Assembly (NCBI GenBank): GCA_944327105.1 | Contig: CALVGN010000040.1 | Coordinates: 4,247 to 68,246, forward strand | Source of the DNA: an uncultured Erysipelotrichaceae bacterium | GTDB taxonomy: Bacteria; Bacillota_I; Bacilli_A; Erysipelotrichales; Erysipelotrichaceae | Reading direction: 5' to 3' | DNA length: 64,000 nucleotides | In this document: positions 1-64,000 of the stretch, one piece after another | Position numbering within the stretch: the stretch's first letter is position 1 | Layout of the letters: every line of letters starts with the position of its first letter | The notes under the pieces: model-generated | Seen by the model: the letters and a program-made list of their open reading frames with translations, nothing else | Database searches by the model: none | Told to the model about the DNA's origin: nothing | Translations under genes and position numbers: made by a program

Positions 1-124
1 TGGAATCGGGATATTTCAGTCCGGCTTCAATGACAAAAATATCATCACCGTCTTCGACGATGAACATGTTTTTGCCGTCTTCATCCAGACCGCCCAATGC
101 AAACAATCTTAATTTGTTACTCAT
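1..124 (-). CDS. rnj: ribonuclease J, N-terminal fragment (gene runs off the window start)
   Basis: The reverse-strand ATG at 124-122 translates to MSNKLRLFALGGLDEDGKNMFIVEDGDDIFVIEAGLKYPDS. This carries the ALGGL-E-GKN...IDAG-K-P signature of the RNase J N-terminus. The start overlaps the miaB stop (ATGAGTAA). Confidence 0.6.
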   Translation of the reverse strand, partial: MSNKLRLFALGGLDEDGKNMFIVEDGDDIFVIEAGLKYPDS

Positions 125-1619
125 TCGTTTCTCCGTTATTGATGGCGATCCCATCGAGTGAATAGGATTTCACTTCCGTGATCTTGACCTGCACTATATC
201 CCCACAATGGATCCCTTCACCGCTAAAATTGACCAATTTGTTATGCCGAGTATAACCACTCCATACATCGTCATTTTTTTTGCTTGGTCCATCCACTAGC
301 ACTTCCACGATCGCATCCTTGTATTTCTGATTATTCAGATTGCTGTAATACGTGATGCGTTCATTGAGCTGCTGCAGCCGTTTTTGCTTTTCGCTAAACG
401 GGATGTGATCTTCCATCTTGGCAGCCGGTGTGCCTTCGCGGGGTGAATAGATGAAGGTGTAAGCCAGATCATACTGGCAGCGATCGACCAAGGATAGCGT
501 GTCTTCAAACTGGGCTTGGGTTTCGTTTGGAAAACCGACGATGATATCCGTGGAAAAGGTCACGTCGGGAATCGCCGTTTTGATCTTGTCGACCAAAGTC
601 AGGTAATGCTCGCGTGTGTAACGTCTGCCCATCAGTTTGAGTATGTCACTGTTTCCGGATTGGACCGGAAGATGAATCGCTGGCATTATATTATCATACT
701 TTGCAATCACCGTGATCATTTCATCCTCAAAATCAAACGGATGTGATGTGGTAAAGCGGATACGGGGGATGCCGGTTAAGGCCACTTGTTCCAAAAGCGT
801 GGCAAATGTGGTTTGACCATCCAGATCCTTGCCATAGGCATTCACGTTTTGGCCTAACAATGTCACTTCCTTGTACCCTTGAGTTTTGAGTTGGTTCACT
901 TCATCGATGATATCTGCCATTTTACGGGAACGTTGCTTGCCACGGGTAAAAGGAACGATGCAATACGTACAAAATTTATCGCACCCATACATGATATGCA
1001 CAAATGCTTTGTGGCGGCTATTGCGTTGTGCCGGCAGATTTTCCACCACTTCACCTTGATTGCTGAGCACTTCGACGGTACGTTCTTTGCTTAAAACCGC
1101 ATTGAGCAACAAATCCGGCAGACGATGGATATTGTGTGTTCCAAAAATCAAATCGACTTGAGGGTACTTGGATAAGATCAGATTCACGGTGGCTTCTTCT
1201 TGGGCCATGCAGCCGCATACACCTAAAATCAAGTCCGGATTGTTGCGTTTGAGTTGTTTAATGGCACCCAGCTGTCCAAAGACTTTATCCTCAGCATTTT
1301 GACGGATCGCACAGGTATTCAGCAGGATCACATCAGCTTGTTCCATCGCATCGGTTTTCGCATATCCCATGCGTTCAAACAATCCGGCTAAAGTCTCACT
1401 ATCGCGTTCATTGGCTGCACAACCATAGGTGCGAATGAAATAATATCGCCCTTTGCCCAGATCGACGGTGGCTTCGGGTAATGAAAAATCGGTACGGAAA
1501 ATCGCATCATCGCCCGGCGTACGGACACGGGCGGCTTTTAAATCAGGAAGGATATAGTTTTTCTTTTTATTCATAGAGATATATTCTATCAGGTTTAAGG
1601 ATGGTTCAACCATAATCAT
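117..1619 (-). CDS. miaB: tRNA-i6A37 methylthiotransferase MiaB
   Basis: 500-aa ORF with an MTTase N-domain (YFIRTYGCAANERDSE), a radical-SAM CxxxCxxC (YGCDKFCTYCIVP) and a C-terminal TRAM-like region. The true start is probably the ATG at 1574 (MNKKKNY). Confidence 0.9.
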   Translation of the reverse strand: MIMVEPSLNLIEYISMNKKKNYILPDLKAARVRTPGDDAIFRTDFSLPEATVDLGKGRYYFIRTYGCAANERDSETLAGLFERMGYAKTDAMEQADVILLNTCAIRQNAEDKVFGQLGAIKQLKRNNPDLILGVCGCMAQEEATVNLILSKYPQVDLIFGTHNIHRLPDLLLNAVLSKERTVEVLSNQGEVVENLPAQRNSRHKAFVHIMYGCDKFCTYCIVPFTRGKQRSRKMADIIDEVNQLKTQGYKEVTLLGQNVNAYGKDLDGQTTFATLLEQVALTGIPRIRFTTSHPFDFEDEMITVIAKYDNIMPAIHLPVQSGNSDILKLMGRRYTREHYLTLVDKIKTAIPDVTFSTDIIVGFPNETQAQFEDTLSLVDRCQYDLAYTFIYSPREGTPAAKMEDHIPFSEKQKRLQQLNERITYYSNLNNQKYKDAIVEVLVDGPSKKNDDVWSGYTRHNKLVNFSGEGIHCGDIVQVKITEVKSYSLDGIAINNGETNE

Positions 1620-1724
1620 CCATGTAAGCGGTTAGATAAAGGAAATTATGGTTTCAATGGTTTAACCATCGATTTTTTCGATTAAAATAATACACGTTTT
1701 ATCAGGAAAGGATGGTTCGACCAT
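1601..1724. repeat. three copies of the 13-nt palindrome ATGGTTNNACCAT in the miaB/phosphatase divergent intergenic region
   Basis: ATGGTTCAACCAT at 1601-1613, ATGGTTTAACCAT at 1657-1669, and ATGGTTCGACCAT at 1712-1724. The last one overlaps the ATG at 1723. Confidence 0.9.
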
Positions 1725-2454
1725 GAATCAGTTTCGTATACTCCATATCCCTCATATGACCAATCTACGTGATCTTGGTGGTTACCAGACCATAGATGGC
1801 AAGATCACCCGCTATGGCCGTGTATTCCGCAGTGACACCTTATCCAATATGGATCCCAATCAGCTCACGGATTTTATTCAAACCAACCACATCAGTGCCG
1901 TCATCGATTTACGCCGACCCAATGAAGGTGGTGACACCAAGTATGCGTTACCAAATGGATGTACCTACCATAACATTCCTTATTGGTACAACATCGCGGA
2001 TGACAAGCAACGCAAAAGTCATGTGGACTTTTCCCAATATACCGTATCTCAGTTTTATATGGCCATGGTATCCCATGGTTGGGACAAGACTATTCCCATC
2101 ATGCATATCATTGCCGATACTTTATCTAAAGGCGAATCGGTTCTGTTTCACTGTACCTTTGGCAAAGACCGTACCGGTATCATCGCCAGTATGGTGTTAT
2201 CCATCGTTGGATGTTATGAAAGTGACATCATGACGGATTATATGATTTCCTTCCCGTTGATCCATAAAAACGAGTTGGAACCATTGATGGACAATACGGA
2301 AGAGAATCGCTTCCAGCGCTCAGATGCCATCAACATGTTCGAATTGATGGAATATTATGATGCCATAAATCTCAAACAGGCGATGCTTGATCATGGTTTA
2401 GATCAAAAAGATCTGGACATTATCGTGCATGAATTGACTGCATCCGTGGAATAA
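1723..2454 (+). CDS. protein-tyrosine phosphatase (Y_phosphatase3-like)
   Basis: 243-aa ORF with the CX5R(S/T) P-loop HCTFGKDRTG. AAAGGA lies upstream of the ATG. Confidence 0.8.
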   Translation: MNQFRILHIPHMTNLRDLGGYQTIDGKITRYGRVFRSDTLSNMDPNQLTDFIQTNHISAVIDLRRPNEGGDTKYALPNGCTYHNIPYWYNIADDKQRKSHVDFSQYTVSQFYMAMVSHGWDKTIPIMHIIADTLSKGESVLFHCTFGKDRTGIIASMVLSIVGCYESDIMTDYMISFPLIHKNELEPLMDNTEENRFQRSDAINMFELMEYYDAINLKQAMLDHGLDQKDLDIIVHELTASVE

Positions 2455-2470
2455 ACCTTTATCATTTAAA

Positions 2471-2508
2471 ATCAACAGACCGTACGCTGATGCGTACGGT
2501 CTGTTGAT
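2471..2508. terminator. 17-bp perfect hairpin between convergent genes
   Basis: atcaacagaccgtacgc-tgat-gcgtacggtctgttgat. It lies between the phosphatase stop (2454) and the murQ stop (2527). The U-tract is weak. Confidence 0.6.
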
Positions 2509-2526
2509 TATGTGGTTGGACCACTA

Positions 2527-3441
2527 TTAATGTTTCAACGCTGCAATGGCCTCTCGGACTTTGCCGCCATTTTCGCTCAACGCTTTATCTGCAGCCTCAT
2601 AATCACACTGGCTTTCATACATCACCACCGCATGGGCCACACTCGCTTTTCCTTTATCATACAGATCGGAAGCCGTGGTTTCATCACAACCGGTAATGCG
2701 CTGGATCATCGTCTTGCTGCGGGCAACCAGCTTGATATTGGTGGGCTGAACATACACCATATAATTTTTATAAACCTTGCCACATTTGATCATGGTGGCA
2801 GTAGAGAGCATGTTCAATACCATTTTCTGCGCCGTGCCGGCTTTCATGCGGGTAGATCCGGATATAACTTCTGCGCCGACCACTGGTGCGATCGCAATTT
2901 GGGCGACTTTGTTCATTTCCCCTTCTTTGTTACAGCTGACGGAAATCGTCAATGCACCCACTTCATTGCCATAACGCAATGCTGCAATGGTATACGGAGT
3001 ACGTCCGCTGGCGGCAATACCGATCACGATATCCTTCTCGCAGACATCATGGGCTTTCAGATCGGCAACACCCATTTCTTCACTGTCTTCAGCACCTTCC
3101 ACAGCCTTATACATGGCGCCATCCCCGCCAGCCATCAAACCGAAAGCACGGGTTGGTGGAACGGAATAGGTCGGAGTCAATTCAACGGCATCCAATGTAC
3201 CCAAACGGCCACTCGTTCCGGCACCGCAATAAATGATCCGACCACCGTTGGCGAATCGTTTGGCCATTTCATCGACGGCATGAGCAATGGACGGTAATTC
3301 TTTTTCGATCGCCAAAGCGACTTTCTGATCTTCTTTGTTGATCAGTGTGACCATGGATAAGGTATCCAGGGCATCGATGTTTTCCGTTGCAGTGTTGGCA
3401 CTTTCAGTAGTCAGTGCATTCAATTGTGTCATATGTATCAT
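2527..3441 (-). CDS. murQ: N-acetylmuramic acid 6-phosphate etherase
   Basis: 304-aa SIS-domain ORF with a MurQ-like N-terminus (LTTESANTATENIDALDT) and GAGTSGRLG. There is an alternative start at 3432. Confidence 0.85.
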   Translation of the reverse strand: MIHMTQLNALTTESANTATENIDALDTLSMVTLINKEDQKVALAIEKELPSIAHAVDEMAKRFANGGRIIYCGAGTSGRLGTLDAVELTPTYSVPPTRAFGLMAGGDGAMYKAVEGAEDSEEMGVADLKAHDVCEKDIVIGIAASGRTPYTIAALRYGNEVGALTISVSCNKEGEMNKVAQIAIAPVVGAEVISGSTRMKAGTAQKMVLNMLSTATMIKCGKVYKNYMVYVQPTNIKLVARSKTMIQRITGCDETTASDLYDKGKASVAHAVVMYESQCDYEAADKALSENGGKVREAIAALKH

Positions 3442-3557
3442 GTTCCTTTCGTTTTTTCTGCGTCAAAGCCATTATAGACGCTTTATAGATTTGACGAAAG
3501 CGTTTTCGCGATGATTTGACCATGATGAGCTTCAAGAAATGGTGATACCATAAAAAC

Positions 3558-4007
3558 ATGATTGTAAATGAAATGAAATCCCATGGGGATCAGGCGGTCG
3601 ATCTGCATCAAATGGAAGGCTACAACTGCACATAATCCATCATTGCCACTTATGCTCCCATCGTTGGATATGATCCAACCATTGCCTATCGGTTTGCCGA
3701 AGGTTTCGGTTCCGGAACCGGACGATTGCAAGGCATGTGCGGGGTGATCAGTGCCGTCACCATGATTCTTGGCTATCTCAACAGTAACGGCAATATGGAA
3801 AGTGCGCAGATGCGCAGCAAAGCAACCACGTATCAGTACACCAGTCGATTCACCAAAGATTTCTTTGACCGTTATTCCACGATCATTTGTTTTGATTTGA
3901 AGCGGCCTCAATTACCCACCTACACACCGTGTACGGATTTGATCCGCTTTGCCTGTCAATGGTTAGACCAATATCTAAAAGAAAAAGACACAGGATCCGT
4001 CAAATGA
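3558..4007 (+). pseudogene. C_GCAxxG_C_C-family (putative redox-active) gene interrupted by an in-frame TAA at 3633-3635
   Basis: One frame reads MIVNEMKSHGDQAVDLHQMEGYNCT*SIIATYAPIVGYDPTIAYRFAEGFGSGTGRLQGMCGVISAV...CFDLK...CTDLIRFACQWL. The stop sits where the family normally has the Gln of YNCAQ. The full length would be 149 aa. Confidence 0.7.
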
Positions 4008-4026
4008 GGGATCCTGTCTTTTTGTT
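3990..4026 (+). terminator. rho-independent terminator
   Basis: 9-bp stem (acaggatcc / ggatcctgt) followed by cttttTgttt. The TGA stop lies in the loop. Confidence 0.7.
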
Positions 4027-4034
4027 TATTCTGC

Positions 4035-4193
4035 TTAATACGGAATCGAAATATATTCTGCGATCTTGATTTTGGGCTGCTCATCCATCGATGAGCTTTC
4101 CAAAAATGTGGTGCTGCGTGCACGCCACACTAAAATCAAAATCAGAATGACGATCATGATCAAACCAATCAATACACTGGTACTGCGCTTCAT
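4035..4193 (-). CDS. small hypothetical membrane protein (52 aa)
   Basis: Translates to MKRSTSVLIGLIMIVILILILVWRARSTTFLESSSMDEQPKIKIAEYISIPY. It has one TM helix and lies downstream of gpsA in the same orientation. The SD is weak. It is not in the ORF track because it is under 60 aa. Confidence 0.35.
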   Translation of the reverse strand: MKRSTSVLIGLIMIVILILILVWRARSTTFLESSSMDEQPKIKIAEYISIPY

Positions 4194-4283
4194 AATGAAT
4201 CTAACCTTGATTCAAGTGTAGCGAAACAATACGGTAAGAATTTGTGAAATACATTCGTTTTTATGTGGTTTGACCACAATCTG

Positions 4284-5276
4284 TCAGTCTTCGCTTTTTA
4301 ATTTTCGGCGCATCAGATCGTTGATGGCATCACTGGGTTTTTTGTTTTCGTATAAGATTTTGTAGACTTCTGTCGTGATCGGCATGCTGATGCCACGGCG
4401 TATGGCTTCTTCATAGACGATCTTGCATGCTTTAACACCTTCCACCGTTTTGGTATTGGTGGCCCAGAAATGCTCAGCCGTGTTGTCTTTGCCAATTTGC
4501 AGTCCGGCAGAGAAATTGCGGCTGGAATGGGATGTGCAGGTGACGATCAAATCTCCGATACCGGTCAATCCGAAATAGGTTTCCGGTTCCCCGCCCATCG
4601 CAACGCCATAGCGTCGCATTTCGACCAAGCCACGAGTCATCAATGCCGCTTTTGCATTGTCACCTTGTCCTAACCCGGTCAATATGCCACTGGCGATCGC
4701 TAAAATATTTTTGATTGCAACACCGGCTTCCGAACCGATGATATCACCCGATGTATATACTCTGAAATAATCATTGCTGAACAGTTTCTGCACGGTTAGC
4801 GCTGCATTGGCGTTGGTGGAAACTGCCGCAACACTGGTTAACAGGCGGTTGGCGACTTCAATGGCTAACGATGGTCCAACCAATGCAACCATGGCACGAC
4901 AATGTTTTCCCAATGTGGTTTCGATGACTTCACTCAAGCGCTGATGGGTGTTTGGATCAAATCCTTTCGCCACATTGATGGCAATGACATCATGATCGAG
5001 CATATCCGCCACATTTTTGGCCACACTGGATATGGCAGCTGCCGGAACGGCAAAAAGAATGACGTCACTTTGGTTGACCACGGATAGATCCGTGGTTGCA
5101 TCGATGGCCGCATTGAACACGATATCTCCGAAATAATGCGAATTGGTATGATGCGTATTGAATTCTTCGATAGCCTGCGTATCGATACCCCAAAGATGCA
5201 CCGACGTTGCGTTATCCGCCAGTACTTGGGCCAAGGCGGTGCCCCAGGCACCGCTGCCTAATATGGTCACAACCAT
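4284..5276 (-). CDS. gpsA: NAD(P)H-dependent glycerol-3-phosphate dehydrogenase
   Basis: 330-aa ORF with an N-terminal Rossmann motif ILGSGAWGTALA. The der-gpsA order is conserved. Confidence 0.9.
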   Translation of the reverse strand: MVVTILGSGAWGTALAQVLADNATSVHLWGIDTQAIEEFNTHHTNSHYFGDIVFNAAIDATTDLSVVNQSDVILFAVPAAAISSVAKNVADMLDHDVIAINVAKGFDPNTHQRLSEVIETTLGKHCRAMVALVGPSLAIEVANRLLTSVAAVSTNANAALTVQKLFSNDYFRVYTSGDIIGSEAGVAIKNILAIASGILTGLGQGDNAKAALMTRGLVEMRRYGVAMGGEPETYFGLTGIGDLIVTCTSHSSRNFSAGLQIGKDNTAEHFWATNTKTVEGVKACKIVYEEAIRRGISMPITTEVYKILYENKKPSDAINDLMRRKLKSED

Positions 5277-5278
5277 GC

Positions 5279-6598
5279 TTATACCTTCTTTCGTACGATG
5301 ATATGGATCGGCGTTCCTTCAAACCCGAATGCTTCGCGCAAGCGGTTTTCGATATAGCGCTGATAAGAAAAATGCATCAGTTTTTCATCATTGACACTCA
5401 GCACAAATGTCGGTGGAGCCACCGAAACCTGCGTCGCGTAATAAATCTTGAGCCGTTTGCCGTTGATGGCTGGTGCGGGTGTAATGAGTTGGGCATCTTG
5501 GATGACTTCATTGAGCACATTGGTGGCAATACGCAATTGACTCGATTGGTATACAGTATTGACCATATCCAATATCTCATTGACCCTTTGTCCACTTTTG
5601 GCCGAAACAAATAGGATCGGCGCATAACTCAAATACACAAACGCATCTTTGATTTTCGAACGGATTTCATCTGCCGTCTTGTCATCCTTTTCAACGGTAT
5701 CCCACTTGTTATAGACGATCACGATCGGCTTGCCGGCTTCATGGGCATAGCCGGCAACATGCTTGTCCTGATCGACGATCCCGCTTTCCCCATCCAGCAC
5801 GAATACCACGACATCACTGCGCTCAATGGCCGACAAGGAACGTAACACTGAATATTTTTCGATATTTTCGTAAACTTTGCCTTTTTTGCGGATCCCGGCC
5901 GTATCGATGCAAACATAATCGATGCCGTTGGCTTGAAACGGTGTATCGATCGCGTCCCGGGTCGTGCCGGAAACATTCGAAACGATCACACGTTGCTGGT
6001 GCAACAATGCATTGACCAGACTGCTTTTGCCGACATTGGGCCGACCGATCAACGAAAAAGCAATGGATCCTTGGTAATCGGGTAATTGGATATCTGAAAG
6101 TGTTGAAACCACACCATCAAGCAAATCACCGATACCGATACCATGCAGACAACTGATCGCCAATGGATCGCCCAAACCCAGTTGGTAAAAATCATAAATG
6201 GCACCGATTTGTGACCCGTCATCGATATGATTGACGGCCAGGATCACCGGCTTGCCGCTTTTGCGCAGCATGCGGGCGATCATCTGATCATCACTGGTCA
6301 CACCTGCCATGCCGTTGGTGACCATGATGATCACATTGGCTTCATCTATAGCAATTTCGACCTGTGCTGCGATCTCTTTGGCAAAGGGTTGATCTTCCAG
6401 CTGGATGCCGCCGGTATCGATCACACGGAACTCACGGGTCAGCCAGCTGGCTTTCCCATAAATGCGATCGCGGGTGACTCCGGCAGTATCATCGATGATG
6501 GATACACGGGTGCCGATCATTCGATTGAACAATGTACTTTTGCCGACATTGGGTCGACCGACTATCGCTACAACACCGCTAATCATGGTGCTCACCAT
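5279..6598 (-). CDS. der: ribosome-associated GTPase Der/EngA
   Basis: 439-aa ORF with two G domains (GRPNVGKSTLFN and GRPNVGKSSLVN) and a KH-like C-terminus. Confidence 0.92.
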   Translation of the reverse strand: MVSTMISGVVAIVGRPNVGKSTLFNRMIGTRVSIIDDTAGVTRDRIYGKASWLTREFRVIDTGGIQLEDQPFAKEIAAQVEIAIDEANVIIMVTNGMAGVTSDDQMIARMLRKSGKPVILAVNHIDDGSQIGAIYDFYQLGLGDPLAISCLHGIGIGDLLDGVVSTLSDIQLPDYQGSIAFSLIGRPNVGKSSLVNALLHQQRVIVSNVSGTTRDAIDTPFQANGIDYVCIDTAGIRKKGKVYENIEKYSVLRSLSAIERSDVVVFVLDGESGIVDQDKHVAGYAHEAGKPIVIVYNKWDTVEKDDKTADEIRSKIKDAFVYLSYAPILFVSAKSGQRVNEILDMVNTVYQSSQLRIATNVLNEVIQDAQLITPAPAINGKRLKIYYATQVSVAPPTFVLSVNDEKLMHFSYQRYIENRLREAFGFEGTPIHIIVRKKV

Positions 6599-7265
6599 CC
6601 CCGGTTTGGGTTTGAATAATATGGATCAGCGTGGTGACGGTGGCATCAAAATCCAATGTACTGGAATCCACCAGGATCGCATCTTTGGCTTGAACCAACG
6701 GTGAATGGATACGCGTCGTATCCTGTTGATCTCGTTTTTTGACATCGTCGAGCACCTGTGCGTACGTACATTCGATCTTTTTTTCTTGATTCTGCAGGTA
6801 TCGACGCTTTGCGCGTTCTTCCACATCGGCCGTTAAAAAGATCTTCACTTCGGCATTAGGCAAAACCACCGTACCGATGTCCCGACCATCCATGATACAA
6901 CCGCCATTGGATGCCATATCCTGCTGCAATGCAACGCAATAATCCCGTACCGGCTGGTAACGGGCGATTGTAGATGCAGCCAAGGATACGTTGTCTGCAC
7001 GGATCAGATCGCCGAGCACTTGACCATTTAGGCGTAATTGGTGAAAGGCATCATAATCGATATGGCAATTGGGTAAATGATGCACCACTGCGGCCTCGTC
7101 AAACGTATCGACATTGGCAATGATCATGCCATAGGCAATGGCACGATACATCGCACCGGTGTCGATATACGTCAGATCCAGTTTCGCGGCAATGGCTTTG
7201 CAGATGGTGCTTTTCCCGGCACCGGAAGGACCGTCGACAGCCACGTTATAGTATGGTCGAACCAT
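6579..7265 (-). CDS. cmk: cytidylate kinase
   Basis: 228-aa ORF with the P-loop DGPSGAGKST. The cmk-der order is conserved. Confidence 0.9.
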   Translation of the reverse strand: MVRPYYNVAVDGPSGAGKSTICKAIAAKLDLTYIDTGAMYRAIAYGMIIANVDTFDEAAVVHHLPNCHIDYDAFHQLRLNGQVLGDLIRADNVSLAASTIARYQPVRDYCVALQQDMASNGGCIMDGRDIGTVVLPNAEVKIFLTADVEERAKRRYLQNQEKKIECTYAQVLDDVKKRDQQDTTRIHSPLVQAKDAILVDSSTLDFDATVTTLIHIIQTQTGDGEHHD

Positions 7266-8239
7266 CAGATCACACCTTTCATCAGCAAAATTGCGTAAAT
7301 GATCACGACCAGGATCACCACCAGGGCAATGACGATCAACACCAGAATAAAATTGACCAGACGAGTATTGTGTCCGACTTTGTCCTCGATATCATCCAGA
7401 TTTTCATCCATTTCATCATACTGCTGCGCCAGACGTACCGCTTGTTTCGCGGTTTGTTCCAAAAGATCCTTCTGACGTTGGGCGGAATTGGAAGACATGT
7501 CAAAGGTCGTATTATCCCGTTTAGTGGATTTAAGTTGCATCAACTGCGGTTCATCATCCACGATCGTTTCAGATTGCGCAGCATCACCCGATGGTGCAAC
7601 CACCGCTGAATCATCATTGAGCAGGCTCTGCAATTCCTGGGTAATGGAATTGCGTTTGTCCAATACCGATGCTTGTACCGCTGCCAATTGCTGTTCATCC
7701 ATCACCGTTTCATGGGTATGGGTCGATGCTGATGCATTGGTTGAACCATTGGCCAAACCATCTTCATACAATGCATTTCCATTTTGATACGCACGGATCT
7801 TCGGTGCATCCGTTTGACTTGTACCATTGTTTGACGCATTTGTGCGTTTGGGTTTGAGTGAAGAAATGATATTGAGTTGGGTATCTTCGTTTTGCGCATA
7901 CCCCTGTTCCACATTGTATTTTTTTACTTCATCCAAAAATTCATCGAGATATTCATTCTTGAACGACTCATTTTTTGCTGATGGGACAACATTGGATGAC
8001 ATGGTCGACCCATGGTTTCCTCTGGCCTGATCCACGGAATCATAGGTGCGCATGCGGGAAGCCACACTGGAATTGGGTGTGGGATTGGACCGAGTGACAT
8101 CCCGAGCCAAAGACGCATCGATGCGATTGAGCCGGTTGCTGAAATCGGCCAGATCATCACTGGCCAGCGATTCTTCATTGCCATATGCGATCTGATTGCG
8201 ATAGGCTTCATATTTTTTCAAGCGGGAAAGTTTCGCCAT
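7265..8239 (-). CDS. hypothetical tail-anchored membrane protein
   Basis: 324-aa ORF. The body is low-complexity and polar or coiled-coil-like. A single C-terminal TM (LVNFILVLIVIALVVILVVIIYAILL) is present. I recognise no family. Its stop shares 1 nt with the cmk ATG. Confidence 0.55.
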   Translation of the reverse strand: MAKLSRLKKYEAYRNQIAYGNEESLASDDLADFSNRLNRIDASLARDVTRSNPTPNSSVASRMRTYDSVDQARGNHGSTMSSNVVPSAKNESFKNEYLDEFLDEVKKYNVEQGYAQNEDTQLNIISSLKPKRTNASNNGTSQTDAPKIRAYQNGNALYEDGLANGSTNASASTHTHETVMDEQQLAAVQASVLDKRNSITQELQSLLNDDSAVVAPSGDAAQSETIVDDEPQLMQLKSTKRDNTTFDMSSNSAQRQKDLLEQTAKQAVRLAQQYDEMDENLDDIEDKVGHNTRLVNFILVLIVIALVVILVVIIYAILLMKGVI

Positions 8240-8245
8240 ATTTGT

Positions 8246-9070
8246 CTACTCCTTGGTGTTATTTTCATTCATTTCGATTTTATCATAATCATTTGGATTT
8301 TCAGATGGCTTGTCCTTGGTCAAACCTTCATGGTCATGACCATGTAATGCCTTGAAACGAAACCGGTTGATCCAATTTCGATCCAGCTTGAGGATCCCAT
8401 AGTTGATCAAACAGACGATCCCCGCTCCGATGGTATCCACCACAAGATCTTCCATGGTATCCGCCAATGCCGCACGACCGATGAACATCGTTCCATCCTG
8501 ATCCATGAATTTTTGCATGTTCATGCCCCATAATCCGTCAAATGTAAATTCATAGATCTCCCATAATACGCCGCACATCAGTGCAAACGTAAATGCAAAC
8601 AAACACATGAATGCCGGTGAAAGTTGCAAGGGGACGTTTTTATTGGCGTTGAGCAAAAAGATGACGCTGTAGCCGAATAATCCCAGCATCGCAGCGGAAA
8701 AGCCGTGCAAGATCATATCCCAATAGGGAATATCATAATAAAACGAACGGACTTCCCCAAGAAAAATGGCACAGTATAAAAAGATCAGATACATGATCAC
8801 CAGATAACTGGGAATATCCATATTGAAGCGCCGCTCGAAAAGATCTGGCAAGAACATGACCACAATGCCTAATAGGGATTGAGCGAACATGAGGATGTAG
8901 TGACTTTTCAAATGCGTATACTGACCGCTGATATAACTGGGATCATCGATGGATGATGGTGATACCACCAGCAAATAGCCCAAAATCACAATGGATATGG
9001 CAAAGGTCAGAAACAGGATGGACCGCAGGGTGTTTTCCAGACGGTTTCCGGATTGTTTCATGCGTATCAC
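8246..9070 (-). CDS. polytopic membrane protein (possibly YjdF/DUF2238-like)
   Basis: 274-aa ORF with about 6 predicted TM helices and the motifs WEIYEF...DTMEDLVVDTIGA. The family assignment is tentative. Confidence 0.55.
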   Translation of the reverse strand: MIRMKQSGNRLENTLRSILFLTFAISIVILGYLLVVSPSSIDDPSYISGQYTHLKSHYILMFAQSLLGIVVMFLPDLFERRFNMDIPSYLVIMYLIFLYCAIFLGEVRSFYYDIPYWDMILHGFSAAMLGLFGYSVIFLLNANKNVPLQLSPAFMCLFAFTFALMCGVLWEIYEFTFDGLWGMNMQKFMDQDGTMFIGRAALADTMEDLVVDTIGAGIVCLINYGILKLDRNWINRFRFKALHGHDHEGLTKDKPSENPNDYDKIEMNENNTKE

Positions 9071-9149
9071 ACCAATACCTCCGTTTCATTTCAATGGCAC
9101 TACTTTATCAAAAAGCATCGGGTCACTCAACCGATGCGTTTGGTTCAAT

Positions 9150-10130
9150 TTAAAACGAGAACAATGCGACGCTGACACCCATCAGCATGCAAACGATGGC
9201 AAAAAACCAAAACAAATAGACTGTGGTGGTTTCTTTCCATCCATTTTTGGTAAACGCATAATGGATCGGTGTATAAATAAATAAGCGTTTATGGAAATGT
9301 TTGACCCAATAGATCTGCAGCATGCAACAGATGGTTTCAACCACAAATACGCCGCCGATGATCACATAAGCCACTTCTTCTTTCAATAACATCGCAATGG
9401 CAGCAAATATACCGCCTAAAGCCAATGAACCGGTATCTCCCATGAAGATCTTGGCCGGATGCATGTTGAATACCAGATAGCCCAACAAAGCACCGATCAA
9501 TACAAACAAAAAGAAGAGCAACGATGGATCGGCTTGTTTGACATAGGCGATAATGGCAAAACCAAAGGCAGCGATGACACTGCATCCCGCTGCCAGACCA
9601 TCCATGCCATCCGTAAGATTGACAGCATTGGAACTGCCGACAAAAACAAAGATCATAAACGGGATATATAGCAGTTTAAGATCGATGGAGAACGTGAACA
9701 GGTACAGTTTGGTATCGATATGCAGGTACATAGAACAGACCAATATGGTAGCAAAGGCTACCTGCATGGCCAGTTTGGCCCGTGGACTCAATCCGGCATT
9801 GTTATGGGTCATCACGATCAGATAATCATCCACGAATCCGATAGCACCATATAAAAGCAGCGTAACGATCAATAACATGGTTGAACCAAGGCATTGATGG
9901 ATCAGGGAATATATCAAAATAACGATGGCTGAAACCACCACAAAGATGAATCCTCCGAATGTGGGTGTTTTCGCTTTTTGTTGGAATTGTGCCAAGGCAT
10001 ATTCACTGACCTGTTGATTGGCATCTTTGGTTTTTAAAAATCGGATCCATAATGGCATGATCACCACGACGGCAACAAAACCGATCAATGCCGGCAACCA
10101 TGCCATGGACAGAAAGGACAGACTATTCAT
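9150..10130 (-). CDS. mraY: phospho-N-acetylmuramoyl-pentapeptide transferase
   Basis: Contains NLTDGMDGLAAG and the MraY TM pattern. I chose the start at 10130 (MNSLSF) because it has GGAG 9 nt upstream. This start overlaps the PBP stop (ATGAATAG). The ORF track extends the ORF to 10199. Confidence 0.9.
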   Translation of the reverse strand: MNSLSFLSMAWLPALIGFVAVVVIMPLWIRFLKTKDANQQVSEYALAQFQQKAKTPTFGGFIFVVVSAIVILIYSLIHQCLGSTMLLIVTLLLYGAIGFVDDYLIVMTHNNAGLSPRAKLAMQVAFATILVCSMYLHIDTKLYLFTFSIDLKLLYIPFMIFVFVGSSNAVNLTDGMDGLAAGCSVIAAFGFAIIAYVKQADPSLLFFLFVLIGALLGYLVFNMHPAKIFMGDTGSLALGGIFAAIAMLLKEEVAYVIIGGVFVVETICCMLQIYWVKHFHKRLFIYTPIHYAFTKNGWKETTTVYLFWFFAIVCMLMGVSVALFSF

Positions 10131-12366
10131 TCGTATTTTCTCCAGACCCGAACGTGACTTCGAGTTCGCTTTCTTTACTAACCGGCGTTCCGGGTGCAAT
10201 GGATTGACTGGTCACCGGGCCGAGCCCGTCCATTTTAACACTGATTCCGCTCACTTCCCAGAAACTTGTCACATCCTTACGGCTCCATCCACTCATATCC
10301 GGCATGGTAAAACCAGCAGTATCCGTGAGTAAAAAGACTTTGGTGGTGGTCAACACATTGCTACCGGCAGATGGATATTGATCGATCACGGTATTACCAT
10401 CCCCTAATACGACGATGGATGCGCCGGTATTTTCAAATGCGGCATCGACGTAAGAGAGGGAATGATTGATGCATTCGGGCATGGTATACATGGATACTGT
10501 GGTGGTATTGCCAGTATCGATGATGGTTTGATCATCTTCGTCATTGGTTTGTGATTGATCCGGATCTTCGATGATGTTGTAATACATGGCCACTTTACGA
10601 AGCAATGTGGTCACGGCATCCGTTTTGTAATGTGCATCGGAATCATATGGTCCTTCAAAAGCATAGTAGAGCATATATTGTGGATCTTCGGCCGGAAACG
10701 CCAACATCACGGAGTTGATGGTATACCCACTTTCATATGACCCATCCACGATGACCTGGGTGGTACCCGTCTTTCCAGAAACGGAACATTCTGGAATGGC
10801 GTAGTATTTGGCCGTACCCAAATCATCCGTGACGACTCGGGTCAATAATTGTTGCATCTGCAATGCCGTACTTTCTTTGATCGGCTGTCCGGTAATGATG
10901 GGTGTGGCCTGATAAAGCACATTTTGGGAATCATAACTGTCAGCGATGCGATCGATGACATAGGGCAGTTTCATGGTCCCATCCGTAAAAATAGCACTAT
11001 ATGCCTGTAACAATTGCAATGTGGTATACGTTGAACCTTGACCATAAGTATTGGTGATCTTATCCGTCGACCAATTATAGACCTTGATGCCGCTGGCTTC
11101 GTTAAAGCCAAGGGCACCCGTTGGCTTAAAGAAGCCAAAGGCATCCAGGTATTGTTCAAAGGTTTCCGGACTCATCACATCCGTGATCAACGATGCCGCC
11201 ACCGTATTGGCTGAAAGGATCAAACCATAATCATATTCGATCCATCCGTATTCCTTCCATCTTGAGTTAGTGATCCGATTTCCCGAATTGAAATTGACCC
11301 GTACCGGATTGCCGGCGGCATCGGCCAGATAGTAAAAATCATTGGAATTGACCAATTCCGTACCATCGTAGTTACCGGTATCCATAGCAGCCGCCCAGGT
11401 GATGGATTTGATGGTCGAACCCGCCTCATAGGCCAGTTGGGAACCATAGTCATTGTATTCACTGATATCCAACAAGTTGGGATCAAAACTGGGGGATTGT
11501 CCCCATCCGACGATCCGACCGGTGTCCGCTTCCATCACAGCACCCCATACTCTGGATACCTCAAAGTCTTCCATGGTCTGTTCAAAGGCTTCTTCCAATG
11601 CTTCCTGCACGGTTTTTTCCAACGTCAACGTGACATTGTAGCCATTAACGGCAGGTTCTTCTTCCACCATCATACCTGGTAAAATAAACCCATTTCGATC
11701 AGATTGGTAACTGGTCGAACCATCGATGCCTTTCAAATATTCATCCAAATAATATTCCAATCCCATCCTTCCGACTGTGGATCCGGTTTCATCGGATTGT
11801 GCAAACCCGATCAGATTGGAAGCAAAGGTGCCCAACGGGTAACTTCGGGTGATGGAATCCGTGAATTCGATGCCCGGTAAATTGAAGGAATCGATCAGAT
11901 CTCGCGTCTCTTTGGAAAGATTTCGCCCTTTTGCACCCAATTCGGTCTGATAGACATCCTGAGTCAGATATGTCAGTATCTCCGCTTCGCTCATGCCCAA
12001 AACCGGCGCCAGCATGGCAGCGGTATTGGCTTTATCTGCAACATAAGCCACCGTGCCTTCGGTGGATGGACGATCGGGGTCGAGGATGCAGACGATATTG
12101 TAAGTACGGATATCCTGGGCTATGATCTCACCATTGTAATCATAAATATATCCACGAGTGGCTTTTAGCGTGGTGGTTTGGATATTGGCACTTTGGGAAT
12201 ATGGACCCAGATTTCTGCCAGATAGGATATGGATTTTTAAAATGGAAACAACAAAAACATTGAGACTGAGTAGCGTCATGATGGAAACCATCACGATGGC
12301 GATCTGTTTCAATGTTTGATTGGGATCTTGGTTTTGTTTGATTTTTTTTCGTCTTGAAAATGCCAT
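10123..12366 (-). CDS. class B penicillin-binding protein (FtsI/PBP2B-like) with C-terminal PASTA domains
   Basis: 747-aa ORF with an N-terminal TM, SxxK (AGSTIKS), KTG (SGKTGTT) and two PASTA-like repeats at the C-terminus. It occupies the dcw-cluster position. Confidence 0.88.
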   Translation of the reverse strand: MAFSRRKKIKQNQDPNQTLKQIAIVMVSIMTLLSLNVFVVSILKIHILSGRNLGPYSQSANIQTTTLKATRGYIYDYNGEIIAQDIRTYNIVCILDPDRPSTEGTVAYVADKANTAAMLAPVLGMSEAEILTYLTQDVYQTELGAKGRNLSKETRDLIDSFNLPGIEFTDSITRSYPLGTFASNLIGFAQSDETGSTVGRMGLEYYLDEYLKGIDGSTSYQSDRNGFILPGMMVEEEPAVNGYNVTLTLEKTVQEALEEAFEQTMEDFEVSRVWGAVMEADTGRIVGWGQSPSFDPNLLDISEYNDYGSQLAYEAGSTIKSITWAAAMDTGNYDGTELVNSNDFYYLADAAGNPVRVNFNSGNRITNSRWKEYGWIEYDYGLILSANTVAASLITDVMSPETFEQYLDAFGFFKPTGALGFNEASGIKVYNWSTDKITNTYGQGSTYTTLQLLQAYSAIFTDGTMKLPYVIDRIADSYDSQNVLYQATPIITGQPIKESTALQMQQLLTRVVTDDLGTAKYYAIPECSVSGKTGTTQVIVDGSYESGYTINSVMLAFPAEDPQYMLYYAFEGPYDSDAHYKTDAVTTLLRKVAMYYNIIEDPDQSQTNDEDDQTIIDTGNTTTVSMYTMPECINHSLSYVDAAFENTGASIVVLGDGNTVIDQYPSAGSNVLTTTKVFLLTDTAGFTMPDMSGWSRKDVTSFWEVSGISVKMDGLGPVTSQSIAPGTPVSKESELEVTFGSGENTNE

Positions 12367-12372
12367 AGGCGT

Positions 12373-12699
12373 CTATTGGCCGTCAACCGTTACGATATTG
12401 TTTTGATTGACTTCCAGGCCGGCGTCGGATGCGATATTGGTCACGCGTTCACGGGAGTTCAGTGATTGGATTTCAACACGGATCGCATCATTTTCGACCT
12501 GTAACGCGCTTATTTTACTCGCAATCTGCTGTTGCTGCATACTTAAATTGATGTTATAGCTGCGTAAAAACAATGTGGAAAATAACCAGACCGCGATTGC
12601 AAATGCCGTAAAGATAAAAACGCCCTTGTAAACCAATGGAAATGACATGGTTTTCTTACGGGTCTTGCTTTTGGGCATGGTAACGGCGATCTGTGTCAT
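12373..12699 (-). CDS. ftsL: cell division protein FtsL
   Basis: 108 aa counted from the ATG at 12699, which has AAGGAG 7 nt upstream. It has a single TM plus a coiled coil, and lies between rsmH and the PBP. Confidence 0.75.
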   Translation of the reverse strand: MTQIAVTMPKSKTRKKTMSFPLVYKGVFIFTAFAIAVWLFSTLFLRSYNINLSMQQQQIASKISALQVENDAIRVEIQSLNSRERVTNIASDAGLEVNQNNIVTVDGQ

Positions 12700-12740
12700 G
12701 GTGTTCTCCTTCAATATCTGATATATGGAATCAATATGAT

Positions 12741-13673
12741 TCAATTGCGCTCAACAGCTCTGCATTTGGCAGAGTGGGAACGGTGGTTTTCATCCAGCTC
12801 TTTGCTTGAGGCTTGCAGTGGATGTTTGGTCAATAAAGTAAATGATGGTTTGGGCAGTTTTTCCTGTGGGATCGGCATGCGCTTGAGCATCGGATCGATC
12901 GCACACCACTTCGCAAATGTTTTTTTGACGATACGATCTTCCAGGGAATGAAAAGTAATGAATACGATGCGACCGTGTGGTTTGATCAAATCGGGAAGCT
13001 CGTTCAATACAGTGGTCAAACCATGCAATTCGTTGTTGACTTCGATGCGAAGTGCCTGGAAGATTTGTTTGGCCGGATGTCCTTTCTTATTGAGCTCTTT
13101 TGCAGGCAATGCTTTTTTGATGATGTCGACCAGCTCAAATGTGGTTTCGATCGGCTTTTGTGTCCGTGCCTTTTCAATGGCTTTGGCAATACGGAATGCA
13201 TGCGGATGTTCACCATATTCCCGAAACAATCGGGTCAATTCGTCCACGGAATACGTGTTGACGACCACCGCCCCATCTAACGGTTGGTTTTGATCCATGC
13301 GCATATCCAATGGGGCATCATAGCGATAGCTGAAACCACGCAACGGATCATCAAACTGCGGACTGGAAACCCCGAGATCTGCCAATACTCCATCGACAGC
13401 AGAAACACCGTACTGATCCAACCACTGAGAAAGCGACGCATAGTCATCTCGGATCAATGTGATCCGCGGATCGTTTGCAAAGCGATCGCGGCAATAGTCG
13501 ATCGCGGCTTGATCTTTGTCAAAGCTGTACAGATGACCATTGTCAAGGCGATCCAAAATCGCAGCTGAATGCCCGCCTCTTCCAAGCGTAAGATCCACAT
13601 AGATCCCGTTTGGCTTGACATCAAGCAGATCAATGGATTGAAAAAGCATCACTGAGTAATGCAACGTACTCAT
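12741..13673 (-). CDS. rsmH: 16S rRNA (cytosine1402-N4)-methyltransferase
   Basis: 310-aa ORF with a MraW signature (HYSVMLFQSIDLL...DLTLGRGGHS) and the mraZ-rsmH order. Confidence 0.92.
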   Translation of the reverse strand: MSTLHYSVMLFQSIDLLDVKPNGIYVDLTLGRGGHSAAILDRLDNGHLYSFDKDQAAIDYCRDRFANDPRITLIRDDYASLSQWLDQYGVSAVDGVLADLGVSSPQFDDPLRGFSYRYDAPLDMRMDQNQPLDGAVVVNTYSVDELTRLFREYGEHPHAFRIAKAIEKARTQKPIETTFELVDIIKKALPAKELNKKGHPAKQIFQALRIEVNNELHGLTTVLNELPDLIKPHGRIVFITFHSLEDRIVKKTFAKWCAIDPMLKRMPIPQEKLPKPSFTLLTKHPLQASSKELDENHRSHSAKCRAVERN

Positions 13674-14104
13674 GGCAAAAGATACTCCGTGACAGTTTCT
13701 GCGACTTCATCGAACTCTTCCTGAGCCTTGGCATCATAGTTGGTCCAGGTATCAGCATCCCATATTTCGATACGGTCACCGACACCGACCACCATGACAT
13801 CTTTAGTCAAATTGGCTTCTTTGGTCAGATACGCCGGTAACTGGATGCGACCCTGGCTGTCAAAAGAACATTCACAGGCTTTACTGGTCAATGCACGCAC
13901 ATACGTGCGCGCCTGCTTATTGGTGGAGGGCAATGTGACCAGTTTGGCCAGGATTGCATTCCATTTATCCATGGTGTAGCCACTTAAGCAGCCATCCAAT
14001 CCCTTGGTGATCACCACGGTATCACCGAGCTGATCACGGAATTTGGCTGGTAGGGCCATTCGATTTTTTGCATCCAGCTTATGATTGAACTCACCGATGA
14101 ACAT
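13670..14104 (-). CDS. mraZ: transcriptional regulator MraZ
   Basis: MFIGEFNHKLDAKNRMALPAKFR with two SpoVT/AbrB-like repeats. The ATG at 14104 has GGGGA upstream. The ORF track's GTG extension to 14125 is rejected. Confidence 0.9.
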   Translation of the reverse strand: MFIGEFNHKLDAKNRMALPAKFRDQLGDTVVITKGLDGCLSGYTMDKWNAILAKLVTLPSTNKQARTYVRALTSKACECSFDSQGRIQLPAYLTKEANLTKDVMVVGVGDRIEIWDADTWTNYDAKAQEEFDEVAETVTEYLLP

Positions 14105-14109
14105 CGAAT

Positions 14110-14148
14110 CCCCACTTTCCACCACTTTATGACATAAATCACCACAGG
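14110..14148 (-). promoter_or_regulatory. candidate MraZ operator (direct GTGG repeats)
   Basis: The minus strand reads cctGTGGTgatttatgtcatAAAGTGGTGGAAAGTGGGGA immediately upstream of the mraZ ATG. Two AAAGTGG boxes are spaced 10 nt apart, and a third GTGGT lies upstream. Confidence 0.4.
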
Positions 14149-14223
14149 TGATACCATTATTGACTTAATTTTGATGGTTTTCAACCCAAAATCAAACAAT
14201 TTCATCAAAAACTGGGTCAAACC

Positions 14224-14259
14224 ATAAAAAAATGGTGTTTTCAAAACTGAAAACACCAT
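14224..14259 (-). terminator. rho-independent terminator (second of a tandem pair)
   Basis: 11-bp stem atggtgttttc/gaaaacaccat, followed on the minus strand by TTTTTTT. Confidence 0.7.
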
Positions 14260-14278
14260 CGATATTCATGGTCTGACC

Positions 14279-14310
14279 AAAATAAAAGTCTTTCGACTGA
14301 TCGAAAGACT
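14279..14310 (-). terminator. rho-independent terminator of rpmF
   Basis: 10-bp stem agtctttcga/tcgaaagact with loop ctga, followed on the minus strand by ttttatt. Confidence 0.8.
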
Positions 14311-14312
14311 GT

Positions 14313-14462
14313 TTATTTACTTCCACAATTGGTACATGCGTGATGCGGCAGTTTGTATTCTCCGCATGTCGGACATTTCACCAAAGTTGGCGCAGTCAAC
14401 TTGAAATGGGTTCTACGCTTTGCAGTACGTGATTTGGAATTTCTTCTCTGCTGAACAGCCAT
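14313..14462 (-). CDS. rpmF: 50S ribosomal protein L32
   Basis: Translates to [49 protein letters not shown] (49 aa), with a CxxC...CxxC zinc ribbon. GGAGG lies upstream. It is not in the ORF track because it is under 60 aa. Confidence 0.9.
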
Positions 14463-14484
14463 GCTACACCTCCGTCCTTATCGC

Positions 14485-15009
14485 TTATTCATCCTCAAAC
14501 TTGAAATCTTTCAGTTTGGCCAGTCGTGGATCAATCGTTTGATCTTTGGTCGCTTCATACTCACTTTCGGGTACGATGCGCCAACCGACCCCACTAGGAT
14601 ACTTGATTTCACCCGGTTTGACAACACTTAATGGTACTTCCAGTAAAATTCTTTCCAAGGTATACACGGTCAAATCAAATACATCATTATCCACTACCAA
14701 TACTCGTTGATCATCCACTGCATCAAATGAGATCAGTTCTTCATCACTGGTGGATAATGGTACGTCCACATCATCATTGGTAATGGCACATGGACAGACC
14801 ATGGTTGCCGTAAGCGTCCAACTGAATTCAAAATACGTAGAACCGTGTAATGGAACGATCGTTCCGGTTATATGCGCATCTTTGATATCACGCAATCGAG
14901 AATGATTTAAAAAACGTTCGGGTTCAAATGAAATGGCTTCATCCACTTCATAGGGTTTTCCTTCCAATGATTCCAACTCTTTGCGCGTGATCAAAATATT
15001 CTTATCCAT
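14485..15009 (-). CDS. yceD: DUF177 protein YceD/YlbN
   Basis: 174 aa counted from the ATG at 15009 (MDKNILITRKEL). It lies directly upstream of rpmF, as in many bacteria, and the size matches the family. The ORF-track start at 15087 would overlap tmcAL. Confidence 0.8.
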   Translation of the reverse strand: MDKNILITRKELESLEGKPYEVDEAISFEPERFLNHSRLRDIKDAHITGTIVPLHGSTYFEFSWTLTATMVCPCAITNDDVDVPLSTSDEELISFDAVDDQRVLVVDNDVFDLTVYTLERILLEVPLSVVKPGEIKYPSGVGWRIVPESEYEATKDQTIDPRLAKLKDFKFEDE

Positions 15010-15015
15010 AGCTCT

Positions 15016-15035
15016 ATTATATCTGTTGATATAAT
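15016..15035. promoter_or_regulatory. back-to-back -10 boxes for divergent yceD and tmcAL
   Basis: The plus strand has TGaTATAAT at 15027-15035, 8 nt before the tmcAL ATG at 15044. The minus strand has TATAAT at 15021-15016, 6 nt before the yceD ATG at 15009. No SD fits for tmcAL, and only a weak purine-rich stretch precedes yceD. Confidence 0.45.
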
Positions 15036-15043
15036 CATTGTGC

Positions 15044-16141
15044 ATGAAATGTTTGGGATTAGTCACGGAATACAATCCATTCCACAATGGTCATCTGCAT
15101 CATCTCAGAGAAGCCAAAAGGATCTGTGATGGTTTGACCATTGCCGTAATGAGCGGCAACTTTGTCCAGCGGGGTGAAGTCGCTATTGTCAATAAATATG
15201 AGCGAGCCCAAGTTGCCGTTATGGCTGGGGTGGACTTAGTGGTGGAATTGCCGATGGTCTATACCATCCAGCAAGCAAGCGTATTTGCCAGTCAAGCCAT
15301 TAAGATACTGGCATATTGTGGGATCAGTGATCTTGTTTTTGGCAGTGAATGCAATGATATTGCATTATTGAATCAGGTGGCCAAACTCCCTTTAAATGTG
15401 GATCACTTCAAAGAAGTAATGGCCAATGGCGATAGTTATATCCGGGCATTGAATCCATTCAGTGATGGATTTGCCAGCAATGATATCCTTGCGATCGCCT
15501 ATTTGAAAGCATTGAACGATTATCCACAGATCCAAGCCCATTGCATTCAACGCATCGGTGGATATCATGATTTATCCTTAACTGAAATGGCCAGTGCAAA
15601 AGCCATCCGCAATGCATGGTTCAACCATCGATCCATTACATCTTTTACACCCTTGGCAAATGCCATTGCAGACTATGGTCCCAACCAATGGGCCGATTAT
15701 TATCCCTTGTTGCGCCACATCTTGCTCACCGCTTCATTGTCCACTTTGCGTCATATTTTTATGGTCAGCGAAGGGATTGAGATGCATCTGATCAAATGTG
15801 CCAAAGCGTGTCATCACTTTGATGATTTTATTCACATGGCGACCACTAAACGCTATACGACTTCCAGGATCCAGCGGACGTGTTTATTTATTTTGATGAA
15901 CATCAGTAAAAAGGATATGGCTGAATTGGAAAAGGATGTGATCATCCATCCGTTGGCATTCAATCAAAAAGGAGCTGATCATCTCAAATGGCTCAAAGCC
16001 AATGGTAAGACCATCGTATCCCGGATCAACCAATTCCCGTCGCATCAAAAAGATATCTATATCAAAAGCGAACAGGTATATTACGAATTGCATGATGACA
16101 ACATGCTCAAGCATCAAAGTGCACGATTCGTTCGTTCCTAA
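15044..16141 (+). CDS. tmcAL: tRNA(Met) cytidine acetate ligase (YlbM/UPF0348)
   Basis: The N-terminus MKCLGLVTEYNPFHNGHLHHL is a nucleotidyltransferase HxGH signature matching B. subtilis YlbM. The ylbM-ylbN-rpmF neighbourhood is conserved. Confidence 0.85.
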   Translation: MKCLGLVTEYNPFHNGHLHHLREAKRICDGLTIAVMSGNFVQRGEVAIVNKYERAQVAVMAGVDLVVELPMVYTIQQASVFASQAIKILAYCGISDLVFGSECNDIALLNQVAKLPLNVDHFKEVMANGDSYIRALNPFSDGFASNDILAIAYLKALNDYPQIQAHCIQRIGGYHDLSLTEMASAKAIRNAWFNHRSITSFTPLANAIADYGPNQWADYYPLLRHILLTASLSTLRHIFMVSEGIEMHLIKCAKACHHFDDFIHMATTKRYTTSRIQRTCLFILMNISKKDMAELEKDVIIHPLAFNQKGADHLKWLKANGKTIVSRINQFPSHQKDIYIKSEQVYYELHDDNMLKHQSARFVRS

Positions 16142-16179
16142 AAACGGTGCAAGCGTTCAGTAACACGCTTGCACCGTTT
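16142..16179. terminator. bidirectional terminator
   Basis: 14-bp stem aaacggtgcaagcg/cgcttgcaccgttt between the convergent tmcAL and tagD genes. Confidence 0.75.
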
Positions 16180-16184
16180 CATAC

Positions 16185-16571
16185 TTATTGATCATGCAGA
16201 TCCTGTTTGATCTGGGTGGTTGAAATGTTTTCCGTTCGTGGCAGATAGACGATCTCTACATTTTTGAGATGATCAAATTTACCCTTCCAGTCATCCCCCA
16301 TCACAAACACATCGATATCATGGGTATCGATATCTGCTTGTTTCTGATCCCAGTTATTTTCCGGAATGACTTCATCCACATAGCGGATGGCTTCCACCAT
16401 CTCCTTGCGCACCGCATAAGGATAAAATGCCTGTTTGCCTTTGACGGCATTGAATTCATCGGTACTGATGGCTACGATCAGATAATCACCGAGCGCTTTG
16501 GCACGTTTTAATAGCCGGATATGGCCAAGATGGAGCAGATCATAGGTTCCATAAGTGATAACTTTTTTCAT
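16185..16571 (-). CDS. tagD: glycerol-3-phosphate cytidylyltransferase
   Basis: 128-aa ORF beginning [33 protein letters not shown]. Confidence 0.88.
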
Positions 16572-17356
16572 AGGGATTCTCCAGGTCGGATCTGGATGCG
16601 TTCAATGGCGATGGCACGATGGGTCGTATCATCGGTGGTGATGACCACACCACAGACCATCGCTTCGGCTTCCGAGACACGATAACGCAAACTGACATTT
16701 TCTTTCATCATGATGATACATTGTTTGATTTCCCTACCAAGCACAGATTGATATGGTCCAACCATTCCGGCATCACTGATGAAAGCACATCCTTCATCCA
16801 CCATTTCATCAGCCGTCTGTACATGAGTGTGGGTACCGACAACAGCGATGCAATTTTGTTTATAGCATTCAAAGAAAGCACGCTTTTCTGCCGTGGTTTC
16901 ACCATGGAAATCCACAAACACCATATCTTCGGATGAAATTGTTGAAAGAAACTGATCCATTAATTCAAATGGTGAGACCACAGGCTCCGGTGACATAAAC
17001 GATTTGCCCAATACATTGACTACATGCAGTTTCACTCCATCAAACCCATACGTGCGTATGCCCTGGTGTGCAGGAGTGAGCGGATGATTATTGGGATATG
17101 CAAGATCTGCACACTCATCCAGATGATCCAGGATCTCCCGTTTGCTGAATGCGTGATTGCCCAGCGTGATACAGTCCACACCATACGTTTTAAAAGCATT
17201 GTAAATGCGCATGGTGATGCCTTTGCCATGGGCGCTATTTTCACCATTGACTATGACAAAATCGATTTGATATTCCTGCTTGAGCAGTGGCAGATACTTT
17301 GAAAGAGCGGCTCTGCCGCTCTTTCCGACTACATCTGCAAGAAACAGAATTTTCAT
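16568..17356 (-). CDS. ymdB: YmdB-family metallophosphoesterase (2',3'-cyclic-nucleotide phosphodiesterase)
   Basis: 262-aa ORF with [15 protein letters not shown] and GENSAHGKG. It lies immediately downstream of rny, as in B. subtilis. Confidence 0.88.
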
Positions 17357-17359
17357 GAA

Positions 17360-18913
17360 TTACTTCGCTATCTCACACGCTCTGGTTTCACGGATGACAA
17401 CCACTTTGATCTGACCCGGATAGGTCATCGTCGACTCGATTTTGTCACGGATATCCATAGCTACTTTATCGATCTTGTCATCCCCGACTTTATCTGGAAC
17501 GACCATGACACGTACTTCACGTCCGGCCTGAATGGCAAACGCCTTGTCCACACCATCGAACCCTTTGGCAACCTTTTCCAATTCCTCGATCCGGTTGATG
17601 TAATTTTCCATCGTTTCATTTCGTGCGCCCGGACGAGCAGCTGACAGTGCATCCGCCGCTGCAACCAGATTGGCAATCAGATACTTGGCTTCCACATTGC
17701 CGTGGTGGCTTTCGATCGCATTGATGACAACATCGTTTTCACCATATTTTTTAGCGACTTTGACTCCCAGATCCACATGACTTCCATCCTGTTCAAAATC
17801 GATGGATTTACCAATGTCGTGCAGCAAGCCGGCACGTTTGGCCAAATTCTGATCCAAGCCGAGCTCAGCTGCCATCATTCCGGCAAAATATGCCACTTCC
17901 ATGGAATGCTGCAATACATTCTGACCATAAGAATAACGATATCTCAACCGACCGAGCAATCGGATGATTTCACGCGGCATACGACCGATTCCAAGTTTGA
18001 AGACTGCTTCCTCACCATACTTGCGGAAAGAATTCTCCATTTCTTTTTTGACTTTGTTGACCACTTCTTCAATGCGCTGTGGTTGGATACGACCGTCACT
18101 GATCAAAATCTTCAATGCCTGTCGCGCCACTTCACGGCGGATCGGGTCAAAGCAGGAAATCGTAAAACTTTCCGGTGTATCATCGATCAGTACTTCAACA
18201 CCGGTCGCTTGTTCGATCGCCTTGATATTGCGCCCTTCACGGCCGATGATGCGTCCTTTCATTTCCTCATTTGGTATATCAACGACGGAAATGGTATTCG
18301 AAATCACTTCATCCTGAGAATAACGCTGAATCGTTGTCGCGATGATTTCACGCGCATTTTCCTGTGCTTTTTCAGCAGCCAGTTCCTGCTGCTCGTGAAT
18401 ATATGCACTGACTTCGGCTTCCATCTTTTTGGAAACTTTGTCCATCAATTCATCATGTGCCTGCGTCTGTGTCATTTTGGCGGTATTTTCCAAAACAACA
18501 ATCTGCGCATCGATCTTCTCCTGAAGATCCTGTTTCATCTTATCCAGATTGGCCAAACGTTCATTTACCGCATTGCGCTGTTTGTCCAGCTCGGTTTCCT
18601 TCTTGGCCAAATTGGTTTCACGGAATGACAGATTGTCCTCACGTCGAGCAAGCTTCGATTCCGTCTCGGCAACTGAAGTCTGTAACTGTTTGATTTCTTT
18701 TTCGGCCTGCAGTCTATATTCATAGACCTGTTGTTTGCCATCTAATATTGCCTGACGGAGCATGCTGTCACTTTTGGCGTTGGCATCATCCAGCAAAATT
18801 TTTGCCTGGTTTTTTGCCCGATTCATGCCTAGTACTCCGAGAATAACCATTGCAGCTATACCGACTGCAAATCCTCCAATTCCGGATAAGATGAGGGGTA
18901 ACATGTTTTCCAT
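17360..18913 (-). CDS. rny: ribonuclease Y
   Basis: 517-aa ORF with an N-terminal TM, a coiled coil, a KH domain (GRIIGREGRNIKAIE) and an HD domain (LLHDIGK). Confidence 0.93.
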   Translation of the reverse strand: MENMLPLILSGIGGFAVGIAAMVILGVLGMNRAKNQAKILLDDANAKSDSMLRQAILDGKQQVYEYRLQAEKEIKQLQTSVAETESKLARREDNLSFRETNLAKKETELDKQRNAVNERLANLDKMKQDLQEKIDAQIVVLENTAKMTQTQAHDELMDKVSKKMEAEVSAYIHEQQELAAEKAQENAREIIATTIQRYSQDEVISNTISVVDIPNEEMKGRIIGREGRNIKAIEQATGVEVLIDDTPESFTISCFDPIRREVARQALKILISDGRIQPQRIEEVVNKVKKEMENSFRKYGEEAVFKLGIGRMPREIIRLLGRLRYRYSYGQNVLQHSMEVAYFAGMMAAELGLDQNLAKRAGLLHDIGKSIDFEQDGSHVDLGVKVAKKYGENDVVINAIESHHGNVEAKYLIANLVAAADALSAARPGARNETMENYINRIEELEKVAKGFDGVDKAFAIQAGREVRVMVVPDKVGDDKIDKVAMDIRDKIESTMTYPGQIKVVVIRETRACEIAK

Positions 18914-19110
18914 ATGTAGTCCTCCATCTATCTGAATCAGTTAAAATTTATTAACCTGATTTATTTTAGCACAAAGCAATGACATGAGCCATTCCAAATC
19001 GTACACACTTGCTTTAGTGGTACAGATGTTTAAAATGCGAATGGGGAAAAACCTAATTTTAAATTTCTAATAGACTTTTTAAAAAGTTTTGATAACATAT
19101 TAGACGTTCT

Positions 19111-19187
19111 CAGTATGTAGCTCAGCTTGGTAGAGCGCTCGGTTCGGGTCCGAGAGATCGCAGGTTCAAATCCTGTCATACTGACCA
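19111..19187 (+). tRNA. tRNA-Pro (anticodon CGG)
   Basis: Hand-folded cloverleaf. Acceptor stem cagtatg/catactg, U8, D-stem gctc/gagc, anticodon stem ctcgg/ccgag with loop ttCGGgt (G37), T-stem gcagg/cctgt with loop ttcaaat, discriminator A, and an encoded CCA. Confidence 0.88.
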
Positions 19188-19199
19188 ATTAGCAATTCT

Positions 19200-19216
19200 A
19201 ACACGTGCATACGTGT
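19200..19216 (+). repeat. 17-nt direct repeat (putative attL core)
   Basis: AACACGTGCATACGTGT is identical to 20884-20900. It is itself a 6-bp hairpin (acacgt-gcat-acgtgt). Confidence 0.8.
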
Positions 19217-19223
19217 AGCATAT

Positions 19224-19246
19224 ACGCCCGTTTAAGGGCGTTTTTT
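19224..19246 (+). terminator. short terminator after tRNA-Pro
   Basis: cgccc-gtttaa-gggcg followed by tttttt. Confidence 0.6.
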
Positions 19247-19261
19247 CATGATTGTATGTTT

Positions 19262-20162
19262 AACGGTCGCGTTCATTATATTCAAAAGCAATACCAAAGA
19301 AACAGACCGCAAGTGCAGCTAGGGTACAACAAATATTTCAAAACTATGCCAATAAACCACTGACCGAATTGAAGGCTGAATATGTATTCGAACACCTAAA
19401 TCAATATGTGGATCAAATCTCAAACGATATGATGTTCGCCCTATTATTCTTATAGCAACAGATACATAAAACGGCCATTCTGGATATCGTGATCCACGTC
19501 AACTATGCGGATGTGGTGCCAAAGCCGATCAGCAAGAAAATGATCAAACCTCGTCCGGTAAGACTAACACTGCCACTATGCAGAAGATCATCATTACAAT
19601 AGCCAAACATCGTGGTTACAACAAAAAAAAGCGTACGACCATCAATCATTCATCTATGCTTTGCTATTGATATACTATCGGTATTTCGCTGGCTGAGTGT
19701 TTAACAATCAAACGCAATGCCATTGGTTTTAATAAACAACCATTTCCATTGGACCGCAGACCGGATCCACGGCATTTGATGCGTTGACCATCGCATTATC
19801 TAAGACAGCACAATCAGTCCGTGAATAACCATTGATTCCGGAAGTTGTACTGATTATAAAAAATCTAATGAAATACTCAAAGTACACCCCACTGTTCTAT
19901 CGCTTCAACGGTCATTCAGGTGTAATCGATGATTCTCGCGGAAAATTGGATGGTGCTGTCACAACTACGGTATTGATTTCAATGCGTACCAATTACGCCA
20001 TCTATTTGCAAAACGGTTAATGGATAAGCGTGTAACCTCAGGACATTTATGGGTCTAATGGGTCACGCATCGTTAGGAAAAAGCATTGGAGAGGATAGAT
20101 CCAGTATGGATGACCGTATGGATGACCGTAGAGAAGCCATAATGAAAAAGACCAATTCCTAG
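19262..20162 (+). pseudogene. tyrosine recombinase (phage integrase family), multiply frameshifted or stopped
   Basis: Fragments in several frames resemble integrase blocks. Examples are ISNDMMFALLFLIATDT*, ...MRTNYAIYLQNG (the HxLRHT..A..L....G block) and LMGHASLGKS (the LLGH.S box). There are many stops. A 12-nt tandem duplication tatggatgaccg x2 lies at 20105-20128. Confidence 0.65.
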
Positions 20163-20536
20163 GATTCTGTTTTACTTAACTTTAAGGTCCGTAACTTTTC
20201 GTATTTAACATCGCTGATCGGGTATACGGTTTTCACCTTCAACATTTTAGATTGGCTCATTCGTACTGCGACGAGTACATTATTATCGAGCTTTTTTATA
20301 AATTCGTATGAGTTATTTTTGCGATCGAAGTCGATGAAATCAGGCCCGGCAACAATTTCATCAATTCTTAACATGGTTTCTGTATATCGACCTTTTACAG
20401 AATAATCATCTTTATGCCGTTCAAAATGAGCGAATCGATCTTCATACAGAATAATCATCTTGCCGACCATTTCCGTTGGTAAGCCATATTTAACTGCATA
20501 TTCTTTTGAAATTTCTAATAAAACACGATACTTCAT
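20159..20536 (-). CDS. hypothetical protein, weak resemblance to PBECR-type (Barnase/EndoU/ColicinE5-D/RelE-like) phage-associated nuclease domains
   Basis: 125 aa counted from the ATG at 20536 (MKYRVLLEISKEY...ILYEDRFAHFERHKDDY...IVAGPDFIDFDRKNNSYEFIKKLDNNVLVAVRMS...VKTVYPIS). The family call rests only on remembered motif spacing. The ORF-track extension to 20614 reads through an RNA hairpin and is rejected. Confidence 0.45.
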   Translation of the reverse strand: MKYRVLLEISKEYAVKYGLPTEMVGKMIILYEDRFAHFERHKDDYSVKGRYTETMLRIDEIVAGPDFIDFDRKNNSYEFIKKLDNNVLVAVRMSQSKMLKVKTVYPISDVKYEKLRTLKLSKTES

Positions 20537-20540
20537 AAAC

Positions 20541-20773
20541 GAAAAAGAACTCCCCTTCGATTGAAGGGGAGTAAAACACAAGATAATGGCGGTGGGGCGG
20601 CAAAACTCCCACATCTCATCAGGATCAACTCCCTACACTTGACACTTACGTGCGTGATAGCCTCCGACTTTCTATCCTCGTCATTATCGAAAAGCACATC
20701 GGCTTAGTGGTGCTTCACCACTACGTGTACTATAACATAAATTCATTCTAGCGATATGACAAAATCGCTACAA
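20541..20773 (-). promoter_or_regulatory. promoter + ~190-nt structured leader + intrinsic terminator upstream of the 20536 ORF
   Basis: Minus-strand TTGTAG (20773-20768), a 17-nt spacer, then TAGAAT (20750-20745). Hairpins include tagtggtg-aag-caccacta. The terminator is actccccttc-aatc-gaaggggagt (20572-20549) followed by tcttttt, ending 5 nt before the ATG. Upstream GGGAGT boxes could pair with ACTCCC to form an antiterminator. Confidence 0.5.
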
Positions 20774-20883
20774 AAATCCCCTAAATTGACGCCTGAATTT
20801 TTTCCCTGTTTTTGAAAAAAACGATAAATACATTGTTTTCGAGCCATCTTCAAACCCTGTCATATTCAACATTTAAACGATCA

Positions 20884-20900
20884 AACACGTGCATACGTGT
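20884..20900 (+). repeat. 17-nt direct repeat (putative attR core)
   Basis: AACACGTGCATACGTGT is identical to 19200-19216. It is also followed by a short hairpin plus T-run (tccctt-aaa-aaggga-cttttg, 20910-20929) and a similar gtttaa(a)c(c)g(g)t stretch. Confidence 0.8.
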
Positions 20901-21143
20901 TACAGAATTTCCCTTAAAAAGGGACTTTTGGTATTTACGTTTAAACCGTTGCATATAGGTTGCAGAAATATTTTCGTGATTCCCCTTATTTTCCTAATTT
21001 TGAAACAAAGGATTTTACAGCAATATGCCACATCAGTATTGTGTCGACACATAAAATCCGCAAGAACCAGTATCATTTTTAGAATGAATAGACATACACG
21101 TCGAAAACGCAGCTAAATCTCAAATATTTCAACATCAACCAAA

Positions 21144-22145
21144 TCAGACTTCTTTATCAAACAATTGATGTTTGACTGCGGTATTGATTTCATCTAGCAC
21201 ATCCGGATTGGCAATTAAAAACGTCTTGGCAGCATCTTTGCCTTGGCCTATTTTTTCACCTTTATAGTTATACCAAGCACCACTTTTATTGATGATATTC
21301 AGCTCGGTTGCCAGGTTGAGAACTTCTGCGACATGCGAGATGCCTTGACCATACATGATTTCAATACTGGCAACTTTAAATGGCGGAGCAACTTTGTTTT
21401 TGACAACTTTGATATTGCATTTGTTACCAATAATGGCAGTTCCGTCTTTGATCGATTCGCTTTTTCGAATATCCAGTCGTACGGACGCATAGAATTTCAA
21501 CGCCCTTCCGCCTGGCGTAGTTTCCGGGTTGCCGAACATCACACCGACTTTTTCCCGCAGTTGATTGATGAAAATGGCCGTACAGTTGTTTTGGTTCATT
21601 GCACCGGATAATTTGCGCATCGCTTTGGACATCAGCCGCGCCTGCAAACCGACCTGATTATCGCTCATTTCACCATCTAACTCTGCCTGGGGAACCAAAG
21701 CAGCCACAGAATCAATCACGATTAGATCAATGGCGCCGCTGCGAACCAGTACTTCACAGATCTCAAGTGCCTGTTCTCCGTTATCCGGTTGTGCCAACAA
21801 CAACTCATCCGTATTGACACCTAAATTTTTGGCATAGACTGGGTCGATGGCATGTTCTGCATCAATAAAAGCACAACGGCCATCCTTGGCTTGACATTGG
21901 GCTATGGCATGCAAGGCTAAAGTGGTTTTACCACTGGATTCTGGGCCGAAGATCTCAATGATTCTTCCCTTGGGATAACCACCGATCCCCAATGCATAAT
22001 CCAGCGCCAAAGAACCGCTGGGTATCGCATCGACATCCACAGCAGCTCGATCTCCCAGTTTCATAATGGCACCTTTGCCATAATCTTTTTCAATTTTTGA
22101 CAGTGCCGCTTCCAGGCGCTGCTGACGTTCTTTCATATCATCCAT
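21144..22145 (-). CDS. recA: recombinase RecA
   Basis: 333-aa ORF with Walker [10 protein letters not shown] and the typical [17 protein letters not shown]-terminus. GGAGGG lies 7 nt upstream. Confidence 0.95.
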
Positions 22146-22201
22146 AATTGATCCCTCCGCTTTCTTAAGAGACAGAAGGTCGAGCTTTTGCCAAAAATAA
22201 T

Positions 22202-22795
22202 TTATTTTGATTCAAAAATATATTCCTTCATCTGCTGGAAATAATTGTATCCACTAGCTAAAGAGACCAAGGTGGTGAACCATACCATAAAGACATCGAC
22301 CGGAAGACCATATAGTTCAAAGGGAAGATTGCCGATCATCAATAAAACGATGGTAACGATCTGCAACACCGTTTTCAATTTTCCCAATGAACCGGCGGCA
22401 ACCACAATTCCGTTTTGTGATGCCATCATTCGACAGCCATCAACGATTAAGTCCCGTGCAATCATCAAACAAATGGCAACGACCGGGACTTGCCGATCGG
22501 ATAAAAGCAACAGAAACATCACATCAATGAGCATCTTATCGGCAATAGGGTCCGCAAATTTGCCAAACGTGGTAATGAGTTTGTGTTTGCGGGCAATGTA
22601 GCCGTCCAAAAAATCGGTGAACGAGGCGAAGCAAAATAATGCCAATACGATCAGATCTTTGATGGATAATGTCACGATTCCGATATCAAAACTCATTAAG
22701 TGGATTCCAAATTGAGCATAAGGAAATATATAGACCAATACGATCAACGGCACCATAAGAATGCGCAGAACAGTAAGTCGATTGGGAAGATTCAT
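22202..22795 (-). CDS. pgsA: CDP-diacylglycerol--glycerol-3-phosphate 3-phosphatidyltransferase
   Basis: 197-aa ORF with the CDP-alcohol phosphotransferase motif [29 protein letters not shown] lies upstream. The pgsA-recA neighbourhood is conserved. Confidence 0.9.
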
Positions 22796-22839
22796 AAACA
22801 GCCTCCATATGGTTCAACCATAGATAAATGCATTATACA

Positions 22840-22957
22840 ATAAAAAAGATCCTTTATTTCAGGATCTGGTTACTCACAAACAACACTGGACAACTTAGGG
22901 GTATTGCCCATTCAGGTCATACGGTACTTGACCTTTTTGTTTGTGGTTAGTACTATA
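22840..22957 (-). ncRNA. candidate ~100-nt small RNA or terminated 5' leader upstream of pgsA
   Basis: Minus-strand extended -10 TGcTATAGT (-10 hexamer at 22957-22952). A closing helix pairs cacaaacaa with ttgtttgtg. Inner hairpins are ggtca-agtaccgta-tgacc and ggg-caata-ccc. The terminator is agatcct-gaaataa-aggatct followed by tttttt (22867-22842). I recognise no family. Confidence 0.4.
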
Positions 22958-23164
22958 GCACACATTTGTTAAAAGATTGTAAAAAATTTGAGAAATAAAG
23001 CACAAGTTTTTTTAAATATGAAACAACGACTGATCGGTTCTGTGAGTAGACCGTCCTTATGTTTTTTAAAGAAGATTCACACACCTTCACATTATGTTTT
23101 TAGTTCGAGATGGTACAATCACTGCATTCGATAAATTAAAAAATCAAAGGATCTAAAGAAAGAT

Positions 23165-24781
23165 ATGAGTTTTATCAAGCGTCACGTCAAAATCATCGTT
23201 GCACTTGGCGTTATTGCCGCCGGTGCATTTGTTTATTTCAATTTCTTTCATCAAAGTCTTCCGAAAAATGATGAAATCGTTTTACCTGTACGGACGATCA
23301 CTTTGGAAAAAAGTGATTTCAACACCACCGTTACCGTTGACGGACATGTCGAAAGCCAGGATGTCAGTACTGTCAGTTCCACAGTAACCGGTGCCAAAGT
23401 GGTTTCTGTCAATGTCGCAGTTGGTGATACTGTCCAGAAAGGGGATGTCATTGCCGTATTGGACAGTGAAATGATTGATGATCAGATCGAAAAAGAAAAG
23501 GAAAACATCGCCAATCAAATCGAAACGGCCCAGGAAGCATATGACAATGCCGTATTGGTCAAAGACCGCAACTGGGGGACGTTTGATCAAGCCAGACAGG
23601 CCATGGAAACGGCATGTGATGAAAGTACCATCAATGCCATCGAAAGTGCTCAAGCTGCAAAAATGGCTGAATTGATTCCTTATCAAACGGACGTAGAAAT
23701 GAAAAAAAACACAATGGACGCTGCATATAATGAATTACAGCAGTGCATTTTAAATTCACCTACACCCACCGAAGACTCCATTACATCACCAGATGACACA
23801 ACAGAAACCGAAAACGATGATTTGACGCTTTCACAAAATACAATGCCACCTGAGAATACTTGTGTCGAGGAAAACAAAGCATATGAAACAGCCGCTAAAC
23901 AGTATAGTGATGCATTGGCCCTGCTGACCCAAATGAACGAATCTGGTCTTTACAGCCCTTCCAATTCTGCACAAGCCGCTTGTGACAGTGCTACTGCCAG
24001 TTTCAATCAGATCGATTACCAACAACAGACATTGGAAGCCAATGTTACTGCCACACGAGATCGACTGGAAGAATTGCAATCCGGTACCTCCGATACATTG
24101 GAAAGTCTGTATGAGCAGAAAAATGATTACACCATCAAAGCCAATGCATCAGGCAAAATCACTGCACTTAATGCAACGGTCGGATCCATTGCAAGTGGCG
24201 CTATCGCCACGATCCAGAATCTGGATGCATTGCAAATCAACTGCAATATCCAAGAATATGATATTCAAAAAATACAGATTGGTATGGAAGCCATCGTTAC
24301 TTCCGATGCCAACGATCAGCAATACCATGGAACGGTCACGGCCATATCGGCGACCAGTAGCGAAAGTGCTCAACAAGCCACATCTTCCCTTGGTTCCACC
24401 ATGGCAGCTTCTGGTTCCGTCACTTTTCCTGTTACCATTACCTTGGATCCAGACAGTGATCTTTTGATCGGTATGAATGCCAAAGTGGAGATCATACTGG
24501 ATAGTATCCATGATGTTTATACCGTACCCATTGATGCCACAACCACCGATGAAAATGGTTCAACCATTATCTATGTTCAAAATGAAACAGGTGAATTCGA
24601 ACCATTGGTGGTTCAAACCGGCAAAGCCAATGATTATTCCATCGTCATTGAATCAAACCAGTTGTGTGAAGGCATGATCATCAAAGCATTTGCCATCGAT
24701 CCACTGGATCCAAATACCGCCACCTATCAACTGGTCGATCTTAATGATGATCCTGCATCCACTGGTACCGACCATGAATAA
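23165..24781 (+). CDS. HlyD/MacA-family efflux adaptor (membrane fusion protein), unusually long
   Basis: 538-aa ORF with an N-terminal TM and a lipoyl-like motif (GDTVQKGDVIAVLDS). It has long coiled-coil and low-complexity inserts and beta-barrel C-terminal domains. It is followed by a MacB-type ATPase and permease. Confidence 0.8.
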   Translation: MSFIKRHVKIIVALGVIAAGAFVYFNFFHQSLPKNDEIVLPVRTITLEKSDFNTTVTVDGHVESQDVSTVSSTVTGAKVVSVNVAVGDTVQKGDVIAVLDSEMIDDQIEKEKENIANQIETAQEAYDNAVLVKDRNWGTFDQARQAMETACDESTINAIESAQAAKMAELIPYQTDVEMKKNTMDAAYNELQQCILNSPTPTEDSITSPDDTTETENDDLTLSQNTMPPENTCVEENKAYETAAKQYSDALALLTQMNESGLYSPSNSAQAACDSATASFNQIDYQQQTLEANVTATRDRLEELQSGTSDTLESLYEQKNDYTIKANASGKITALNATVGSIASGAIATIQNLDALQINCNIQEYDIQKIQIGMEAIVTSDANDQQYHGTVTAISATSSESAQQATSSLGSTMAASGSVTFPVTITLDPDSDLLIGMNAKVEIILDSIHDVYTVPIDATTTDENGSTIIYVQNETGEFEPLVVQTGKANDYSIVIESNQLCEGMIIKAFAIDPLDPNTATYQLVDLNDDPASTGTDHE

Positions 24782-25490
24782 ACCCATTATTGAAATGAAA
24801 GGGATCGTCAAAACCTACAACCTGGGTAAACCCAATGAATTGGAAATTCTTCATGGGATCGATTTAACGGTCGATGCCGGTGAATTTGTCGCCATTGTCG
24901 GTGAATCCGGATCCGGAAAATCCACATTGATGAATATCATTGGCTGCCTTGATCGGCCCACCCATGGTCAATACCATCTGGATGGATTGGATATCTCCAC
25001 CGCTAATGCCAGACAACTGGCTTCGATCCGCAATCAAAAAATCGGTTTTGTCTTTCAAACATTCAATCTCATTGGTCGCACCACCGCATTGAAAAACGTG
25101 GAACTTCCCATGCTTTATGCCCACATCCCCCAGGCCAAACGCACGCAACGCGCCAAACAATTATTGGAAATGGTGGGCATGAAAGATCGCATGAAACATC
25201 AGCCCAATGAACTATCTGGTGGTCAAAAACAACGGGTAGCCATCGCCAGAGCGATGGCCAATCACCCTGCCATCTTGCTGGCTGACGAACCCACGGGTGC
25301 ACTGGATTCTGCCACCAGCCGAACGGTGATGGATCTTTTCCATCAATTGCATCGCCAGCAACATATGACCATCGTATTGATCACTCACTCCCAAGCACTC
25401 AGTGAAGAAGCCCAACGCATCCTCACATTAAGTGATGGAAAAATCATCCACGAACGTAAAGGCAGCAAGGCAGGTGAGCTGAATGGATAA
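24774..25490 (+). CDS. ABC transporter ATP-binding protein (MacB/YknY-type)
   Basis: Begins MNKPIIEMKGIVKTY, with Walker A GESGSGKST, signature LSGGQKQR and Walker B LLADEP. The start overlaps the adaptor stop (ATGAATAA). Confidence 0.9.
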   Translation: MNKPIIEMKGIVKTYNLGKPNELEILHGIDLTVDAGEFVAIVGESGSGKSTLMNIIGCLDRPTHGQYHLDGLDISTANARQLASIRNQKIGFVFQTFNLIGRTTALKNVELPMLYAHIPQAKRTQRAKQLLEMVGMKDRMKHQPNELSGGQKQRVAIARAMANHPAILLADEPTGALDSATSRTVMDLFHQLHRQQHMTIVLITHSQALSEEAQRILTLSDGKIIHERKGSKAGELNG

Positions 25491-26733
25491 TATCCTGCTG
25501 GCATTAAATGCCTTACGCGCCAATAAAATGCGCTCATTATTGACCATGCTTGGTATCATCATCGGAATTGCATCTGTGATCGGTATCACCACCATCGGTG
25601 ATTCGCTGAGCGGTTATATCAATACCACCATGAGCGGTCTGGGCGCATCCAATCTCACTGTCAATGTCACCGAAAAAAGCGAGAGCGATGATTTTTTGGA
25701 TACGTTGCTGATGTTTGCACCTTCTTCACCATCTGAAAAAGACATGATCACTCAATCGATGCTGGATCAATATCAAACAACGTTTGATGGATATATCCAG
25801 GATATCGCCTATTCCACTTCCATTGGTTCAACCACCTTGACCTTGAATAACACGGATTATCATCTGACACTCAACGGTGTCAATGCGGGTATCGCACATA
25901 CCGAATCCATCGAATTGGTCACTGGTCGATTCATCCGCGATGATGACGCGACCCGAAAAGTGGCAATCATCGCAGACACTTTGGCCACTGCCCTTTATCC
26001 CAATATCGATCCGCTGGGCCATACCATCGAACTTTCCATCCTTGGTTCAACCATCCCCTTCTATATCGTCGGCGTCTATGCCGATCCCAATGCCAATACG
26101 CCCATGGCATTGATCATGCCAAACCAATCCACAGTCTATATCCCCTATGAATGTGCCATCGATCTGACCTATGGCAACCAAGGCTATTCATCCTTGACGA
26201 TCGTTCCTGCCATTGGCGTGGACAATGATTGGTTTTTAGACAGTACCCAGAAATTTTTTGAATCATATTATTATCGCAATGACTCCCATACTGTAACGGC
26301 TTATTCTTTGGATACCATGTTGGAAAGCATGAACGATATGATCAATGCCGTATCCATCGCCATTGCCTGTATCGCGGCCATTTCATTGTTGGTCGGTGGG
26401 ATCGGTGTGATGAATATCATGCTGGTCTCCATCACCGAGCGCACCCGAGAAATCGGTACACGGGTAGCGCTTGGTGCAAGGCCGATGGATATACGCGTTC
26501 AGTTTGTTGTCGAGTCGATCATCATCTGTCTGATCGGCGGCATGATCGGCATGGTTCTAGGGATCGCTTTAGCCAATGTCGGGACCAGTCTGTTAGGATT
26601 TGCAGCATCACCAAGCTTAGGCAACTGCATTATGGCCATTTCATTTTCCATGGCAATCGGTGTATTCTTTGGTTACTACCCGGCTAACAAAGCGGCAAAA
26701 CTGGACCCGATCGATGCATTGCGCTACGAATAA
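25483..26733 (+). CDS. ABC transporter permease (FtsX/MacB-type)
   Basis: 416-aa ORF with an N-terminal TM, a large extracytoplasmic domain and a C-terminal FtsX-like 3-TM module (ERTREIGTRVALGA). Confidence 0.88.
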   Translation: MDNILLALNALRANKMRSLLTMLGIIIGIASVIGITTIGDSLSGYINTTMSGLGASNLTVNVTEKSESDDFLDTLLMFAPSSPSEKDMITQSMLDQYQTTFDGYIQDIAYSTSIGSTTLTLNNTDYHLTLNGVNAGIAHTESIELVTGRFIRDDDATRKVAIIADTLATALYPNIDPLGHTIELSILGSTIPFYIVGVYADPNANTPMALIMPNQSTVYIPYECAIDLTYGNQGYSSLTIVPAIGVDNDWFLDSTQKFFESYYYRNDSHTVTAYSLDTMLESMNDMINAVSIAIACIAAISLLVGGIGVMNIMLVSITERTREIGTRVALGARPMDIRVQFVVESIIICLIGGMIGMVLGIALANVGTSLLGFAASPSLGNCIMAISFSMAIGVFFGYYPANKAAKLDPIDALRYE

Positions 26734-26785
26734 GGCGCATCGTGTGCACAAAAATCCAAAAAACGTTCGCTTTCTTCTGCAATCA

Positions 26786-26957
26786 TGCTATACTACTTCC
26801 CGCATCAATAAGCAGCATATGGTGTTGATGTGATGCGCGTTTGCACAATATTGTCTTCTTTAGTAGCTAACTGCTTATAGCCAACGAGTTCATGCAAACC
26901 CCACATATCGATAAACCATGCGCGTTATTGTGGCAGCCACAATAAGGAGGAAGAAAG
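26786..26957 (+). promoter_or_regulatory. rpsD promoter and ~150-nt structured leader (possible S4 autoregulatory site)
   Basis: Extended -10 TGcTATACT at 26786-26794. The hairpin ttattgtgg-cag-ccacaataa (26925-26945) abuts the SD GGAGG. S4 autoregulation of rpsD is known in B. subtilis. Conservation here is untested. Confidence 0.35.
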
Positions 26958-27590
26958 ATGGCACGTTATACCGGTCCGGTTTGGAAAGTCTCCCGTCGTT
27001 TGAGCTTTTCCGTCTTAGAAACCGGCAAGGAATTCGCGAAAGACAGCCAGGGCAGAGACCGCCGCAATTACATTCCCGGTCAGCACGGCTTCGCACAGAA
27101 AAACAGACGACCCAAGATGAGCAACTATGGTCTGCAGTTGCGTGAAAAACAAAAAATCCGCAATACTTACGGACTCAATGAAAAACAGTTCAGGAACCTG
27201 TTCGAAAGAGCGAAACGCATGAGCGGGGTTATCGGTGAAAACTTCTTGAATCTGTTGGAATCCCGTTTGGATAATCTGGTTTACCGTATGGGATTTGCCA
27301 TGACGCGTCGTCAGGCCCGTCAGTTAGTCAACCATGGTCATATTCTGGTCAATGGTAAGAAAGTGGATATCCCATCCTACCGTTGCAAACCTGGAGATAC
27401 CGTTGAGTTGCGTGAAAAGAGCAGACAGTTGCAGATCGTCAAGGATGCACTGGAAGCTTCTGTGGGTACAGTCGCATTCGTCAATGTCGACAAAGACGCG
27501 CGCAAAGGGACATTCACCCGTCTGCCGGAACGCAGCGAGTTGAACCGCGATTTCAACGAATTGCTGGTCGTCGAATACTACAACCGTTAA
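26958..27590 (+). CDS. rpsD: 30S ribosomal protein S4
   Basis: 210-aa ORF beginning [15 protein letters not shown], with an S4 RNA-binding domain. The SD is AAGGAGG. Confidence 0.95.
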
Positions 27591-27614
27591 TCAAACCGAT
27601 TGATGTGTATGTCA

Positions 27615-27650
27615 AAAAGCTTTCCACAATGGCTGGAAAGCTTTTTTATT
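27615..27650 (+). terminator. rho-independent terminator of rpsD
   Basis: 12-bp stem aaaagctttcca/tggaaagctttt followed by a T-run. Confidence 0.8.
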
Positions 27651-27662
27651 ATGGTCGGACCA

Positions 27663-27691
27663 TAAAAAAAACATGAAGCTAACGCTTCATG
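27663..27691 (-). terminator. rho-independent terminator of gmk
   Basis: catgaagc-gtta-gcttcatg followed by tttttttt on the minus strand. The gmk TAG stop lies in the hairpin. Confidence 0.75.
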
Positions 27692-28245
27692 TGGTTTTGG
27701 ATGATGATTTCAATGGATCTGGCAGCGATGTTGACGTCTTGATTGCAGATGACGTAGTCATATAAGCCACTGGACTTCATTTCTTCTTTGGCTTTGTCCA
27801 GCCGCTTTTCAATGACCGTTTCACTTTCGCTGCCGCGGTTGCGGATGCGGTTGGCCAGCTCATCCATACTCGGTGGGGTGATAAAGATCGATAATGCATC
27901 CGGGCAGCGGCTCATCACTTGTTTTGCACCCTGCACATCGATTTCCAATAAAACATTGGTGCCTTGGTTGCGCATGGTTTCAACCATGGCTACTGGGGTG
28001 CCGTAATAATGATCGACAAACTTGGCATATTCCAGTAGTTCATGATTTTCGATCGCTTGTTGGAAACGCTGCGCAGTGACAAAATAATAATTAACGCCAT
28101 CCACTTCCCCTTCCCGCGGTGTACGGGTAGTCATGGAAATGGAATAGGCCAGACGGTTGGCCGGATTGGACAAAACCTGTTTGAGCACGGTCCCTTTGCC
28201 GACTCCGCTGGGGCCGCTGACAACGATCAGCAATCCTTTTTTCAT
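27679..28245 (-). CDS. gmk: guanylate kinase
   Basis: Begins MKKGLLIVVSGPSGVGKGT, followed by the GMP-binding region. The ATG at 28245 has a GAGGGGA SD. The ORF-track start at 28284 is rejected. Confidence 0.9.
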   Translation of the reverse strand: MKKGLLIVVSGPSGVGKGTVLKQVLSNPANRLAYSISMTTRTPREGEVDGVNYYFVTAQRFQQAIENHELLEYAKFVDHYYGTPVAMVETMRNQGTNVLLEIDVQGAKQVMSRCPDALSIFITPPSMDELANRIRNRGSESETVIEKRLDKAKEEMKSSGLYDYVICNQDVNIAARSIEIIIQNHMKR

Positions 28246-28291
28246 CCGTTTTCCCCTCTCTATTGAATGGGTATAGCATAGCAAACCTGAT

Positions 28292-28319
28292 TTGCATTTA
28301 AAAGAAATTTTTCTATAAT
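28292..28319 (+). promoter_or_regulatory. sigma-A-type promoter placed for a leaderless rqcH transcript
   Basis: TTGCAT (28292-28297), a 16-nt spacer, then TATAAT (28314-28319). The ATG at 28328 is only 8 nt downstream of the -10. Confidence 0.45.
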
Positions 28320-28327
28320 CTTAAGGC

Positions 28328-29974
28328 ATGGCAATGGATGGCATTCTGATTCATAAAGTGGTCGAACGTCTCAATGATCTGGTACCGGCCAAGGTACAAA
28401 AAATTGCACAGATTTCAGATTATGAGATGGTTTTGACCATGCGTAACGCTGCGATGGGGCGATTTGAATTGTTCATCAGTGCGCATCCGAAAACCAACCA
28501 TGTCTCATTGATCGAACATAAAATCGAAGGATTGGATGAACCAAAAGGGTTTGTGATGTTGGCACGCAAGCACTTGGAACAAAGTGTACTGGTGCGCATC
28601 GAGCAGACGTGCTATGACCGTTGGTTTTCAATGGTCTTTCAAACGTATAACACCTTAGGTGATCCTGTCGAAAAACGACTGATCATTGAATTAATGGGCA
28701 AGTATGCCAATATCATTTTGGTCAATGAAAACGGCACGATATTGGACGCTGTCAAACGGATACCACCCTTTCAGAATCAGATGCGTACCATCCAGCCTGG
28801 TGCACAATTTGTGGCAACACCACTGCAAAGCGGGCGAAAAGATCCGTTTGAAACAGATCATATCGATCCAGAAATTGCGCTTAGCAGCCAGTTTTACGGT
28901 TTTGGCAAAGATTTAGCCAATGAAGTAGAATATCGGCTGAAAAATGGAATGTCCTTTGGTTCGATCATGGATGAAATCGATTCAAGCCAATTCCTTTATA
29001 TTTGCACAGATGCGCCCATTCCGTCGCATTACCATTGCATTGCATTGGACCACCGCCACACAACCATACGGCAAATGGATTTATTTGCCGGATTGAATTA
29101 TATCTTTTCACAAAGCGAAGCCATCGAACGATTGAAACTAGTCACATCGGATGTCACCAAATGCATCAAGTCGAATCTGAAGCATCTGCAGGGAAAATTA
29201 CCGAAACTCCAACAGGCACTGGATGAAGCGATGGATTGTGATCGATATCGCCTTTATGGTGATCTGATCTATACCTGTCCCAGACAGGATAATGGATATG
29301 ACCATATTCTGGCACATGATTATACCTGTGACAGCGATGTTTTGATCCCATTGGATCCCCGTTATGACTCCTATGGCAATGCCAAACGGTATTATCAAAA
29401 ATATACCAAACAAAAAAAAGGGATCGCTCACATCCAGCAGCAGATCGAGATCACGACCAAAGAACGGGATTATTTTGCCACGTTGAGTGAACAACTGGAT
29501 TACATGGATGTTCTGGCAGCGACCCAGATCCGTCAGCAACTGCAGGATAAAGGGTATCTGAAGAAAAACAAAACCAAACCGGGAAAGAAGAAAAAGAAAG
29601 AAAACGGGATCGCTGTTAACAAAATCAATGTGGATGGGACCATCATCTACTATGGTAAAAACCATATTCAAAATGAACAGGTCACCTTCAATACCAATGC
29701 CCGAAAAGGCATGTGGTTCCATGTCTTGAATTCCAGTGGTGCCCATGTATTGCTCAGTGCACATACGGATGATGAGTTCTATATCCGTCTGTGTGCCCAA
29801 ATTGCTGCATTGTTTTCCAAATACCGCTACTCTTCTTCGGTTGCGGTCCAGTATTGTCCGGTCAACAAAGTACGTAAAATGCCAAAAGGCCAACCGGGAC
29901 AGGTATTATTGGATCACTATAAGACCATTTATATCGATCCTGATCCAGCGTTGTTGGATCAATATGGATTATAG
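28328..29974 (+). CDS. rqcH: ribosome quality control protein RqcH (NFACT family, FbpA-like)
   Basis: 548-aa ORF with an NFACT-N terminus (MDGILIHKVVERLNDL), a coiled-coil middle and a C-terminal NFACT-R/DUF814 region (GMWFHVLNSSGAHVLL). Confidence 0.85.
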   Translation: MAMDGILIHKVVERLNDLVPAKVQKIAQISDYEMVLTMRNAAMGRFELFISAHPKTNHVSLIEHKIEGLDEPKGFVMLARKHLEQSVLVRIEQTCYDRWFSMVFQTYNTLGDPVEKRLIIELMGKYANIILVNENGTILDAVKRIPPFQNQMRTIQPGAQFVATPLQSGRKDPFETDHIDPEIALSSQFYGFGKDLANEVEYRLKNGMSFGSIMDEIDSSQFLYICTDAPIPSHYHCIALDHRHTTIRQMDLFAGLNYIFSQSEAIERLKLVTSDVTKCIKSNLKHLQGKLPKLQQALDEAMDCDRYRLYGDLIYTCPRQDNGYDHILAHDYTCDSDVLIPLDPRYDSYGNAKRYYQKYTKQKKGIAHIQQQIEITTKERDYFATLSEQLDYMDVLAATQIRQQLQDKGYLKKNKTKPGKKKKKENGIAVNKINVDGTIIYYGKNHIQNEQVTFNTNARKGMWFHVLNSSGAHVLLSAHTDDEFYIRLCAQIAALFSKYRYSSSVAVQYCPVNKVRKMPKGQPGQVLLDHYKTIYIDPDPALLDQYGL

Positions 29975-29983
29975 AAAATAAAT

Positions 29984-30020
29984 GGACCATCGTATCCGAT
30001 CGGATACGATGGTCCGTTTT
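29984..30020. terminator. bidirectional terminator
   Basis: 15-bp stem ggaccatcgtatccg/cggatacgatggtcc, A-rich on the left and T-rich on the right. It lies between the convergent rqcH and rluB genes. Confidence 0.8.
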
Positions 30021-30045
30021 ATCATTCGATGGTAAAACCAAAGGT

Positions 30046-30777
30046 TTATTCATTGCGACTTAATGCCTGATTGACCAACATTTTCCGCTCATCTTTTCTC
30101 AAGCGACGATATTCACCCGGTTTTAATGGTTTAAGCAGTACATGTCCAAATTCCACCCGACATAAACGCGTGACATTCAATCCAAAATGAGCGATCATGC
30201 GACGAATTTGACGGTTCTTTCCTTCATACAAGGTGATTTTCAATTTCATCAATGGTTTATCGGGTTTGACCACATCCACACTGACTTTGCATGGGGCTGT
30301 TTTCCCATCTTCCAGTTCGATCCCTTTGCGTAACTGATCCAGATCATCATTGCTGAGCAATCCGTCAATGGTCACTTCATAGACTTTGCCGATATGATAT
30401 TTGGGATGGATCATCATCTGGGTGAATTCACCATCATTGCTGACGAATATCAATCCGCTGGAATCATAATCGAGTCGGCCGACGGGATAAAGCCGTTGGG
30501 GAACATCACGGAAAAAATCAGCGATGCAGGTTCTGCCTTTTTCATCCAAAACGGTGGCAATGACGTTACGCGGCTTATAAAAGACATAGGTCACTTCTTC
30601 TTCCTTGTTGCTGTATTGGACACCATCCACTTCGATGATGTCATTGCCATTGACCTTGGTTCCCAATTCAGTAATGGTTTGACCATTGACTTTGACACGT
30701 CCTGCTTTGATCAATTCTTCGGCTTTGCGACGGGATGCGATCCCGTATTGCGCCATGACTTTTTGTAATCGTTCCAT
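30046..30777 (-). CDS. rluB: rRNA pseudouridine synthase (RluB/RsuA family)
   Basis: 243-aa ORF with an N-terminal S4 domain (ASRRKAEELIKAGRVKVNG) and the catalytic GRLDYDSSGL. Confidence 0.88.
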   Translation of the reverse strand: MERLQKVMAQYGIASRRKAEELIKAGRVKVNGQTITELGTKVNGNDIIEVDGVQYSNKEEEVTYVFYKPRNVIATVLDEKGRTCIADFFRDVPQRLYPVGRLDYDSSGLIFVSNDGEFTQMMIHPKYHIGKVYEVTIDGLLSNDDLDQLRKGIELEDGKTAPCKVSVDVVKPDKPLMKLKITLYEGKNRQIRRMIAHFGLNVTRLCRVEFGHVLLKPLKPGEYRRLRKDERKMLVNQALSRNE

Positions 30778-30802
30778 TGTTTCTCCTTAACATTGACACC
30801 AC

Positions 30803-31084
30803 TCAATGGTGGTTTTTGTTTCCCCAATAGTTGCTACCGGCCGTGGTAAAATCATCGATGATATCCACATCCACCATCCCGTTTGGATCCATGGATGCCA
30901 AAATGCTGGCCCGTTTATGCCCATCGATAACGATATAACGGGGCGAACCATCATAGCCGCTATATATGGTTTTGACCCTTAAGGGAAAGGTTTGACCCTG
31001 ACGTTTCAATGATTGGGCCAGATCGGGATGATTCAGATCAATGGTGAATATCAGCTTACGGATACAGATGCGATCAGCGCGCAT
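30803..31084 (-). CDS. small ParB/sulfiredoxin-fold domain protein
   Basis: 93-aa ORF. The sequence LAQSLKRQGQTFPLRV...YIVIDGHKRASIL matches the ParB N-domain pattern (..L..si...G...Pi.v....y.viDGhrR). It overlaps the upstream 906-aa gene by 11 nt. Confidence 0.5.
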   Translation of the reverse strand: MRADRICIRKLIFTIDLNHPDLAQSLKRQGQTFPLRVKTIYSGYDGSPRYIVIDGHKRASILASMDPNGMVDVDIIDDFTTAGSNYWGNKNHH

Positions 31085-33794
31085 GGATTTTCCTCCGTCT
31101 TTTCTTGCGTTTGTTGATATTGACCATCACAAAGATGATCCAAACCACAAGTACCACCACCAATAAAGCAAAGATAGAAAGACGCATCATGGTCGTGGCC
31201 ATATCCGTAAATGGCGCATCATCATTGTCCATGGTGATGACTTCATTGGGATCAGTGCCACTTAAAATCTGAGTCGTTGGTTTGGTCAAGATCACCAATG
31301 TACCGGTATGCTCCGTGAGCATGGATAAAGTGGTCGAACCAATGGATACTGGCAATTGATAGACCGCATCCCCATCGATCACTAACGCTGACACAGCATT
31401 ACCTTGAACACTCGAAGCGGCAATGGTCAATACCAATGGCGCATTCAGTTTGATGGCATGACGATTATGCTCCAGGGATAAATCATAAACGGAAGCAATG
31501 GTATAACCATCGTTGATATAGTGGTTGACGGCCATATTGGTTTGAATGGTATCATCCAAATCGGTGTTGTTTAGACCAATCGTGATCACATTTTCAAACC
31601 ATCCATCTGCTTTGACCGTCTTGAAATCCAATGCCATGGATAGATTGGATATCCCAAGAAGATCATCCCCTTCCAGATGATAGGTGAATCCATTTTCATG
31701 GATGATGGGAACCATAATGGCATCCAGTTGCCGATATTGACCCATGGTCAATATCGGTAACGTATTGGCATTATCCAAAATGGTTTTAAATGCGCTGATT
31801 TCTTCTAAAGTGGCTGAACCATAATCAATGGTGGCATTGATCGTATCCTGGATATAGCGATAAGTTTGATCCAATTGAGATGAAACTTCGACGGTAAACG
31901 AAGTGGTCTGACCACCATAACGAACGTAAACACGCTGGATCCCGTTGATGTCGAAGCGATATCCTTCGATCATATCCATGGTCAGATCCACCGTTTCATT
32001 GGTCCCATCACGATATCGAAGCATCACTTTGCCATTGGTACAGTCAAAACGTTCATTGGTTTCATAAATGGTTTTCGGCAAAGTGACCATGGTCAACCCA
32101 ACAGTATCGTGATAGATCGCCCGATAATTCATGGTCTTACCATCATCACTCACCAATTCATATCCCTGAAACTGACCACCATCTTTAAGGGGTATGGCCA
32201 ATGACGGATAACGCGGATCCATGGTATAGCTCATACTTATATTACCATCCGCAAAAGTCCCACCATTCGCATCCAGGTTCACCTGAACCATTTGGCTGTC
32301 ATTATCCATTTCTCCGATGATCGTATCCACCACATCTTTTGGGATATAGCCCACATTGACCGTGTTTCCCCATTGATCCGTCACTTCATGATCCAGTACG
32401 ATCTGATAATAATTGCCACTTTCACCATTGATCAATACACTGTTGAGCCGCTTTGGTGCATAACTGTAAGCAATGGTTGGATCATCGCTATCGATCAATA
32501 CATCCACCGCTTCATCATCGCTGAACAAACCGATCTGATAGCTATCTTTCATGTTCAATCCCATGGTGGAATCCATATCATACAGATATCCGGCTGCTTT
32601 TTCACCCCAATACGGATCAGATGCATAGGATACGTTCATTCCGCTTTCCTTGTTCCCGAAAAAGCAACCGTGATACGTAAAGTCATCGGGATTGCAATAG
32701 GATTCGACAATATAATTGGCACCATGGGAGGCAATGGAGTTTGAAACGGAAAGATATCGGGATGCATTGGCTTCCACGGCGGAATCATAAGCCGCATGAC
32801 CGAATAGATTATTGCGGGTATAGGCCAGATGTGAGCGGCCAAGGCCACTTTCATTCAAACTCAATGCAGCCATCATTAATCCATTGACCCCATAGCGGTA
32901 TTGGTTGGTCAAAAATGCATTGGCACTGTCAAAGAGCATGCTTTGCGTCAGATCATCACTGATACTGTCATGGCCCAGATCCGAATAGCTGGACATGGTT
33001 TCAACCATGCCATAGGCGTTGAAATATGTATTGAGTGTGGTTTCATCCACCTTGGCTAACGAGCGATGCGAAAGATATTGATAGAAGTTATAATATGGCT
33101 GATTTGCATTGATGGCTTGACCATGGCTAACGGTGGTCAGATCATCAAATAAACGTTGAAGATCATCATAGAAATAATGCCCATCGGGTGAATAATAATC
33201 CTGACCTTCGGTTAGATACGTCGGTGATTGATCGATCACCACCGTATTGGCATAGGTATCGACAGATAAACTGCCTTTGATAAAATGGACCAATTCACCA
33301 TCAATGATGCGGTATTTGCTGATGGTCGTCTCCAAATAACTCAGTGGTACCAATGTCGCATGACTGGCCGATACCCATACGGTATTACCACTGTAGTGCA
33401 TGGCATAATAGGTGCCATTACTGTTGGAATGGGAATAATACCCATCGATGCCATAGCAGGCATTGGTATAACCATTTTCATCCGTGGTGACATCGATCAG
33501 ATCAATGGTGGTATTGCAGTCCGAAGCATTGAGAAAAACCAGTCCTTCATGCATGGCGACGATCGAATCACCATGAATGATCAACCAGTCGTCATTTCCG
33601 TTTTGATAATATGCATAGGCATCCGCGTAAGTATCGAATACCGCCAAGGCGGTATTGGGATCATCTTCACTAACCACCCGATAGCCATCCATGGATTGGA
33701 TATCCGTGATATCCATGGTCAAACCATCAATTGAAGAAAACAACATCCCACCGATAAACGATAAAAAAAGGCACCATCGTTTCATGGTGACCAT
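31074..33794 (-). CDS. secreted, C-terminally membrane-anchored cell-wall hydrolase with an N-acetylglucosaminidase domain
   Basis: 906-aa ORF with a signal peptide (MKRWCLFLSFIGGMLF) and a glucosaminidase motif (LNESGLGRSHLAYTRNNLFGHAAYDS). It also has a Listeria/Bacteroides-type repeat (VNLDANGGTF...GGQFQGYEL) and a C-terminal TM plus KRKKRRRK tail. Confidence 0.75.
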   Translation of the reverse strand: MVTMKRWCLFLSFIGGMLFSSIDGLTMDITDIQSMDGYRVVSEDDPNTALAVFDTYADAYAYYQNGNDDWLIIHGDSIVAMHEGLVFLNASDCNTTIDLIDVTTDENGYTNACYGIDGYYSHSNSNGTYYAMHYSGNTVWVSASHATLVPLSYLETTISKYRIIDGELVHFIKGSLSVDTYANTVVIDQSPTYLTEGQDYYSPDGHYFYDDLQRLFDDLTTVSHGQAINANQPYYNFYQYLSHRSLAKVDETTLNTYFNAYGMVETMSSYSDLGHDSISDDLTQSMLFDSANAFLTNQYRYGVNGLMMAALSLNESGLGRSHLAYTRNNLFGHAAYDSAVEANASRYLSVSNSIASHGANYIVESYCNPDDFTYHGCFFGNKESGMNVSYASDPYWGEKAAGYLYDMDSTMGLNMKDSYQIGLFSDDEAVDVLIDSDDPTIAYSYAPKRLNSVLINGESGNYYQIVLDHEVTDQWGNTVNVGYIPKDVVDTIIGEMDNDSQMVQVNLDANGGTFADGNISMSYTMDPRYPSLAIPLKDGGQFQGYELVSDDGKTMNYRAIYHDTVGLTMVTLPKTIYETNERFDCTNGKVMLRYRDGTNETVDLTMDMIEGYRFDINGIQRVYVRYGGQTTSFTVEVSSQLDQTYRYIQDTINATIDYGSATLEEISAFKTILDNANTLPILTMGQYRQLDAIMVPIIHENGFTYHLEGDDLLGISNLSMALDFKTVKADGWFENVITIGLNNTDLDDTIQTNMAVNHYINDGYTIASVYDLSLEHNRHAIKLNAPLVLTIAASSVQGNAVSALVIDGDAVYQLPVSIGSTTLSMLTEHTGTLVILTKPTTQILSGTDPNEVITMDNDDAPFTDMATTMMRLSIFALLVVVLVVWIIFVMVNINKRKKRRRKIHAR

Positions 33795-33826
33795 TTTACC
33801 ATGAAACGCCTGGTGCCTTTATGGGT

Positions 33827-34852
33827 TTATCCGTGTGAAAGCAATGTGTTCAATTGATCGATATAATATCGTTTTTGTGAACTGGTCAAACCAAATGCAG
33901 CATTGAATGCATTGATATTCATCTGAATGATATCTTTGATCGTCAATCCCATATCATCAATTAGATGATCATATTCATCCAACAGGGTAATATCGGATAA
34001 CGTCCGGTTATCACACGATACGGTGACCTTTATTCCGTGTTGATACAGTGGTTTTAGGGGATGATTTGGATAAGATGGCTGGTTTTTGCAATGGACATTG
34101 CTGGTTGGACACATTTCCAATGTGACATCATTGGTTCGAACCATTTCCACAATGGATGGATCATGGATGCAATTGCCACCATGACCGATGCGTTTTGCTC
34201 CCATCTTTATTGCACTTTCGACATGGTCAGGACCACCGGCTTCTCCGGCATGGATCGTATACGGAACATTCAACGATCTCGCTTTTTCAAAAAACGGACG
34301 GTAATGGTCCATGGGAACCGCACCTTCGGCACCGGCAAGATCAATGGCCACGACCCCTTTGTCAAGATAGTGATACGCTAGATCCAATGTGGTCCAGTTG
34401 AGTGCATCATTATCATTGACGGGATCGATCATCATACAGCAGATGATCCCGATTTGAATGGGCAACCCGTCGGCTTTGGCCTTATCCACCCCTTCCAGCA
34501 CAGCTTCCAATGCGTCTTTCTGGTTTAGACCCTTTTGCAGATGATATTGAGGGGCAAAGCGGATCTCCGCATAAACGATCCCTTCATCGCACAGACGTTT
34601 GATCAAATCATAGGTGCATTCCTCAATGGCTTTTCGATGCTGCAATAATGCCAAAGGCAAATCAAAACAAGCCAGATAAGTTGCCAGATCAGGGACGTCT
34701 TCGGGTACGATCATGCGATGGGAAAAGGCAGCATAATCTTCCTGCGGTTGGATCAGATCCAGTTGTTTGGCCAGCGTATATGCCAGTTTGGGATTGATGG
34801 AACCATCCAGATGCAGATGGAGTTCAGCTTTGGGAAATTGGTAGTGCATCAT
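33827..34852 (-). CDS. add: adenosine deaminase
   Basis: 341-aa ORF with the metal-binding motif ELHLHLDGS, plus HAGE and SCDN motifs. Confidence 0.9.
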   Translation of the reverse strand: MMHYQFPKAELHLHLDGSINPKLAYTLAKQLDLIQPQEDYAAFSHRMIVPEDVPDLATYLACFDLPLALLQHRKAIEECTYDLIKRLCDEGIVYAEIRFAPQYHLQKGLNQKDALEAVLEGVDKAKADGLPIQIGIICCMMIDPVNDNDALNWTTLDLAYHYLDKGVVAIDLAGAEGAVPMDHYRPFFEKARSLNVPYTIHAGEAGGPDHVESAIKMGAKRIGHGGNCIHDPSIVEMVRTNDVTLEMCPTSNVHCKNQPSYPNHPLKPLYQHGIKVTVSCDNRTLSDITLLDEYDHLIDDMGLTIKDIIQMNINAFNAAFGLTSSQKRYYIDQLNTLLSHG

Positions 34853-34902
34853 GTTATTCGGTGGTTAAACCACTCTCTCCTTTGAATCATTCTATCATAT
34901 GA

Positions 34903-35727
34903 TCAAAATGGCATGGCGTTGACAATCGAAATCATCAGTTGTTCAAAAACTTCACCCTTTTGTTGTGCAGTTTGCACCACATCATCTCCAGATAATGTTT
35001 CCTCCTTGATCCCGGCTGCCATATTGGTGATCAAACTCATGGCCAATACCGGCAAACCGCAATGGTCAGCGGCGATCACTTCCGGCACGGTGCTCATACC
35101 AACTGCATCTGCACCGAAAAGACGGAATGCCTTGATTTCTGCCGGTGTTTCATAACTGGGACCCATGAAACCAAGGTATACGCCTTCTTTTAGATCGATA
35201 TCCAGCTTTTTGGCACACTCACGGGCGATCTGTTGATAATTTATGTTGTACACATGGCTCATGTCAAAGAAACGGGGACCGATGGTTTCATCATTGCACC
35301 CGCGAAGCGGATTATTCCCCATCAAATTGATATGATCGTTGATCAGCATGAAATCACCGACGGAAAAATCAAGATTGATCCCACCGGCTGCGTTGGTTAA
35401 AACCAGTGCTTTACAACCCAACGCCTTTAACACCTGGATCGGCAAAGCGATGGTGGACATGTCATAGCCTTCATAATAATGAAAGCGTCCCTGCATGGCC
35501 AATACTTTCTTGCCGCTTAACGTTCCAGCGACAAACCGTCCGGCATGGCCGGGGGCTGTGGATACAGGAAAATGGGGGACATCCCCATAGGGGATATAAA
35601 TGGGTGCGTTGATTTTATCCGCCAAACCACCAAGTCCTGAGCCGAGTATAATGGCCAGATCAGGGGTAAAGTGGATTTTGGAATGGATATAGTCCACAGC
35701 TTGTTGGATTTGTATTTGTCGATTCAT
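34903..35727 (-). CDS. punA: purine nucleoside phosphorylase (PunA type)
   Basis: 274-aa ORF with ILGSGLGGLAD, GRFHYYEGY and MSTVPEV motifs. Confidence 0.9.
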   Translation of the reverse strand: MNRQIQIQQAVDYIHSKIHFTPDLAIILGSGLGGLADKINAPIYIPYGDVPHFPVSTAPGHAGRFVAGTLSGKKVLAMQGRFHYYEGYDMSTIALPIQVLKALGCKALVLTNAAGGINLDFSVGDFMLINDHINLMGNNPLRGCNDETIGPRFFDMSHVYNINYQQIARECAKKLDIDLKEGVYLGFMGPSYETPAEIKAFRLFGADAVGMSTVPEVIAADHCGLPVLAMSLITNMAAGIKEETLSGDDVVQTAQQKGEVFEQLMISIVNAMPF

Positions 35728-35773
35728 GAAATGGTCCTTTCAATATGGTTGATACCATCATATCATTGCTGAT

Positions 35774-35798
35774 CAAAAAGCCACACCCTTGGGTGTGG
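35774..35798 (-). terminator. terminator after the M20 hydrolase gene
   Basis: ccacac-ccttgg-gtgtgg, followed on the minus strand by cttttt. Confidence 0.55.
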
Positions 35799-35812
35799 TT
35801 ATGGTCAAACCA

Positions 35813-36985
35813 TTAATGCATCGTATTGAATATATAGTCGATCATGATGCTTGAGGCAATCAACATGGAATCTTCATTGAGATCATAATATCCCTGATGA
35901 TGTGGCAATTGCGTATTGGCGCGTTGATCATGTGTACCGACATACATGTAGCACCCATTGACATGTTGCAGATAATCGGCCATATCATCGGCTGCCAATG
36001 ATTTGGGACGATCATGATGAACATGGTTTGAACCAACGATAGCAATGGCATACGGAGTGATTTGATCACAGTTATCTTGAGTATTGATCAACGGATTGGC
36101 ATAGTTGGTGATCGTAACGGATGCATTGCATCCGAAATAACCAGCCATGGTTTCAACCACGGAGGTGATTTTATCCTGGACCATTTGACGCGTGGTTGGA
36201 TCAAAGCAACGGATGGTTCCTTCAAAAAAAGCATGGTCGGCTATGACATTGTATCCATTGCCACAGTGCAATGTACCGACACCGACGATCACACTGTCCA
36301 ATGGTGAAACCATTCTACTCACAATGGATTGCAATGATACGACCATATGCGCCACAGCCACCAATGCATCCTTCCCTTTTTCCGGATTCGCCACATGCGC
36401 ACTGGTCCCATTGACTTCTACCTTGAAATAATCACACGATGCATTGTTTCCTCCGGGTGTGATATAGACATCCCCAACAGGATATTCACTGGCACCATGA
36501 TAGGCGAGGATAAAATCCACATCATCCAAGCAATGAGAAGCAATGAATTGACGGGCACCCTGTCCGTTTTCTTCACTGTGTTGGAAAACCAACTTGATGG
36601 TGCCACGCCATTTTGATTGATGGTCGTTGAGAATGAATGCCGTGGTCAACAGTGCCGCAGTATGGGCGTCATGCCCGCAAGCGTGCATGACGCCATCCAC
36701 ACAACTATGATAACTGCAATCGGATTTAAGATCTTGGATGGGTAACGCATCGATATCGGCACGCAGGGCAATGGTTGGACCATCCCCATTATGGATGATC
36801 CCCAACACACCGGTTTGACCAATGCGTTGATGGTGGATACCATGCTCATCCAATTGCTGTTCGATGAATTCGGCCGTGTGGAATTCGTTGAGACTTAATT
36901 CTGGATGCGCATGCAGATACCGTCGGTTTTCAATGGTTTTCTTTCGATAGGGTTCAACCAACGCAGAAATGGTATATTCCATCAT
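35813..36985 (-). CDS. M20-family amidohydrolase (N-acyl-L-amino-acid amidohydrolase-like)
   Basis: 390-aa ORF with MHACGHDAHTA and FQHSEE motifs. It is the last gene of the T-box-controlled met operon. Confidence 0.8.
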   Translation of the reverse strand: MMEYTISALVEPYRKKTIENRRYLHAHPELSLNEFHTAEFIEQQLDEHGIHHQRIGQTGVLGIIHNGDGPTIALRADIDALPIQDLKSDCSYHSCVDGVMHACGHDAHTAALLTTAFILNDHQSKWRGTIKLVFQHSEENGQGARQFIASHCLDDVDFILAYHGASEYPVGDVYITPGGNNASCDYFKVEVNGTSAHVANPEKGKDALVAVAHMVVSLQSIVSRMVSPLDSVIVGVGTLHCGNGYNVIADHAFFEGTIRCFDPTTRQMVQDKITSVVETMAGYFGCNASVTITNYANPLINTQDNCDQITPYAIAIVGSNHVHHDRPKSLAADDMADYLQHVNGCYMYVGTHDQRANTQLPHHQGYYDLNEDSMLIASSIMIDYIFNTMH

Positions 36986-37813
36986 TTACTCCCATGCCGG
37001 CAAGAAGGCTCCACCATAAGCCTGTTGCAGCGTATCGGCCACTTCATCGCTCTGATATGCTTTTACGATCGCTTGATAAATTTCATTGTCTGCATCTTCA
37101 CTGCGTACCACGATGCAATTGCGCAATGAATCCACATTATCGATCGCATTGATATCTTCCATCAAAATGCCATCGTTGATTGGATTCAAGCCAGCGGTGA
37201 CGGCATTGCCGCCATTGATGATGGCGGCCGTGCAATCCGGTAATAAATTGGCTAATGTCGCCGATTCTGCCGTAATGATTTCAATATCCACGGCATAATC
37301 GGTAATATCCATGACCGTCGGGGTATAACCAACTGAGGGATCGACTGTGATCAAACCAGCGGATTCCAGTAATTTCAACGCTCTGCCGCCATTGGTGGTA
37401 TCCGAGGGAATCGCGATGATATCCCCATCACTGATTTCTTCCACACTGTGGATCTGATCGGTATTGGGAAACATCGCCAGTGGTGCCAAGATGGTATCAC
37501 CAATCGGGGTGATATCATAGCCTAACTTGTTGATTTCATCTTCCAGATATGTATGCGTCTGGAATGCGTTCATATCGATGGATCCTTCATCCAAAGCACG
37601 ATTGGGGGCCACGTATTCACTGAATTTGACCAGTTCCACCTGGATGTTTTGATCTTTGAGCAATTCATTGACGGTGTCCCATTGGGCGTTGTATTCACCA
37701 ACGACACCGACGGTAACGGTGGTGATACCATCATCATCGGTGGAATTGGAACTGCAGCCAAATGTTGTCAATACAAGGGCGCTTAACGCCAGTTTGGTAA
37801 TGGTCTTGTTCAT
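36986..37813 (-). CDS. metQ: methionine ABC transporter substrate-binding lipoprotein
   Basis: 275-aa NlpA-family ORF with a signal peptide ending TFGC. Confidence 0.85.
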   Translation of the reverse strand: MNKTITKLALSALVLTTFGCSSNSTDDDGITTVTVGVVGEYNAQWDTVNELLKDQNIQVELVKFSEYVAPNRALDEGSIDMNAFQTHTYLEDEINKLGYDITPIGDTILAPLAMFPNTDQIHSVEEISDGDIIAIPSDTTNGGRALKLLESAGLITVDPSVGYTPTVMDITDYAVDIEIITAESATLANLLPDCTAAIINGGNAVTAGLNPINDGILMEDINAIDNVDSLRNCIVVRSEDADNEIYQAIVKAYQSDEVADTLQQAYGGAFLPAWE

Positions 37814-37845
37814 GTTTCATACCTCCTATTCATGATCAAACAAGA

Positions 37846-38523
37846 TTAATGTGTGGTTTTTTTAACGATGATCCCACCGACACACTGCACGATGGAAACC
37901 AATAACAGAATCATAGCCAACGAAACCCATAACGAATCCGTCTGGTAATTCTGATACCCGTAGCGGATGGCAAAATCACCTAACCCGCCGGCGCCCACGG
38001 CGCCGGCCATGGCAGTTAGACCGATCAGATTGACGATGGTGATCATGGATACCCTTACGATACTGGGAATGGATTCATGTAGCATCACGTGGATGATGAT
38101 TTCAACAGTGGTACAACCCATGGCTTCACTGGCTTCGATCAAACCATGATCCACTTCACTCAGTACGGATTCGATCTGACGGGCATAAAAGGGAATGGTA
38201 CCGATGACCAATGGGAAGATGGCACCATTGACACCAATGGATGTTCCCATGATCAACCGTGTGGCCGGGATCAAGATCATGATCAAGATCAAAAACGGAA
38301 TGGAACGCAGGATATTGATGGTTTTATCCAAAATATTGAAGATCAGTTTATTGGGATGCAATCCATCGGATCGGGTAATGGTCAAAACCACACCCACGAT
38401 CAGACCGAATAAAAAGGAGATCAATGCACTGGTCAAAACCATGATGATGGTATCGACCGTACATCCCAGCAATTCTTCGATCATCCGTGGATTGGACATA
38501 TGGGGAAACCATGTTTCGATCAT
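37846..38523 (-). CDS. metI: methionine ABC transporter permease
   Basis: 225-aa ORF with 5 TM helices and an EAA-like loop (IEASEAMGC). Confidence 0.85.
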   Translation of the reverse strand: MIETWFPHMSNPRMIEELLGCTVDTIIMVLTSALISFLFGLIVGVVLTITRSDGLHPNKLIFNILDKTINILRSIPFLILIMILIPATRLIMGTSIGVNGAIFPLVIGTIPFYARQIESVLSEVDHGLIEASEAMGCTTVEIIIHVMLHESIPSIVRVSMITIVNLIGLTAMAGAVGAGGLGDFAIRYGYQNYQTDSLWVSLAMILLLVSIVQCVGGIIVKKTTH

Positions 38524-39551
38524 GATCGGATCACCTCCACTTTCACATTGGCTTGACGGATCGTATCAATGGCTTCAACCATATCTGCACTCTTCCCATT
38601 GACTTTAACGATCAACTGACCCAATGGTTTACCGTCGATCACTTCCACCGTCCCAAAAACGATATTGCAATCCACATCGAATTGTCGAGAGACCTTCGAA
38701 ATCAATGCCTGAGCGGCACTGTCTGCGATATAGGTCAGTTGGATCAGTTGCTCATTTGGATCACATTGCATCAATTCATATCCGGCATCGATCAGGGATG
38801 TGATCGATGCCATTTGCGTAGTGGAATCCACAAATTTTTTAGTGATCTGGGCCTTCGGAGAAGCGAAAATATCATAGACATCTCCTTGTTCCACGATACG
38901 TCCGTTTTCCATGATCGCTACTTTTTTAGCGATGGTTTTGATCACACTCATCTGATGGGTGATTAATACGATGGTCAAACCAAGGGATGCATGTAATTTC
39001 TTTAATAATGCCAGTATGCTTTCTGTGGTTTGCGGATCCAATGCCGAAGTGGCTTCATCACATAAGAGTATGGTCGGATCATTGGCCAATGCCCGTGCAA
39101 TGGCCACCCGTTGTTTCTGACCACCGCTGAGCTGGTTAGGATAACTATCCGCTTTATCCGATAGTTCCACAAGTGAAAGCAACGCATTGACTTTTTGAGT
39201 GATCTGGGATTTGGTCAGACCACTTTTTCGCAATGGAAAGGCCACATTTTGCTGGATCGTCAATGCTTCCATCAAATTGAAATGCTGAAAGATCATCCCG
39301 ATCTTTTGCCGCTTCTTTCTCAATTCAACATTACGCAGTTTGGTCAGATCCTCCCCATCGACCATCACGGATCCACGATCCGGTTTTTCCAGTAGATTGA
39401 TCATGCGGATCAATGTGCTTTTTCCCGCGCCCGAATAACCGATCAAACCAAAGATCGTTCCGGTATCAATGGTGAGTGATACATCATTGACCGCATGGAC
39501 ATTGCCACTTTTGCTTGCAAACGTTTTCGTCACATGATTCAGTTCGATCAT
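38520..39551 (-). CDS. metN: methionine ABC transporter ATP-binding protein
   Basis: 343-aa ORF with Walker A GYSGAGKST, signature LSGGQKQR and a C-terminal NIL domain. Confidence 0.9.
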   Translation of the reverse strand: MIELNHVTKTFASKSGNVHAVNDVSLTIDTGTIFGLIGYSGAGKSTLIRMINLLEKPDRGSVMVDGEDLTKLRNVELRKKRQKIGMIFQHFNLMEALTIQQNVAFPLRKSGLTKSQITQKVNALLSLVELSDKADSYPNQLSGGQKQRVAIARALANDPTILLCDEATSALDPQTTESILALLKKLHASLGLTIVLITHQMSVIKTIAKKVAIMENGRIVEQGDVYDIFASPKAQITKKFVDSTTQMASITSLIDAGYELMQCDPNEQLIQLTYIADSAAQALISKVSRQFDVDCNIVFGTVEVIDGKPLGQLIVKVNGKSADMVEAIDTIRQANVKVEVIRS

Positions 39552-39577
39552 TCCTTACCTCCTTTTACCCTTAAAAA

Positions 39578-39833
39578 TAAAAAACCTTTCGACTGTTATC
39601 GAAAGGACGAATGTATCGTGTTACCACCTTTGCTTTTAAAACTGCATCACTGCCGGTTTCCTCACCGAGTACCATCATACTCTTCCCGTATAACGTCGGG
39701 ATAACGTCAAAACTTAACGATTCAGTTTTGAAGCTCCAAGGCCATCTTCACATCGCTTTTGATCTTTGTCTTGCACCAACCGACAACTCTCTGATGATCG
39801 ACTCACGATGCTACTATTCTCTTCACAGCTTCT
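39578..39833 (-). promoter_or_regulatory. T-box riboswitch leader, Met specifier
   Basis: The minus strand carries the AGAGAG (GA motif), GGTGCAAG, and two candidate specifier contexts that are both AUG (gcgAUGu and gaagAUGg). The T-box sequence is AAAGGTGGTAACACG (39631-39617). The terminator is cctttcga-taacag-tcgaaagg followed by tttttt. Confidence 0.8.
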
Positions 39834-39839
39834 GGTATC

Positions 39840-39867
39840 AGTATACGCAATGGTACGACCAATGCAA
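39840..39867 (-). promoter_or_regulatory. promoter of the met T-box operon
   Basis: Minus-strand TTGCAT (39867-39862), a 16-nt spacer, then TATACT (39845-39840). The spacer contains ATGGTACGACCAA. Confidence 0.55.
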
Positions 39868-39919
39868 ACGATGGATTTATACGGGTTTGTGAAACAATTT
39901 TCATCGATGGTTTAACCAT

Positions 39920-39948
39920 CGAAAAAAGGCGATGCAATGCATCGCCTT
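39920..39948 (-). terminator. rho-independent terminator of ftsZ
   Basis: aaggcgatgc/gcatcgcctt hairpin, followed on the minus strand by tttttt. Confidence 0.75.
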
Positions 39949-39960
39949 CAGTTGGATTGA

Positions 39961-41022
39961 TCAGTCGATCTGACGGAAGAAGGTCGGGATGTTGGAATCA
40001 TCCTCATTTTCTTTTTCATCCACGTGTTCACTGGTCGCTTCAAAGGAAACATGATTGCTCACCGCAGCATCTTCTTCGACCACTTCCGGTGTATCAAATC
40101 CAGTTGCAATGATGGTAACGATGATCGCATCACCCAACTTATCATTGACGGCCACACCATAGATGATGTCGATCTCCGTACCGGCAGCTTCACGGATGTA
40201 TTCGATCACTTCACTGGAATCATACAATGTCATGCCCGAACCACCGGTAACATTGACGATCGCATTGTGTGCACCACGCACATCCCCTTCCAGCAACGGT
40301 GAAGAAATAGCACGGGCTGCAGCTTCCGTCGCCTTATTTTCACCTTCAGCCATACCAATGCCGATCAAGGCTTCGCCCTGGTTTTCCATGATGCTCTTGA
40401 CATCGGCGAAATCCAGGTTGATCAATGCCGGAACGGCGATCAGATCGGTAATGGTCTGTACGGACTGACGCAGGATATTGTCAGCTTCCTGGAAAGACTG
40501 TTCAAACGGGATATGTCCGATGACTTCCAGCAGACGATCGTTGCTGATCACGATCAAGGAATCGATATATTCGCGCAATTCTTTCAAACCGGTCTCGGCA
40601 TTGTTTTTGCGTCGACGGCCTTCAAAAGTAAACGGCTTGGTAACGATAGCTACCGTAAGTGCACCCAGTTCTTTGGCGATTTTAGCAAATACAGGAATCG
40701 CACCGGTTCCGGTACCGCCGCCTAAACCGCAGGTCAAGAAAATCATATCGCTGCCTTCCATGGCTTTGCGGACTTCTTCTTCACTTTCCAATGCGGCTTT
40801 GCGGCCGTTTTCGGGATTTCCGCCGGCACCCAGTCCGTCTTTTCCCAGTACTAATTTATTTCCGCATGGCGAGGCATCCAGTACCTGCATGTCGGTATTG
40901 CACACATAAAAATCCACACCCTGAACGCCTTCACGGACCATGCGGGCGACAGCATTGCATCCGGCGCCACCGATGCCGAATACTTTGATCCGAGCGATTT
41001 GATTGTAGGTTAAATCAGCCAT
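39961..41022 (-). CDS. ftsZ: cell division protein FtsZ
   Basis: 353-aa ORF with the tubulin signature GGGTGTG and an acidic C-terminal tail ending IPTFFRQ. Confidence 0.95.
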   Translation of the reverse strand: MADLTYNQIARIKVFGIGGAGCNAVARMVREGVQGVDFYVCNTDMQVLDASPCGNKLVLGKDGLGAGGNPENGRKAALESEEEVRKAMEGSDMIFLTCGLGGGTGTGAIPVFAKIAKELGALTVAIVTKPFTFEGRRRKNNAETGLKELREYIDSLIVISNDRLLEVIGHIPFEQSFQEADNILRQSVQTITDLIAVPALINLDFADVKSIMENQGEALIGIGMAEGENKATEAAARAISSPLLEGDVRGAHNAIVNVTGGSGMTLYDSSEVIEYIREAAGTEIDIIYGVAVNDKLGDAIIVTIIATGFDTPEVVEEDAAVSNHVSFEATSEHVDEKENEDDSNIPTFFRQID

Positions 41023-41040
41023 ATGTTTGTCCTCTCCTGA

Positions 41041-42300
41041 CTATTTCTTCCCCTGTAGAAGTGCATTTCTTAACTTATTGGTAATGGTCATTTCCTTGAA
41101 CTCATCGGAACGGATATCGACCAGACGTGCGAACGTATTCACATCGACACTGGCGTCATTTCGTCCGTTGATTTCCAATAAATCTTTATAAGCATAGAAC
41201 AATCCCGCGGCCGTTGTCAAACTCGGATTTCGAATTCCAAGCGTTTCCGGCGCATAGGTTTTGACCTCGCTGACCACGGTATCTGACAGACAATCACTGA
41301 TCCCTTGCAATTCAGCCATATCGTTGCTGATGATCACCACCGCTTTTCCGGCGGAAAGGATCGGATCAATGGATTTTTTGACCATCTCCAGCCATTGCTT
41401 CAATGGGGTCTCGATGCATTCAAAAATCGCTTTTTCACTGATGGTACGGGTGGTATCACCATCCGCCCAGACATAGCAAGTTTGATTGGAGCGCAATTCC
41501 GCATTGAGCCGAACATTATATTTGATCAAGCGGGTTGCGGCTTTGGATCCCAGATGATAGCGCTGATCCAATGCCTCGACCATCGATTCCAATCCCAATG
41601 GCAATGTCATGAAATTGACCAGACGACCATCGGAGAATAAAGATAAGCGGGTAGTATGGTATTGACCATCCAGCAAAATGATGTATTTATCCATGGATTG
41701 CTCGAATAATGCCGCTTCTTTTCCGATGGCATAACCATCTAAGAAAATGGACATCACCGAAACGCCGGCATTTTCGACGCTGCTGACCAGATCATACATG
41801 AAATTGCGATCTGCAAAATAGACGTCCATCAAAATGGAAAGATCATCCAGTGTTTCATCAATGGGACAGCGTCGGGTGGAAATACCATTGCAATAATATT
41901 TCACACAACTGACCTGCACGATTTCACAATTTTTCGGCACGTTGACATGACGCATTGCAGCGCTCATCGCTCGGCGGATATCATGATACGTTGCCTGCTT
42001 GTTCACGGAATTCAGTGCCACTTTTTCTTTGATATGCGCACGGGAAACATTCACTCCGGGAATGGAAAGAATCACCTTTTTGACCGGTATGCCCAAATTC
42101 TTTTCAACGTTGGCTAACGCCAACTTGATCGATTCGCTCACTGCGGTTTTATCGCTGATCCGCTCAGCTTTGACACCGTCACAGTCCACGCGTTCAACTT
42201 TTAGTATATTCAAACGGGTATTGTAAAATTCGCCGACGATCAGGCGGACTTCATGATCAGCCACTTCCAGTCCGGCATAAATCTGTTTACTCATGTTCAC
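41041..42300 (-). CDS. ftsA: cell division protein FtsA
   Basis: 419-aa actin-like ATPase located immediately upstream of ftsZ. Confidence 0.88.
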   Translation of the reverse strand: MNMSKQIYAGLEVADHEVRLIVGEFYNTRLNILKVERVDCDGVKAERISDKTAVSESIKLALANVEKNLGIPVKKVILSIPGVNVSRAHIKEKVALNSVNKQATYHDIRRAMSAAMRHVNVPKNCEIVQVSCVKYYCNGISTRRCPIDETLDDLSILMDVYFADRNFMYDLVSSVENAGVSVMSIFLDGYAIGKEAALFEQSMDKYIILLDGQYHTTRLSLFSDGRLVNFMTLPLGLESMVEALDQRYHLGSKAATRLIKYNVRLNAELRSNQTCYVWADGDTTRTISEKAIFECIETPLKQWLEMVKKSIDPILSAGKAVVIISNDMAELQGISDCLSDTVVSEVKTYAPETLGIRNPSLTTAAGLFYAYKDLLEINGRNDASVDVNTFARLVDIRSDEFKEMTITNKLRNALLQGKK

Positions 42301-42536
42301 ACCCTTTCATAAACCTAGTTAAAAGATTATCACAAAGTATGGTAAAAGTATATCGATGAAACGGGTTTGTGCAAGCAAAAATAAGCGGTATCGTGATGGT
42401 TGAAACCACCATCATCCATTGGTCAAACCATGTAAAAATCACATGAAAGCCATAGTAATGGTCAAAATTATCGGTTGCAATGGCCGTTAAGTCATGGTAA
42501 AGTAATCAAGCATTTGATGAAGGGAGGGTTTGTAAA

Positions 42537-42734
42537 GTGTCTAGAGTTTGTGCCATCACCGGCAAGAAAGCCTTAAGCGGCAATAGACGTTCACACTCAT
42601 TACGTGCCACACGTCGCAAATGGAATGTGAATTTACAAAAAGCAACGATCATGGTGGACGGGAAACCCACCAAGGTTCGCATTTCTGCACGCGCACTGAG
42701 AACGTTGAAAGCACAAAGCGTTGCCAAAGCGTAA
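42537..42734 (+). CDS. rpmB: 50S ribosomal protein L28
   Basis: Translates to [35 protein letters not shown]... It uses a GTG start with a GGGAGG SD. Confidence 0.92.
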
Positions 42735-42747
42735 GCATCATAAACTA

Positions 42748-42782
42748 AAAAACGCATCGATGAAATCCGATGCGTTTTTTTA
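42748..42782. terminator. terminator (bidirectional context)
   Basis: aacgcatcg-atgaaatc-cgatgcgtt followed by ttttttt. The left flank is A-rich. Confidence 0.75.
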
Positions 42783-42795
42783 TGGTCAAATCACT

Positions 42796-43785
42796 TTAAA
42801 ACCGTTCGAAGAAACCATCCAGAACATCCACCACGGAACCGTAGTTGATACTTCCAGGCGTTGTCAAACTGCTGATATTGAGATGGATCCCATCCATCAC
42901 GGCATAAAATGCATACAACAGAGTGGCAATCAATACACAGCCGATGATGGTCATCACCACGATCCGAATGTAATAATGGCTGATCTTCAAATCATCCACC
43001 ACCACGATCATCGTACTGCTTAACCATAATAATACCAACGGGATCATTGCCCAGATCGAAGTCAGTTTCAATACCGATAACACCAATGTCAACACCCCAC
43101 ACAGACCTAACGCCAACGAAGGGACTAAACTGTGCGCGATCACGGTGGTCAATGACAGTTTCCGCTTACCGATAAATAATGCCAGTTGGAATACGGTATA
43201 ATGGGCGATCAATAAGATCAAACCACAGACGATCGGTACATACCAGGCCATTTTCAGATCGATGGCATACATGCCAAAACTGGACATGGTGACAAATTGA
43301 TTCAACGTCAGCAATGTCTTGATCAACGTGGTTCCGATCAATGCAAAAAACAGGGTCATCATCACCCATTCCAGCAACACCATCCATAAGCAGCTGATCA
43401 AATCGATATGCTGTTCGACGGTCGGTGATTTGATCAGCTGAACAAAAGAAACACCGCCTTTTTTCATGCTGTCTAAGACTTTAGAGCCACCTTCCGAAAT
43501 CACCGCTCCAGCCTGAGAAAGGGCTTTTTCGGCATTTTCTTTGAGTTGATCGGCGACTTCGGCGCCGATCATGCCCGAATCATCATTGGGTGTGGATTCC
43601 GTATTATCGGTAGTGATGGTTGAATCATCCACTGGTGTGGTTTCAACAGTAGGCGTTGATTCATCTACCGGATTGACTGGATCGCTCGGTTCGGATTTAT
43701 TTTCGATGATGGTATTCTCTGTTCCGCAATTTGGACAGATTTGGTTTTCATTTTCGAATTCACTGCCGCATTGTTTACATTTCAT
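42796..43785 (-). CDS. zinc-ribbon domain-containing polytopic membrane protein
   Basis: 329-aa ORF with an N-terminal CxxC-x12-CxxC (MKCKQCGSEFENENQICPNCG), an acidic T/P/D-rich linker, and then about 5-6 TM helices. Confidence 0.6.
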   Translation of the reverse strand: MKCKQCGSEFENENQICPNCGTENTIIENKSEPSDPVNPVDESTPTVETTPVDDSTITTDNTESTPNDDSGMIGAEVADQLKENAEKALSQAGAVISEGGSKVLDSMKKGGVSFVQLIKSPTVEQHIDLISCLWMVLLEWVMMTLFFALIGTTLIKTLLTLNQFVTMSSFGMYAIDLKMAWYVPIVCGLILLIAHYTVFQLALFIGKRKLSLTTVIAHSLVPSLALGLCGVLTLVLSVLKLTSIWAMIPLVLLWLSSTMIVVVDDLKISHYYIRIVVMTIIGCVLIATLLYAFYAVMDGIHLNISSLTTPGSINYGSVVDVLDGFFERF

Positions 43786-44441
43786 ATGGAATTGTCCCCT
43801 TTTTGCATAATGCTATGATAAATTGGATTTTCTTTGATACGGATCACTAATAGTTTACCGTAGTGGATCGAGATCAAGGCAGGTCGATGGTTGAGCCATT
43901 GATTGGAAATGCATAATGGATCCATGGTATTCAATTGATGATGATCCAATGGATATAACGCATCCTGGATGCTGATGCAGCTTTGCTGCATGGCAAATAA
44001 GCTGAAGCGATCATAATTATCACATGGTAATACCATGTCCGTTTGCTTTACCACCATATCGCCATTCTCCATGACATAACGGACATGATCGCCATAATGG
44101 GAAAGTAAAAGGATATTGGCATAGGAATGATCGATGCGCTTGCCAATGGCACCATAGACATCTACCCATTGATATCCCTGGTCAAAACCATACGCCAATG
44201 CCGCATCCAGATCCGTGATATCTTTTTTGACATTCAGTTTGACCAATGGAACAGGAATGGATCGAACCATGGAATAATCGTGTTGATCCATACTATCAAA
44301 ATCACCAATCGCACCGATCAGACGAGGGTGGTTCAATACCTGCAATACACCGGCATCCACAGCCAAAATATCATCCGTTATGGTTGAAACCATGTTCATA
44401 TCTGCCAATGGCGTCACAATGGCCAATTTAGTGGAAACCAT
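43782..44441 (-). CDS. thiN: thiamine pyrophosphokinase
   Basis: 219-aa ORF with a GDFDS motif. It lies after rpe, as B. subtilis yloS/thiN does. Confidence 0.8.
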   Translation of the reverse strand: MVSTKLAIVTPLADMNMVSTITDDILAVDAGVLQVLNHPRLIGAIGDFDSMDQHDYSMVRSIPVPLVKLNVKKDITDLDAALAYGFDQGYQWVDVYGAIGKRIDHSYANILLLSHYGDHVRYVMENGDMVVKQTDMVLPCDNYDRFSLFAMQQSCISIQDALYPLDHHQLNTMDPLCISNQWLNHRPALISIHYGKLLVIRIKENPIYHSIMQKGDNSI

Positions 44442-45087
44442 GGGTCAATGCCGCCACATTGGCGGCAATATCTCCTTTAAAAACAGAAGAGCCGGCAACA
44501 GCCATGGTCATACCATGATCGACCAATGGTTGGATCAAGGATGCATTGATCCCACCATCCACTTCGATCTCGATCGACAGATCATGCTGGTCGATATACG
44601 CTTTCAATCGATCCATACGCTCAAATGTTTCCGGCATGAATGCTTGTCCGCCAAAACCCGGCTGAACACTCATCAACAAGACCATTTCCACCTGATCCAG
44701 ATAATTGAACAGTGCATCCACCACTGTGGTTGGTCGGATCACGATCCCAGCTTTCAGACCATGATCATGGATCAAATCGATGCATTGATTGATCTTGCGT
44801 TCATCAAAATGATAACTTTCCAAATGAAAACTGATCCAATCCGCACCCGCTTTGGCAAACGCATCAATAAACATCAATGGATCATCCACCATCAAATGCA
44901 CATCCAGTTCCCCTTTGAATCGTTTCTGAAATCCTTTTAACAAGTCCGCACCAAAGCTTAGATTGGGCACGAAGTGACCATCCATCACATCAAAATGCAG
45001 CATGGTGATGCCACAGCTTTCCAATAAATCCAGCTGATGGTTCATCTGACTGTAATCCATCGATAAAACACTGGGTAATACGCGCAT
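44428..45087 (-). CDS. rpe: ribulose-phosphate 3-epimerase
   Basis: 219-aa ORF with the motifs PSVLSMD, HFDVMDGHFVPN and VDGGI. Confidence 0.92.
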   Translation of the reverse strand: MRVLPSVLSMDYSQMNHQLDLLESCGITMLHFDVMDGHFVPNLSFGADLLKGFQKRFKGELDVHLMVDDPLMFIDAFAKAGADWISFHLESYHFDERKINQCIDLIHDHGLKAGIVIRPTTVVDALFNYLDQVEMVLLMSVQPGFGGQAFMPETFERMDRLKAYIDQHDLSIEIEVDGGINASLIQPLVDHGMTMAVAGSSVFKGDIAANVAALTHGFH

Positions 45088-45098
45088 CTAACTCTCCT

Positions 45099-46814
45099 TT
45101 ACTCTGGATAATAGTACAGGGTGATATGATTGCCTGCACTTTGGGTATATGTTTCGCCAGGAGATGGATCCATGGCCACCACCACCCATGGGATCGGTCC
45201 ACCTTCTTGACCGCCATCAGCGGAATAAGTCGTTGGATCCAAGGGTTGATTGACGGTGGTCAAACCCATTTCCTTCAAATGATTCTCCGCATCCCCAAGA
45301 CTCCAGTTGATCAAGTTGGGGACCACGATGGAAAGACTGGCTCGATAATAAATCACCAATTCATTGTCCGTATCCGGATCAAATTGGGTTCCCGGGTCGA
45401 TCAATTCCTGCCGGATCACACTGCCCGGTTGCACACTGTCATTTTCTTCCTGAACATAGGATATAAACAAATGGGGATATTGTTTTGCCCACTCATCCAC
45501 ACTCGTAATGGTGGAACCCGTAAAATCTGGCATGGTCACACCGATCCCGCTGCTGACCACCACCTGTACATGGCTTCCCGGATCCAATATCGTATCGGCA
45601 GCAGGTGTAATGGAAATGATATTCCCTTTGGCCACATCATCGGTCAATTCATACGTGATATCTGCATTATCCAGTATCAGCTGTTGCTCATCCAGCAGGG
45701 TACGTGCTTCCGCTACATTCATCCCTACCACATGCGGAACGCTCGCCATCTTGGGTTCTGGTTCGACCATCCCACTTCCGACAAACCATGCGATGGCACA
45801 GATGATTCCTACCAAACCAATACAACCGATGATCCAACCATATAATTTCTTTTTGCGCTTTCTTGCTTTTTTGGGGATCTTGCGGTTGCGTGAGGCATCA
45901 GAACTCCCTTTAAACTGCTTGTCACCGAGATCACGTAACAGTTGCTCATCGTTTTCATTGGTCAACCGGGCAAATTTGACCGGTGGTTCTTTGACGGACT
46001 GGCATTTACATAACGCATCATACATCTGCTTGCAATCCGAGTAACGCTGATGCTTGTTTTTCGCCGTTGCCAACAGCACGATATTTTCCAACGCTTGCGG
46101 AATTTCTGGATTGAAATCACGCACGCGTGGCATCGGTTCTTTGATATGTTTGAGACAAATATGCACGGGTGTATCGTCTTTAAAGGGAACATCCCCCACT
46201 AACATTTCATAAATGACGATGCCCATCGCATAAATGTCGCTTTGCACACTGGCTGGCTCGCCTTTGGCCAATTCCGGTGCCAGATAATGCACTGATCCCA
46301 TCACGGAATCCGTTTGAGTCAGCTGCAGACTGTCCTTGGTCAGTGCAATGCCAAAATCCATCACTTTGACGGTCCCATCATCCTTGATGATGATATTCTG
46401 GCTCTTGATATCCCGATGGATGATCCCTTTGGCATGCGCAGCCGCAATGGCCAATGCCATTTGTTTGGCAATATCCACCGTTTCCGACACATCCAAGGCA
46501 CCGCGCAAACGCAGCAATTCCTTCAATGTATGGCCTTTGACATATTCCATGACCATATACGGATGTTTGTTGTAGGTACCGATATCGTAGATTTCCACGA
46601 TATTGGGATGCGACAGATCCGCAACGGCCTTCGCTTCCCGTTCAAAGCGCAAAACATTGACCGGATCATTTTGCAGATCCCCGCGCATCAGTTTAATGGC
46701 GACCTGACGGTTGAGCACGGTATCCAATGCCAGCACGACATCCGCCATTCCACCTTGGCCGATGGATTTGATCACTTCATAGCGATTGGCTATCATTTCA
46801 CTGTTGGCTACCAT
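45099..46814 (-). CDS. prkC: Ser/Thr protein kinase with extracellular PASTA repeats
   Basis: 571-aa ORF with Hanks kinase motifs (GQGGMADV, HRDIKSQN, DFG), a TM, and 3 PASTA-like repeats. Confidence 0.9.
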   Translation of the reverse strand: MVANSEMIANRYEVIKSIGQGGMADVVLALDTVLNRQVAIKLMRGDLQNDPVNVLRFEREAKAVADLSHPNIVEIYDIGTYNKHPYMVMEYVKGHTLKELLRLRGALDVSETVDIAKQMALAIAAAHAKGIIHRDIKSQNIIIKDDGTVKVMDFGIALTKDSLQLTQTDSVMGSVHYLAPELAKGEPASVQSDIYAMGIVIYEMLVGDVPFKDDTPVHICLKHIKEPMPRVRDFNPEIPQALENIVLLATAKNKHQRYSDCKQMYDALCKCQSVKEPPVKFARLTNENDEQLLRDLGDKQFKGSSDASRNRKIPKKARKRKKKLYGWIIGCIGLVGIICAIAWFVGSGMVEPEPKMASVPHVVGMNVAEARTLLDEQQLILDNADITYELTDDVAKGNIISITPAADTILDPGSHVQVVVSSGIGVTMPDFTGSTITSVDEWAKQYPHLFISYVQEENDSVQPGSVIRQELIDPGTQFDPDTDNELVIYYRASLSIVVPNLINWSLGDAENHLKEMGLTTVNQPLDPTTYSADGGQEGGPIPWVVVAMDPSPGETYTQSAGNHITLYYYPE

Positions 46815-47559
46815 TGGATGCTCCTTTCTCTTTTTCGATCAATATGATCGTGACATTATCATAACCGCCGGCTTTTAAGGCCAGTGCCAGCAGGCGGCGA
46901 AGCTTGAACTGGGTGGATTCCTGATCGTTTTTCAATACGTCTTCGATCGCCTGCTGGGGCACATAGCCGTATAGGCCGTCGGAACAGATCAGATAAGTGG
47001 ATATGGGTTCATTGATCACTTCCATGTCCATTCGCACATTGCTCCACACCCCAAGTGCATTGGTAATGACATTTTTTCGGGGATGATTGGCCGCTTCTTC
47101 CAACGTCAGCTGACCGGCACGGACCATATCCATCACCCAGGTATGATCATTCGTCAGACAACCGAATGTCGCATCATCGTATAGACCATACACACGGGAA
47201 TCACCGATATTGATCACAAAGGTACCGACACTACCGATAAATACACCGGTCAATGTGGTTCCCATCCCTTTGTAAATGGCATATTTCTGTGCTTTGTTGT
47301 AAATCTGGAAATTGGCGCGGGAAACATGGTATCGCACAAAGGTCATGGCGCTGGTCAGATCATCGAATTTTGGGGATTTGCTGAACGCATCCCCGATATA
47401 ATCCGTGGCCATCGTGCTGGCCACATCGCCGGCTTTGCCTCCGCCGATGCCATCGGCCACGATGGCCAATACATCGCCATAGGCATTGGCTGAGATGATG
47501 TAGGAATCCTGATTGGCTTTGCGGACAAGCCCTTTGTCCGTGACACCGTAACACTTCAT
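46798..47559 (-). CDS. prpC: PP2C-family Ser/Thr phosphatase
   Basis: 253-aa ORF with the motifs GLVRKANQDS, VADGIGG and DNVT. Confidence 0.9.
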   Translation of the reverse strand: MKCYGVTDKGLVRKANQDSYIISANAYGDVLAIVADGIGGGKAGDVASTMATDYIGDAFSKSPKFDDLTSAMTFVRYHVSRANFQIYNKAQKYAIYKGMGTTLTGVFIGSVGTFVINIGDSRVYGLYDDATFGCLTNDHTWVMDMVRAGQLTLEEAANHPRKNVITNALGVWSNVRMDMEVINEPISTYLICSDGLYGYVPQQAIEDVLKNDQESTQFKLRRLLALALKAGGYDNVTIILIEKEKGASNGSQQ

Positions 47560-48599
47560 CGAAACACCCCTTCTCGCTTGGCACGCAACTGGCCGCAGGC
47601 CGCATCGATGTCATCGCCATGGCGTGCACGCAGGGTGGCTTTGACCCCATGCTTCATCAACACATCGTAAAAGCGTAAAGCCACGCCCATATCCACACCT
47701 TGAAATCCATTTTCGTCCACGGCGTTATATGGGATCAGGTTCACATAGGCACATAAGCCTTTCACCAGTTTCGCTAAAGCAATGGCATGCTCATCGGTAT
47801 CGTTGACGTGACGCAAAAGGATATATTCAAAGGTGATCTTGCGATTGTTTTTGGATGCATAGTAACTTAAAGCATCCATCAATTCCTCCAATGGATAGGC
47901 ATGATTGACAGGCATCAGCGTATCCCGCAGTGCATTGGTGGGCGCATGCAGGGAAATGGCAAGATTGTATTGATGGTGTTGATCGGCAAAAAGGCGGATC
48001 TTGGGAACGATACCACAGGTGGAAATGGTGATATGACGGGCACCGATCTCCAATCCTTTGGGATGATTGACGATGGCACAGAAATCCATCACATTTTCAT
48101 AATTGTCAAAAGGTTCCCCAGTGCCCATGATGACGATGTTTTTCACCCGCTCATTGAGTGGTTCCAGTTCTTTGGCAACATATAAAACCTGCTGGACCAT
48201 TTCTCCGGCAGTCAGATCTCTCTGTTTTTTCAATAACCCGGAGGCACAGAATTTGCATCCCATGTTGCAACCCACTTGGCTAGAGATACAGACGGAATAG
48301 CCAAAGTGATAGTGCATGCGTACGCATTCCACTTTGGCATCATCAAAGCCAAACAGATATTTGACGGTCCCATCCTTGCTTTGTTGACGCTCGACGAGAT
48401 GTAGAGTGGTCGTACCATAGGTATCGTTTAACAGAGATTTCTGGGCTTTGGACATATCGGACATTAAATCAAAGTCTGATATTTTTTTACGATATAGCCA
48501 GTTGAATAACTGGTCAGCTTTGAATGATGAAAACCCCCAGGCGGTGAATTGGTCTTTCATTGCTTGGTGGGTTAGATCATAGATACTCTTTTTTGACAT
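47556..48599 (-). CDS. rlmN: 23S rRNA/tRNA (adenine-C2)-methyltransferase RlmN
   Basis: 347-aa ORF with the radical-SAM motif CNMGCKFC and the C-terminal catalytic Cys region. Confidence 0.92.
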   Translation of the reverse strand: MSKKSIYDLTHQAMKDQFTAWGFSSFKADQLFNWLYRKKISDFDLMSDMSKAQKSLLNDTYGTTTLHLVERQQSKDGTVKYLFGFDDAKVECVRMHYHFGYSVCISSQVGCNMGCKFCASGLLKKQRDLTAGEMVQQVLYVAKELEPLNERVKNIVIMGTGEPFDNYENVMDFCAIVNHPKGLEIGARHITISTCGIVPKIRLFADQHHQYNLAISLHAPTNALRDTLMPVNHAYPLEELMDALSYYASKNNRKITFEYILLRHVNDTDEHAIALAKLVKGLCAYVNLIPYNAVDENGFQGVDMGVALRFYDVLMKHGVKATLRARHGDDIDAACGQLRAKREGVFR

Positions 48600-48636
48600 A
48601 GATTCATTATATTATGGCCACGGTGGTTTTTAAAAG

Positions 48637-49863
48637 TTATCCGGTGGTCAAAACCGCATAGTAGAAACCATCGGTGTCGGTTGAATCGGGGAATATGGTG
48701 GTTTCGACCAATCGATGATAGTTTGGATGACGATTGAGAAAGGATTGGATTTGTTTCTCATTTTCCTTTTTATTGAGTGTACAAGTGGAATACACCAATC
48801 GACCCTGTGGTTTCAACCAGGATGCCACATGGTCGAGCATATCCGATTGCAATTGTTGCAGTTCATCCAGTGTAGCGCTTTGCAATGTAAACCGCATTTC
48901 CGGCCTGCGGGAAAGCACACCTAACCCTGAACAGGGTGCATCCAATAAGATCCGATCGAATGTATGATCCGCATACTGTTGATCCAACAGGGAACCACAC
49001 ACACAAGTGGTATTGGTAATACCCAGTCGAGTCAGGGTCTGTTTTAACAATTCCACACGATGCGGATGATATTCCACCGCCGTGATGGAACCGCTATCCT
49101 GCATCAGCATGGCCATTTGACTGGTTTTGCTGCCTGGGGCAGCACAACCATCCAATACGATCATATCCTGCTTTAGATCCATGGCATTGACGATGGCCAT
49201 ACTGTTTTTATCCTGGATCACACATTGGCCAAGGTGATAATACGCACTGTCCATGATATTGCCATCATAGGTAAAACAAAGATCATTGAGTGGTTTGACC
49301 AACGGATCACGGATAGATGATGGATCGATCTTCAATGTATTCCAGCGTAAAAAGACTTTCGCTTCATGAAGCGTATTGCTTGCGAGTTCAATGGCTTTCT
49401 CTTTCCCATACTGGCTAGACCATAATTGCAATAACCATTTGGGTAAACTGGTTTCTATCATTGCCCGATCCAAGGGATCACTCGGCAATGGCGGCATTGT
49501 TTGTAATTTGGATACGTTTCGCAGTGTGGCATTGATGAAACCCCGATAAGCCGGCTTGGCTAGCTTGACGGTTTCATCGATGGCCACATAGGGTTTGACA
49601 TCCATGTATTTGAGTTGATAAACACCCATCACCAATAGGATCTCTTCTTTTTTACGGGCAGGTTTGTGTAAATAGGGTTTGAACCAATGCACGCATAGAT
49701 TGTAATGGCGCAATATGCCATAAACCATGGCACTGCCAAAATGCCGAGTAGCAGCATCATAGGTATTCAATGCTTTACGCATCGCCAGATTGGCATATTG
49801 ATGATCGATCAATACATCGATCAATAACTGATAGACTGTTTGACGAATATTCATAGGTTTCAC
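48637..49863 (-). CDS. rsmB: 16S rRNA (cytosine967-C5)-methyltransferase
   Basis: 408-aa ORF with a NusB-like N-domain, the SAM motif DGCAAPGSKT, and catalytic DAPCSG and TC motifs. Confidence 0.88.
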   Translation of the reverse strand: MKPMNIRQTVYQLLIDVLIDHQYANLAMRKALNTYDAATRHFGSAMVYGILRHYNLCVHWFKPYLHKPARKKEEILLVMGVYQLKYMDVKPYVAIDETVKLAKPAYRGFINATLRNVSKLQTMPPLPSDPLDRAMIETSLPKWLLQLWSSQYGKEKAIELASNTLHEAKVFLRWNTLKIDPSSIRDPLVKPLNDLCFTYDGNIMDSAYYHLGQCVIQDKNSMAIVNAMDLKQDMIVLDGCAAPGSKTSQMAMLMQDSGSITAVEYHPHRVELLKQTLTRLGITNTTCVCGSLLDQQYADHTFDRILLDAPCSGLGVLSRRPEMRFTLQSATLDELQQLQSDMLDHVASWLKPQGRLVYSTCTLNKKENEKQIQSFLNRHPNYHRLVETTIFPDSTDTDGFYYAVLTTG

Positions 49864-51914
49864 TCATTGGGCATGGTATTGGGATCGATGGAAATGGTGA
49901 TCCCACCTTTGATCCGTTGTGGTAATTCAGTGAACCAACGGTTCAACCAATCCTGTAAACTGGTCAAATCCTTGGTTCGAACGATCAAACGATACGTTTG
50001 ATCGCTTTGGGATTCACTTGGGCCGATCACATGACCATCCATTGGTTTGGTTTGAATGCATTGTTGCAATGCATTCAAACCATAACGCATCGGTGTTTTG
50101 ATCAGAGCGACCGCACTGTAGGGTGGTAAGACCATCTGCTGTCGATACGATAATTCATAACGGGTATACCCCTGAACATCCAGGTTTTGTAGATATTCAT
50201 TCAACGGATGCGCTGGATGATCCAGCTGGATGATACGATTAGGATCATCGTGTGGTAAGACCACATTATAAACCGCATCCATCACTTGTGCCATGGCCCA
50301 TTCATCATTGCGAAATTGTCGATAGGAAAGAGCACTGTCTCCATGCAACATGATCAAACCATCGGCATGGACAATGATCTGACCAAGCATACGATGGGTC
50401 GTGATCAATATTGCATAAGAGGAATGTTCATATGAATCGATAACACACAATGGATCAAGGCTATCATTGGTCAAATCAAAAATGGGGAATTCAGGATAAC
50501 GTTTGGATAACTGTTCTTTCAACGCCTGCACACCCGGCTTACGATAGACCCATTGCTGATGACGGCATTTGCTGCAACGCTGACGTTGGATGGTTTTACC
50601 ACAATTTGCACAGTAATAAACATTCGGCCGATCTGTCGAGTGTAGCAGATGATTGCAGGATGGACAAACCAGAAATTGATGACAATGCCCGCACTGTACC
50701 TGGTAATACCATCCTTTCCGACTCGTGGAGATTACCAAATGTTTTTTGGTGGAAACCATCTGATCCAAAAGATTCAGTGTAAACGGTGCGAATTCATGAT
50801 CGATACATTGCTTTTTCGTATCAATAAATCCAACTTCCACATCCTCCACTTTCTCGATCACTTGGATCTTATGTTGATCTATATCTTCTTGTAACGACAA
50901 AGGCGGGATCAAGGTCTGCAAGATCACAGTGGTTTGATGCAGTGATCGTATGGTGTCAACCACCTCATCCACATGGATACGGGGATCATTATCCTGCAGG
51001 TATGAGCCATCATGGGCCTGCAGGATAATGATCCGGGATGCATCCGGTTTGACTAATAATAATGATTTGGTTCCAACCGTAATCGTGGTTAGACCATGGG
51101 TAAAACGATAATAACTGATCCGTTTGAGCGCATTGGATAAACTGGGATCATACAGATCCACCACATCGATCTGTGACTGAAGCCAACGATGGATCAATTG
51201 AGCAGATAATAATGATGGAACAATGATCACTACCGATTCATTGGTTTGAATGGATCGATACAACCAATCCAGTAACGGTCCTTGGATAAATTCCGAAAGA
51301 TTCATCTTATAAAGGATTGAGTTGGAATCGAGGGGAATATCCTTGGCACGATACGGATGTTTAAACGATGGTTGGACCACTTGTGGCAATGAAAAAGATT
51401 TGACCAACACACCCTTTTTGATCAAAGTATTGATCCGATTCGATGAATAGAGATCAATGAGTTGATGATAATCATCACAATGATGATGGTTCAACCATTC
51501 AATGATCTCTGTTTGTGCCACATTGAGTTTGGTTTGATTTAGGATCGTTTGATCGATATGGATCTTAGGGACCAATAACGATCGATATGGTTGTTCCACT
51601 CTTAAGAATGATGGGATCATTTGCACCAAGATCTTTCCTAACGAGCAAAACCCTTGGTAAGCCATGGTCAACGCAAGCTGATATTGGATCTCACTTAAAA
51701 AAGAATAAGCATTGATCAAACCATCGATCGGCTTTAAAGCATTTTCCGTGTTTTCTTCCATCCATGTACTGGAAATCACGATCCCATAGGTCATGGTCTT
51801 ACCAAAGGAAACCGAAACCAACATACCAAAATCCAACTGGAACTCACTGGTGTAATCATAGGGTCGATTCAAGGCATAGGGAACATTGGCAATCACGACT
51901 TCATTGCGATACAT
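49860..51914 (-). CDS. priA: primosomal protein N' (PriA) homolog lacking helicase ATPase motifs
   Basis: 684-aa ORF with a PriA N-terminus (VANVPYALNRPYDYTS...VSVSFGKTMTYGIVIS) and a Cys-rich Zn region (CGHCHQFLVCPSCNHLL...CANCG...CSKC). The Walker A GxGKT is absent, and DEEH is replaced by LQAH (IIILQAHDGSY). Confidence 0.8.
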   Translation of the reverse strand: MYRNEVVIANVPYALNRPYDYTSEFQLDFGMLVSVSFGKTMTYGIVISSTWMEENTENALKPIDGLINAYSFLSEIQYQLALTMAYQGFCSLGKILVQMIPSFLRVEQPYRSLLVPKIHIDQTILNQTKLNVAQTEIIEWLNHHHCDDYHQLIDLYSSNRINTLIKKGVLVKSFSLPQVVQPSFKHPYRAKDIPLDSNSILYKMNLSEFIQGPLLDWLYRSIQTNESVVIIVPSLLSAQLIHRWLQSQIDVVDLYDPSLSNALKRISYYRFTHGLTTITVGTKSLLLVKPDASRIIILQAHDGSYLQDNDPRIHVDEVVDTIRSLHQTTVILQTLIPPLSLQEDIDQHKIQVIEKVEDVEVGFIDTKKQCIDHEFAPFTLNLLDQMVSTKKHLVISTSRKGWYYQVQCGHCHQFLVCPSCNHLLHSTDRPNVYYCANCGKTIQRQRCSKCRHQQWVYRKPGVQALKEQLSKRYPEFPIFDLTNDSLDPLCVIDSYEHSSYAILITTHRMLGQIIVHADGLIMLHGDSALSYRQFRNDEWAMAQVMDAVYNVVLPHDDPNRIIQLDHPAHPLNEYLQNLDVQGYTRYELSYRQQMVLPPYSAVALIKTPMRYGLNALQQCIQTKPMDGHVIGPSESQSDQTYRLIVRTKDLTSLQDWLNRWFTELPQRIKGGITISIDPNTMPNE

Positions 51915-52581
51915 GACTCAACTCCTGTTTGATATAGGTTTTATCGTCCTTGGTCAAACCATAACTATCCCTGCATTTTGCAATGGTCATTTTGACAATG
52001 GTCGATGAAAAGGGGTGATCTTTCATATAAGCAATGGTCTTGACCATATCCTGTACCATCAAAATCTGCAAACACCATGCCACCATCATCTGGACATAAT
52101 AATCATCACATTTCACATCCGTTAACATCGAATACAGATCAAGATCGATATATTTGGATGCCACCAATGCGATATTGAGATAGGAACGCACCCGAAAGGG
52201 TGCGTTCCCTTTCAAATCATTTTGATGATCTTGAAAATAACATGGTTCAAACCATTTATATCCTTTATAGATACTATCGGTATACACCCATGAATCGATG
52301 TGATCGTTCAAAATGTCATAATGGTGATACCATAAACTTTTTTCACGCTTTTTACAGAACAGGATCATCCCATAGAGCATCACATCTTCATACGTGGCAA
52401 AATCATAATCATCCAGAATGGTCAAATCATCCCCATATTTTTTGGCCAATGCTCTAAGTTTCGGTATCCGTACCCCATTGATCGGATAGTGTGTCATCGC
52501 GATTTTCTGATGAAATTTTGCATAATCACAATCCACCTGTTGCATATATTCATTCTTCATTAACTGTTGCAATGCATTCAT
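51901..52581 (-). CDS. DNA alkylation repair protein (AlkD-like HEAT-repeat family)
   Basis: 226-aa ORF. The N-terminal pattern ...DCDYAKFHQKIAMTHYPINGVRIPKLRALAKKY is typical of PF08713 proteins. Confidence 0.7.
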   Translation of the reverse strand: MNALQQLMKNEYMQQVDCDYAKFHQKIAMTHYPINGVRIPKLRALAKKYGDDLTILDDYDFATYEDVMLYGMILFCKKREKSLWYHHYDILNDHIDSWVYTDSIYKGYKWFEPCYFQDHQNDLKGNAPFRVRSYLNIALVASKYIDLDLYSMLTDVKCDDYYVQMMVAWCLQILMVQDMVKTIAYMKDHPFSSTIVKMTIAKCRDSYGLTKDDKTYIKQELSHVSQ

Positions 52582-52637
52582 GACACCATTATAACAGTCA
52601 TACCACTCTTAATTGGTTTTCATATAGATTACCCACA

Positions 52638-52665
52638 TTAAAAGCGCAGCATCATGCTACGCTTT
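52638..52665 (-). terminator. probable terminator of the suf operon
   Basis: Imperfect hairpin aaagcg(c)agcat/atgct(a)cgcttt, followed on the minus strand by a short T-run. Confidence 0.45.
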
Positions 52666-52677
52666 GATTTGATCTTA

Positions 52678-54084
52678 TCATCCCACTGATCCACTCATAT
52701 CCAGTTTCAGCAACTGGTTGAGTTCCACGGCATATTCCATTGGCAATTCCTTAGTGAAAGGTTCAATGAATCCCATGATGATCATCTGTGTGGCCTGATC
52801 TCTAGTCAAACCACGACTCATCAGATAATAGATTTGATCTTCACTGATCTTGGATACGGTGGCTTCATGTTCGATCGTACTGGTTTGATTGGTCGAAATA
52901 TTGGTCGGGATGGTATCACTTCTGGAAATATCATCCAGAATCAACGTATCACATTCCACCTTGCTTCGCGCATGATCGGCATGGGGACCATGGCTGACAT
53001 ACCCTCTGTAATTAGTCTCACCACCCAATCGTGCCACCGATTTGGAGATGATCGTCGAAGTGGTATACGGCGCCAGATGGATCATCTTGGCACCGGCATC
53101 CTGTTTCTGCTTGCGGCTGGCCACGGCAATGGATACACAGTATCCATTGGCGTGCTCGCCTTTTAAGATACAGGCCGGATATTTCATGTTGATCGCACTG
53201 CCGATATTGCCATCGATCCATTCCATGGAACCATACGCATCGACACTGGCGCGTTTGGTCACCAAATTGACGATGTTGTCACTCCAGTTTTGGATGGTCG
53301 AATAGCGGCAGCTGGCATGTTTGCCCACAAATATTTCCACCACGGCCGCATGTAAGCTTTCCTTGGAATAGATCGGTGCGGTGCACCCTTCCACATAATG
53401 GACATGGGCATCATCATCCACGATGATCAGCGTACGTTCGAATTGGCCCATATTGGCGGAATTGATGCGGAAATAACTTTGCAATGGTTTTTCTAATGTC
53501 ACCCCTTTGGGCACATAAATGAATGAACCACCGCTCCACACTGCACCATTGAGTGCAGCGAACTTGTTATCGGTATAGGGCACTAACGTACCAAAATACT
53601 TTTGAAACAATTCAGGATATTGTTTCAACGCGGAATCGGTATCCAGAAAAATCACGCCTTTTTCTTTCACTTCATCCAACATATTGTGATAGACGGCTTC
53701 CGAATCGTATTGGGTGGTCACACCCGCTAGAAAATCGCGTTCAGCTTGCGGGATCCCCAATGTATCGAACGTATTTTTGATCTTTTCCGGAACATCGTCC
53801 CAATTGGCGCTTTCTTTATCGGCAGCACGATTGAAATACGTAAATCCATCAAAATCGATATCATCGAGTTTGGGACCAAAGGATGGTAAGGGGCGATTTA
53901 TAAAATGATGCAACGATTTCAATCGATAATCCAACATCCACTTTGGTTCATGCTTTAAGGATGAGATGGTTTTGACCACATCATCATTCAACCCGATCCC
54001 CGTATTGAATACGGAAATGTTTCCATCACTGAAACCATATTTATAATGGTCCGCACCATCATAGACATGTTGATTGTTACTCAT
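52678..54084 (-). CDS. sufB: Fe-S cluster assembly protein SufB
   Basis: 468-aa ORF that is highly SufB-like along its length. Confidence 0.93.
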
Positions 54085-54517
54085 CGATTTTTTCTCCTAA
54101 CAATGCCGCAGCACCCCGCCAGCCGATGGTGGCACAATGGATACGATTGGCACTTTTGCTGATATCTTTGAAGATCACCGCTTCTTGTAAAAGATGTGGA
54201 TCATACGGTTTTTCATCCAACATATCCATATAGTTATGGATGATGGTTTTGGCTTCCTGTTTGGTTTTACCTTTGATCAAATCCGTCAAAATGGAAGTGG
54301 ACGCAGTGGAGATGGTACAACCAATACCATTGAACGATACATCATCGATGGTTTCACCCTCAAAATGCATATAAACGGTAATATCATCGATGCACGAATC
54401 CGATGCCATATGCTTGCTTTGGGTATTTTCCTTATCTAATGTTTTTTTATTATGGGGATTTTGATAATTGTCCATGATGATATCACGGGCAATGGCTTTA
54501 TCATCGAATATTGACAT
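54077..54517 (-). CDS. sufU: Fe-S cluster sulfur-transfer/scaffold protein SufU
   Basis: 146-aa IscU/NifU-like ORF with three conserved Cys (DSCID, GIGCTIS, IHCATI). Confidence 0.88.
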
Positions 54518-54535
54518 ATTTCCTCCTCAACATGG

Positions 54536-55762
54536 TCATACCATGGCAGCTTCGATGCATTTTTCCAATGTGATATCCGTTAGTGCATCGACTAAACGAT
54601 CGATATCAGCTTTGGTATTGTACAAATAGCAGCTGGCTCTTACCGTTTCACTGGTGCCGATGATCTCGACCAATATCTTGGCACAATGATTGCCGCTTCT
54701 TACGGCTATATTGTGTCGGTTAAGATACGAGGCCACATCTTGTGCAAAGATGCCATCCACATTGAATGTGATCAAACCACTTTCACTGGTGGCATTGTAT
54801 AAATGCACATGCGTAAGTGGTTGCAATCGTTGCACGGCATAGCGTTTCAATTGCTTTTCATGTTCAAAAATATTTTCCATGCCGATGCTTTGTAAAAATT
54901 CGATAGCGGCACCCAGCGACAATACCCCTTCCACGTTGGGGGTACCGGCTTCGTATTTGAATGGGGCATGTTTCAATAAGATATTGCCGCATAGATCAAA
55001 TCGGGCATTGGACCCACCACCGTATAATGGTGGATCATTGTTTTCCAATAAGTCATATTTGCCATACAGCACGCCACTGCCGCCCGCGGCGCCGAGTTTG
55101 TGACCGCTAAATGCCAGGTAATCACAATCAAGATCACGCACATCGACTGGCATGTGCGGAACGGCCTGGGCGGCATCGATGACAGTGATGGCACCATATT
55201 CATGGGCGATCTGGATCATTTGTTTCAATGGTTGGACCACGCCCAATACGTTGGAAACATAGGCAATGGCAAAAATCTTGACTTTATCATGCATGGCGTT
55301 TTTAAAGTCATCCATATGGATGGAACCATCGTTTTGCATGGGGATGTATTCGATTTTTGCACCGGTGGCTTCACAGACTTTGAACCATGGCAGGATATTG
55401 GATGCATGTTCAGCTTCAGTGGTTAAGATCACATCATCTTTTTTTAAATGGTTCAAACCATAGGAATATGCGATCCAATTCAAGCTTTGAGAAGCACCAC
55501 TGGTAAAAACGATCTCTTTACTGCTTTTCGCATGGATGAAATCTTTGACGATATCCCGAACATGGTCAAAATCATTGCTGGCTTTGATGCTCAACCCATA
55601 ATCCCCACGATGGACATTGCTGGTCCCACGTAAATAAAAGTCATTGACCACCTGGATCATATGATCGCTTTTAAATGCCGTGGCGGCATTATCCAAATAA
55701 ACCAGATCGGGATGATTTTGGATCATCGGGAAATGGCTTCTTACTGCAGTTTCGTCAAACAT
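54536..55762 (-). CDS. sufS: cysteine desulfurase SufS
   Basis: 408-aa class-V aminotransferase with the PLP Lys in SGHKL and the catalytic RSGNHCA. Confidence 0.92.
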   Translation of the reverse strand: MFDETAVRSHFPMIQNHPDLVYLDNAATAFKSDHMIQVVNDFYLRGTSNVHRGDYGLSIKASNDFDHVRDIVKDFIHAKSSKEIVFTSGASQSLNWIAYSYGLNHLKKDDVILTTEAEHASNILPWFKVCEATGAKIEYIPMQNDGSIHMDDFKNAMHDKVKIFAIAYVSNVLGVVQPLKQMIQIAHEYGAITVIDAAQAVPHMPVDVRDLDCDYLAFSGHKLGAAGGSGVLYGKYDLLENNDPPLYGGGSNARFDLCGNILLKHAPFKYEAGTPNVEGVLSLGAAIEFLQSIGMENIFEHEKQLKRYAVQRLQPLTHVHLYNATSESGLITFNVDGIFAQDVASYLNRHNIAVRSGNHCAKILVEIIGTSETVRASCYLYNTKADIDRLVDALTDITLEKCIEAAMV

Positions 55763-56490
55763 GCATCGATCACCACCTTTTCGATTTCTTCACGCAATTG
55801 TGTTTTGAGTTCTTCTTCCGGGATCAATTCCAATACCGGAGTGATATACCCTTTGGCTAACAATAAAGTAATGGATTCCATGGTCAAACCACGGGATTGC
55901 AGATAATACAGCTGTTTGGGACTCATGGCACCGATACTGGTGGAATGGGAAGCTGAACAGTTGTAATTGTCGATATACAATGATGGAACCATGGTGACAT
56001 GGTCATGATCGGAAAAAGTGAGGGCACGCAATGCCTGTCGGCATTGCGTATTGTCCGCTTCTTTTTCGATCGTACCAATGGCTTCGATTTTAAAATCATT
56101 GGCTGTATTGATCAGACCATAGTGTTCCATAGTGGATACAGTGGAAAGACCATGGTGGATGATTTCCATTTTCATCGTTTTCTTGGCATTGCCAAGAAAA
56201 CATGAACGGATATTCGTGGTGGCACCATTTTGAAGTGTGATGCGATAGTGCTGATCAATGGATTGATCCTTCATGGAAACAAGGGCAACGTCCAATATTG
56301 AATCGGGTTGGACCATGGCATGAAATTGCACGGAGCGACAGGCATTCAAATCCAATACCAGCGTCACCTGAGAATTGGGTTGAACCATCACATCCAGGTT
56401 GGTGTTACCATTCAATTGCCAATAAACCAATGGTTCAACCACATTCAAATGGTTTTCACCGGAAATAACGATGGGATTACAGATTGCCAT
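55741..56490 (-). CDS. sufD: Fe-S cluster assembly protein SufD (short form)
   Basis: 250 aa counted from the ATG at 56490, which has AAAGGAG 7 nt upstream. It shows a SufB/D beta-helix C-terminal pattern. The ORF track extends the ORF to 56595, inside sufC. Confidence 0.75.
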   Translation of the reverse strand: MAICNPIVISGENHLNVVEPLVYWQLNGNTNLDVMVQPNSQVTLVLDLNACRSVQFHAMVQPDSILDVALVSMKDQSIDQHYRITLQNGATTNIRSCFLGNAKKTMKMEIIHHGLSTVSTMEHYGLINTANDFKIEAIGTIEKEADNTQCRQALRALTFSDHDHVTMVPSLYIDNYNCSASHSTSIGAMSPKQLYYLQSRGLTMESITLLLAKGYITPVLELIPEEELKTQLREEIEKVVIDACLTKLQ

Positions 56491-57304
56491 TGAATGCTCC
56501 TTTGGTGGCACACGTTCCCAATAAACCACTGCTGGTTTTACCATTATTGGACGGATCGATGCCATATTGCCGATAGATCCAGTCATACCCTTCACTGTCG
56601 ATTCGTTCGATCAGATCCTTCTCACCGCTTAAAATGATCGAACCATTGATCAATACATGGACATGACTGGGATGCAGATAATCATAAAAGCGCTTGTAAT
56701 GGGATACCACCAGCATCCCCATTGGGGCTGTCTGGTGAAGATCCAATATGGCGTCCGCCACGAGTTTCAATGCATCCACATCCAACCCACTATCGGTTTC
56801 ATCCAGCATCGCGATGGATGGTTTCAACAATTTCATCTGGACGATCTCATTGCGTTTCTTTTCCCCGCCGCTGAATCCTTGATTCAAAAAACGATGGGCC
56901 AGATCCGGCTTCATTTTCAGATCATGGATGGCACCTTCCATCAACCGATAGAATTCAAATAAACGGATCGGGGATTCCCTTCGGGCATTGATCGCTTCTT
57001 TGAGAAAATCGGAATTGGTCACACCGGGGATCTCGATGGGATATTGCATGGCTAAAAAGATACCGGCTTTGCTGCGCTGATCCACACTCATGGACAGTAC
57101 ATCTTTTCCATCCAACATGATCGAACCATGGGTCACGGTATAATCCGGATCGCCCATGATGGTGGATAGCAAGGTGGATTTTCCATTCCCATTGGGTCCC
57201 ATCAAGGCATGGATCTCCCCACTGTTGACGGTTAGGGAAAGATTGGACAGAATGGGTTTATCATTGACGGATACACTTAAATCTTTGATTTCAAGCGTGC
57301 TCAT
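56477..57304 (-). CDS. sufC: Fe-S cluster assembly ATPase SufC
   Basis: 275-aa ORF with Walker A GPNGNGKST, an ABC signature-like FSGGEKKR, and Walker B AMLDETDSGLD. Confidence 0.92.
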   Translation of the reverse strand: MSTLEIKDLSVSVNDKPILSNLSLTVNSGEIHALMGPNGNGKSTLLSTIMGDPDYTVTHGSIMLDGKDVLSMSVDQRSKAGIFLAMQYPIEIPGVTNSDFLKEAINARRESPIRLFEFYRLMEGAIHDLKMKPDLAHRFLNQGFSGGEKKRNEIVQMKLLKPSIAMLDETDSGLDVDALKLVADAILDLHQTAPMGMLVVSHYKRFYDYLHPSHVHVLINGSIILSGEKDLIERIDSEGYDWIYRQYGIDPSNNGKTSSGLLGTCATKGAFNGNL

Positions 57305-57500
57305 AACTTCTCCTTAATATCATTGAATGCCTGATGATTATAACACTGCCATGGTTGCAACCATGAAATTACTCTCTTTGGGTTGACCAAATGTATATCT
57401 TGATGTGAATGATACGAATAATTTGGTGAAACCATCGGCAACATTGTACTTTTAAGACCATTTGGTTATAATCTTTAACCGTAATTTTAAGGAGGAAAAG

Positions 57501-58571
57501 ATGAAGGACATTCTAAAAAAATATGCCTTTGTATTCATTGCCGGTGCTTTTTTTCTGGTTGTGATCATTGCCTACAGTGTCCATCTGGTGTCCAATCAGA
57601 CACCGACCAAGACCGTTGATGGCAAGCAGATCGTCTACAGTATCGCCGGTATCGACAAGAGTGCAGATGAAGTGTATGACTACTACTATGATTCCATCGG
57701 TGAAAATGCCGTATTGAATGCATTCACCAATGCCGTGGTCGACGAATACAAAGACGCCGATAGCACGATGAAAGAAGAAGCCAAAGCCCAAGCCAACAAT
57801 GTGATTCTCTACTATCAGCAGAATTATGGTTCCAATTATGAATCCACCATCGTCGATATCTTACGGGGTATGGGTTACGATGATCTGGATGATCTGGATG
57901 ATTATTTCATCCGCATGGAAAAATACAACGATTTGATGGATGACTATCTATTGGCCAATCCAACCAGTGAAATGAGTGATTATCAAAGCAAACAGGGACG
58001 TACCGTCAGCCATATCCTGGTCAAGATGGAAGATCCGGATAATCCAAGCGAAGCAGAGATGCAAAAAGTCACAGACATTGAAAATGCGCTCAATGATGGT
58101 GAAGACTTTGCGGTGGTAGCAGCCACGTATTCCGATGATTCCAGTGCCAGCAATGGTGGTTTCTTAGGTGCCATGAATACCGATACCGAATATGTGGAAG
58201 CATTCAAGGAAGCAGCGTTGGCACTCAATAGTGGTGAAATGACCACGGATTGGGTCAAGACCGAATATGGATGGCATTTGATCAAATGTGAATCCACGGA
58301 TATGGTCGATATCCTTGATGGTGGATTGAGAGACACCATTTTGAACAATGATGTCACCATCGGTTACAAGGCGTTATGGGCTGCTGCGGAAAATGAAGGT
58401 GTCAGCTTTGCCAATGATGAGATCAAGGAATTGATCGAAAATACATTCATCATCGAAGAAAGCATGGATGATACCAGCGAAAATGCGGATGATGTTACCA
58501 GTGATGAAGTGGTTGAAACCGAAACCCCGAGTGAAACGGTGGAAAGTGAGGAAACAAGCGATGCGGAATAA
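57501..58571 (+). CDS. prsA: PrsA-like peptidyl-prolyl isomerase (parvulin), N-terminal TM anchor
   Basis: The ATG at 57501 follows TAAGGAGG. The parvulin core is VSHILV...GGFLGAM...GWHLIKC. It has an acidic C-terminal tail. Confidence 0.8.
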   Translation: MKDILKKYAFVFIAGAFFLVVIIAYSVHLVSNQTPTKTVDGKQIVYSIAGIDKSADEVYDYYYDSIGENAVLNAFTNAVVDEYKDADSTMKEEAKAQANNVILYYQQNYGSNYESTIVDILRGMGYDDLDDLDDYFIRMEKYNDLMDDYLLANPTSEMSDYQSKQGRTVSHILVKMEDPDNPSEAEMQKVTDIENALNDGEDFAVVAATYSDDSSASNGGFLGAMNTDTEYVEAFKEAALALNSGEMTTDWVKTEYGWHLIKCESTDMVDILDGGLRDTILNNDVTIGYKALWAAAENEGVSFANDEIKELIENTFIIEESMDDTSENADDVTSDEVVETETPSETVESEETSDAE

Positions 58572-59541
58572 GAAAATCACGATTAGCTTATGTGCATTGA
58601 TCACATTGTCTGCTGGTTGCGCCAGCAACCAGACCACCACGGTTTCCAATGCCACTGAACCCTTCTTTACTGTGGGTGATACCACCATCAGCAAAGGGGA
58701 TATCTACGAATACATGAAATTACAGAATCTAGATAGTGGTATCATCGCCATGGCTGAAACAGATCTGGTCAACCAATTGGTCCCGGTCACGGATGAAATG
58801 AATGCCACGGTGGATGAGCGAGTGGCTGCGGATAAAGAATTATATGGTGAAGAAACATTCTTGACCATGATCAATTATTATGGTTTTGCGGATGAACAAG
58901 CGTATCGGGATGCCTATTTGACCAATATCCAGATCACGGAATTGACCAAACAGTATGTCGAAGACAACTGGGATGCCATGATCGAAAAGTACAACCCACG
59001 CAAAGCGGTGGTCCTATCATTTGTCGAAACGACATCCGATACGGAAAGTGATGAAACCACGGAAGGCGATGAGGCCACCACATCCCAAGCCCAACAGGAT
59101 GCTCAAGCCGCTTATGAAGCATTAAGCAGCGGTGAAAAAGATTTGCAGACCATTATCGATGAATATGATCTGACCGCTGAAGCCGAACCCCAGTTGTATA
59201 CCACGGAAGATACATCCCTGACCAATCTGGTGCGTACCTATATCCAAACCAACCAACCGGGTTATTCCACACCGGTCTATGATGATTCCAATGGTACACC
59301 GACTTACTATGTGGTCTATCTGGCAGATATTGATCCCAACAATTTCAAAGATGAAGTATTAGAAGAGTTGGCAAGCAATAATGCTGTTGCGGAAGAAAGT
59401 GATCAGTATTATCTCAAATCCAATGGATTCTTTGTGTATGATCAGATGATTTTGGATGCCTTACGCACCAATTACAATGATTATTTAACAGAAGAACAAG
59501 CGGTACCGAGTGAAGTGGTTGAAACCACGGCTACTGAATAG
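58561..59541 (+). CDS. lipoprotein, PrsA/SurA N-domain-like, no PPIase domain
   Basis: 326 aa counted from the ATG at 58561 (MRNKKITISLCALITLSAGCASNQ, lipobox-like SAGC). The start overlaps the prsA stop by 11 nt. The ORF-track start at 58468 is rejected. Confidence 0.65.
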   Translation: MRNKKITISLCALITLSAGCASNQTTTVSNATEPFFTVGDTTISKGDIYEYMKLQNLDSGIIAMAETDLVNQLVPVTDEMNATVDERVAADKELYGEETFLTMINYYGFADEQAYRDAYLTNIQITELTKQYVEDNWDAMIEKYNPRKAVVLSFVETTSDTESDETTEGDEATTSQAQQDAQAAYEALSSGEKDLQTIIDEYDLTAEAEPQLYTTEDTSLTNLVRTYIQTNQPGYSTPVYDDSNGTPTYYVVYLADIDPNNFKDEVLEELASNNAVAEESDQYYLKSNGFFVYDQMILDALRTNYNDYLTEEQAVPSEVVETTATE

Positions 59542-59611
59542 ATAAATCAAGGGTATTGACAAAAAGTCATACCCTTTTTTTAATGGTCTTAACCATGAAA
59601 GGACGATATTT

Positions 59612-60004
59612 ATGTGTGTATTCTGCGAAATCATCAATGGAAATATTCCAACCAACAAAGTCTATGAAGATGATCTGACCATGGCTTTTCTGGATCTATC
59701 TCAAACCACCTATGGCCATACCCTGGTCGTACCAAAAAAGCATGTGGATAACTTCTGGGATGCCGATCAATCCACCATCGATGCCGTGATGCATACGGTT
59801 AAAACGGTCAGTGAGTTATTGAAAGAGAAACTTCATTGCGAAGGGATGAACATTTTGACCAACATCAATCCGGTGGCCGGACAAAGTGTGATGCATTTCC
59901 ATGTCCATTTGATCCCTCGGTATGGAAAGGATGATACGATCAAAATCGAATTCAGTGAAAACAAAGTCGATACGAAAGCATTGATGCAAACATTGACTCG
60001 ATAA
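59612..60004 (+). CDS. hit: HIT-family nucleotide hydrolase
   Basis: 130-aa ORF beginning MCVFCEIINGNIP, with the histidine triad HFHVHLIP. Confidence 0.9.
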   Translation: MCVFCEIINGNIPTNKVYEDDLTMAFLDLSQTTYGHTLVVPKKHVDNFWDADQSTIDAVMHTVKTVSELLKEKLHCEGMNILTNINPVAGQSVMHFHVHLIPRYGKDDTIKIEFSENKVDTKALMQTLTR

Positions 60005-60006
60005 TA

Positions 60007-60036
60007 AAAATCCAAGGCATTTGCCTTGGATTTTAT
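60007..60036. terminator. bidirectional terminator
   Basis: aaaa-tccaaggca/tgccttgga-tttt between the convergent hit and beta-galactosidase genes. Confidence 0.75.
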
Positions 60037-60070
60037 TTGGTTGAACCATAGTTAAGTGATTTGATCACGA

Positions 60071-63000
60071 TTATTGGATTTCGATCAAATACTGCAGATG
60101 ATAATCGGTATTCTCTTGGACACAATATTGATCCAATGTCTGGGGTCCATTCGATCCATTCCCCACACCTCGCATGAAAGCATCCAGGATCAATGTGTTG
60201 GTTTCATTGGGTATCAATTCATGCCAATGCGAAGCATTGGCAATATCCAATGGATCATTGGTTTCATAAGTAAATCCCAATGGATTGGCCATGGTAAAGG
60301 AAATCATGGTTGAACCATCGGATAATGCAAGATGATCCACATCGAGCTTATGTTCACTGGTTTGCGGTGTCAGATAGACTTGTTGGTACTGACCGATGGT
60401 TTGCGTGTATGTACCATAAATGGCACTTTGACGACGATCAGTGTAATGATCATATTGACCATAGCCTTGATAGGTATAGGTATCATAGGATGGATCGACA
60501 TGCCACTTGGTTCCAACCAGGGGTAATGGACCATTGGTAGTGGTTTTACCCGTTGATATAGTGGTATCCACCAATAACGACGAACCATTGAATGTATAAG
60601 TGGTATGCGTAGATATATCCAAAGATGTATATGTGATATCAAAAGATATCCTGATCGAACCATCCTCTTGATGGTTTAAACCATACTCTACCGTATGGGG
60701 ATAATCGTTTTGGATCAATTCCACATTCAATAATGGATCATTATCGATCGGTGCACGGTATAACTGAAGATATCCACTGTCCGTAAAGATGGTTGAACCA
60801 TTGACATCAAACGTAGTCAATATCCCTATGGTCGTATCAAAGGATACAGTGGTTGAACCATCTGCACTACTCAGGGTAATGGTTCCATCCCCTTGTTCCA
60901 CTTCAACATTTCCTGCCGATAATTTCAATTCGATCGGAGTCCGTGACACTTCCAGTTGTTCAAAAGCGATCCATTGCGAATGGGGGGCATCTTTTGTGTA
61001 AACATATGCCTGGATGATCGTAGTATGACCATCGGAATAAGGAGTTATCGTATACGAACAAGACTTTCCGGCAGCACAATCCAATTCAAATTGCTGTGTA
61101 TGGATGGTCGTACCATCCTGGATCGTGATGATTTCCAAGATCATCCCGTTTAATGATTGCGTAGGATAATGATTGGTCAACGTAACGGTGGTTTCATCCA
61201 TCTGGATTTCGATCGGACTGTATACCGCCTTTAATTCCAGTGCTTCGCTTTGCAACGACCGATCGGCACTGACGATCCCGTTACCGCAGAAATTTCCGTC
61301 GTTGAGCACTTGTCCCCAATCACTCCCGTTACCGAAATAACAGATACCCTCTTGACACGTGATGATCGACTGATCCGCAAAATCCCAGACGAACCCGCCG
61401 GCAATCCCGTGTGTTTCAATGGCTTCCATGTAGTCGTTGAAATTGCCCAATCCATTGCCCATGGCATGGGCATATTCTTGTTGAACATAAGGAATATCAT
61501 AGGTTTCATTCATTTCAACCATCTCATCAATGGATAGATACTGGCTGCTGGCGATATCGACCATACTGGTTTCACGCGTTTTTCCGACGCGATTGTCGCG
61601 CTCATACATGCGAAGTCGCGTTGGGTCTTTTTTTAATACATGTTTGGCGATCACATAAAATCCATAATCATCATTCAATGCATATTCACTATAGGTACTT
61701 TCATTGCCGTACGACCAAATGATGATGGACGGATGATTGATGTCCCGTTCGATCATATTGTCAATGCGTTGCATCATTTGATCCGTATACGCCGGATTAT
61801 TGCCCGGGATACCCAGTTCCACAGCTCCCCCATGGCTTTCGATATTGGCTTCATCAATAAGCAATAGTCCCAATTCATCGGCCAAATCATACGTCAAAGG
61901 ATCATTGGGATAATGGGAAAGACGGATGGCGTTGATATTCAAGGATCGGATCAATTGAAGATCCTGGATGATGGTTTCGTGAGTCAAAGCTTTGCCCCGA
62001 TCGGGATCCATTTCATGGCGATTGATACCATTGAGTAAGGTGGCATGACCATTGATATAAATGGTCGAATCATCCCATGTCAATTCTCGAAATCCGATAC
62101 GAATGACATTGTAAAGGGATTGATCATCTACCACTGTGATCAATCGATACAGATATGGTTCATCGATATTCCATAAATGAACGCGTAGATCATCAAAGGA
62201 TAAAGTGGTTTCAACCATAGAAGCATTGGCGGTATAAGTAGCCGATGCACTGGCGATGGTTTGACCATTGGTATCCACCAGATAAGCTTTCAATTCATGG
62301 TTTTTACCATCACTGCCATACAATGTGACATCCACCTTCATATCAATGGACGAACCATAGGAAATATGGGTTTCAATATCATACACACTGCTCGATCCCA
62401 TCTGGATAATGGATACATCCCGGAATATGCCAAACAAGCGGATCATATCCTGATTTTCCAGATAACTGCCATCTGCATATTGATACACTTCCAACGCAAT
62501 GGTATTACTCCCTTGATGAATATACGGAGTAATATCAAAATCACTGGGGCCATAGGAATCTTCACTGTATCCGATGCATTGCCCATTGATATACACATAA
62601 AATGCACTGGCGACACCATCAAAATGAAGGATATAGTGCTGGTTGGGATCATAAGAATCAACGATGAATTCCCGTTTATAATGCCCCACTCCATTTTGTG
62701 ATGTAGCAGCGACGGGCAACCCGTCGCCCCCATATTGAATGGTTTCCGTATTCAACCATGGATACGTATTGTTGATATACAATGGCGCTTGATAAACAAA
62801 TTCCCCATCATCACCTTTTTCGGTTTGCACACAATGGGGAACCGTCAATGTATCCCATCCAATCGTGTCCCAGTTTTCCGTATAGGACGTGATAGACGAA
62901 CCCGTATAACCACGAAGCCGATCAGTTGGTCGATCGACATAGTAAAAAGACCACGATCCATTGAGGTCGATATATCGGGATGAGATCGATTGATCGATCT

Positions 63001-63286
63001 CATCCAATACCGTATCACTAGCTAAGATCGCATCATCCAATGAATCGTAGTATTCCATGGATGCATGGGGCGACAATTCATTGATCGAAAAGACTTGATG
63101 TTGGTCGTACCACGCTTCACCAATAAATTCTGTAGTCGTCGGATAAACCGATTGAGATTGCTGCAACACATCGGGATCAAGCGTCGGTTCACTTTCCACA
63201 GTGTAACTGATCGAACCATCAGTGGTCGCACATGCACATGCCATGGTCAAAACCATGGCATGGATCAAAACTTTAGTTAATTTCAT
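60071..63286 (-). CDS. GH2-family beta-galactosidase with N-terminal signal peptide
   Basis: About 1071 aa counted from the ATG at 63286 (MKLTKVLIHAMVLTMACACATTDG). It has the acid/base region NHPSIIIWSYGNES and the nucleophile region QQEYAHAMGNG, as in LacZ. The ORF track extends the ORF to 63346. Confidence 0.85.
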   Translation of the reverse strand: MKLTKVLIHAMVLTMACACATTDGSISYTVESEPTLDPDVLQQSQSVYPTTTEFIGEAWYDQHQVFSINELSPHASMEYYDSLDDAILASDTVLDEIDQSISSRYIDLNGSWSFYYVDRPTDRLRGYTGSSITSYTENWDTIGWDTLTVPHCVQTEKGDDGEFVYQAPLYINNTYPWLNTETIQYGGDGLPVAATSQNGVGHYKREFIVDSYDPNQHYILHFDGVASAFYVYINGQCIGYSEDSYGPSDFDITPYIHQGSNTIALEVYQYADGSYLENQDMIRLFGIFRDVSIIQMGSSSVYDIETHISYGSSIDMKVDVTLYGSDGKNHELKAYLVDTNGQTIASASATYTANASMVETTLSFDDLRVHLWNIDEPYLYRLITVVDDQSLYNVIRIGFRELTWDDSTIYINGHATLLNGINRHEMDPDRGKALTHETIIQDLQLIRSLNINAIRLSHYPNDPLTYDLADELGLLLIDEANIESHGGAVELGIPGNNPAYTDQMMQRIDNMIERDINHPSIIIWSYGNESTYSEYALNDDYGFYVIAKHVLKKDPTRLRMYERDNRVGKTRETSMVDIASSQYLSIDEMVEMNETYDIPYVQQEYAHAMGNGLGNFNDYMEAIETHGIAGGFVWDFADQSIITCQEGICYFGNGSDWGQVLNDGNFCGNGIVSADRSLQSEALELKAVYSPIEIQMDETTVTLTNHYPTQSLNGMILEIITIQDGTTIHTQQFELDCAAGKSCSYTITPYSDGHTTIIQAYVYTKDAPHSQWIAFEQLEVSRTPIELKLSAGNVEVEQGDGTITLSSADGSTTVSFDTTIGILTTFDVNGSTIFTDSGYLQLYRAPIDNDPLLNVELIQNDYPHTVEYGLNHQEDGSIRISFDITYTSLDISTHTTYTFNGSSLLVDTTISTGKTTTNGPLPLVGTKWHVDPSYDTYTYQGYGQYDHYTDRRQSAIYGTYTQTIGQYQQVYLTPQTSEHKLDVDHLALSDGSTMISFTMANPLGFTYETNDPLDIANASHWHELIPNETNTLILDAFMRGVGNGSNGPQTLDQYCVQENTDYHLQYLIEIQ

Positions 63287-64000
63287 CTTCACTTTTAGAT
63301 TTTGGTTTATAGAAGCGTCGATTATCCAGTGCAAACATCCGTTCACTAAACGTCCCTGCTTCCGTTTTTGACAATAAGGACGTCATCATATCCATCTTGG
63401 CATCGATGTTATCGATATAATACAAAATTTCTGCTTCCATCAATTGGGGCCGTACCGGTGAACCATACTCATATTGCCCATGATGGGAAAGGATCAAATG
63501 TCGCAACAATAATGTCTGCTCTTGATCCCCAACTCCACATTGATCCGCGATTTCCATCAATAACCCATGCATGATGGAGATATGACCGCATAGATTTCCT
63601 TCCGCAGTATATTGTGTAGCAATGGGGGAATCCAATTCATACAGTTTACCGATATCGTGGCATAACACTCCGGATATCAATAGATCCCGATCCAATTGGG
63701 GATAAATATCACAGATGGCATTGGCCAATTTGATCATCCCGGATACGTGTGTGGCTAAACCACCGTAGAAATTGTGATGATTGCGACTGGCCGCGGGATG
63801 CGAAAAGAAATCGGTTCCGGCGCGTTTGAAGATCGCTTCCACCAGTTGATGATACACGGGATCTTGGATCTGTTCATAGGCAGCACGAATGGTTTTTTTC
63901 AATTCATCCGTAGCGATCGGTGATTTTTGCACATATTGACTCAAATCCACACTACGTTGGTCCAACGCACGCACAGCATTGATGCGCATTTGCAAGGCGT
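63273..64000 (-). CDS. yhaM: 3'-5' exoribonuclease YhaM (HD domain), C-terminal part; N-terminus lies beyond the window end
   Basis: Contains the HD-domain motifs HHNFYGGLATH, LCHDIGK and SHHG. The frame stays open to position 64000. Confidence 0.75.
   Translation of the reverse strand, partial: ALQMRINAVRALDQRSVDLSQYVQKSPIATDELKKTIRAAYEQIQDPVYHQLVEAIFKRAGTDFFSHPAASRNHHNFYGGLATHVSGMIKLANAICDIYPQLDRDLLISGVLCHDIGKLYELDSPIATQYTAEGNLCGHISIMHGLLMEIADQCGVGDQEQTLLLRHLILSHHGQYEYGSPVRPQLMEAEILYYIDNIDAKMDMMTSLLSKTEAGTFSERMFALDNRRFYKPKSKSEDEIN

Follow-up and report, generated by a model that had tools for sequence, protein, structure and literature searches.

Genome-wide "signature words" have so far been known mainly from cyanobacteria, in which the word is HIP1, and from Haemophilus and Neisseria, in which DNA-uptake sequences play this part. 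The window analysed here, a stretch of 64,000 nt, is populated by an interrupted dyad, TGGT-N3/4-ACCA, that is best read as a DNA-level recognition dyad, specific to its lineage and of the same kind as HIP1 and USS.

A regex count yields 86 copies of TGGT-N3-ACCA and 50 of TGGT-N4-ACCA (Table 1); the hyper-abundance claimed in an earlier note on this DNA, which had estimated ~70 and ~38, is thus real and stronger than stated. Spacers of 0, 1, 2 and 5–15 nt between TGGT and ACCA account for only 0–8 copies each, which bears out their reported rarity, and the everted arrangement ACCA-Nk-TGGT for 2–13 copies per spacer. When every 4-mer dyad was scanned without bias across spacers, TGGT...ACCA was the only one to stand out, and the half-sites TGGT and ACCA by themselves show no enrichment. 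The enriched unit is the inverted dyad. Its consensus is A-TGGT-Y-N(1-2)-R-ACCA-T, as had been noticed for both arms and flanks: the inner positions read Y...R in ~70% of copies, with A at -1 in 56–68% and T at +1 in 56–60%.

The positions listed earlier stand with few corrections. For TGGTTSAACCA, 13 of 15 were exact, but 25834 should be 25824, and the copy given at 32997 belongs to the N4 class; the true count is 14, not 15. For TGGTTTGACCA/TGGTCAAACCA, 10 of 11 were exact (49301 should be 49291), and the count given as 11 is also 14. All three perfect 14-mers (8330-8343, 57351-57364 and 60671-60684) were located exactly, and the reported copy-free stretch was recovered.

Table 1. N3 and N4 copies of the dyad, and related features, in the window.
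Feature	Sequence	Position	Strand
Dispersed array, 136 copies (86 N3 + 50 N4), 2.1 copies per kb		1..64000	
N3	GTGGTTTGACCAT	809..819	
N3	ATGGTTCAACCAT	1602..1612	
N3	ATGGTTTAACCAT	1658..1668	
N3	ATGGTTCGACCAT	1713..1723	
N4	TTGGTGGTTACCAG	1776..1787	
N3	GTGGTGACACCAA	1929..1939	
N3	GTGGTTGGACCAC	2513..2523	
N3	ATGGTGATACCAT	3540..3550	
N3	ATGGTTAGACCAA	3960..3970	
N3	GTGGTTTGACCAC	4266..4276	
N3	ATGGTCCAACCAA	4872..4882	
N4	ATGGTCACAACCAT	5264..5275	
N4	ATGGTGCTCACCAT	6586..6597	
N3	ATGGTCGAACCAT	7254..7264	
N3	ATGGTGCAACCAC	7592..7602	
N3	TTGGTTGAACCAT	7738..7748	
N4	ATGGTCATGACCAT	8331..8342	
N4	ATGGTATCCACCAC	8431..8442	
N3	ATGGTGATACCAC	8957..8967	
N4	ATGGTTTCAACCAC	9332..9343	
N3	ATGGTTGAACCAA	9878..9888	
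N3	ATGGTAAAACCAG	10305..10315	
N3	CTGGTCGAACCAT	11712..11722	
N3	GTGGTCAAACCAT	13013..13023	
N4	TTGGTGATCACCAC	14005..14016	
N3	ATGGTCTGACCAA	14269..14279	
N3	ATGGTTTGACCAT	15130..15140	
N4	ATGGTCTATACCAT	15255..15266	
N3	ATGGTTCAACCAT	15617..15627	
N4	ATGGTCCCAACCAA	15676..15687	
N3	ATGGTAAGACCAT	16003..16013	
N4	GTGGTGATGACCAC	16636..16647	
N3	ATGGTCCAACCAT	16754..16764	
N3	GTGGTTTCACCAT	16894..16904	
N3	ATGGTGAGACCAC	16970..16980	
Longest stretch without a copy, spanning the RNase Y gene, tRNA-Pro, a strain-variable island that carries a PBECR3 nuclease gene, and most of recA		16981..21922	
N3	GTGGTTTTACCAC	21923..21933	
N3	ATGGTTCAACCAT	22810..22820	
N3	TTGGTTCCACCAT	24391..24401	
N3	ATGGTTCAACCAT	24556..24566	
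N4	CTGGTACCGACCAT	24763..24774	
N4	ATGGTCAATACCAT	24965..24976	
N3	TTGGTCGCACCAC	25073..25083	
N3	TTGGTTCAACCAC	25824..25834	
N3	TTGGTTCAACCAT	26043..26053	
N3	ATGGTCGGACCAT	27652..27662	
N4	ATGGTTTCAACCAT	27975..27986	
N4	ATGGTTTTGACCAT	28428..28439	
N4	ATGGTAAAAACCAT	29653..29664	
N3	ATGGTAAAACCAA	30030..30040	
N3	ATGGTTTGACCAT	30675..30685	
N3	GTGGTCGAACCAA	31331..31341	
N4	ATGGTCAATACCAA	31424..31435	
N3	ATGGTATAACCAT	31499..31509	
N3	GTGGTCTGACCAC	31904..31914	
N3	ATGGTCTTACCAT	32132..32142	
N4	ATGGTTTCAACCAT	32996..33007	
N3	TTGGTATAACCAT	33464..33474	
N3	ATGGTCAAACCAT	33716..33726	
N3	CTGGTCAAACCAA	33883..33893	
N4	TTGGTTCGAACCAT	34132..34143	
N4	ATGGTCAGGACCAC	34224..34235	
N3	GTGGTTAAACCAC	34862..34872	
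N4	TTGGTTAAAACCAG	35394..35405	
N4	ATGGTTGATACCAT	35746..35757	
N3	ATGGTCAAACCAT	35802..35812	
N4	ATGGTTTGAACCAA	36024..36035	
N4	ATGGTTTCAACCAC	36148..36159	
N3	ATGGTGAAACCAT	36302..36312	
N3	ATGGTTGGACCAT	36772..36782	
N4	ATGGTGGATACCAT	36831..36842	
N3	ATGGTATCACCAA	37492..37502	
N3	GTGGTGATACCAT	37720..37730	
N4	ATGGTCAAAACCAC	38379..38390	
N4	CTGGTCAAAACCAT	38430..38441	
N3	ATGGTCAAACCAA	38972..38982	
N3	TTGGTCAGACCAC	39212..39222	
N3	ATGGTACGACCAA	39851..39861	
N3, within 19-bp perfect palindrome 39904-39922	ATGGTTTAACCAT	39908..39918	
N3	GTGGTATCACCAT	41451..41461	
N4	ATGGTATTGACCAT	41657..41668	
N4	ATGGTTGAAACCAC	42397..42408	
N3	TTGGTCAAACCAT	42420..42430	
N4	ATGGTCATCACCAC	42948..42959	
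N3	ATGGTAATACCAT	44025..44035	
N4	CTGGTCAAAACCAT	44179..44190	
N4	ATGGTTGAAACCAT	44381..44392	
N3	ATGGTCATACCAT	44505..44515	
N3	CTGGTTCGACCAT	45759..45769	
N3	GTGGTCGTACCAT	48407..48417	
N4	GTGGTTTCGACCAA	48699..48710	
N4	GTGGTTTCAACCAG	48808..48819	
N3	GTGGTTTGACCAA	49291..49301	
priA, 10 copies (4.9/kb), used for cross-species site tracking		49860..51914	-
N3	GTGGTAAGACCAT	50124..50134	
N3	GTGGTAAGACCAC	50253..50263	
N3	ATGGTTTTACCAC	50591..50601	
N3	CTGGTAATACCAT	50701..50711	
N4	TTGGTGGAAACCAT	50747..50758	
N4	ATGGTGTCAACCAC	50951..50962	
N3	GTGGTTAGACCAT	51086..51096	
N3	ATGGTTGGACCAC	51369..51379	
N3	ATGGTTCAACCAT	51487..51497	
N3	ATGGTCTTACCAA	51794..51804	
N3	TTGGTCAAACCAT	51951..51961	
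N4	ATGGTCTTGACCAT	52035..52046	
N4	ATGGTTCAAACCAT	52243..52254	
N3	ATGGTGATACCAT	52322..52332	
N4	ATGGTTTTGACCAC	53967..53978	
N4	ATGGTCCGCACCAT	54047..54058	
N3	ATGGTACAACCAA	54313..54323	
N3	ATGGTCATACCAT	54533..54543	
N3	ATGGTTGGACCAC	55229..55239	
N4	ATGGTTCAAACCAT	55449..55460	
N3	ATGGTCAAACCAC	55881..55891	
N3	GTGGTGGCACCAT	56217..56227	
N3	TTGGTGTTACCAT	56400..56410	
N3	ATGGTTCAACCAC	56431..56441	
N3	CTGGTTTTACCAT	56533..56543	
N4	ATGGTTGCAACCAT	57352..57363	
N3	TTGGTGAAACCAT	57424..57434	
N4	GTGGTTGAAACCAC	59516..59527	
N4	ATGGTCTTAACCAT	59584..59595	
N3	CTGGTCGTACCAA	59724..59734	
N3	TTGGTTGAACCAT	60038..60048	
N3	ATGGTTGAACCAT	60307..60317	
N4	TTGGTTCCAACCAG	60508..60519	
N4	GTGGTATCCACCAA	60562..60573	
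N4	ATGGTTTAAACCAT	60672..60683	
N3	ATGGTTGAACCAT	60790..60800	
N3	GTGGTTGAACCAT	60850..60860	
N3	ATGGTCGTACCAT	61105..61115	
N4	GTGGTTTCAACCAT	62206..62217	
N3	ATGGTTTGACCAT	62257..62267	
N4	TTGGTATCCACCAG	62269..62280	
N4	ATGGTTTTTACCAT	62298..62309	
N3	TTGGTCGTACCAC	63102..63112	
N4	ATGGTCAAAACCAT	63244..63255	

Base composition and short-range context predict far fewer copies. Simulated Markov models of order 0–1 give ~1 copy per spacer class, those of order 3–4 give ~5 (maximum 14 in 40 simulations), and order 6 gives 15.5 for N3 and 6.6 for N4. Open reading frames in the window contain 71 N3 and 48 N4 copies, compared with 12.3 ± 3.0 and 13.4 ± 3.0 expected from synonymous-codon shuffles and ~2 of each from codon-order shuffles. 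Since the enrichment exceeds both the Markov and the codon-shuffle expectations, the collapse to two-fold or less that would have spoken against the earlier claim is not seen.

The proposal that the force acts on the DNA itself, and not on proteins, is supported because the enrichment survives these codon-preserving shuffles and because copies occupy all three frames of genes, as reported, and are about two-fold denser in spacers. The non-coding excess had been put at ~22 of ~110 copies in ~6% of the DNA; the corrected share is 18–20 of 136 in ~7.6%, an excess of ~2-fold (P = 0.004–0.014). The same conclusion follows from the bending of both codon choice and peptide content towards the motif. 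Among peptide contexts able to encode it, 65–78% do so, as against 0–12% for control spacers, and such contexts are themselves 3–5 times commoner here than in relatives; protein sequences are thus shaped by the motif as well. Finally, retention of sites between species is 1.6–5 times that of phase-matched controls. The residues at these sites are poorly conserved.

Despite this above-control retention, motif sites also turn over, and the losses bear on how the dyad might be maintained. A simple methyl-cytosine/VSP model is weakened by the two spacer lengths, by losses at all four arm positions and by the share of transversions, ~40% of losses. The reading of the dyad as a hairpin is also weakened. 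Uptake bias, repair bias and binding-site selection are candidates for the driving force, and the element itself may be, as proposed earlier, a HIP1-like palindrome, a dimeric nucleoid-protein site, an uptake-type sequence or a methylation/repair-linked site; these four readings still form the right shortlist, from which the data single out none.

The motif extends beyond the window. In another strain (L225), the 2.4 kb to the left of the window contain 5 copies, and a 5-kb segment that the sister species L087 alone possesses contains 9. It occurs in three further species-level lineages at 2.1–3.6 copies per kb (PriA identity down to 58%). Neither the closest sister lineage that was found (RlmN 74%) nor ~80 other relatives carry it. 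The bacteria that do are uncultured, Erysipelotrichaceae-like gut inhabitants that make up a small clade, with ~2 copies per kb across genes and spacers.

The two spacings of the dyad agree with operators of the GntR type, where FadR has N3 and NagR has N4. As a genome-wide word the dyad resembles both cyanobacterial HIP1 and the DNA-uptake sequences of Haemophilus and Neisseria, and the clade that carries it adds a further case to these familiar signature words.

A direct count over the window (64 kb, 44.7% G+C) gives 86 copies of TGGT-N3-ACCA and 50 of TGGT-N4-ACCA, an overall density of about 2100 per Mb. The same arms at control spacers of 0-2 and 5-15 nucleotides yield 0-8 copies each, and the everted arrangement, ACCA-Nk-TGGT, yields 2-13. 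Simulations under Markov models fitted to the window, which already include the motif's own contribution, predict about one copy per spacer class at order 0-1, about five at order 3-4, and 15.5 N3 and 6.6 N4 copies at order 6. The over-abundance claimed in the earlier note is thus upheld against the order 3-4 expectation; nearly all of the copy coordinates listed there are exact on re-check, and, as it had reported, no copy lies between 16981 and 21922. Among all 4-mer dyads with spacers of 0-12 in the window, none has a comparable signal, and there is no excess resembling that of HIP1, the palindrome GCGATCGC of cyanobacteria. GATC-N8-GATC, found at 27 places where 9 are expected (for example 38269, 49807, and 62984), was not taken for a second motif, since its 12-nucleotide period suggests a codon-periodic effect of GAT and ATC.

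When full copies are masked, TGGT and ACCA occur at 1.03 and 1.01 times expectation; the enriched unit is thus the dyad rather than the half-site. One-off variants number 222, against about 120 at control spacers. Their excess is concentrated in TGAT/ATCA, GGGT/ACCC (19 versus 4.4), TGGA/TCCA, and TGGC/GCCA, the most enriched being the transition TGAT..ACCA or TGGT..ATCA (74 versus 25.6 at control spacers). A precedes the word in 56-68% of copies and T follows it in 56-60%, and in about 70% the spacer begins with Y and ends with R. Across four species, 24 copies are strictly intergenic; their consensus is A-TGGT-Y-N(1-2)-R-ACCA-T, with N3 and N4 forms in a ratio of 18:6.

Within a greedy set of mechanically called ORFs that covers 92% of the window, 116 copies (85%) lie inside ORFs and 20 outside; a stricter mask leaves 18 strictly intergenic copies. 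Spacers carry 3.8-4.1 copies/kb and ORFs 2.0 (P = 0.004-0.014). All three reading frames are used, although the frame in which TGG would encode tryptophan is rare (8 of the 116 copies), and genes of the two strands have equal densities, 1.8 and 2.0 copies/kb. The earlier description of copies in coding and non-coding DNA, in all frames and on both strands, accordingly holds.

The effect of the word on coding sequence can be seen in two ways. Shuffling synonymous codons within genes leaves 12.3 +/- 3.0 N3 and 13.4 +/- 3.0 N4 copies, and shuffling codon order leaves about two of each, against 71 and 48 observed. Among peptide contexts in the window that could encode the word, 70 of 108 (N3) and 46 of 59 (N4) in fact do so, whereas control contexts are realized in 3 of 34 cases (N2), 0 of 21 (N5), and 4 of 33 (N6). 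The other three motif-bearing species realize 30 of 44, 21 of 29, and 24 of 25 N3 contexts, compared with 0 of 5 to 0 of 15 in relatives, so that 65-96% of compatible contexts are filled across the four. Such contexts are themselves more frequent: each coding kb has 2.8-3.8 of them in the clade versus 0.5-1.1 in relatives. Both codon choice and peptide content have therefore been shaped. The force behind the word acts on the DNA itself; it is directional and holds copies far above the level that mutation alone would give. The word fills most of the positions that proteins tolerate, at the cost of codon choice and some amino-acid changes. Indeed, a force at the level of DNA bends the proteome strongly here, compatible peptide contexts being 3-5 times commoner than in relatives.

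Ordinary causes for this pattern almost certainly do not apply. A by-product of composition or codon usage might be suspected because GGT, ACC, and CCA are common codons and the use of frames is biased, and a FadR- or NagR-type regulon because the string equals a known operator. Yet the comparison with codon-preserving shuffles and Markov models, suggested in the earlier note and now run, leaves a 4- to 35-fold excess, the same arms at control spacers stay at background, and relatives of similar G+C content are without the word. A regulon is at odds with 136 sites in 64 kb, most of them inside genes. Small mobile elements or a longer repeat would be expected to carry their flanks along, but the flanks of genic and intergenic copies are unrelated and near background beyond +/-1. 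Insertion was likewise rejected: aligned orthologues show substitutions, and copies in ORFs add no length. REP- or MITE-like repeats do not fit elements that are 85% intragenic with flanks at background composition. Composition, mobile elements, and a regulon are thus already refuted as causes.

The history of individual sites was followed in codon alignments of 16 orthologous genes from four species, namely the organism of the window and three related lineages (L087, L088, and L089). Some sites are common to all four and many are specific to one; there are species-specific gains in otherwise dissimilar stretches, and switches between N3 and N4 at one place. The eight arm bases are retained more often than phase-matched control positions in the same genes (P 3e-4 to 3e-8): 0.80 versus 0.51 between the window and L087, 0.48 versus 0.14 for L088, 0.44 versus 0.10 for L089, and 0.64 versus 0.13 between L088 and L089. 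Arm codons have a higher synonymous codon identity than the rest (0.88 versus 0.75 for L087 and 0.73 versus 0.60 for L088) and a lower amino-acid identity (0.67 versus 0.78 for L088 and 0.61 versus 0.76 for L089). In the comparison with L226, a sister lineage free of the motif, 27% of amino acids are identical at arm codons, compared with 53% at other codons. Where outgroups conserve a residue, the window has the consensus amino acid at 9 of the 14 positions that fall within the motif, a small sample, and at 87% of those elsewhere. Several highly conserved genes (those for RNase Y, recA, ftsZ, and rpsD) contain 0-1 copies. At one-off sites, the changes between species are spread over all four positions of the arm; about 40% of them are transversions, and many gains need several substitutions. 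Copies thus arise in place by point substitution and are lost again; they have not been transposed.

The organism itself is represented by other strains. An identical RecA is found in the MAG GCA_949294825.1 and in several ENA contigs from animal-gut metagenomes; their DNA matches that of the window at 97.5-99% identity, and the copies are the same, the strain L001 keeping 33 of 34. SNP density is near Poisson where the window (9952-32146) was compared with L001-L003. Among genomes taken as one representative per species, the best relatives by RNase Y are only 63-64% identical and belong to Erysipelotrichaceae MAGs, Solobacterium, Bulleidia, and Holdemania. The word is missing from the corresponding loci of 80 such relatives (0-0.12 copies/kb), and no analogous words of different sequence, or "dialects", were found in these 80 loci or in the sister lineage.

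Close homologues were few in a search with PriA, which brought up only four. L087, L088, and L089, contigs at 94%, 58%, and 59% identity, respectively, carry 2.1-3.6 copies/kb, likewise with more N3 than N4. A search with RlmN revealed an intermediate lineage at 72-74% identity, represented by L226, which comes from a 553-kb contig (ERZ27273494 contig_5149) and is syntenic with the window, and by L227, which has part of the same gene run. Both are 33% G+C, and their 27 kb of sister loci contain no copy of the word. The word is therefore restricted to one narrow clade, which comprises at least four lineages of species rank. That clade is 42-45% G+C, compared with 33% in the syntenic, motif-free sister lineage, so that a shift in base composition coincides with the appearance of the word. 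PriA is unusually fast-evolving: its identity is 58% inside the clade and 25% against the sister lineage, whereas the neighboring RlmN, PrkC, and FtsZ are 87-94% identical within the clade. With 10 copies (4.9/kb), priA also ranks among the genes richest in the motif. Just upstream of PriA, a 226-aa protein without a Pfam match is 83-96% conserved (49860-52581, compared with L087-L089 and L226).

We infer that the word is spread genome-wide from the DNA at hand, which comprises the 64 kb of the focal genome, 2.4 kb beyond the left end of the window in another strain (5 copies), syntenic loci of three species (9-22 kb per relative), and a 5-kb segment specific to L087 (9 copies). A look-up of the protein encoded at the window's right end gave no match. 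In three scans of IMG/VR with patterns of two or three motifs, the only matches were chance ones or local N3-only tandem repeats; the sensitivity of these scans is low, the strictest pattern matching the window itself only twice. A metagenome scan likewise gave unrelated N3-only repeats and no further clade members among the matches listed. The scan matches L219, L215, L346, and L385, with others, are unrelated local tandem repeats of the N3 form only. Such repeats occur in environmental metagenome and viral contigs, including several giant-virus MAGs, and lack the dispersed signature of N3 and N4 together.

The copy-free interval 16981-21922 includes a strain-variable island beside recA. The only strain-variable insert seen here contains no copy. 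This island and a leader elsewhere in the window are listed in the table.

Coordinates of the strain-variable island and of other features of the window
Feature	Coordinates	Strand	Remark
Strain-variable island	19111-22145		region that includes the island, which lies between tRNA-Pro and recA
tRNA-Pro	19111-19187		
Strain-variable segment	19617-21141		about 330 bp instead in five other strains; kept in one (L004)
PBECR3/PBECR2 nuclease ORF	20159-20614	-	inside strain-variable island
Skipping-rope RNA (RF02924)	20584-20686	-	precedes the PBECR3/PBECR2 ORF
metNIQ-like ABC transporter	36986-39551		
T-box leader	39600-39835	-	upstream of the metNIQ-like transporter
ORF of the mechanical list	39611-39892	+	probably spurious

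How the word is read may be approached through its symmetry. A single-stranded signal would be a hairpin of 4-5 bp, (A)TGGT/ACCA(T), with a loop of 3-4 nucleotides, formed in RNA or in DNA that is single-stranded during replication, conjugation, or transformation, and recognized by a hairpin-specific protein. Loops of 3-4 nucleotides are indeed the shortest stable ones, spacers shorter than 3 are absent, and folds are predicted at -2.5 to -4.0 kcal/mol. But among all 4-mer dyads a single stem sequence shows enrichment, its stability is marginal (z-scores of -0.9 to -1.8), and loops of five or more nucleotides, which could fold too, are absent. Nor does a hairpin account for the Y...R preference within the would-be loop, and the -1 and +1 positions lack pairing covariation (90 complementary pairs versus 84.6 expected, P = 0.18), the preferences for A and T there being mutually independent. 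A hairpin signal is therefore improbable, and the single stem, its marginal stability, and the missing covariation favor two half-sites read independently on duplex DNA. A weak covariation of -3 with +3 (P = 0.0006) may stem from a subset of longer palindromes such as that at 39904-39922. The latter is a perfect palindrome of 19 bp, TCGATGGTTTAACCATCGA, which contains a copy of the motif beside a run of A; after a related copy, at 1658, comes TCGATTTTTTCGA.

The reader of the dyad would then be a dimeric protein that recognizes it in duplex DNA and has its gene outside the window. By analogy, a reasonable candidate is a dimer of GntR type whose DNA-binding domains are loosely tethered. In operator complexes of this family two Arg residues read a GG pair, and the half-sites are spaced by 5 nucleotides in FadR, 6 in NagR, and 6 or 8 in AraR (PMC4333415). 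The GG...CC separation of the N3 and N4 classes is exactly 5 and 6 nucleotides, matching FadR/PdhR and NagR/DasR, respectively; TGGTNNNACCA is a box of PdhR/FadR/LldR type and GTGGTCTAGACCAC is the NagR/DasR dre site. The candidate is proposed because both spacings match, and the resemblance is one of operator geometry only. No gene for a GntR-type reader is present in the window.

The best explanation we can offer for this lineage-specific recognition word, favored but still short of probable, is a dimeric reader together with molecular drive of the USS, DUS, or HIP1 type. The word consists of two inverted half-sites, A-TGGT-Y, with 1-2 free bases between them. DNA that bears it would be favored in uptake and/or recombination among clade members; alleles that create the word would spread and those that destroy it would be replaced. 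Drive linked to transformation or recombination is ranked first because the pattern matches that of uptake sequences and because HIP1, the one palindrome that compares with the word, is now linked to natural transformation by experiments and by phylogeny. Uptake sequences show the same near-saturation, peptide excess, preference for weakly conserved residues, and absence from newly acquired DNA (Findlay and Redfield, PMC2817400). Each has its counterpart here, in the near-saturation of tolerant positions, the excess of the encoded peptides, the weak conservation of the residues affected, and the absence of copies from 16981-21922 with its strain-variable island. The restriction to one clade, the phase-matched retention, and the turnover with de novo gains also agree with drive. 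To our knowledge, only USS, DUS, and HIP1 otherwise reach such a density inside genes.

Several observations weigh against drive of this kind. The window holds housekeeping genes only, and no reader, competence gene, or methylase was seen in it. Known uptake sequences are asymmetric and of fixed length, so that a palindrome with two spacings is without precedent among them, and we know of no uptake specificity in the Bacillota. The copies are clustered along the window (coefficient of variation of spacing 1.28). Four strains compared over 8.3 kb give no sign of frequent recombination: all 51 informative SNPs define one bipartition without a four-gamete violation, a comparison of low power.

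Two serious rivals differ from transformation-linked drive in what would act on the word. In the first, an orphan methyltransferase and/or a mismatch-correcting nuclease would bias correction toward the perfect word, either in the manner of VSP repair or through the methyl-directed repair that Elhai put forward for HIP1. Methyltransferases typically recognize palindromes, and the enriched TGAT/ATCA variant is the expected remnant of decay of a methylated C. HIP1 provides a parallel: its effect on transformation depends on methylation, and its abundance accompanies CGATCG and GATC methyltransferases (PMC4390886). However, two spacer lengths are unexpected for a methyltransferase or a Vsr-type enzyme, and neither a methylase nor a Vsr gene lies within the window. 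VSP drive should deplete the T-variant, which is instead enriched, and gains and losses at all four arm positions, with their transversions and multiple substitutions, are not what such correction would produce. The T-variant and the spread of changes together argue against simple T:G very-short-patch correction, as well as against a single hyper-mutable methyl-C, which was rejected on that account. Correction linked to methylation or repair is, on balance, unlikely to be the driving force.

The second rival is an array of binding sites, in which a GntR-type dimer would have become a nucleoid or self-marking protein and selection would act on overall density rather than on single sites; compaction, segregation, or protection of the cell's own DNA are conceivable roles. 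The independent reading of the half-sites suits this idea, as do the geometry shared with FadR (N3) and NagR (N4), the acceptance of two spacings by the GntR protein AraR, retention across species above controls, and the higher density in spacers. There is also the precedent of HIP1, for which a role in chromosome structure has been argued (PMC5861425). On the other hand, the benefit of one site among thousands would be too small to override protein sequence, and yet the consensus residue, where outgroups conserve one, is kept less often at motif positions than elsewhere. The copies are clustered rather than regular, and a preferred distance of about 56 bp between neighbors, suggested in the window, was not reproduced in L088 and L089 (P = 0.135); clustering and the lack of a short-range periodicity common to the species thus lend no support to a regular architectural array. 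We know of no nucleoid-protein site that reaches such a density inside genes. Selection for an array is about as doubtful as correction linked to methylation.

It is possible, though we would not call it likely, that the word belongs to a previously unknown self-DNA recognition system in the Bacillota, in which a GntR-type or otherwise two-headed reader would mark the DNA of the clade for uptake, recombination, or protection, about 2 sites/kb having been written since the split from the motif-free sister. If so, this would be the first HIP- or USS-like word outside cyanobacteria and Proteobacteria, and the youth of the clade would allow its origin to be traced gene by gene. Words of this intragenic density are rare, and the origin and role of HIP1 are still debated after 30 years. 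Three properties make the present word useful: it occurs in a different phylum, its bipartite architecture points to a class of reader, and it is found in a few species beside a syntenic sister with no copies. Comparison of complete genomes of clade and sister should therefore yield a short list of genes for the reader or the driver. In practice, the word offers a sharp marker for binning genomes of the clade and for spotting foreign DNA in them.

No publication describing the word as a genome-wide repeat was found in the literature searched, and comparison with known elements places it near several classes. Restriction-modification sites are of fixed length and usually avoided, unlike a word with two spacings and a strong excess. 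Polar words of the Chi or KOPS type are asymmetric and strand-skewed, whereas this one is palindromic and equally dense in genes of both strands. REP/BIME and NTS/dRS3 repeats, associated with RAYT or Ssn, are likewise abundant and palindromic, but they measure 20-40 bp, lie outside genes, take their flanks with them in spreading, and are linked to a cognate nuclease or transposase gene; the word is 11-14 bp, mostly intragenic, and shares no flanks. The hairpin repeats of Ssn/NTS are thus a different kind of element.

GntR operators (the FadR/PdhR/LldR box and the NagR/DasR dre site TGGT-CTAG-ACCA) have identical arms and both spacings, and spacing varies between members of the family. A genome has from a few to tens of such operators, placed at promoters; for the word, thousands of copies are projected, 85% of them intragenic, and the N4 copies show no preference for the CTAG center of the NagR type.

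USS of Pasteurellaceae and DUS of Neisseriaceae, with 1471 and 1892 copies per genome (PMC2817400), are closer in behavior. Like the word, they reach about 1 copy/kb or more, many of them intragenic and biased in frame; they are associated with enriched peptides and poorly conserved residues, are absent from recently acquired genes, and accumulate by point mutation under drive. They differ in being asymmetric 9-12-mers of fixed length with an experimentally shown uptake bias, in contrast to a dyad of variable spacing.

HIP1 occurs at 300-2700 copies per Mb, 55-228 times expectation (PMC4390886), and is conserved between genomes beyond codon conservation (PMC5861425). It too is a short palindrome of comparable density, present in genes and spacers and throughout its clade with exceptions; its one-off variants are common, as are those of the word described here. 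The word resembles this class in its Markov excess of more than an order of magnitude, in its presence in both coding and non-coding DNA, and in its conservation beyond codons. It is nevertheless neither HIP1 nor a derivative, since its sequence is unrelated and is interrupted by two spacer lengths with free central bases, whereas HIP1 is contiguous; nor is a GATC or CGATCG-type methylase target embedded in it. HIP1 is phylum-wide in cyanobacteria, and the present word is narrow and young, confined to a few Erysipelotrichaceae-like species of Bacillota. The word thus behaves like HIP1, USS, and DUS and resembles a GntR operator, but it fails defining features of each, and we regard it as a genome-wide iterated recognition word in a new phylum with a bipartite architecture of dual spacing.

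Follow-up and report, generated by a model that had tools for sequence, protein, structure and literature searches.

A Skipping-Rope RNA Variant Preceding a Solo PBECR-Family Nuclease Gene: A Candidate Type III-like RNA-Protein Module in an Erysipelotrichaceae Bacterium

Introduction

Type III toxin-antitoxin systems (ToxIN, CptIN, and TenpIN) share a compact layout in which a promoter is followed by a non-coding RNA, an intrinsic terminator, and an endoribonuclease gene, with the toxin produced by read-through only. These systems reside on mobile elements, their antitoxins consist of tandem repeats that are processed by the ToxN-type toxin, and their toxins are the ToxN, AbiQ, CptN, and TenpN proteins. 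Phages, in turn, can disarm ToxN by means of pseudo-ToxI RNAs, a possible analogy for the solitary phage RNAs described below. Small, metal-independent RNase toxins such as RelE, HigB, YoeB, and BrnT, as well as colicins D and E5 with their immunity proteins, have protein partners. PBECR domains have been described within the giant, virion-packaged polyvalent and MuF proteins of phages (Iyer et al. 2017, PMC5512222; PF18812 and PF18810).

Since 2017, skipping-rope has stood as an orphan RNA motif: conserved, complex, and classed neither with the riboswitches nor with the self-cleaving ribozymes. Its complexity was taken to suggest a sophisticated biochemical function, a specific protein gene was observed near it on either side or strand, and the family was judged not to be cis-regulatory (Weinberg et al. 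2017, PMC5737381). The DUF3800-I to XI motifs and the drum motif from the same study are similar in combining a structured RNA, a 3' terminator, one protein family, and variable orientation, although their RNA structures and protein families differ and they likewise have no established function.

Here, we describe a skipping-rope RNA that stands in front of a solo PBECR-family gene in a 64,000-nt stretch of DNA from an uncultured Erysipelotrichaceae bacterium (hereafter, the window). The protein gene that accompanies skipping-rope RNAs is identified as encoding a PBECR-family protein, a predicted BECR-fold RNase, an identity that the supplement of Weinberg et al. (2017) may already note. Our preferred reading, to which we assign a probability of roughly 0.4, is that the locus is a trans-acting RNA-protein pair. 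It would work as a toxin-antitoxin or abortive-infection module of type III-like build and would reside on a decayed integrative element.

Architecture of the Locus

An initial annotation, made from the sequence alone, had described a promoter, a structured leader, and a terminator placed before a nuclease-like ORF, and these features proved to be real when their coordinates were checked on the sequence (Table 1).

Table 1. Features of the RNA-nuclease locus and its surroundings (positions within the window).
Feature	Position	Strand	Basis or remark
tRNA-Pro (CGG)	19111..19187	+	between rny and recA
Tyrosine recombinase remnant, frameshifted	19933..20117	+	six-frame translation
Promoter-like TTGTAG-17-TAGAAT	20745..20773	-	read from sequence
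5' leader hairpin, 8 bp, loop AAG	20705..20723	-	before RNA motif
Skipping-rope RNA (Rfam RF02924)	20584..20686	-	Rfam and own model R1
Clade-specific extra hairpin (GGGA/UCCU)	20621..20633	-	comparison of nine RNAs
Intrinsic terminator, 10-bp stem, loop AAUC, U-run	20541..20572	-	
PBECR3/PBECR2-family protein, 125 aa, predicted endoribonuclease	20159..20536	-	Pfam

The fold of the 204-nt leader is more stable than those of all 200 shuffled sequences (200/200; z = -3.2). The terminator, ACTCCCCTTC-AATC-GAAGGGGAGT followed by TCTTTTTC, has a stem of 10 pairs, 6 of them G-C (dG -17.9 kcal/mol), and ranks first among 6 terminator-like sites (1.4 +/- 1.1 expected by chance). It begins 11 nt after the closing stem of the RNA and lies directly before the ORF, as had been claimed, its U-run ending 4 nt short of the ATG (20536-20534, minus strand). 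The sole SD-like sequence, AGGGGAG (20556-20550), does indeed fall within the 3' arm of the terminator stem.

The sigma-A promoter stands less firmly. Both elements, TTGTAG (20773-20768) and TAGAAT (20750-20745), and their 17-nt spacer are present, but the site scores 8/12 against the sigma-70 consensus, was not listed by a promoter scan, and is not significant by itself. The scan listed an overlapping alternative, TTGTCA-17-TATGTT (20762-20734, minus strand; 9/12), and the number of promoter-like sites in this AT-rich stretch is not above chance (4 seen versus 7.6 +/- 2.7 expected). Good promoters at the matching relative position are found in homologous loci such as L096 (TTGACA-17-TATAAT) and L226 (TTGTAT-17-TAGAAT). 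The leader hairpin tagtggtg-aag-caccacta is present as well, one base off the position originally given (20724-20706), and falls between the putative transcription start and the RNA motif, where it may stabilize the 5' end of the transcript. By eye, a 5' hairpin occurs at the equivalent position in several homologous loci (e.g., L096 and L217).

The RNA

Initially left without a family, the leader RNA was matched by an Rfam search to the skipping-rope family over its full length (model positions 1-80; E = 2.4e-9; 51.5 bits, gathering score 36.7), and our own model, R1, gave it 48.8 bits. All of the family's helices form in the locus RNA, namely the closing stem P1 (20686-20679/20591-20584, with one A-C mismatch) and three hairpins: P2 (20676-20672/20660-20656), P3 (20653-20650/20645-20642; loop GUAA), and P4 (20612-20608/20596-20592), all on the minus strand. 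P3 corresponds to the GNRA-capped cac-gtaa-gtg hairpin noticed at the outset. The conserved junction nucleotides of the family (GAGG...GAAA...GAGAUG...GCCGCC) are retained; the locus RNA thus shares with other skipping-rope RNAs the four helices, the junction nucleotides, a 3' intrinsic terminator, and a nearby protein gene.

Across homologous loci, the helices covary, with compensatory changes at 14 of 20 helix pairs in the family alignment, and a second, all-pairs covariation scan agrees. The topology can be traced from the 8-bp closing stem across a 2-nt linker into a first hairpin, over a 1-nt linker into a second one, and on through a variable region, short or long, to a 5-bp hairpin that joins the closing stem with no linker. 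A pseudoknot detected by R-scape has been reported in skipping-rope RNA, with the paired nucleotides not specified there (Rfam 14; PMC7779021); our all-pairs scan recovered the known helices only and no clear long-range pair. A tRNA-like "elbow" formed between the P2 and P4 loops was considered and rejected, as loop complementarity was no better than in shuffled loops (3.39 nt versus 3.27 nt) and had no covariation support. Neither the Rfam tRNA model nor ARAGORN called the RNA a tRNA. With no elbow pairing and no tRNA call, the resemblance to tRNA comes down to topology and to placement within tRNA arrays. Finally, a search of positions 20537-20800 found no tandem repeats, confirming that this single structured unit lacks the repeats of type III antitoxins.

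The Predicted Nuclease

The 125-aa ORF is intact and far from the orphan it was first taken to be: its product has 107 representative homologue clusters and matches both PBECR3 (PF18812; E = 4.2e-14; 52.9 bits, cut-off 30) and PBECR2 (PF18810; E = 1.5e-8; 35.3 bits, cut-off 27.1). The PBECR3 match also bears out the original guess of a PBECR/RelE-like nuclease, and the protein is accordingly predicted to be a metal-independent, BECR-fold endoribonuclease. Family alignments reveal conserved H37, H41, P65, and K81 residues together with the motifs "LVAVR" and "KTxYP"; H41 is nearly invariant in 67 sequences, and H37, K81, and the R and T/S motifs are conserved.

In an AlphaFold2 model (pLDDT 93.5), H37 and H41 lie in a helix (34-44) and "KTVYPIS" on the last strand (98-107). 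The confidence of this predicted fold, along with the conserved H41, H37, K81, R, and T/S motifs, suggests that the enzyme is likely active. The model resembles phage polyvalent-protein and MuF-C domains (TM 0.55-0.64). Resemblance to solved toxins is weak: HigB, HigB2, BrnT, YoeB, ParE, and RelE rank at the top of the PDB neighbors, with no significant match among them (best E = 0.037; TM 0.3-0.4).

The protein thus belongs to the same sequence family as the PBECR domains of giant phage proteins and is structurally similar to them, differing in that it is a solo 125-aa polypeptide paired with a structured RNA. With RelE, HigB, YoeB, BrnT, and the colicins it would share the fold of a small, metal-independent RNase toxin, but no antitoxin, immunity, or other protein neighbor was found to be conserved across the PBECR family loci, leaving the RNA as the only constant partner. 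The PBECR family is absent from the defense proteins of PADLOC, and the protein had no match to its AbiQ or ToxN models. No pairing with an RNA is described in the open-access papers that a search on PBECR found.

Linkage of RNA and Gene in Bacteria and Phages

Homologous loci were gathered by RNA-pattern scans and exact-protein look-ups. In an RNA-first census of bacterial genomes, genes within 400 nt were counted for 101 independently found, model-verified skipping-rope RNAs, and a PBECR-family gene was present beside 73 of them (72%). The gene lies upstream on the same strand in 68 of these pairs, is convergent in 4, and lies downstream in 1. That adjacency survives three arrangements argues for a functional tie rather than for shared transcription. 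In a protein-first sample of 11 homologues, a clear RNA stood beside the gene in 8 and a weak one in 1; another contig was too short, and the remaining homologue, P0072, had no detectable RNA beside it.

The initial annotation had also offered a riboswitch or attenuator, in which read-through of the terminator would be set by an antiterminator formed between GGGAGU boxes and the ACUCCC strand. The position of the RNA in the 5' leader of the locus invites this idea, and two boxes able to pair with the terminator's 5' arm do exist (20633-20628 and 20610-20605), but the pairing is not conserved. Box 1 forms the 5' side of a hairpin that covaries and whose arms vary, box 2 overlaps P4, and the terminator stems of subclade loci, judged by eye, are unrelated in sequence and show no evident complementarity to the conserved P4 segment GUGGGA. 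Moreover, the RNA follows or converges with the gene in nearly all of the pairs counted above and occurs in phages with no gene at all, even inside tRNA arrays. On these comparative data, the gene orders and the non-conserved terminators rule against an antiterminator, the cis-regulatory reading appears largely refuted, as it was for the family at large (Weinberg et al. 2017, PMC5737381), and we regard a riboswitch as highly improbable.

The RNA appears to be expressed independently of the gene, from a promoter and terminator of its own. At gene-then-RNA loci, a sigma-70 match of at least 10/12 ends 10-25 nt before the RNA in 35 of 74 distinct upstream segments, compared with 1 of 74 in-gene control segments under the same criterion. 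A terminator follows the RNA.

On viral contigs, an RNA-first search found the gene adjoining the RNA in 23 of 91 loci and absent from 68. Solo viral RNAs lie between tail-fiber-like genes or near HNH, portal, or terminase genes, and 14 of the 91 viral RNAs lie 1-10 nt from a tRNA inside a tRNA array. The RNA has also been found downstream of PBECR4 genes (L148 and L185), of a MazF-like gene (L038), and, at L020, of a CptN gene (E = 3.8e-22) that already has its own repeat antitoxin; the CptIN locus itself displays exactly the type III order of promoter, non-coding RNA, terminator, and toxin gene.

These observations could also be explained by an autonomous, phage-type small RNA, perhaps a decoy or tRNA-shaped, that merely travels with RNase toxin genes in "moron" cassettes and has no direct interaction with PBECR; its targets might be host or rival factors. 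The gene-less viral copies in their varied settings, the placement within tRNA arrays, the independent promoter and terminator, and the company of CptN, PBECR4, and MazF-like genes are all in its favor. Still, the frequency with which the RNA of bacterial genomes adjoins members of a single rare protein family, maintained through order inversion and convergent arrangements, speaks against it, as does the restriction of an extra-hairpin RNA variant to one protein subclade (see below), a pattern that co-inheritance could also produce. We consider this explanation unlikely.

Homologues occur in mobile or conflict settings, beside repressor, transposase, resolvase, and SocA/MqsA-type genes. In Streptococcus suis prophages, the pair follows the holin and lysin genes beside the att site. 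In about 22 Clostridium genomes, it occupies one syntenic chromosomal site between SpoIVA-like and asparaginase-like genes.

A Subclade with Reversed Gene Order

The locus belongs to a subclade in which the order is reversed relative to most of the family, running from a promoter-like site through the RNA and terminator to the nuclease gene. The RNA-then-gene order recurs in seven homologues of greater divergence that were sampled protein-first, and all of their RNAs possess an additional covarying hairpin. Specifically, the subclade differs from typical skipping-rope RNAs by an insertion of about 20-40 nt between P3 and P4 (about 20 nt in the locus RNA, at approximately 20641-20618) and by the placement of the RNA upstream of the gene rather than downstream. 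A hairpin of 4-9 bp occupies the insertion in all nine subclade RNAs, with pair types that differ at each stem position, and the insertion is flanked by the conserved sequences GUCAAGnGUAG and GAUGrGAUG. The inserted hairpin explains why subclade RNAs score 21-52 bits with our model, as compared with 57-90 for typical members.

Spacing is likewise conserved. In all nine RNA-then-gene loci (this locus and eight others), a terminator lies about 10 nt past the RNA, the start codon comes 42-70 nt past the same point, and a recognizable promoter-like sequence is present upstream in most. The subclade has rebuilt the RNA-PBECR pair so that its order is exactly that of type III toxin-antitoxin loci.

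A Proposed Type III-like Module and Its Rivals

The second possibility raised at the outset, a separately terminated RNA before an RNase gene, fits the locus and corresponds to the type III order. Under the reading that we prefer, the promoter-like site would probably give rise to a transcript of about 200 nt comprising the 5' hairpin, the skipping-rope variant, and the strong terminator. With the ATG just past the U-run and too little space for a separate promoter, the nuclease would be made from read-through transcripts only, and its translation would be inefficient because the terminator stem sequesters the SD-like sequence. The RNA would then be in large excess over the protein and, acting in trans as its specific partner, would bind the RNase and hold it in check. 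The comparisons establish what the two parts are, that they are linked across the family, and that the order promoter, RNA, terminator, gene is conserved in the subclade. Start and stop of transcription, stoichiometry, toxicity, and neutralization by the RNA are all parts of this scheme that we infer.

Read-through expression and residence on a mobile element would complete the likeness to type III systems. The differences are equally clear: the gene order of most skipping-rope/PBECR members is opposite to that of type III systems, and at this locus and its eight homologous counterparts the type III order is combined with a single-copy RNA in place of tandem repeats and with a nuclease of the BECR/PBECR fold, which differs from that of the ToxN-type toxins. 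Several points weigh against a toxin-antitoxin module, including the non-exclusive association of the RNA, the roughly three quarters of phage copies that are gene-less, the P0072 locus, the absence from PADLOC, the weak matches to solved structures, and the weak promoter at the locus (8/12).

Alternatively, the RNA may serve the PBECR protein as cofactor, scaffold, or dedicated substrate within a ribonucleoprotein, the protein processing the RNA or being targeted by it, for instance, with no toxin-antitoxin logic; such a module would serve phage-host conflict or RNA metabolism in some other way. The family-wide linkage applies equally to this explanation, the single syntenic site in Clostridium looks more like that of a stable resident than of a selfish addiction module, and the complexity of the motif suggests a sophisticated function (Weinberg et al. 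2017, PMC5737381). On the other hand, the terminator and the SD sequence within its stem in the subclade would enforce a large excess of RNA, which is more typical of neutralization than of a 1:1 complex, and the company of unrelated RNase toxins is hard to square with a dedicated cofactor. On balance, a ribonucleoprotein seems fairly unlikely.

A broader proposal, that skipping-rope is a single-copy cloverleaf RNA, tRNA-like in topology, which neutralizes small endoribonuclease toxins (PBECR3 and PBECR4 above all) or acts as their decoy, strikes us as distinctly unlikely, yet its consequences would be considerable. A structured RNA antitoxin free of repeats would be a first, as would an RNA partner for a toxin of the BECR fold, and the solo phage copies, including those in tRNA arrays, would represent counter-defense.

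Returning to the type III-like module, a vague RNA-protein association has become a simple, testable idea, namely that the ORF is toxic without the RNA and tolerated with it. If the antitoxin role is true, skipping-rope would be a new kind of RNA antitoxin and a regulator for solo PBECR proteins, which are predicted RNases, and the solo and tRNA-array phage copies would point to RNA-based counter-defense. If it is false, few RNA-protein associations still lacking an explanation in Bacillota and their phages would be stronger than this linkage.

As a separate observation, a 171-aa protein with no sequence match in Pfam or the PDB lies upstream of the RNA at L014, L197, and L205 and looks ToxN-like by eye.

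Genomic Setting

The genes flanking the locus are rny, recA, and pgsA. The recombinase remnant retains the motifs YQLRHLFAKRL and LMGHASLG and is convergent with the nuclease gene; its merged fragment matches Pfam Phage_integrase with E = 1.1e-4 and 22.4 bits, below the cut-off of 27.1. The tRNA-Pro gene is likely the integration site of a decayed element that would have carried the RNA-nuclease module, and a search for att-site repeats of this putative island found none that were convincing. Neither the window region nor its PBECR protein showed similarity to deposited phages at the DNA level, and a typical member of the PBECR family had matches in Streptococcus prophages only. The same arrangement is found in a related strain (L001), and a comparison of five near-identical strains turned up 0 substitutions in the RNA and terminator and 10 in the ORF, a sign of constraint that counts in favor of the module.

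Identity of the RNA and Its Partner Protein

The promoter-like site, hairpins and terminator that the initial annotation had read are all present on the minus strand, as is the ORF's sole Shine-Dalgarno (SD)-like sequence within the terminator stem. Its 8-bp hairpin exists but had been placed one base off, and its "good sigma-A promoter" is only an 8/12 match in an AT-rich stretch where promoter-like sites are no more numerous than expected by chance. The terminator stands out in the scan (6 terminator-like sites observed versus 1.4 expected), and the leader fold is more stable than 200/200 shuffles (z = -3.2). The RNA, previously without a matching family, was recognized by an Rfam search as a skipping-rope RNA (RF02924; 51.5 bits versus a gathering score of 36.7). 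The supposedly orphan ORF matches PBECR3 (E = 4.2e-14) and PBECR2 (E = 1.5e-8) in Pfam, which Iyer et al. 2017 (PMC5512222) presented as "phage BECR" proteins predicted to be RNases, and has homologues in 107 representative clusters (exhaustive HMMER search), nearly all of them solo proteins of 75-195 aa. Residue H41 is nearly invariant across this family; H37, P65, K81, "LVAVR" and "(K/R)(T/S)xYP" are also kept. The Pfam matches bear out the PBECR/RelE-like kind of nuclease that had been guessed for the ORF. Its AlphaFold2 model is confident (pLDDT 93.5) and resembles PBECR/MuF-C domains found in polyvalent proteins of phages (TM 0.55-0.64). Structure comparison found no close solved structure, the best matches being weak ones to RelE-superfamily toxins (e.g., HigB, BrnT and YoeB).

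Both the RNA and the protein belong to known families; what is new is this variant, with its extra helix, inverted order and type III-like wiring, and the PBECR identity of the skipping-rope partner may be new as well. The original observation was confirmed, and its interpretation was right in part.

Coordinates of features in the window and in related loci
Sequence	Feature	Position	Strand	Remark
Window	Promoter-like site TTGTAG-17-TAGAAT	20773-20745	-	8/12 consensus match, under scan threshold
Window	Alternative promoter-like site TTGTCA-17-TATGTT		-	9/12 consensus, overlaps first site
Window	8-bp hairpin	20723-20705	-	Read in sequence
Window	Skipping-rope RNA	20584-20686	-	RF02924
Window	GUAA-capped hairpin		-	Helix P3 of skipping-rope motif
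Window	Intrinsic terminator	20572-20541	-	10-bp stem (-17.9 kcal/mol) and U-run
Window	Nuclease ORF ATG	20536	-	4 nt past terminator U-run
Window	Perfect 12-nt tandem duplication GTATGGATGACC	20104-20130		2.2 copies, in recombinase remnant
Window	Frameshifted tyrosine-recombinase remnant	19933-20117	+	Integrase remnant by module
Window	tRNA-Pro	19111-19187		Integrase remnant adjoining
L020	Complete CptIN type III toxin-antitoxin locus	996-1800	-	Promoter, repeats, terminator, CptN homologue
L020	Antitoxin repeats	1623-1714		Two of 46 nt
L228 (Streptococcus phage phiZJ20091101-4, KX077895)	Family gene, RNA, terminator	2450-2994
L049	tRNA-array copy	5265-5566
L012	tRNA-array copy	2299-2462
L018	tRNA-array copy	883-1043
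L024	tRNA-array copy	5427-5588
L010, L035, L052, L054, L059, L070, L085, L086, L089, L092	tRNA-array copies

Linkage of the RNA to the Nuclease Gene

A search using only the RNA's conserved nucleotides, and therefore blind to any protein, returned 91 stretches on viral contigs. All 17 that were checked with Rfam are true skipping-rope RNAs (57-79 bits), and a member of the window-protein family lies within 80 nt in 23/91. Among the matches listed for bacterial genomes (120 stretches), 101 RNAs were verified by our own covariance model, and at least 73 of them lie no more than 400 nt from a family gene. The figure is a minimum, since some of the RNAs sit at the end of a contig. The gene is upstream on the same strand in 68 of these pairs, convergent in four and downstream in one. 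This linkage agrees with Weinberg et al. 2017 (PMC5737381), who describe a "compelling association" of the motif with a protein whose gene lies close by, to either side of it and in either orientation. No protein neighbour conserved across the nuclease family was found. A protein-first test covered the contigs of 11 homologues that are 23-49% identical to the window protein. The RNA immediately precedes the gene, on the same strand, at seven of them (P0002-P0007 and P0037) and comes after it at P0050, and a weak match occupies the upstream position at P0009; the P0025 contig stops too early to judge, and no RNA was detectable on that of P0072.

Where the gene precedes the RNA, 35 of 74 distinct upstream segments contain a sigma-70 match of 10/12 or better with its -10 box ending 10-25 nt short of the RNA; among 74 control segments taken from within the gene, one does. 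For example, the order in Streptococcus phage phiZJ20091101-4 is "spbA" gene, TTGACA-17-TAAACT, RNA (88 bits), terminator and att site. Given this enrichment, the terminator and the phage example, the "promoter, RNA, terminator" unit appears from sequence to be constant, its placement relative to the nuclease gene alone varying, which would make the RNA a gene in its own right. In deposited Streptococcus suis prophages, the family gene is annotated "spbA protein", and gene, RNA and terminator follow the holin and lysin just before the att site, which is the classic accessory-gene (moron) slot. Approximately 22 Clostridium loci, from many species of the genus (e.g., L128 and L131), carry the PBECR gene and RNA at one syntenic chromosomal site, between genes that by eye are SpoIVA-like (492 aa) and asparaginase-like (330 aa), suggesting long vertical residence over recent prophage carriage. 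Two or three skipping-rope copies, either in tandem with ~30 nt between them or spread over 0.5-1.5 kb, occur at L056 (3012-3196), L025 (10770-11641), L140, L177, L180 and L198.

The Upstream-RNA Variant

The loci in which the RNA precedes the gene have genomic contexts unrelated to one another. In every one, the RNA is followed by a terminator after ~10 nt and by the start codon after 42-70 nt, and several have a recognizable promoter-like sequence upstream (e.g., TTGACA-17-TATAAT at locus L096). Between P3 and P4, their RNAs have a common insertion (GUCAAGnGUAG, hairpin, GAUGrGAUG), and the hairpin forms in 9/9 with differing base pairs; this common layout and insertion place the window in a distinct structural and organizational variant of the family. 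Five near-identical strains show 0 substitutions in the RNA and terminator and 10 in the ORF.

In the window, rny and recA flank the module, which adjoins tRNA-Pro and a frameshifted integrase remnant; this setting suggests that a decayed integrative element carries it. The locus is the same in a related strain. A related metagenomic contig (L003, 1-38) bears no likeness to the window upstream of ~20881 (ATCGTTTAA...; window ~20881-20920), reflecting either an assembly artefact or another left junction of the module. Elsewhere in the window, a T-box leader (RF00230, 117.7 bits; 39600-39835, minus strand) is unrelated to the module.

Proposed Function and Alternatives

Because the window nuclease gene is without room for a promoter of its own and its SD-like sequence sits in the terminator stem, the nuclease would be made by terminator read-through alone, and poorly, presumably leaving the RNA in large excess over the protein. 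Type III toxin-antitoxin loci have the same design (RNA, terminator, toxin by read-through), and the CptIN locus of contig L020, whose toxin is a CptN homologue (PDB 4RMO, E = 3.8e-22), has the same layout as the window. One of two arrangements originally offered, a separately terminated RNA before a predicted RNase gene in type III order, fits the locus. The best reading, tentatively held at a probability of about 0.4, is a predicted function in which the RNA restrains the RNase in trans. The other arrangement, a riboswitch or attenuator with a GGGAGT antiterminator, was rejected because the RNA mostly comes after the gene or stands by itself, the loci do not share a conserved terminator stem, and the first GGGAGU box is an arm of the variable hairpin.

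Restraint in trans has two living rivals, namely that the RNA and PBECR protein form a non-toxin ribonucleoprotein, or that an autonomous phage RNA merely travels with RNase toxin cassettes. Both are kept alive by the company that the RNA keeps, since it is not exclusive to PBECR3: it lies 3-18 nt past a PBECR4 gene (L148 and L185), 123 nt past a PemK/MazF-like gene (L038) and, with a terminator, 26-36 nt past the stop codon of the L020 CptN, which already has its own repeat antitoxin. Likewise, 68/91 viral loci have the RNA without a family gene, and in 14/91 viral copies, versus 0/105 copies in bacterial genomes, it lies 1-10 nt from a same-strand tRNA (often tRNA-Ile or tRNA-Asp) inside phage tRNA arrays, placed like one more tRNA. 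Its topology is cloverleaf-like, and a true tRNA mimic was supported neither by tRNA models nor by a loop-loop test.

At three further loci (L014, L197 and L205), the RNA is abutted on its upstream side by one and the same 171-aa protein, a motif of which looks ToxN-like; Pfam and PDB searches gave no match for it. Finally, the viral contig L014 also carries a Bacilli-1 RNA, an orphan motif (RF02931, 75 bits; 2108-2172, minus strand), ~1.6 kb from its skipping-rope RNA.

Follow-up and report, generated by a model that had tools for sequence, protein, structure and literature searches.

At the centre of this analysis lies a priA-like gene in the window, the whole 64,000-nucleotide stretch of DNA that was analysed, from an uncultured chicken-gut Erysipelotrichaceae bacterium with a 97%-complete genome of 1.6 Mb. 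The open reading frame begins with an ATG start codon, preceded 8 nt upstream by an AGGAG Shine-Dalgarno sequence, and its product retains the domain order of PriA, with the sites of the former ATPase motor motifs placed by alignment (Table 1). The gene order priA-rsmB-rlmN-PP2C-prkC is shared with relatives, which confirms, in this genome and in those relatives, the syntenic place upstream of rsmB on which the original prediction had partly relied. On its other side, priA is paired with a gene of the DNA_alkylation family, an arrangement found only in the genus whose PriA has lost its motor, where each of the three deep lineages has it; canonical relatives lack the pairing, their DNA_alkylation-family gene lying elsewhere. 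The window copy of this neighbour matches the Pfam DNA_alkylation model weakly (E 0.038), each of the four homologues is matched, the best with E 1.7e-6, and a PDB profile search with the upstream ORF returned no match.

Table 1. Features of the priA-like gene and its neighbours; nucleotide positions are those of the window, residue numbers those of the priA-like product.
Feature	Residues	Position	Strand	Remarks
rlmN		47556..48599		next after rsmB
rsmB		48637..49854	-	directly downstream of priA; anchor for positional orthology
priA-like gene	1-684	49860..51914	-	684 aa + stop; sole PriA homologue of the genome
C-terminal domain	601-684	49863..50114	-	PF18074 weak (E 0.044); terminal IDPNTM kept
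Former RecA-like lobe 2	346-600	50115..50879	-	Cys-rich region inserted within
Former motif VI (arginine finger) site	546-554	50253..50279	-	DAVYNVVLP; canonical QxxGRxGR
Former motif V site	502-512	50379..50411	-	ILITTHRMLGQ; canonical ILVGTQMIAKG
Cys-rich region	408-450	50565..50693	-	four CxxC pairs, eight putative zinc ligands; two Zn sites as in PriA
Former RecA-like lobe 1	191-345	50880..51344	-	predicted fold kept, catalytic motifs lost
Former motif III site	333-337	50904..50918	-	QTLIP; canonical GSATP
Former Walker B / DExH site	295-305	51000..51032	-	IIILQAHDGSY; DEEH to LQAH
Former Walker A site	205-219	51258..51302	-	NLSEFIQGPLLDWLY; 8-residue deletion; canonical relatives VTGSGKTE
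Winged-helix-like domain (predicted only)	106-190	51345..51599	-	AF2: helices 122-166, strand 170-175
3'-DNA-binding domain	1-105	51600..51914	-	PF17764; most conserved part within the clade
DNA_alkylation (AlkD/AlkC-type HEAT-repeat) family gene	1-226 (own product)	51901..52581	-	diverged, 226 aa; upstream, 14-nt overlap with the start of priA

Profile and structure searches identify the protein as a PriA homolog, as had originally been proposed. The Pfam model PriA_3primeBD (PF17764) matches residues 8-101 with an E-value of 9.6e-15 and 54.7 bits (cut-off 22.7), bearing out the suggested N-terminal 3'-DNA-binding domain (3'BD), and is also detected in two relatives (P0004 and G001). The NCBIfam priA model TIGR00595 recognizes the protein at 133 bits, far below its cut-off of 230 bits, and with the NF0040xx models it reaches 54-144 bits where 763-1249 would be required, which places the protein below every NCBIfam cut-off; its best sequence match in the PDB is the PriA of K. 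pneumoniae and E. coli (E 5e-25). Orthology to PriA is indicated by its single copy, its kept synteny and the nesting of its clade among the PriAs of its own family in the tree. A TIGR00595 search of the 97%-complete genome revealed no second priA paralogue: the remaining matches are weak and partial (E 1e-14 or worse) and fall in apparently unrelated frames of different size (1155, 664 and 398 aa).

Alignment to canonical PriAs, through which the motif sites were placed, reveals that the SF2 core motifs I (GxxGSGKT), II (DEEH), III (SAT), V and VI (QxxGRxGR) are all missing. At the former Walker A site, G212 pairs with the first glycine of GVTGSGKT and is followed by an eight-residue gap, and in the AF2 model strand 199-204 continues straight into helix 206-223. 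The string and place given for this site in the original prediction stand, but the P-loop has been deleted rather than substituted; the reading of the DExH site as IIILQAHDGSY holds as well, with HMMER pairing 'iiilqahdgsy' directly with the PriA segment 'iviDEEHDssy'. Motif III has changed from SATP to TLIP, motif V from GTQM.AKG to TTHRMLGQ, and motif VI from Q..GR.GR to DAVYNVVLP. Neither [AG]x4GK[ST] nor DExx occurs anywhere in the 684-residue protein, and PF00270 and PF00271 find no match in it. The further claim that no GK[ST] P-loop exists elsewhere is correct for the full [AG]x4GK[ST] pattern but requires qualification for the shorter one, as two GKT tripeptides lie outside the RecA lobes, one in the 3'BD (residues 38-40) and one in the zinc finger (residues 439-441), both of them missing from the relative P0004. 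A shifted or cryptic P-loop was rejected on these grounds, and an assembly or sequencing artefact was rejected because the same deletion is present in more than nine independent assemblies from several studies.

Outside the motor motifs, much of what characterizes PriA has been kept. The four CxxC pairs (C408/411, C417/420, C435/438 and C447/450) are invariant in all PriAs compared (alignments with n = 10, 32 and 11), so that all eight cysteines of the Zn-finger module, described from the outset as intact, are in place. P678 of the C-terminal domain (CTD) is almost invariant in the alignments, and the CTD takes a beta-alpha form in the AF2 model. Positions kept in all lineages and in canonical PriA comprise the 3'BD tyrosine, the eight cysteines, R399 and G401 of 'NRxG', R591 and the PPY loop. 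D20, the 3'BD aspartate beside the invariant tyrosine, is not kept in P0004, P0005, P0037 and G001, and this position is variable among canonical Bacillota PriAs as well. The AF2 model of the protein (pLDDT 86.8, pTM 0.85) has PriA as its best PDB match (E 3e-40, TM 0.70), and a model built from the clade-only alignment (pLDDT 78.6) again ranks PriA first (E 2e-35, TM 0.62). The top Foldseek matches of the predicted structure are all PriA, a RecA-like fold is still predicted for both lobes, and the models predict that the overall tertiary architecture of PriA is retained.

A survey of relatives, suggested together with the original prediction, found all motifs kept outside the genus. Canonical PriA is encoded by 245 of the 251 genomes of the same family; the other six consist of two from this genus, three (G023, G183 and G229) whose sub-threshold matches are contig-end pieces of ordinary PriA, and one (G078) in which priA was undetected. 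A fourth contig-end fragment (G157) is partial and still above the cut-off, and no further degenerate PriA was found among the 251 genomes. Approximately 52 named Erysipelotrichaceae loci also carry canonical PriA, and the PriAs of sister genera, including cultured ones such as Faecalicoccus, Longicatena and Bulleidia, are fully canonical. The genomes carrying motor-less PriA are all MAGs, and the loss is limited to one monophyletic clade (SH-aLRT 99). The common deletion and common synteny support a single origin of the loss, with long-branch attraction as a possible influence on this grouping.

Motor-less PriA is held by purifying selection. Its overall dN/dS is 0.15-0.24, falling to 0.04-0.08 for the two most constrained parts, the 3'BD (0.06-0.08 in close pairs) and the Cys-rich region (0.04-0.06), and reaching 0.20-0.22 in lobe 1 and about 0.2 across the dead lobes; within-clade identity is 0.71-0.74 for the 3'BD compared with 0.5-0.6 for the lobes. 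In the closest pair the CTD exceeds a dN/dS of 1, a value resting on approximately 10 substitutions. Among the neighbouring genes, rsmB is similar to motor-less PriA, and rlmN and prkC have values of 0.03-0.07. At least five lineages, with a mutual identity of 25-60% and saturated synonymous sites, keep the reading frame open, over a divergence in which neutral evolution would be expected to introduce about 12 to 200 stops. A pseudogene was rejected on the basis of the dN/dS, the domain-specific constraint and the open frames. In the tree, the branch of the motor-less clade is about ten times the usual length and its rate about ten times that of its relatives, and RsmB, encoded by the adjoining gene, is not accelerated; between lineages within the genus, PriA identity is 25%, against 50% for RsmB. 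This tenfold rate and low within-genus identity indicate a constraint much weaker than that on canonical PriA, so that some of what the ancestral protein did may have been lost.

The original prediction had concluded that the protein cannot be an ATP-driven helicase, and had proposed a careful alignment, a search for a second priA and a check for pseudogene-like rates alongside the survey of relatives. The absence of a shifted P-loop or DExH from the alignment, of a second priA from the genome and of pseudogene-like rates, together with motifs intact outside the genus, makes this conclusion well supported, from sequence, for the canonical SF2 mechanism. Lacking the P-loop as well as motifs II, III, V and VI, the protein would be a pseudohelicase incapable of SF2-type ATP binding, hydrolysis or translocation.

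What such a protein is kept for is probably best explained by an ATP-independent role, in which the single orthologous priA, although motor-dead, serves as a scaffold for fork recognition and primosome assembly. We infer the role of primosome loader from the 3'BD, the Cys-rich region, the PriA fold, the purifying selection and the available partners. Bacillota are a phylum using a DnaD/DnaB/DnaI primosome, and this genome contains DnaD-like (C13:7746-8297) as well as DnaB-like and DnaI-like (C31:56845-59039) genes, the DnaI-like product with an intact GPTGTGKT. For a rate comparison addressing primosome-wide acceleration, the DnaI_N domain is only weakly detected throughout the family. Possible transcripts of the gene are limited to single contigs of 223 nt and 225 nt from two metatranscriptomes, which DNA carry-over might also explain.

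Under the scaffold model, the ATPase motor would have been destroyed in the ancestor of the genus by deletion of the P-loop and loss of motifs II, III, V and VI, leaving a folded, six-domain, PriA-shaped product in which the 3'BD and the two-zinc Cys-rich region are most constrained. This product may recognize abandoned forks and D-loops through the surfaces of its 3'BD, winged-helix domain and CTD, hold lagging-strand ssDNA by means of the Cys-rich region together with the dead lobes, and offer an ATP-independent platform that would recruit the Bacillota primosome in the order DnaD, DnaB, and DnaI with the replicative helicase. The Cys-rich region is known to encircle lagging-strand ssDNA, which allows partners to be recruited, and where the lagging strand is duplex it must first be unwound (PMC13594977). 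The motor-less protein would be restricted to substrates in which a single-stranded lagging-strand template is already exposed, and would represent a natural counterpart of both E. coli priA300 (K230R) and Deinococcus PriA.

The long stem branch and the still rapid divergence of the clade, at half the within-genus identity of RsmB, could also be taken to suggest neofunctionalisation, in which PriA left restart after the loss of its motor for another DNA-related role, for example one in which it binds damage or structures in partnership with the AlkD-like protein. The start/stop overlap with the DNA_alkylation-family gene, specific to this clade, would fit such a change, but adjacency of genes is by itself no proof of functional coupling. 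We consider this change of role unlikely, given that the positions conserved in all lineages are those that canonical PriA keeps, from the 3'BD tyrosine to the PPY loop, and that the genome encodes no other PriA to perform restart. A more speculative proposal, to which we attach a small chance, is that PriA has been re-specialised instead of simply inactivated, evolving about ten times faster once the P-loop was deleted and becoming translationally coupled to the AlkD/AlkC-type gene, to form a new two-gene module in which a HEAT-repeat lesion binder and the motor-less PriA would link damage recognition directly to DnaD-DnaB-DnaI-dependent helicase reloading.

Fast evolution in a genome of only 1.6 Mb, scores far below the NCBIfam cut-offs and a dN/dS above that of rlmN and prkC might instead point to a decaying relic, heading for loss in a shrinking genome and constrained only to avert a toxic misfolded product. 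Such decay is improbable in view of a dN/dS of about 0.2, like that of the functional neighbour rsmB, a constraint that peaks on particular domains, a frame kept open across a divergence that would yield tens to hundreds of stops if neutral, and the maintenance of the same length and architecture in three lineages that are just 25% identical. Least plausible of all, and very improbable in our judgement, is nucleotide binding or hydrolysis through a non-canonical site such as the second, weak nucleotide site that has been proposed for PriA: the motifs are not only all missing but unlike one another among the three deep lineages, the protein lacks [AG]x4GK[ST], and the second site has been located in no structure. 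A motor-dead scaffold for primosome assembly is the reading we favour.

Compared with canonical PriA, or primosomal protein N' (4nl4, 6dgd, 8fak; TIGR00595; B. subtilis PriA), the protein shares the six-domain order, the 3'BD, the two-zinc Cys-rich region, the predicted fold (TM 0.6-0.7 to the E. coli and K. pneumoniae structures) and the place upstream of rsmB, but its identity is just ~20% and no ATPase motif survives; furthermore, the pattern of constraint is inverted, the 3'BD being more conserved than the lobes. A helicase-dead PriA is already known from Deinococcus, where D. radiodurans PriA has no ATPase or helicase activity and yet binds forks and DnaB (PMC4504706), and the Erysipelotrichaceae case constitutes a new and evolutionarily young example. 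Like the Deinococcus-Thermus pseudohelicase (Lopper, Boone & Morrow 2015, PMC4504706), it is derived from PriA, lacks the catalytic Walker A lysine and the Walker B acidic pair, and has retained the Cys-rich region (Fig 1 of that paper). The Deinococcus-Thermus PriAs keep their P-loop with the catalytic Lys replaced by Arg (PMC4504706), whereas the present protein has lost the loop itself by deletion, along with motifs III, V and VI; the loss there is phylum-wide, and here it is recent, at genus level, and in another phylum, Bacillota. The Deinococcus protein contacts DnaB directly, has been characterised biochemically and still appears to act as a restart scaffold (PMC4504706), whereas the Erysipelotrichaceae protein has DnaD, DnaB and DnaI as its available partners and a predicted scaffold role. 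Similarly, the ATPase- and helicase-dead PriA of E. coli priA300 (K230R) still assembles primosomes, supporting restart via PriB (PMC5778457); priA300 is one engineered substitution in a motor that is otherwise intact, unlike the natural and full erosion seen here in a PriB-less, DnaD-type system.

Together these findings add an independent loss of the PriA motor in Bacillota. The shallow age of this loss, combined with the canonical PriAs of sister genera, provides a natural before-and-after pair for examining the purpose of the PriA motor and the surfaces that are sufficient for restart, and allows testing whether the Gram-positive pathway, like that of E. coli PriA-PriB, is helicase-independent.

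The 684-aa product of the priA-like ORF descends unmistakably, to judge by its sequence, from PriA, as the original prediction had proposed. Residues 8-101 match the Pfam model of the PriA 3'-DNA-binding domain with E 9.6e-15, exceeding its gathering score, and the best relatives of solved structure are the PriA proteins of K. pneumoniae and E. coli (E 5e-25). Pfam returned no match to DEAD or Helicase_C in the protein and a sub-threshold match to PriA_C; against the NCBIfam priA equivalog model, TIGR00595, it scores 133 bits relative to a cut-off of 230, and it lies far below the cut-off of every PRK05580 sub-model. Orthology, the 3'-DNA-binding domain, zinc module and fold are those of PriA, the motifs and scores are not, and the most apt description of the protein is an orthologue of PriA that has ceased to be a helicase.

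Coordinates and selection estimates for the priA-like gene, its neighbours and candidate primosome partners (G000, window genome; C, its contigs; L, compared loci)
Feature	Coordinates	Strand	dN/dS	Remarks
DNA_alkylation (AlkD/AlkC-type) ORF	51901-52581	-		226 aa; directly upstream of priA; homologues L056:2659-3318, L058:140-742, L043:1562-2257
priA-like ORF	49860-51914	-	0.15-0.24	684 aa; ATG start; AGGAG Shine-Dalgarno 8 nt upstream
rsmB	48637-49854	-	0.10-0.21	
rlmN	47556-48599		0.03-0.07	
prkC			0.03-0.07	
DnaD-like gene	G000 C13:7746-8297	-		adjoins nth, as in B. subtilis
DnaB-like and DnaI-like genes	G000 C31:56845-59039	-		DnaI-like directly downstream of DnaB-like

In alignments A1, A2 and A4, which set the protein against canonical PriAs from its own family and from other phyla, G212 pairs with the leading glycine of GVTGSGKT, and a gap of 8 residues comes after it. 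On these alignments the phosphate-binding loop is deleted rather than substituted, and the predicted loss of Walker A holds in that form. The predicted loss of DExH was borne out as well, with IIILQAHDGSY lying directly under IVIDEEHDSSY of a solved PriA (LQAH for DEEH). Furthermore, GSATP is replaced by QTLIP, ILVGTQMIAKG by ILITTHRMLGQ, and the arginine-finger motif QxxGRxGR by DAVYNVVLP. The Cys-rich region, predicted to be intact, retains eight cysteines in four CxxC pairs (408-450) that are invariant in all compared PriAs, as are R399 and G401 of the NRRG motif, R591 and the LPPY loop; P678, of the terminal DP, is nearly so. Neither [AG]x4GK[ST] nor DExx occurs anywhere in the protein, and alignment revealed no shifted but intact copy of either motif. 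Two GKT tripeptides, at aa 38-40 in the 3'-DNA-binding domain and aa 439-441 in the zinc finger, lie outside the RecA-like lobes and were rejected as a displaced P-loop; both are missing in the close homologue P0004. The earlier statement that no GK[ST] P-loop exists elsewhere is right for the loop and needs correction for the tripeptide.

A first AlphaFold2 model, built on an alignment of 32 sequences, mostly canonical PriAs (mean pLDDT 86.8, pTM 0.85), has strand 199-204 running straight into helix 206-223, with no loop at the expected P-loop place. Its top Foldseek matches in the PDB are all PriA chains (8fak, 6dgd and 4nl4; E down to 2.7e-40, TM 0.66-0.71), followed by Mfd at 4.5e-9. Since so many canonical sequences might pull the model towards a PriA fold, the prediction was repeated with seven motor-less sequences only, which left the order of secondary-structure elements unchanged (pLDDT 78.6, pTM 0.73) and again returned a PriA as top match (4nl4, E 2e-35, TM 0.62). 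The protein is thereby shown here, at the level of prediction, to be PriA-shaped.

Searches of large protein collections confined these losses to one genus. Among 5.8 billion proteins, a word-indexed search returned four close relatives only, none with a helicase Pfam domain, the next matches being canonical PriAs with ~20% identity. When 1.84 billion cluster representatives were searched exhaustively with a profile, only the clade's own representative and P0037 (E 1e-69, 26% identical to the window protein) were recovered, the canonical PriA cloud starting at E 2e-42 or weaker. The PriA of G001, the one other species-level genome in the same GTDB genus, shares 25% identity with the window protein and 26% with P0037. 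Like P0037, it lacks every motor motif, keeps the eight cysteines and has the gene neighbourhood in common with the window. In a maximum-likelihood tree (P0037 left out) four of the motor-less lineages form one clade, with SH-aLRT 99, inside their own family's PriAs, on a stem of 5.3 substitutions per site versus a median tip of 0.5, such branch lengths being rough at this divergence. Because the deletion and synteny are also shared, these data point to a single origin of motor loss, with long-branch effects possible in the tree. RsmB is 50% identical between the genus's two genomes and 33-40% to other genera; it is not accelerated, which makes the acceleration a property of PriA in particular. 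Within the motor-less clade the 3'-DNA-binding domain is best conserved (0.71-0.74 identity versus 0.5-0.6 for the former RecA-like lobes), whereas canonical PriAs show the reverse.

Surveying relatives for the same losses showed the motifs to be kept outside the window genus. An initial 30 relatives from the family and order all carry GxTGSGK[ST], DEEH, SATP, GTQM and QxxGRxGR, with trivial variants, and of 251 genomes from this GTDB family, representing 83 genera, 245 exceed the TIGR00595 cut-off; the other six comprise two of the window genus, three with contig-end fragments of ordinary PriA and one with no detectable priA. An RlmN scan assigns the lineage to Erysipelotrichaceae, nearest to uncultured Erysipelotrichaceae, Bulleidia, Solobacterium, Longicatena and Faecalicoccus. 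Among its 80 named loci, priA lies upstream of rsmB-rlmN in ~52, all with Walker A and DEEH or DEEQ, the sole exception being a same-genus MAG contig. DEEQ replaces DEEH in motif II, with other motifs intact, in L086, L089 (Stecheria intestinalis), L095, L112, L119, L131 and L136. The PriA of G008 (L040) is mildly degenerate (GVTASGKS, QSFGRSAR for QxxGRxGR) on a long branch (1.3), with the Walker A Lys and DEEH intact. In G078 (genus g76, same family) priA was undetectable, the best TIGR00595 matches falling in frames of other sizes; this assembly, in 220 contigs, is rated 100% complete, four congeners have canonical PriA, and the absence reflects either an assembly gap or genuine loss. The organism itself was found in chicken-gut and faecal metagenomes.

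The window genome (1.61 Mb, 59 contigs, completeness 97%, contamination 0.04%) matches PriA_3primeBD at a single place, and TIGR00595 likewise scores one locus as PriA. Its remaining TIGR00595 matches are weak and partial (E 1e-14 or worse; frames of 1155, 664 and 398 aa) and not PriA-sized. The proposed search for a second, canonical priA found none in this 97%-complete genome. Gram-positive PriA works with DnaD, DnaB and DnaI (PMC5778457), and candidates for all three were located. The DnaD-like protein has a DnaB_2 domain above cut-off, and the DnaI-like AAA+ protein retains GPTGTGKT. Pfam scores of the DnaB-like, DnaI-like and DnaD-like proteins are weak (DnaB_2 16.6, DnaI_N 19.7 and DnaD_N 17 bits); the DnaI_N score is not genus-specific, as this domain is weakly detected family-wide. 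E. coli PriA K230R, without ATPase, helicase or translocase activity, supports restart via PriB (PMC5778457), and D. radiodurans has a natural pseudohelicase in its PriA, which still binds forks and ssDNA and makes contact with DnaB (PMC4504706). The Cys-rich region of the E. coli protein swings round single-stranded lagging-strand DNA, so licensing partner binding, and a duplex lagging strand must be unwound first (PMC13594977). We infer that the window protein is probably a recogniser of forks or D-loops that would need no ATP and would serve as a platform on which DnaD, DnaB and DnaI assemble, acting only where the lagging-strand template is already single-stranded.

A cryptic, non-canonical ATPase is hardly credible, a canonical ATP site being shown here to be nonexistent in this protein. 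That the motor-less PriA is a slowly decaying relic also appears improbable. Orthologues at 98%, 94%, 59% and 58% identity came from independent metagenome assemblies, all sequences being MAG or metagenome derived, and pairwise Nei-Gojobori dN/dS (see table) is not at the pseudogene-like rates that the original prediction had allowed for. In close pairs, dN/dS is 0.04-0.08 for the 3'-DNA-binding domain and Cys-rich region and ~0.2 for the two dead lobes; the C-terminal domain exceeds 1 on only ~10 substitutions, and gives 0.2-0.3 in deeper pairs. As ~5% of single-base changes in the gene create stops, the observed dS of 0.11 to 1.9 implies ~12 to 200 stops under neutral divergence; all copies are open, at 684-686 aa. 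The gene is not a pseudogene, and its product is shown here to be selected for, with selection focused on the 3'-end-binding domain and zinc module. Evidence that it is transcribed comes down to one short contig in each of two metatranscriptomes.

A new function linked to the upstream gene is unlikely, if less so than these two readings. The DNA_alkylation-priA pairing is shared by the genus's three deep lineages, with the upstream ORF overlapping the priA start by 14 nt in the window and 4 nt in L056, and canonical relatives have other genes before priA. All four upstream homologues match PF08713 (best E 1.7e-6), the window copy at E 0.038 only. Homologues occur in 8 of 23 other family genera searched, at 20-30% identity and on separate contigs from priA. 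As a separate observation, the window and L041, a contig of a 94%-identical strain (GCA_944326175.1), differ by dS 0.11-0.16 in priA, rsmB and the upstream ORF and by 0.99 in rlmN (segments 48637-51914 and 47556-48599), a step that suggests a recombination breakpoint between rsmB and rlmN. In PP2C and prkC, further on, dS is 0.70-0.82 between L041 and L044, a strain resembling that of the window.

The closest known system is the PriA pseudohelicase of Deinococcus-Thermus, which belongs to a different phylum and has a different partner system. There the loss is phylum-wide, whereas here it is as shallow as one genus, and erosion has gone further in the window protein, which has lost motifs III, V and VI in addition to the deleted P-loop. 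The main value of the finding lies in the clean before/after comparison that it offers with cultured sister genera keeping canonical PriA.
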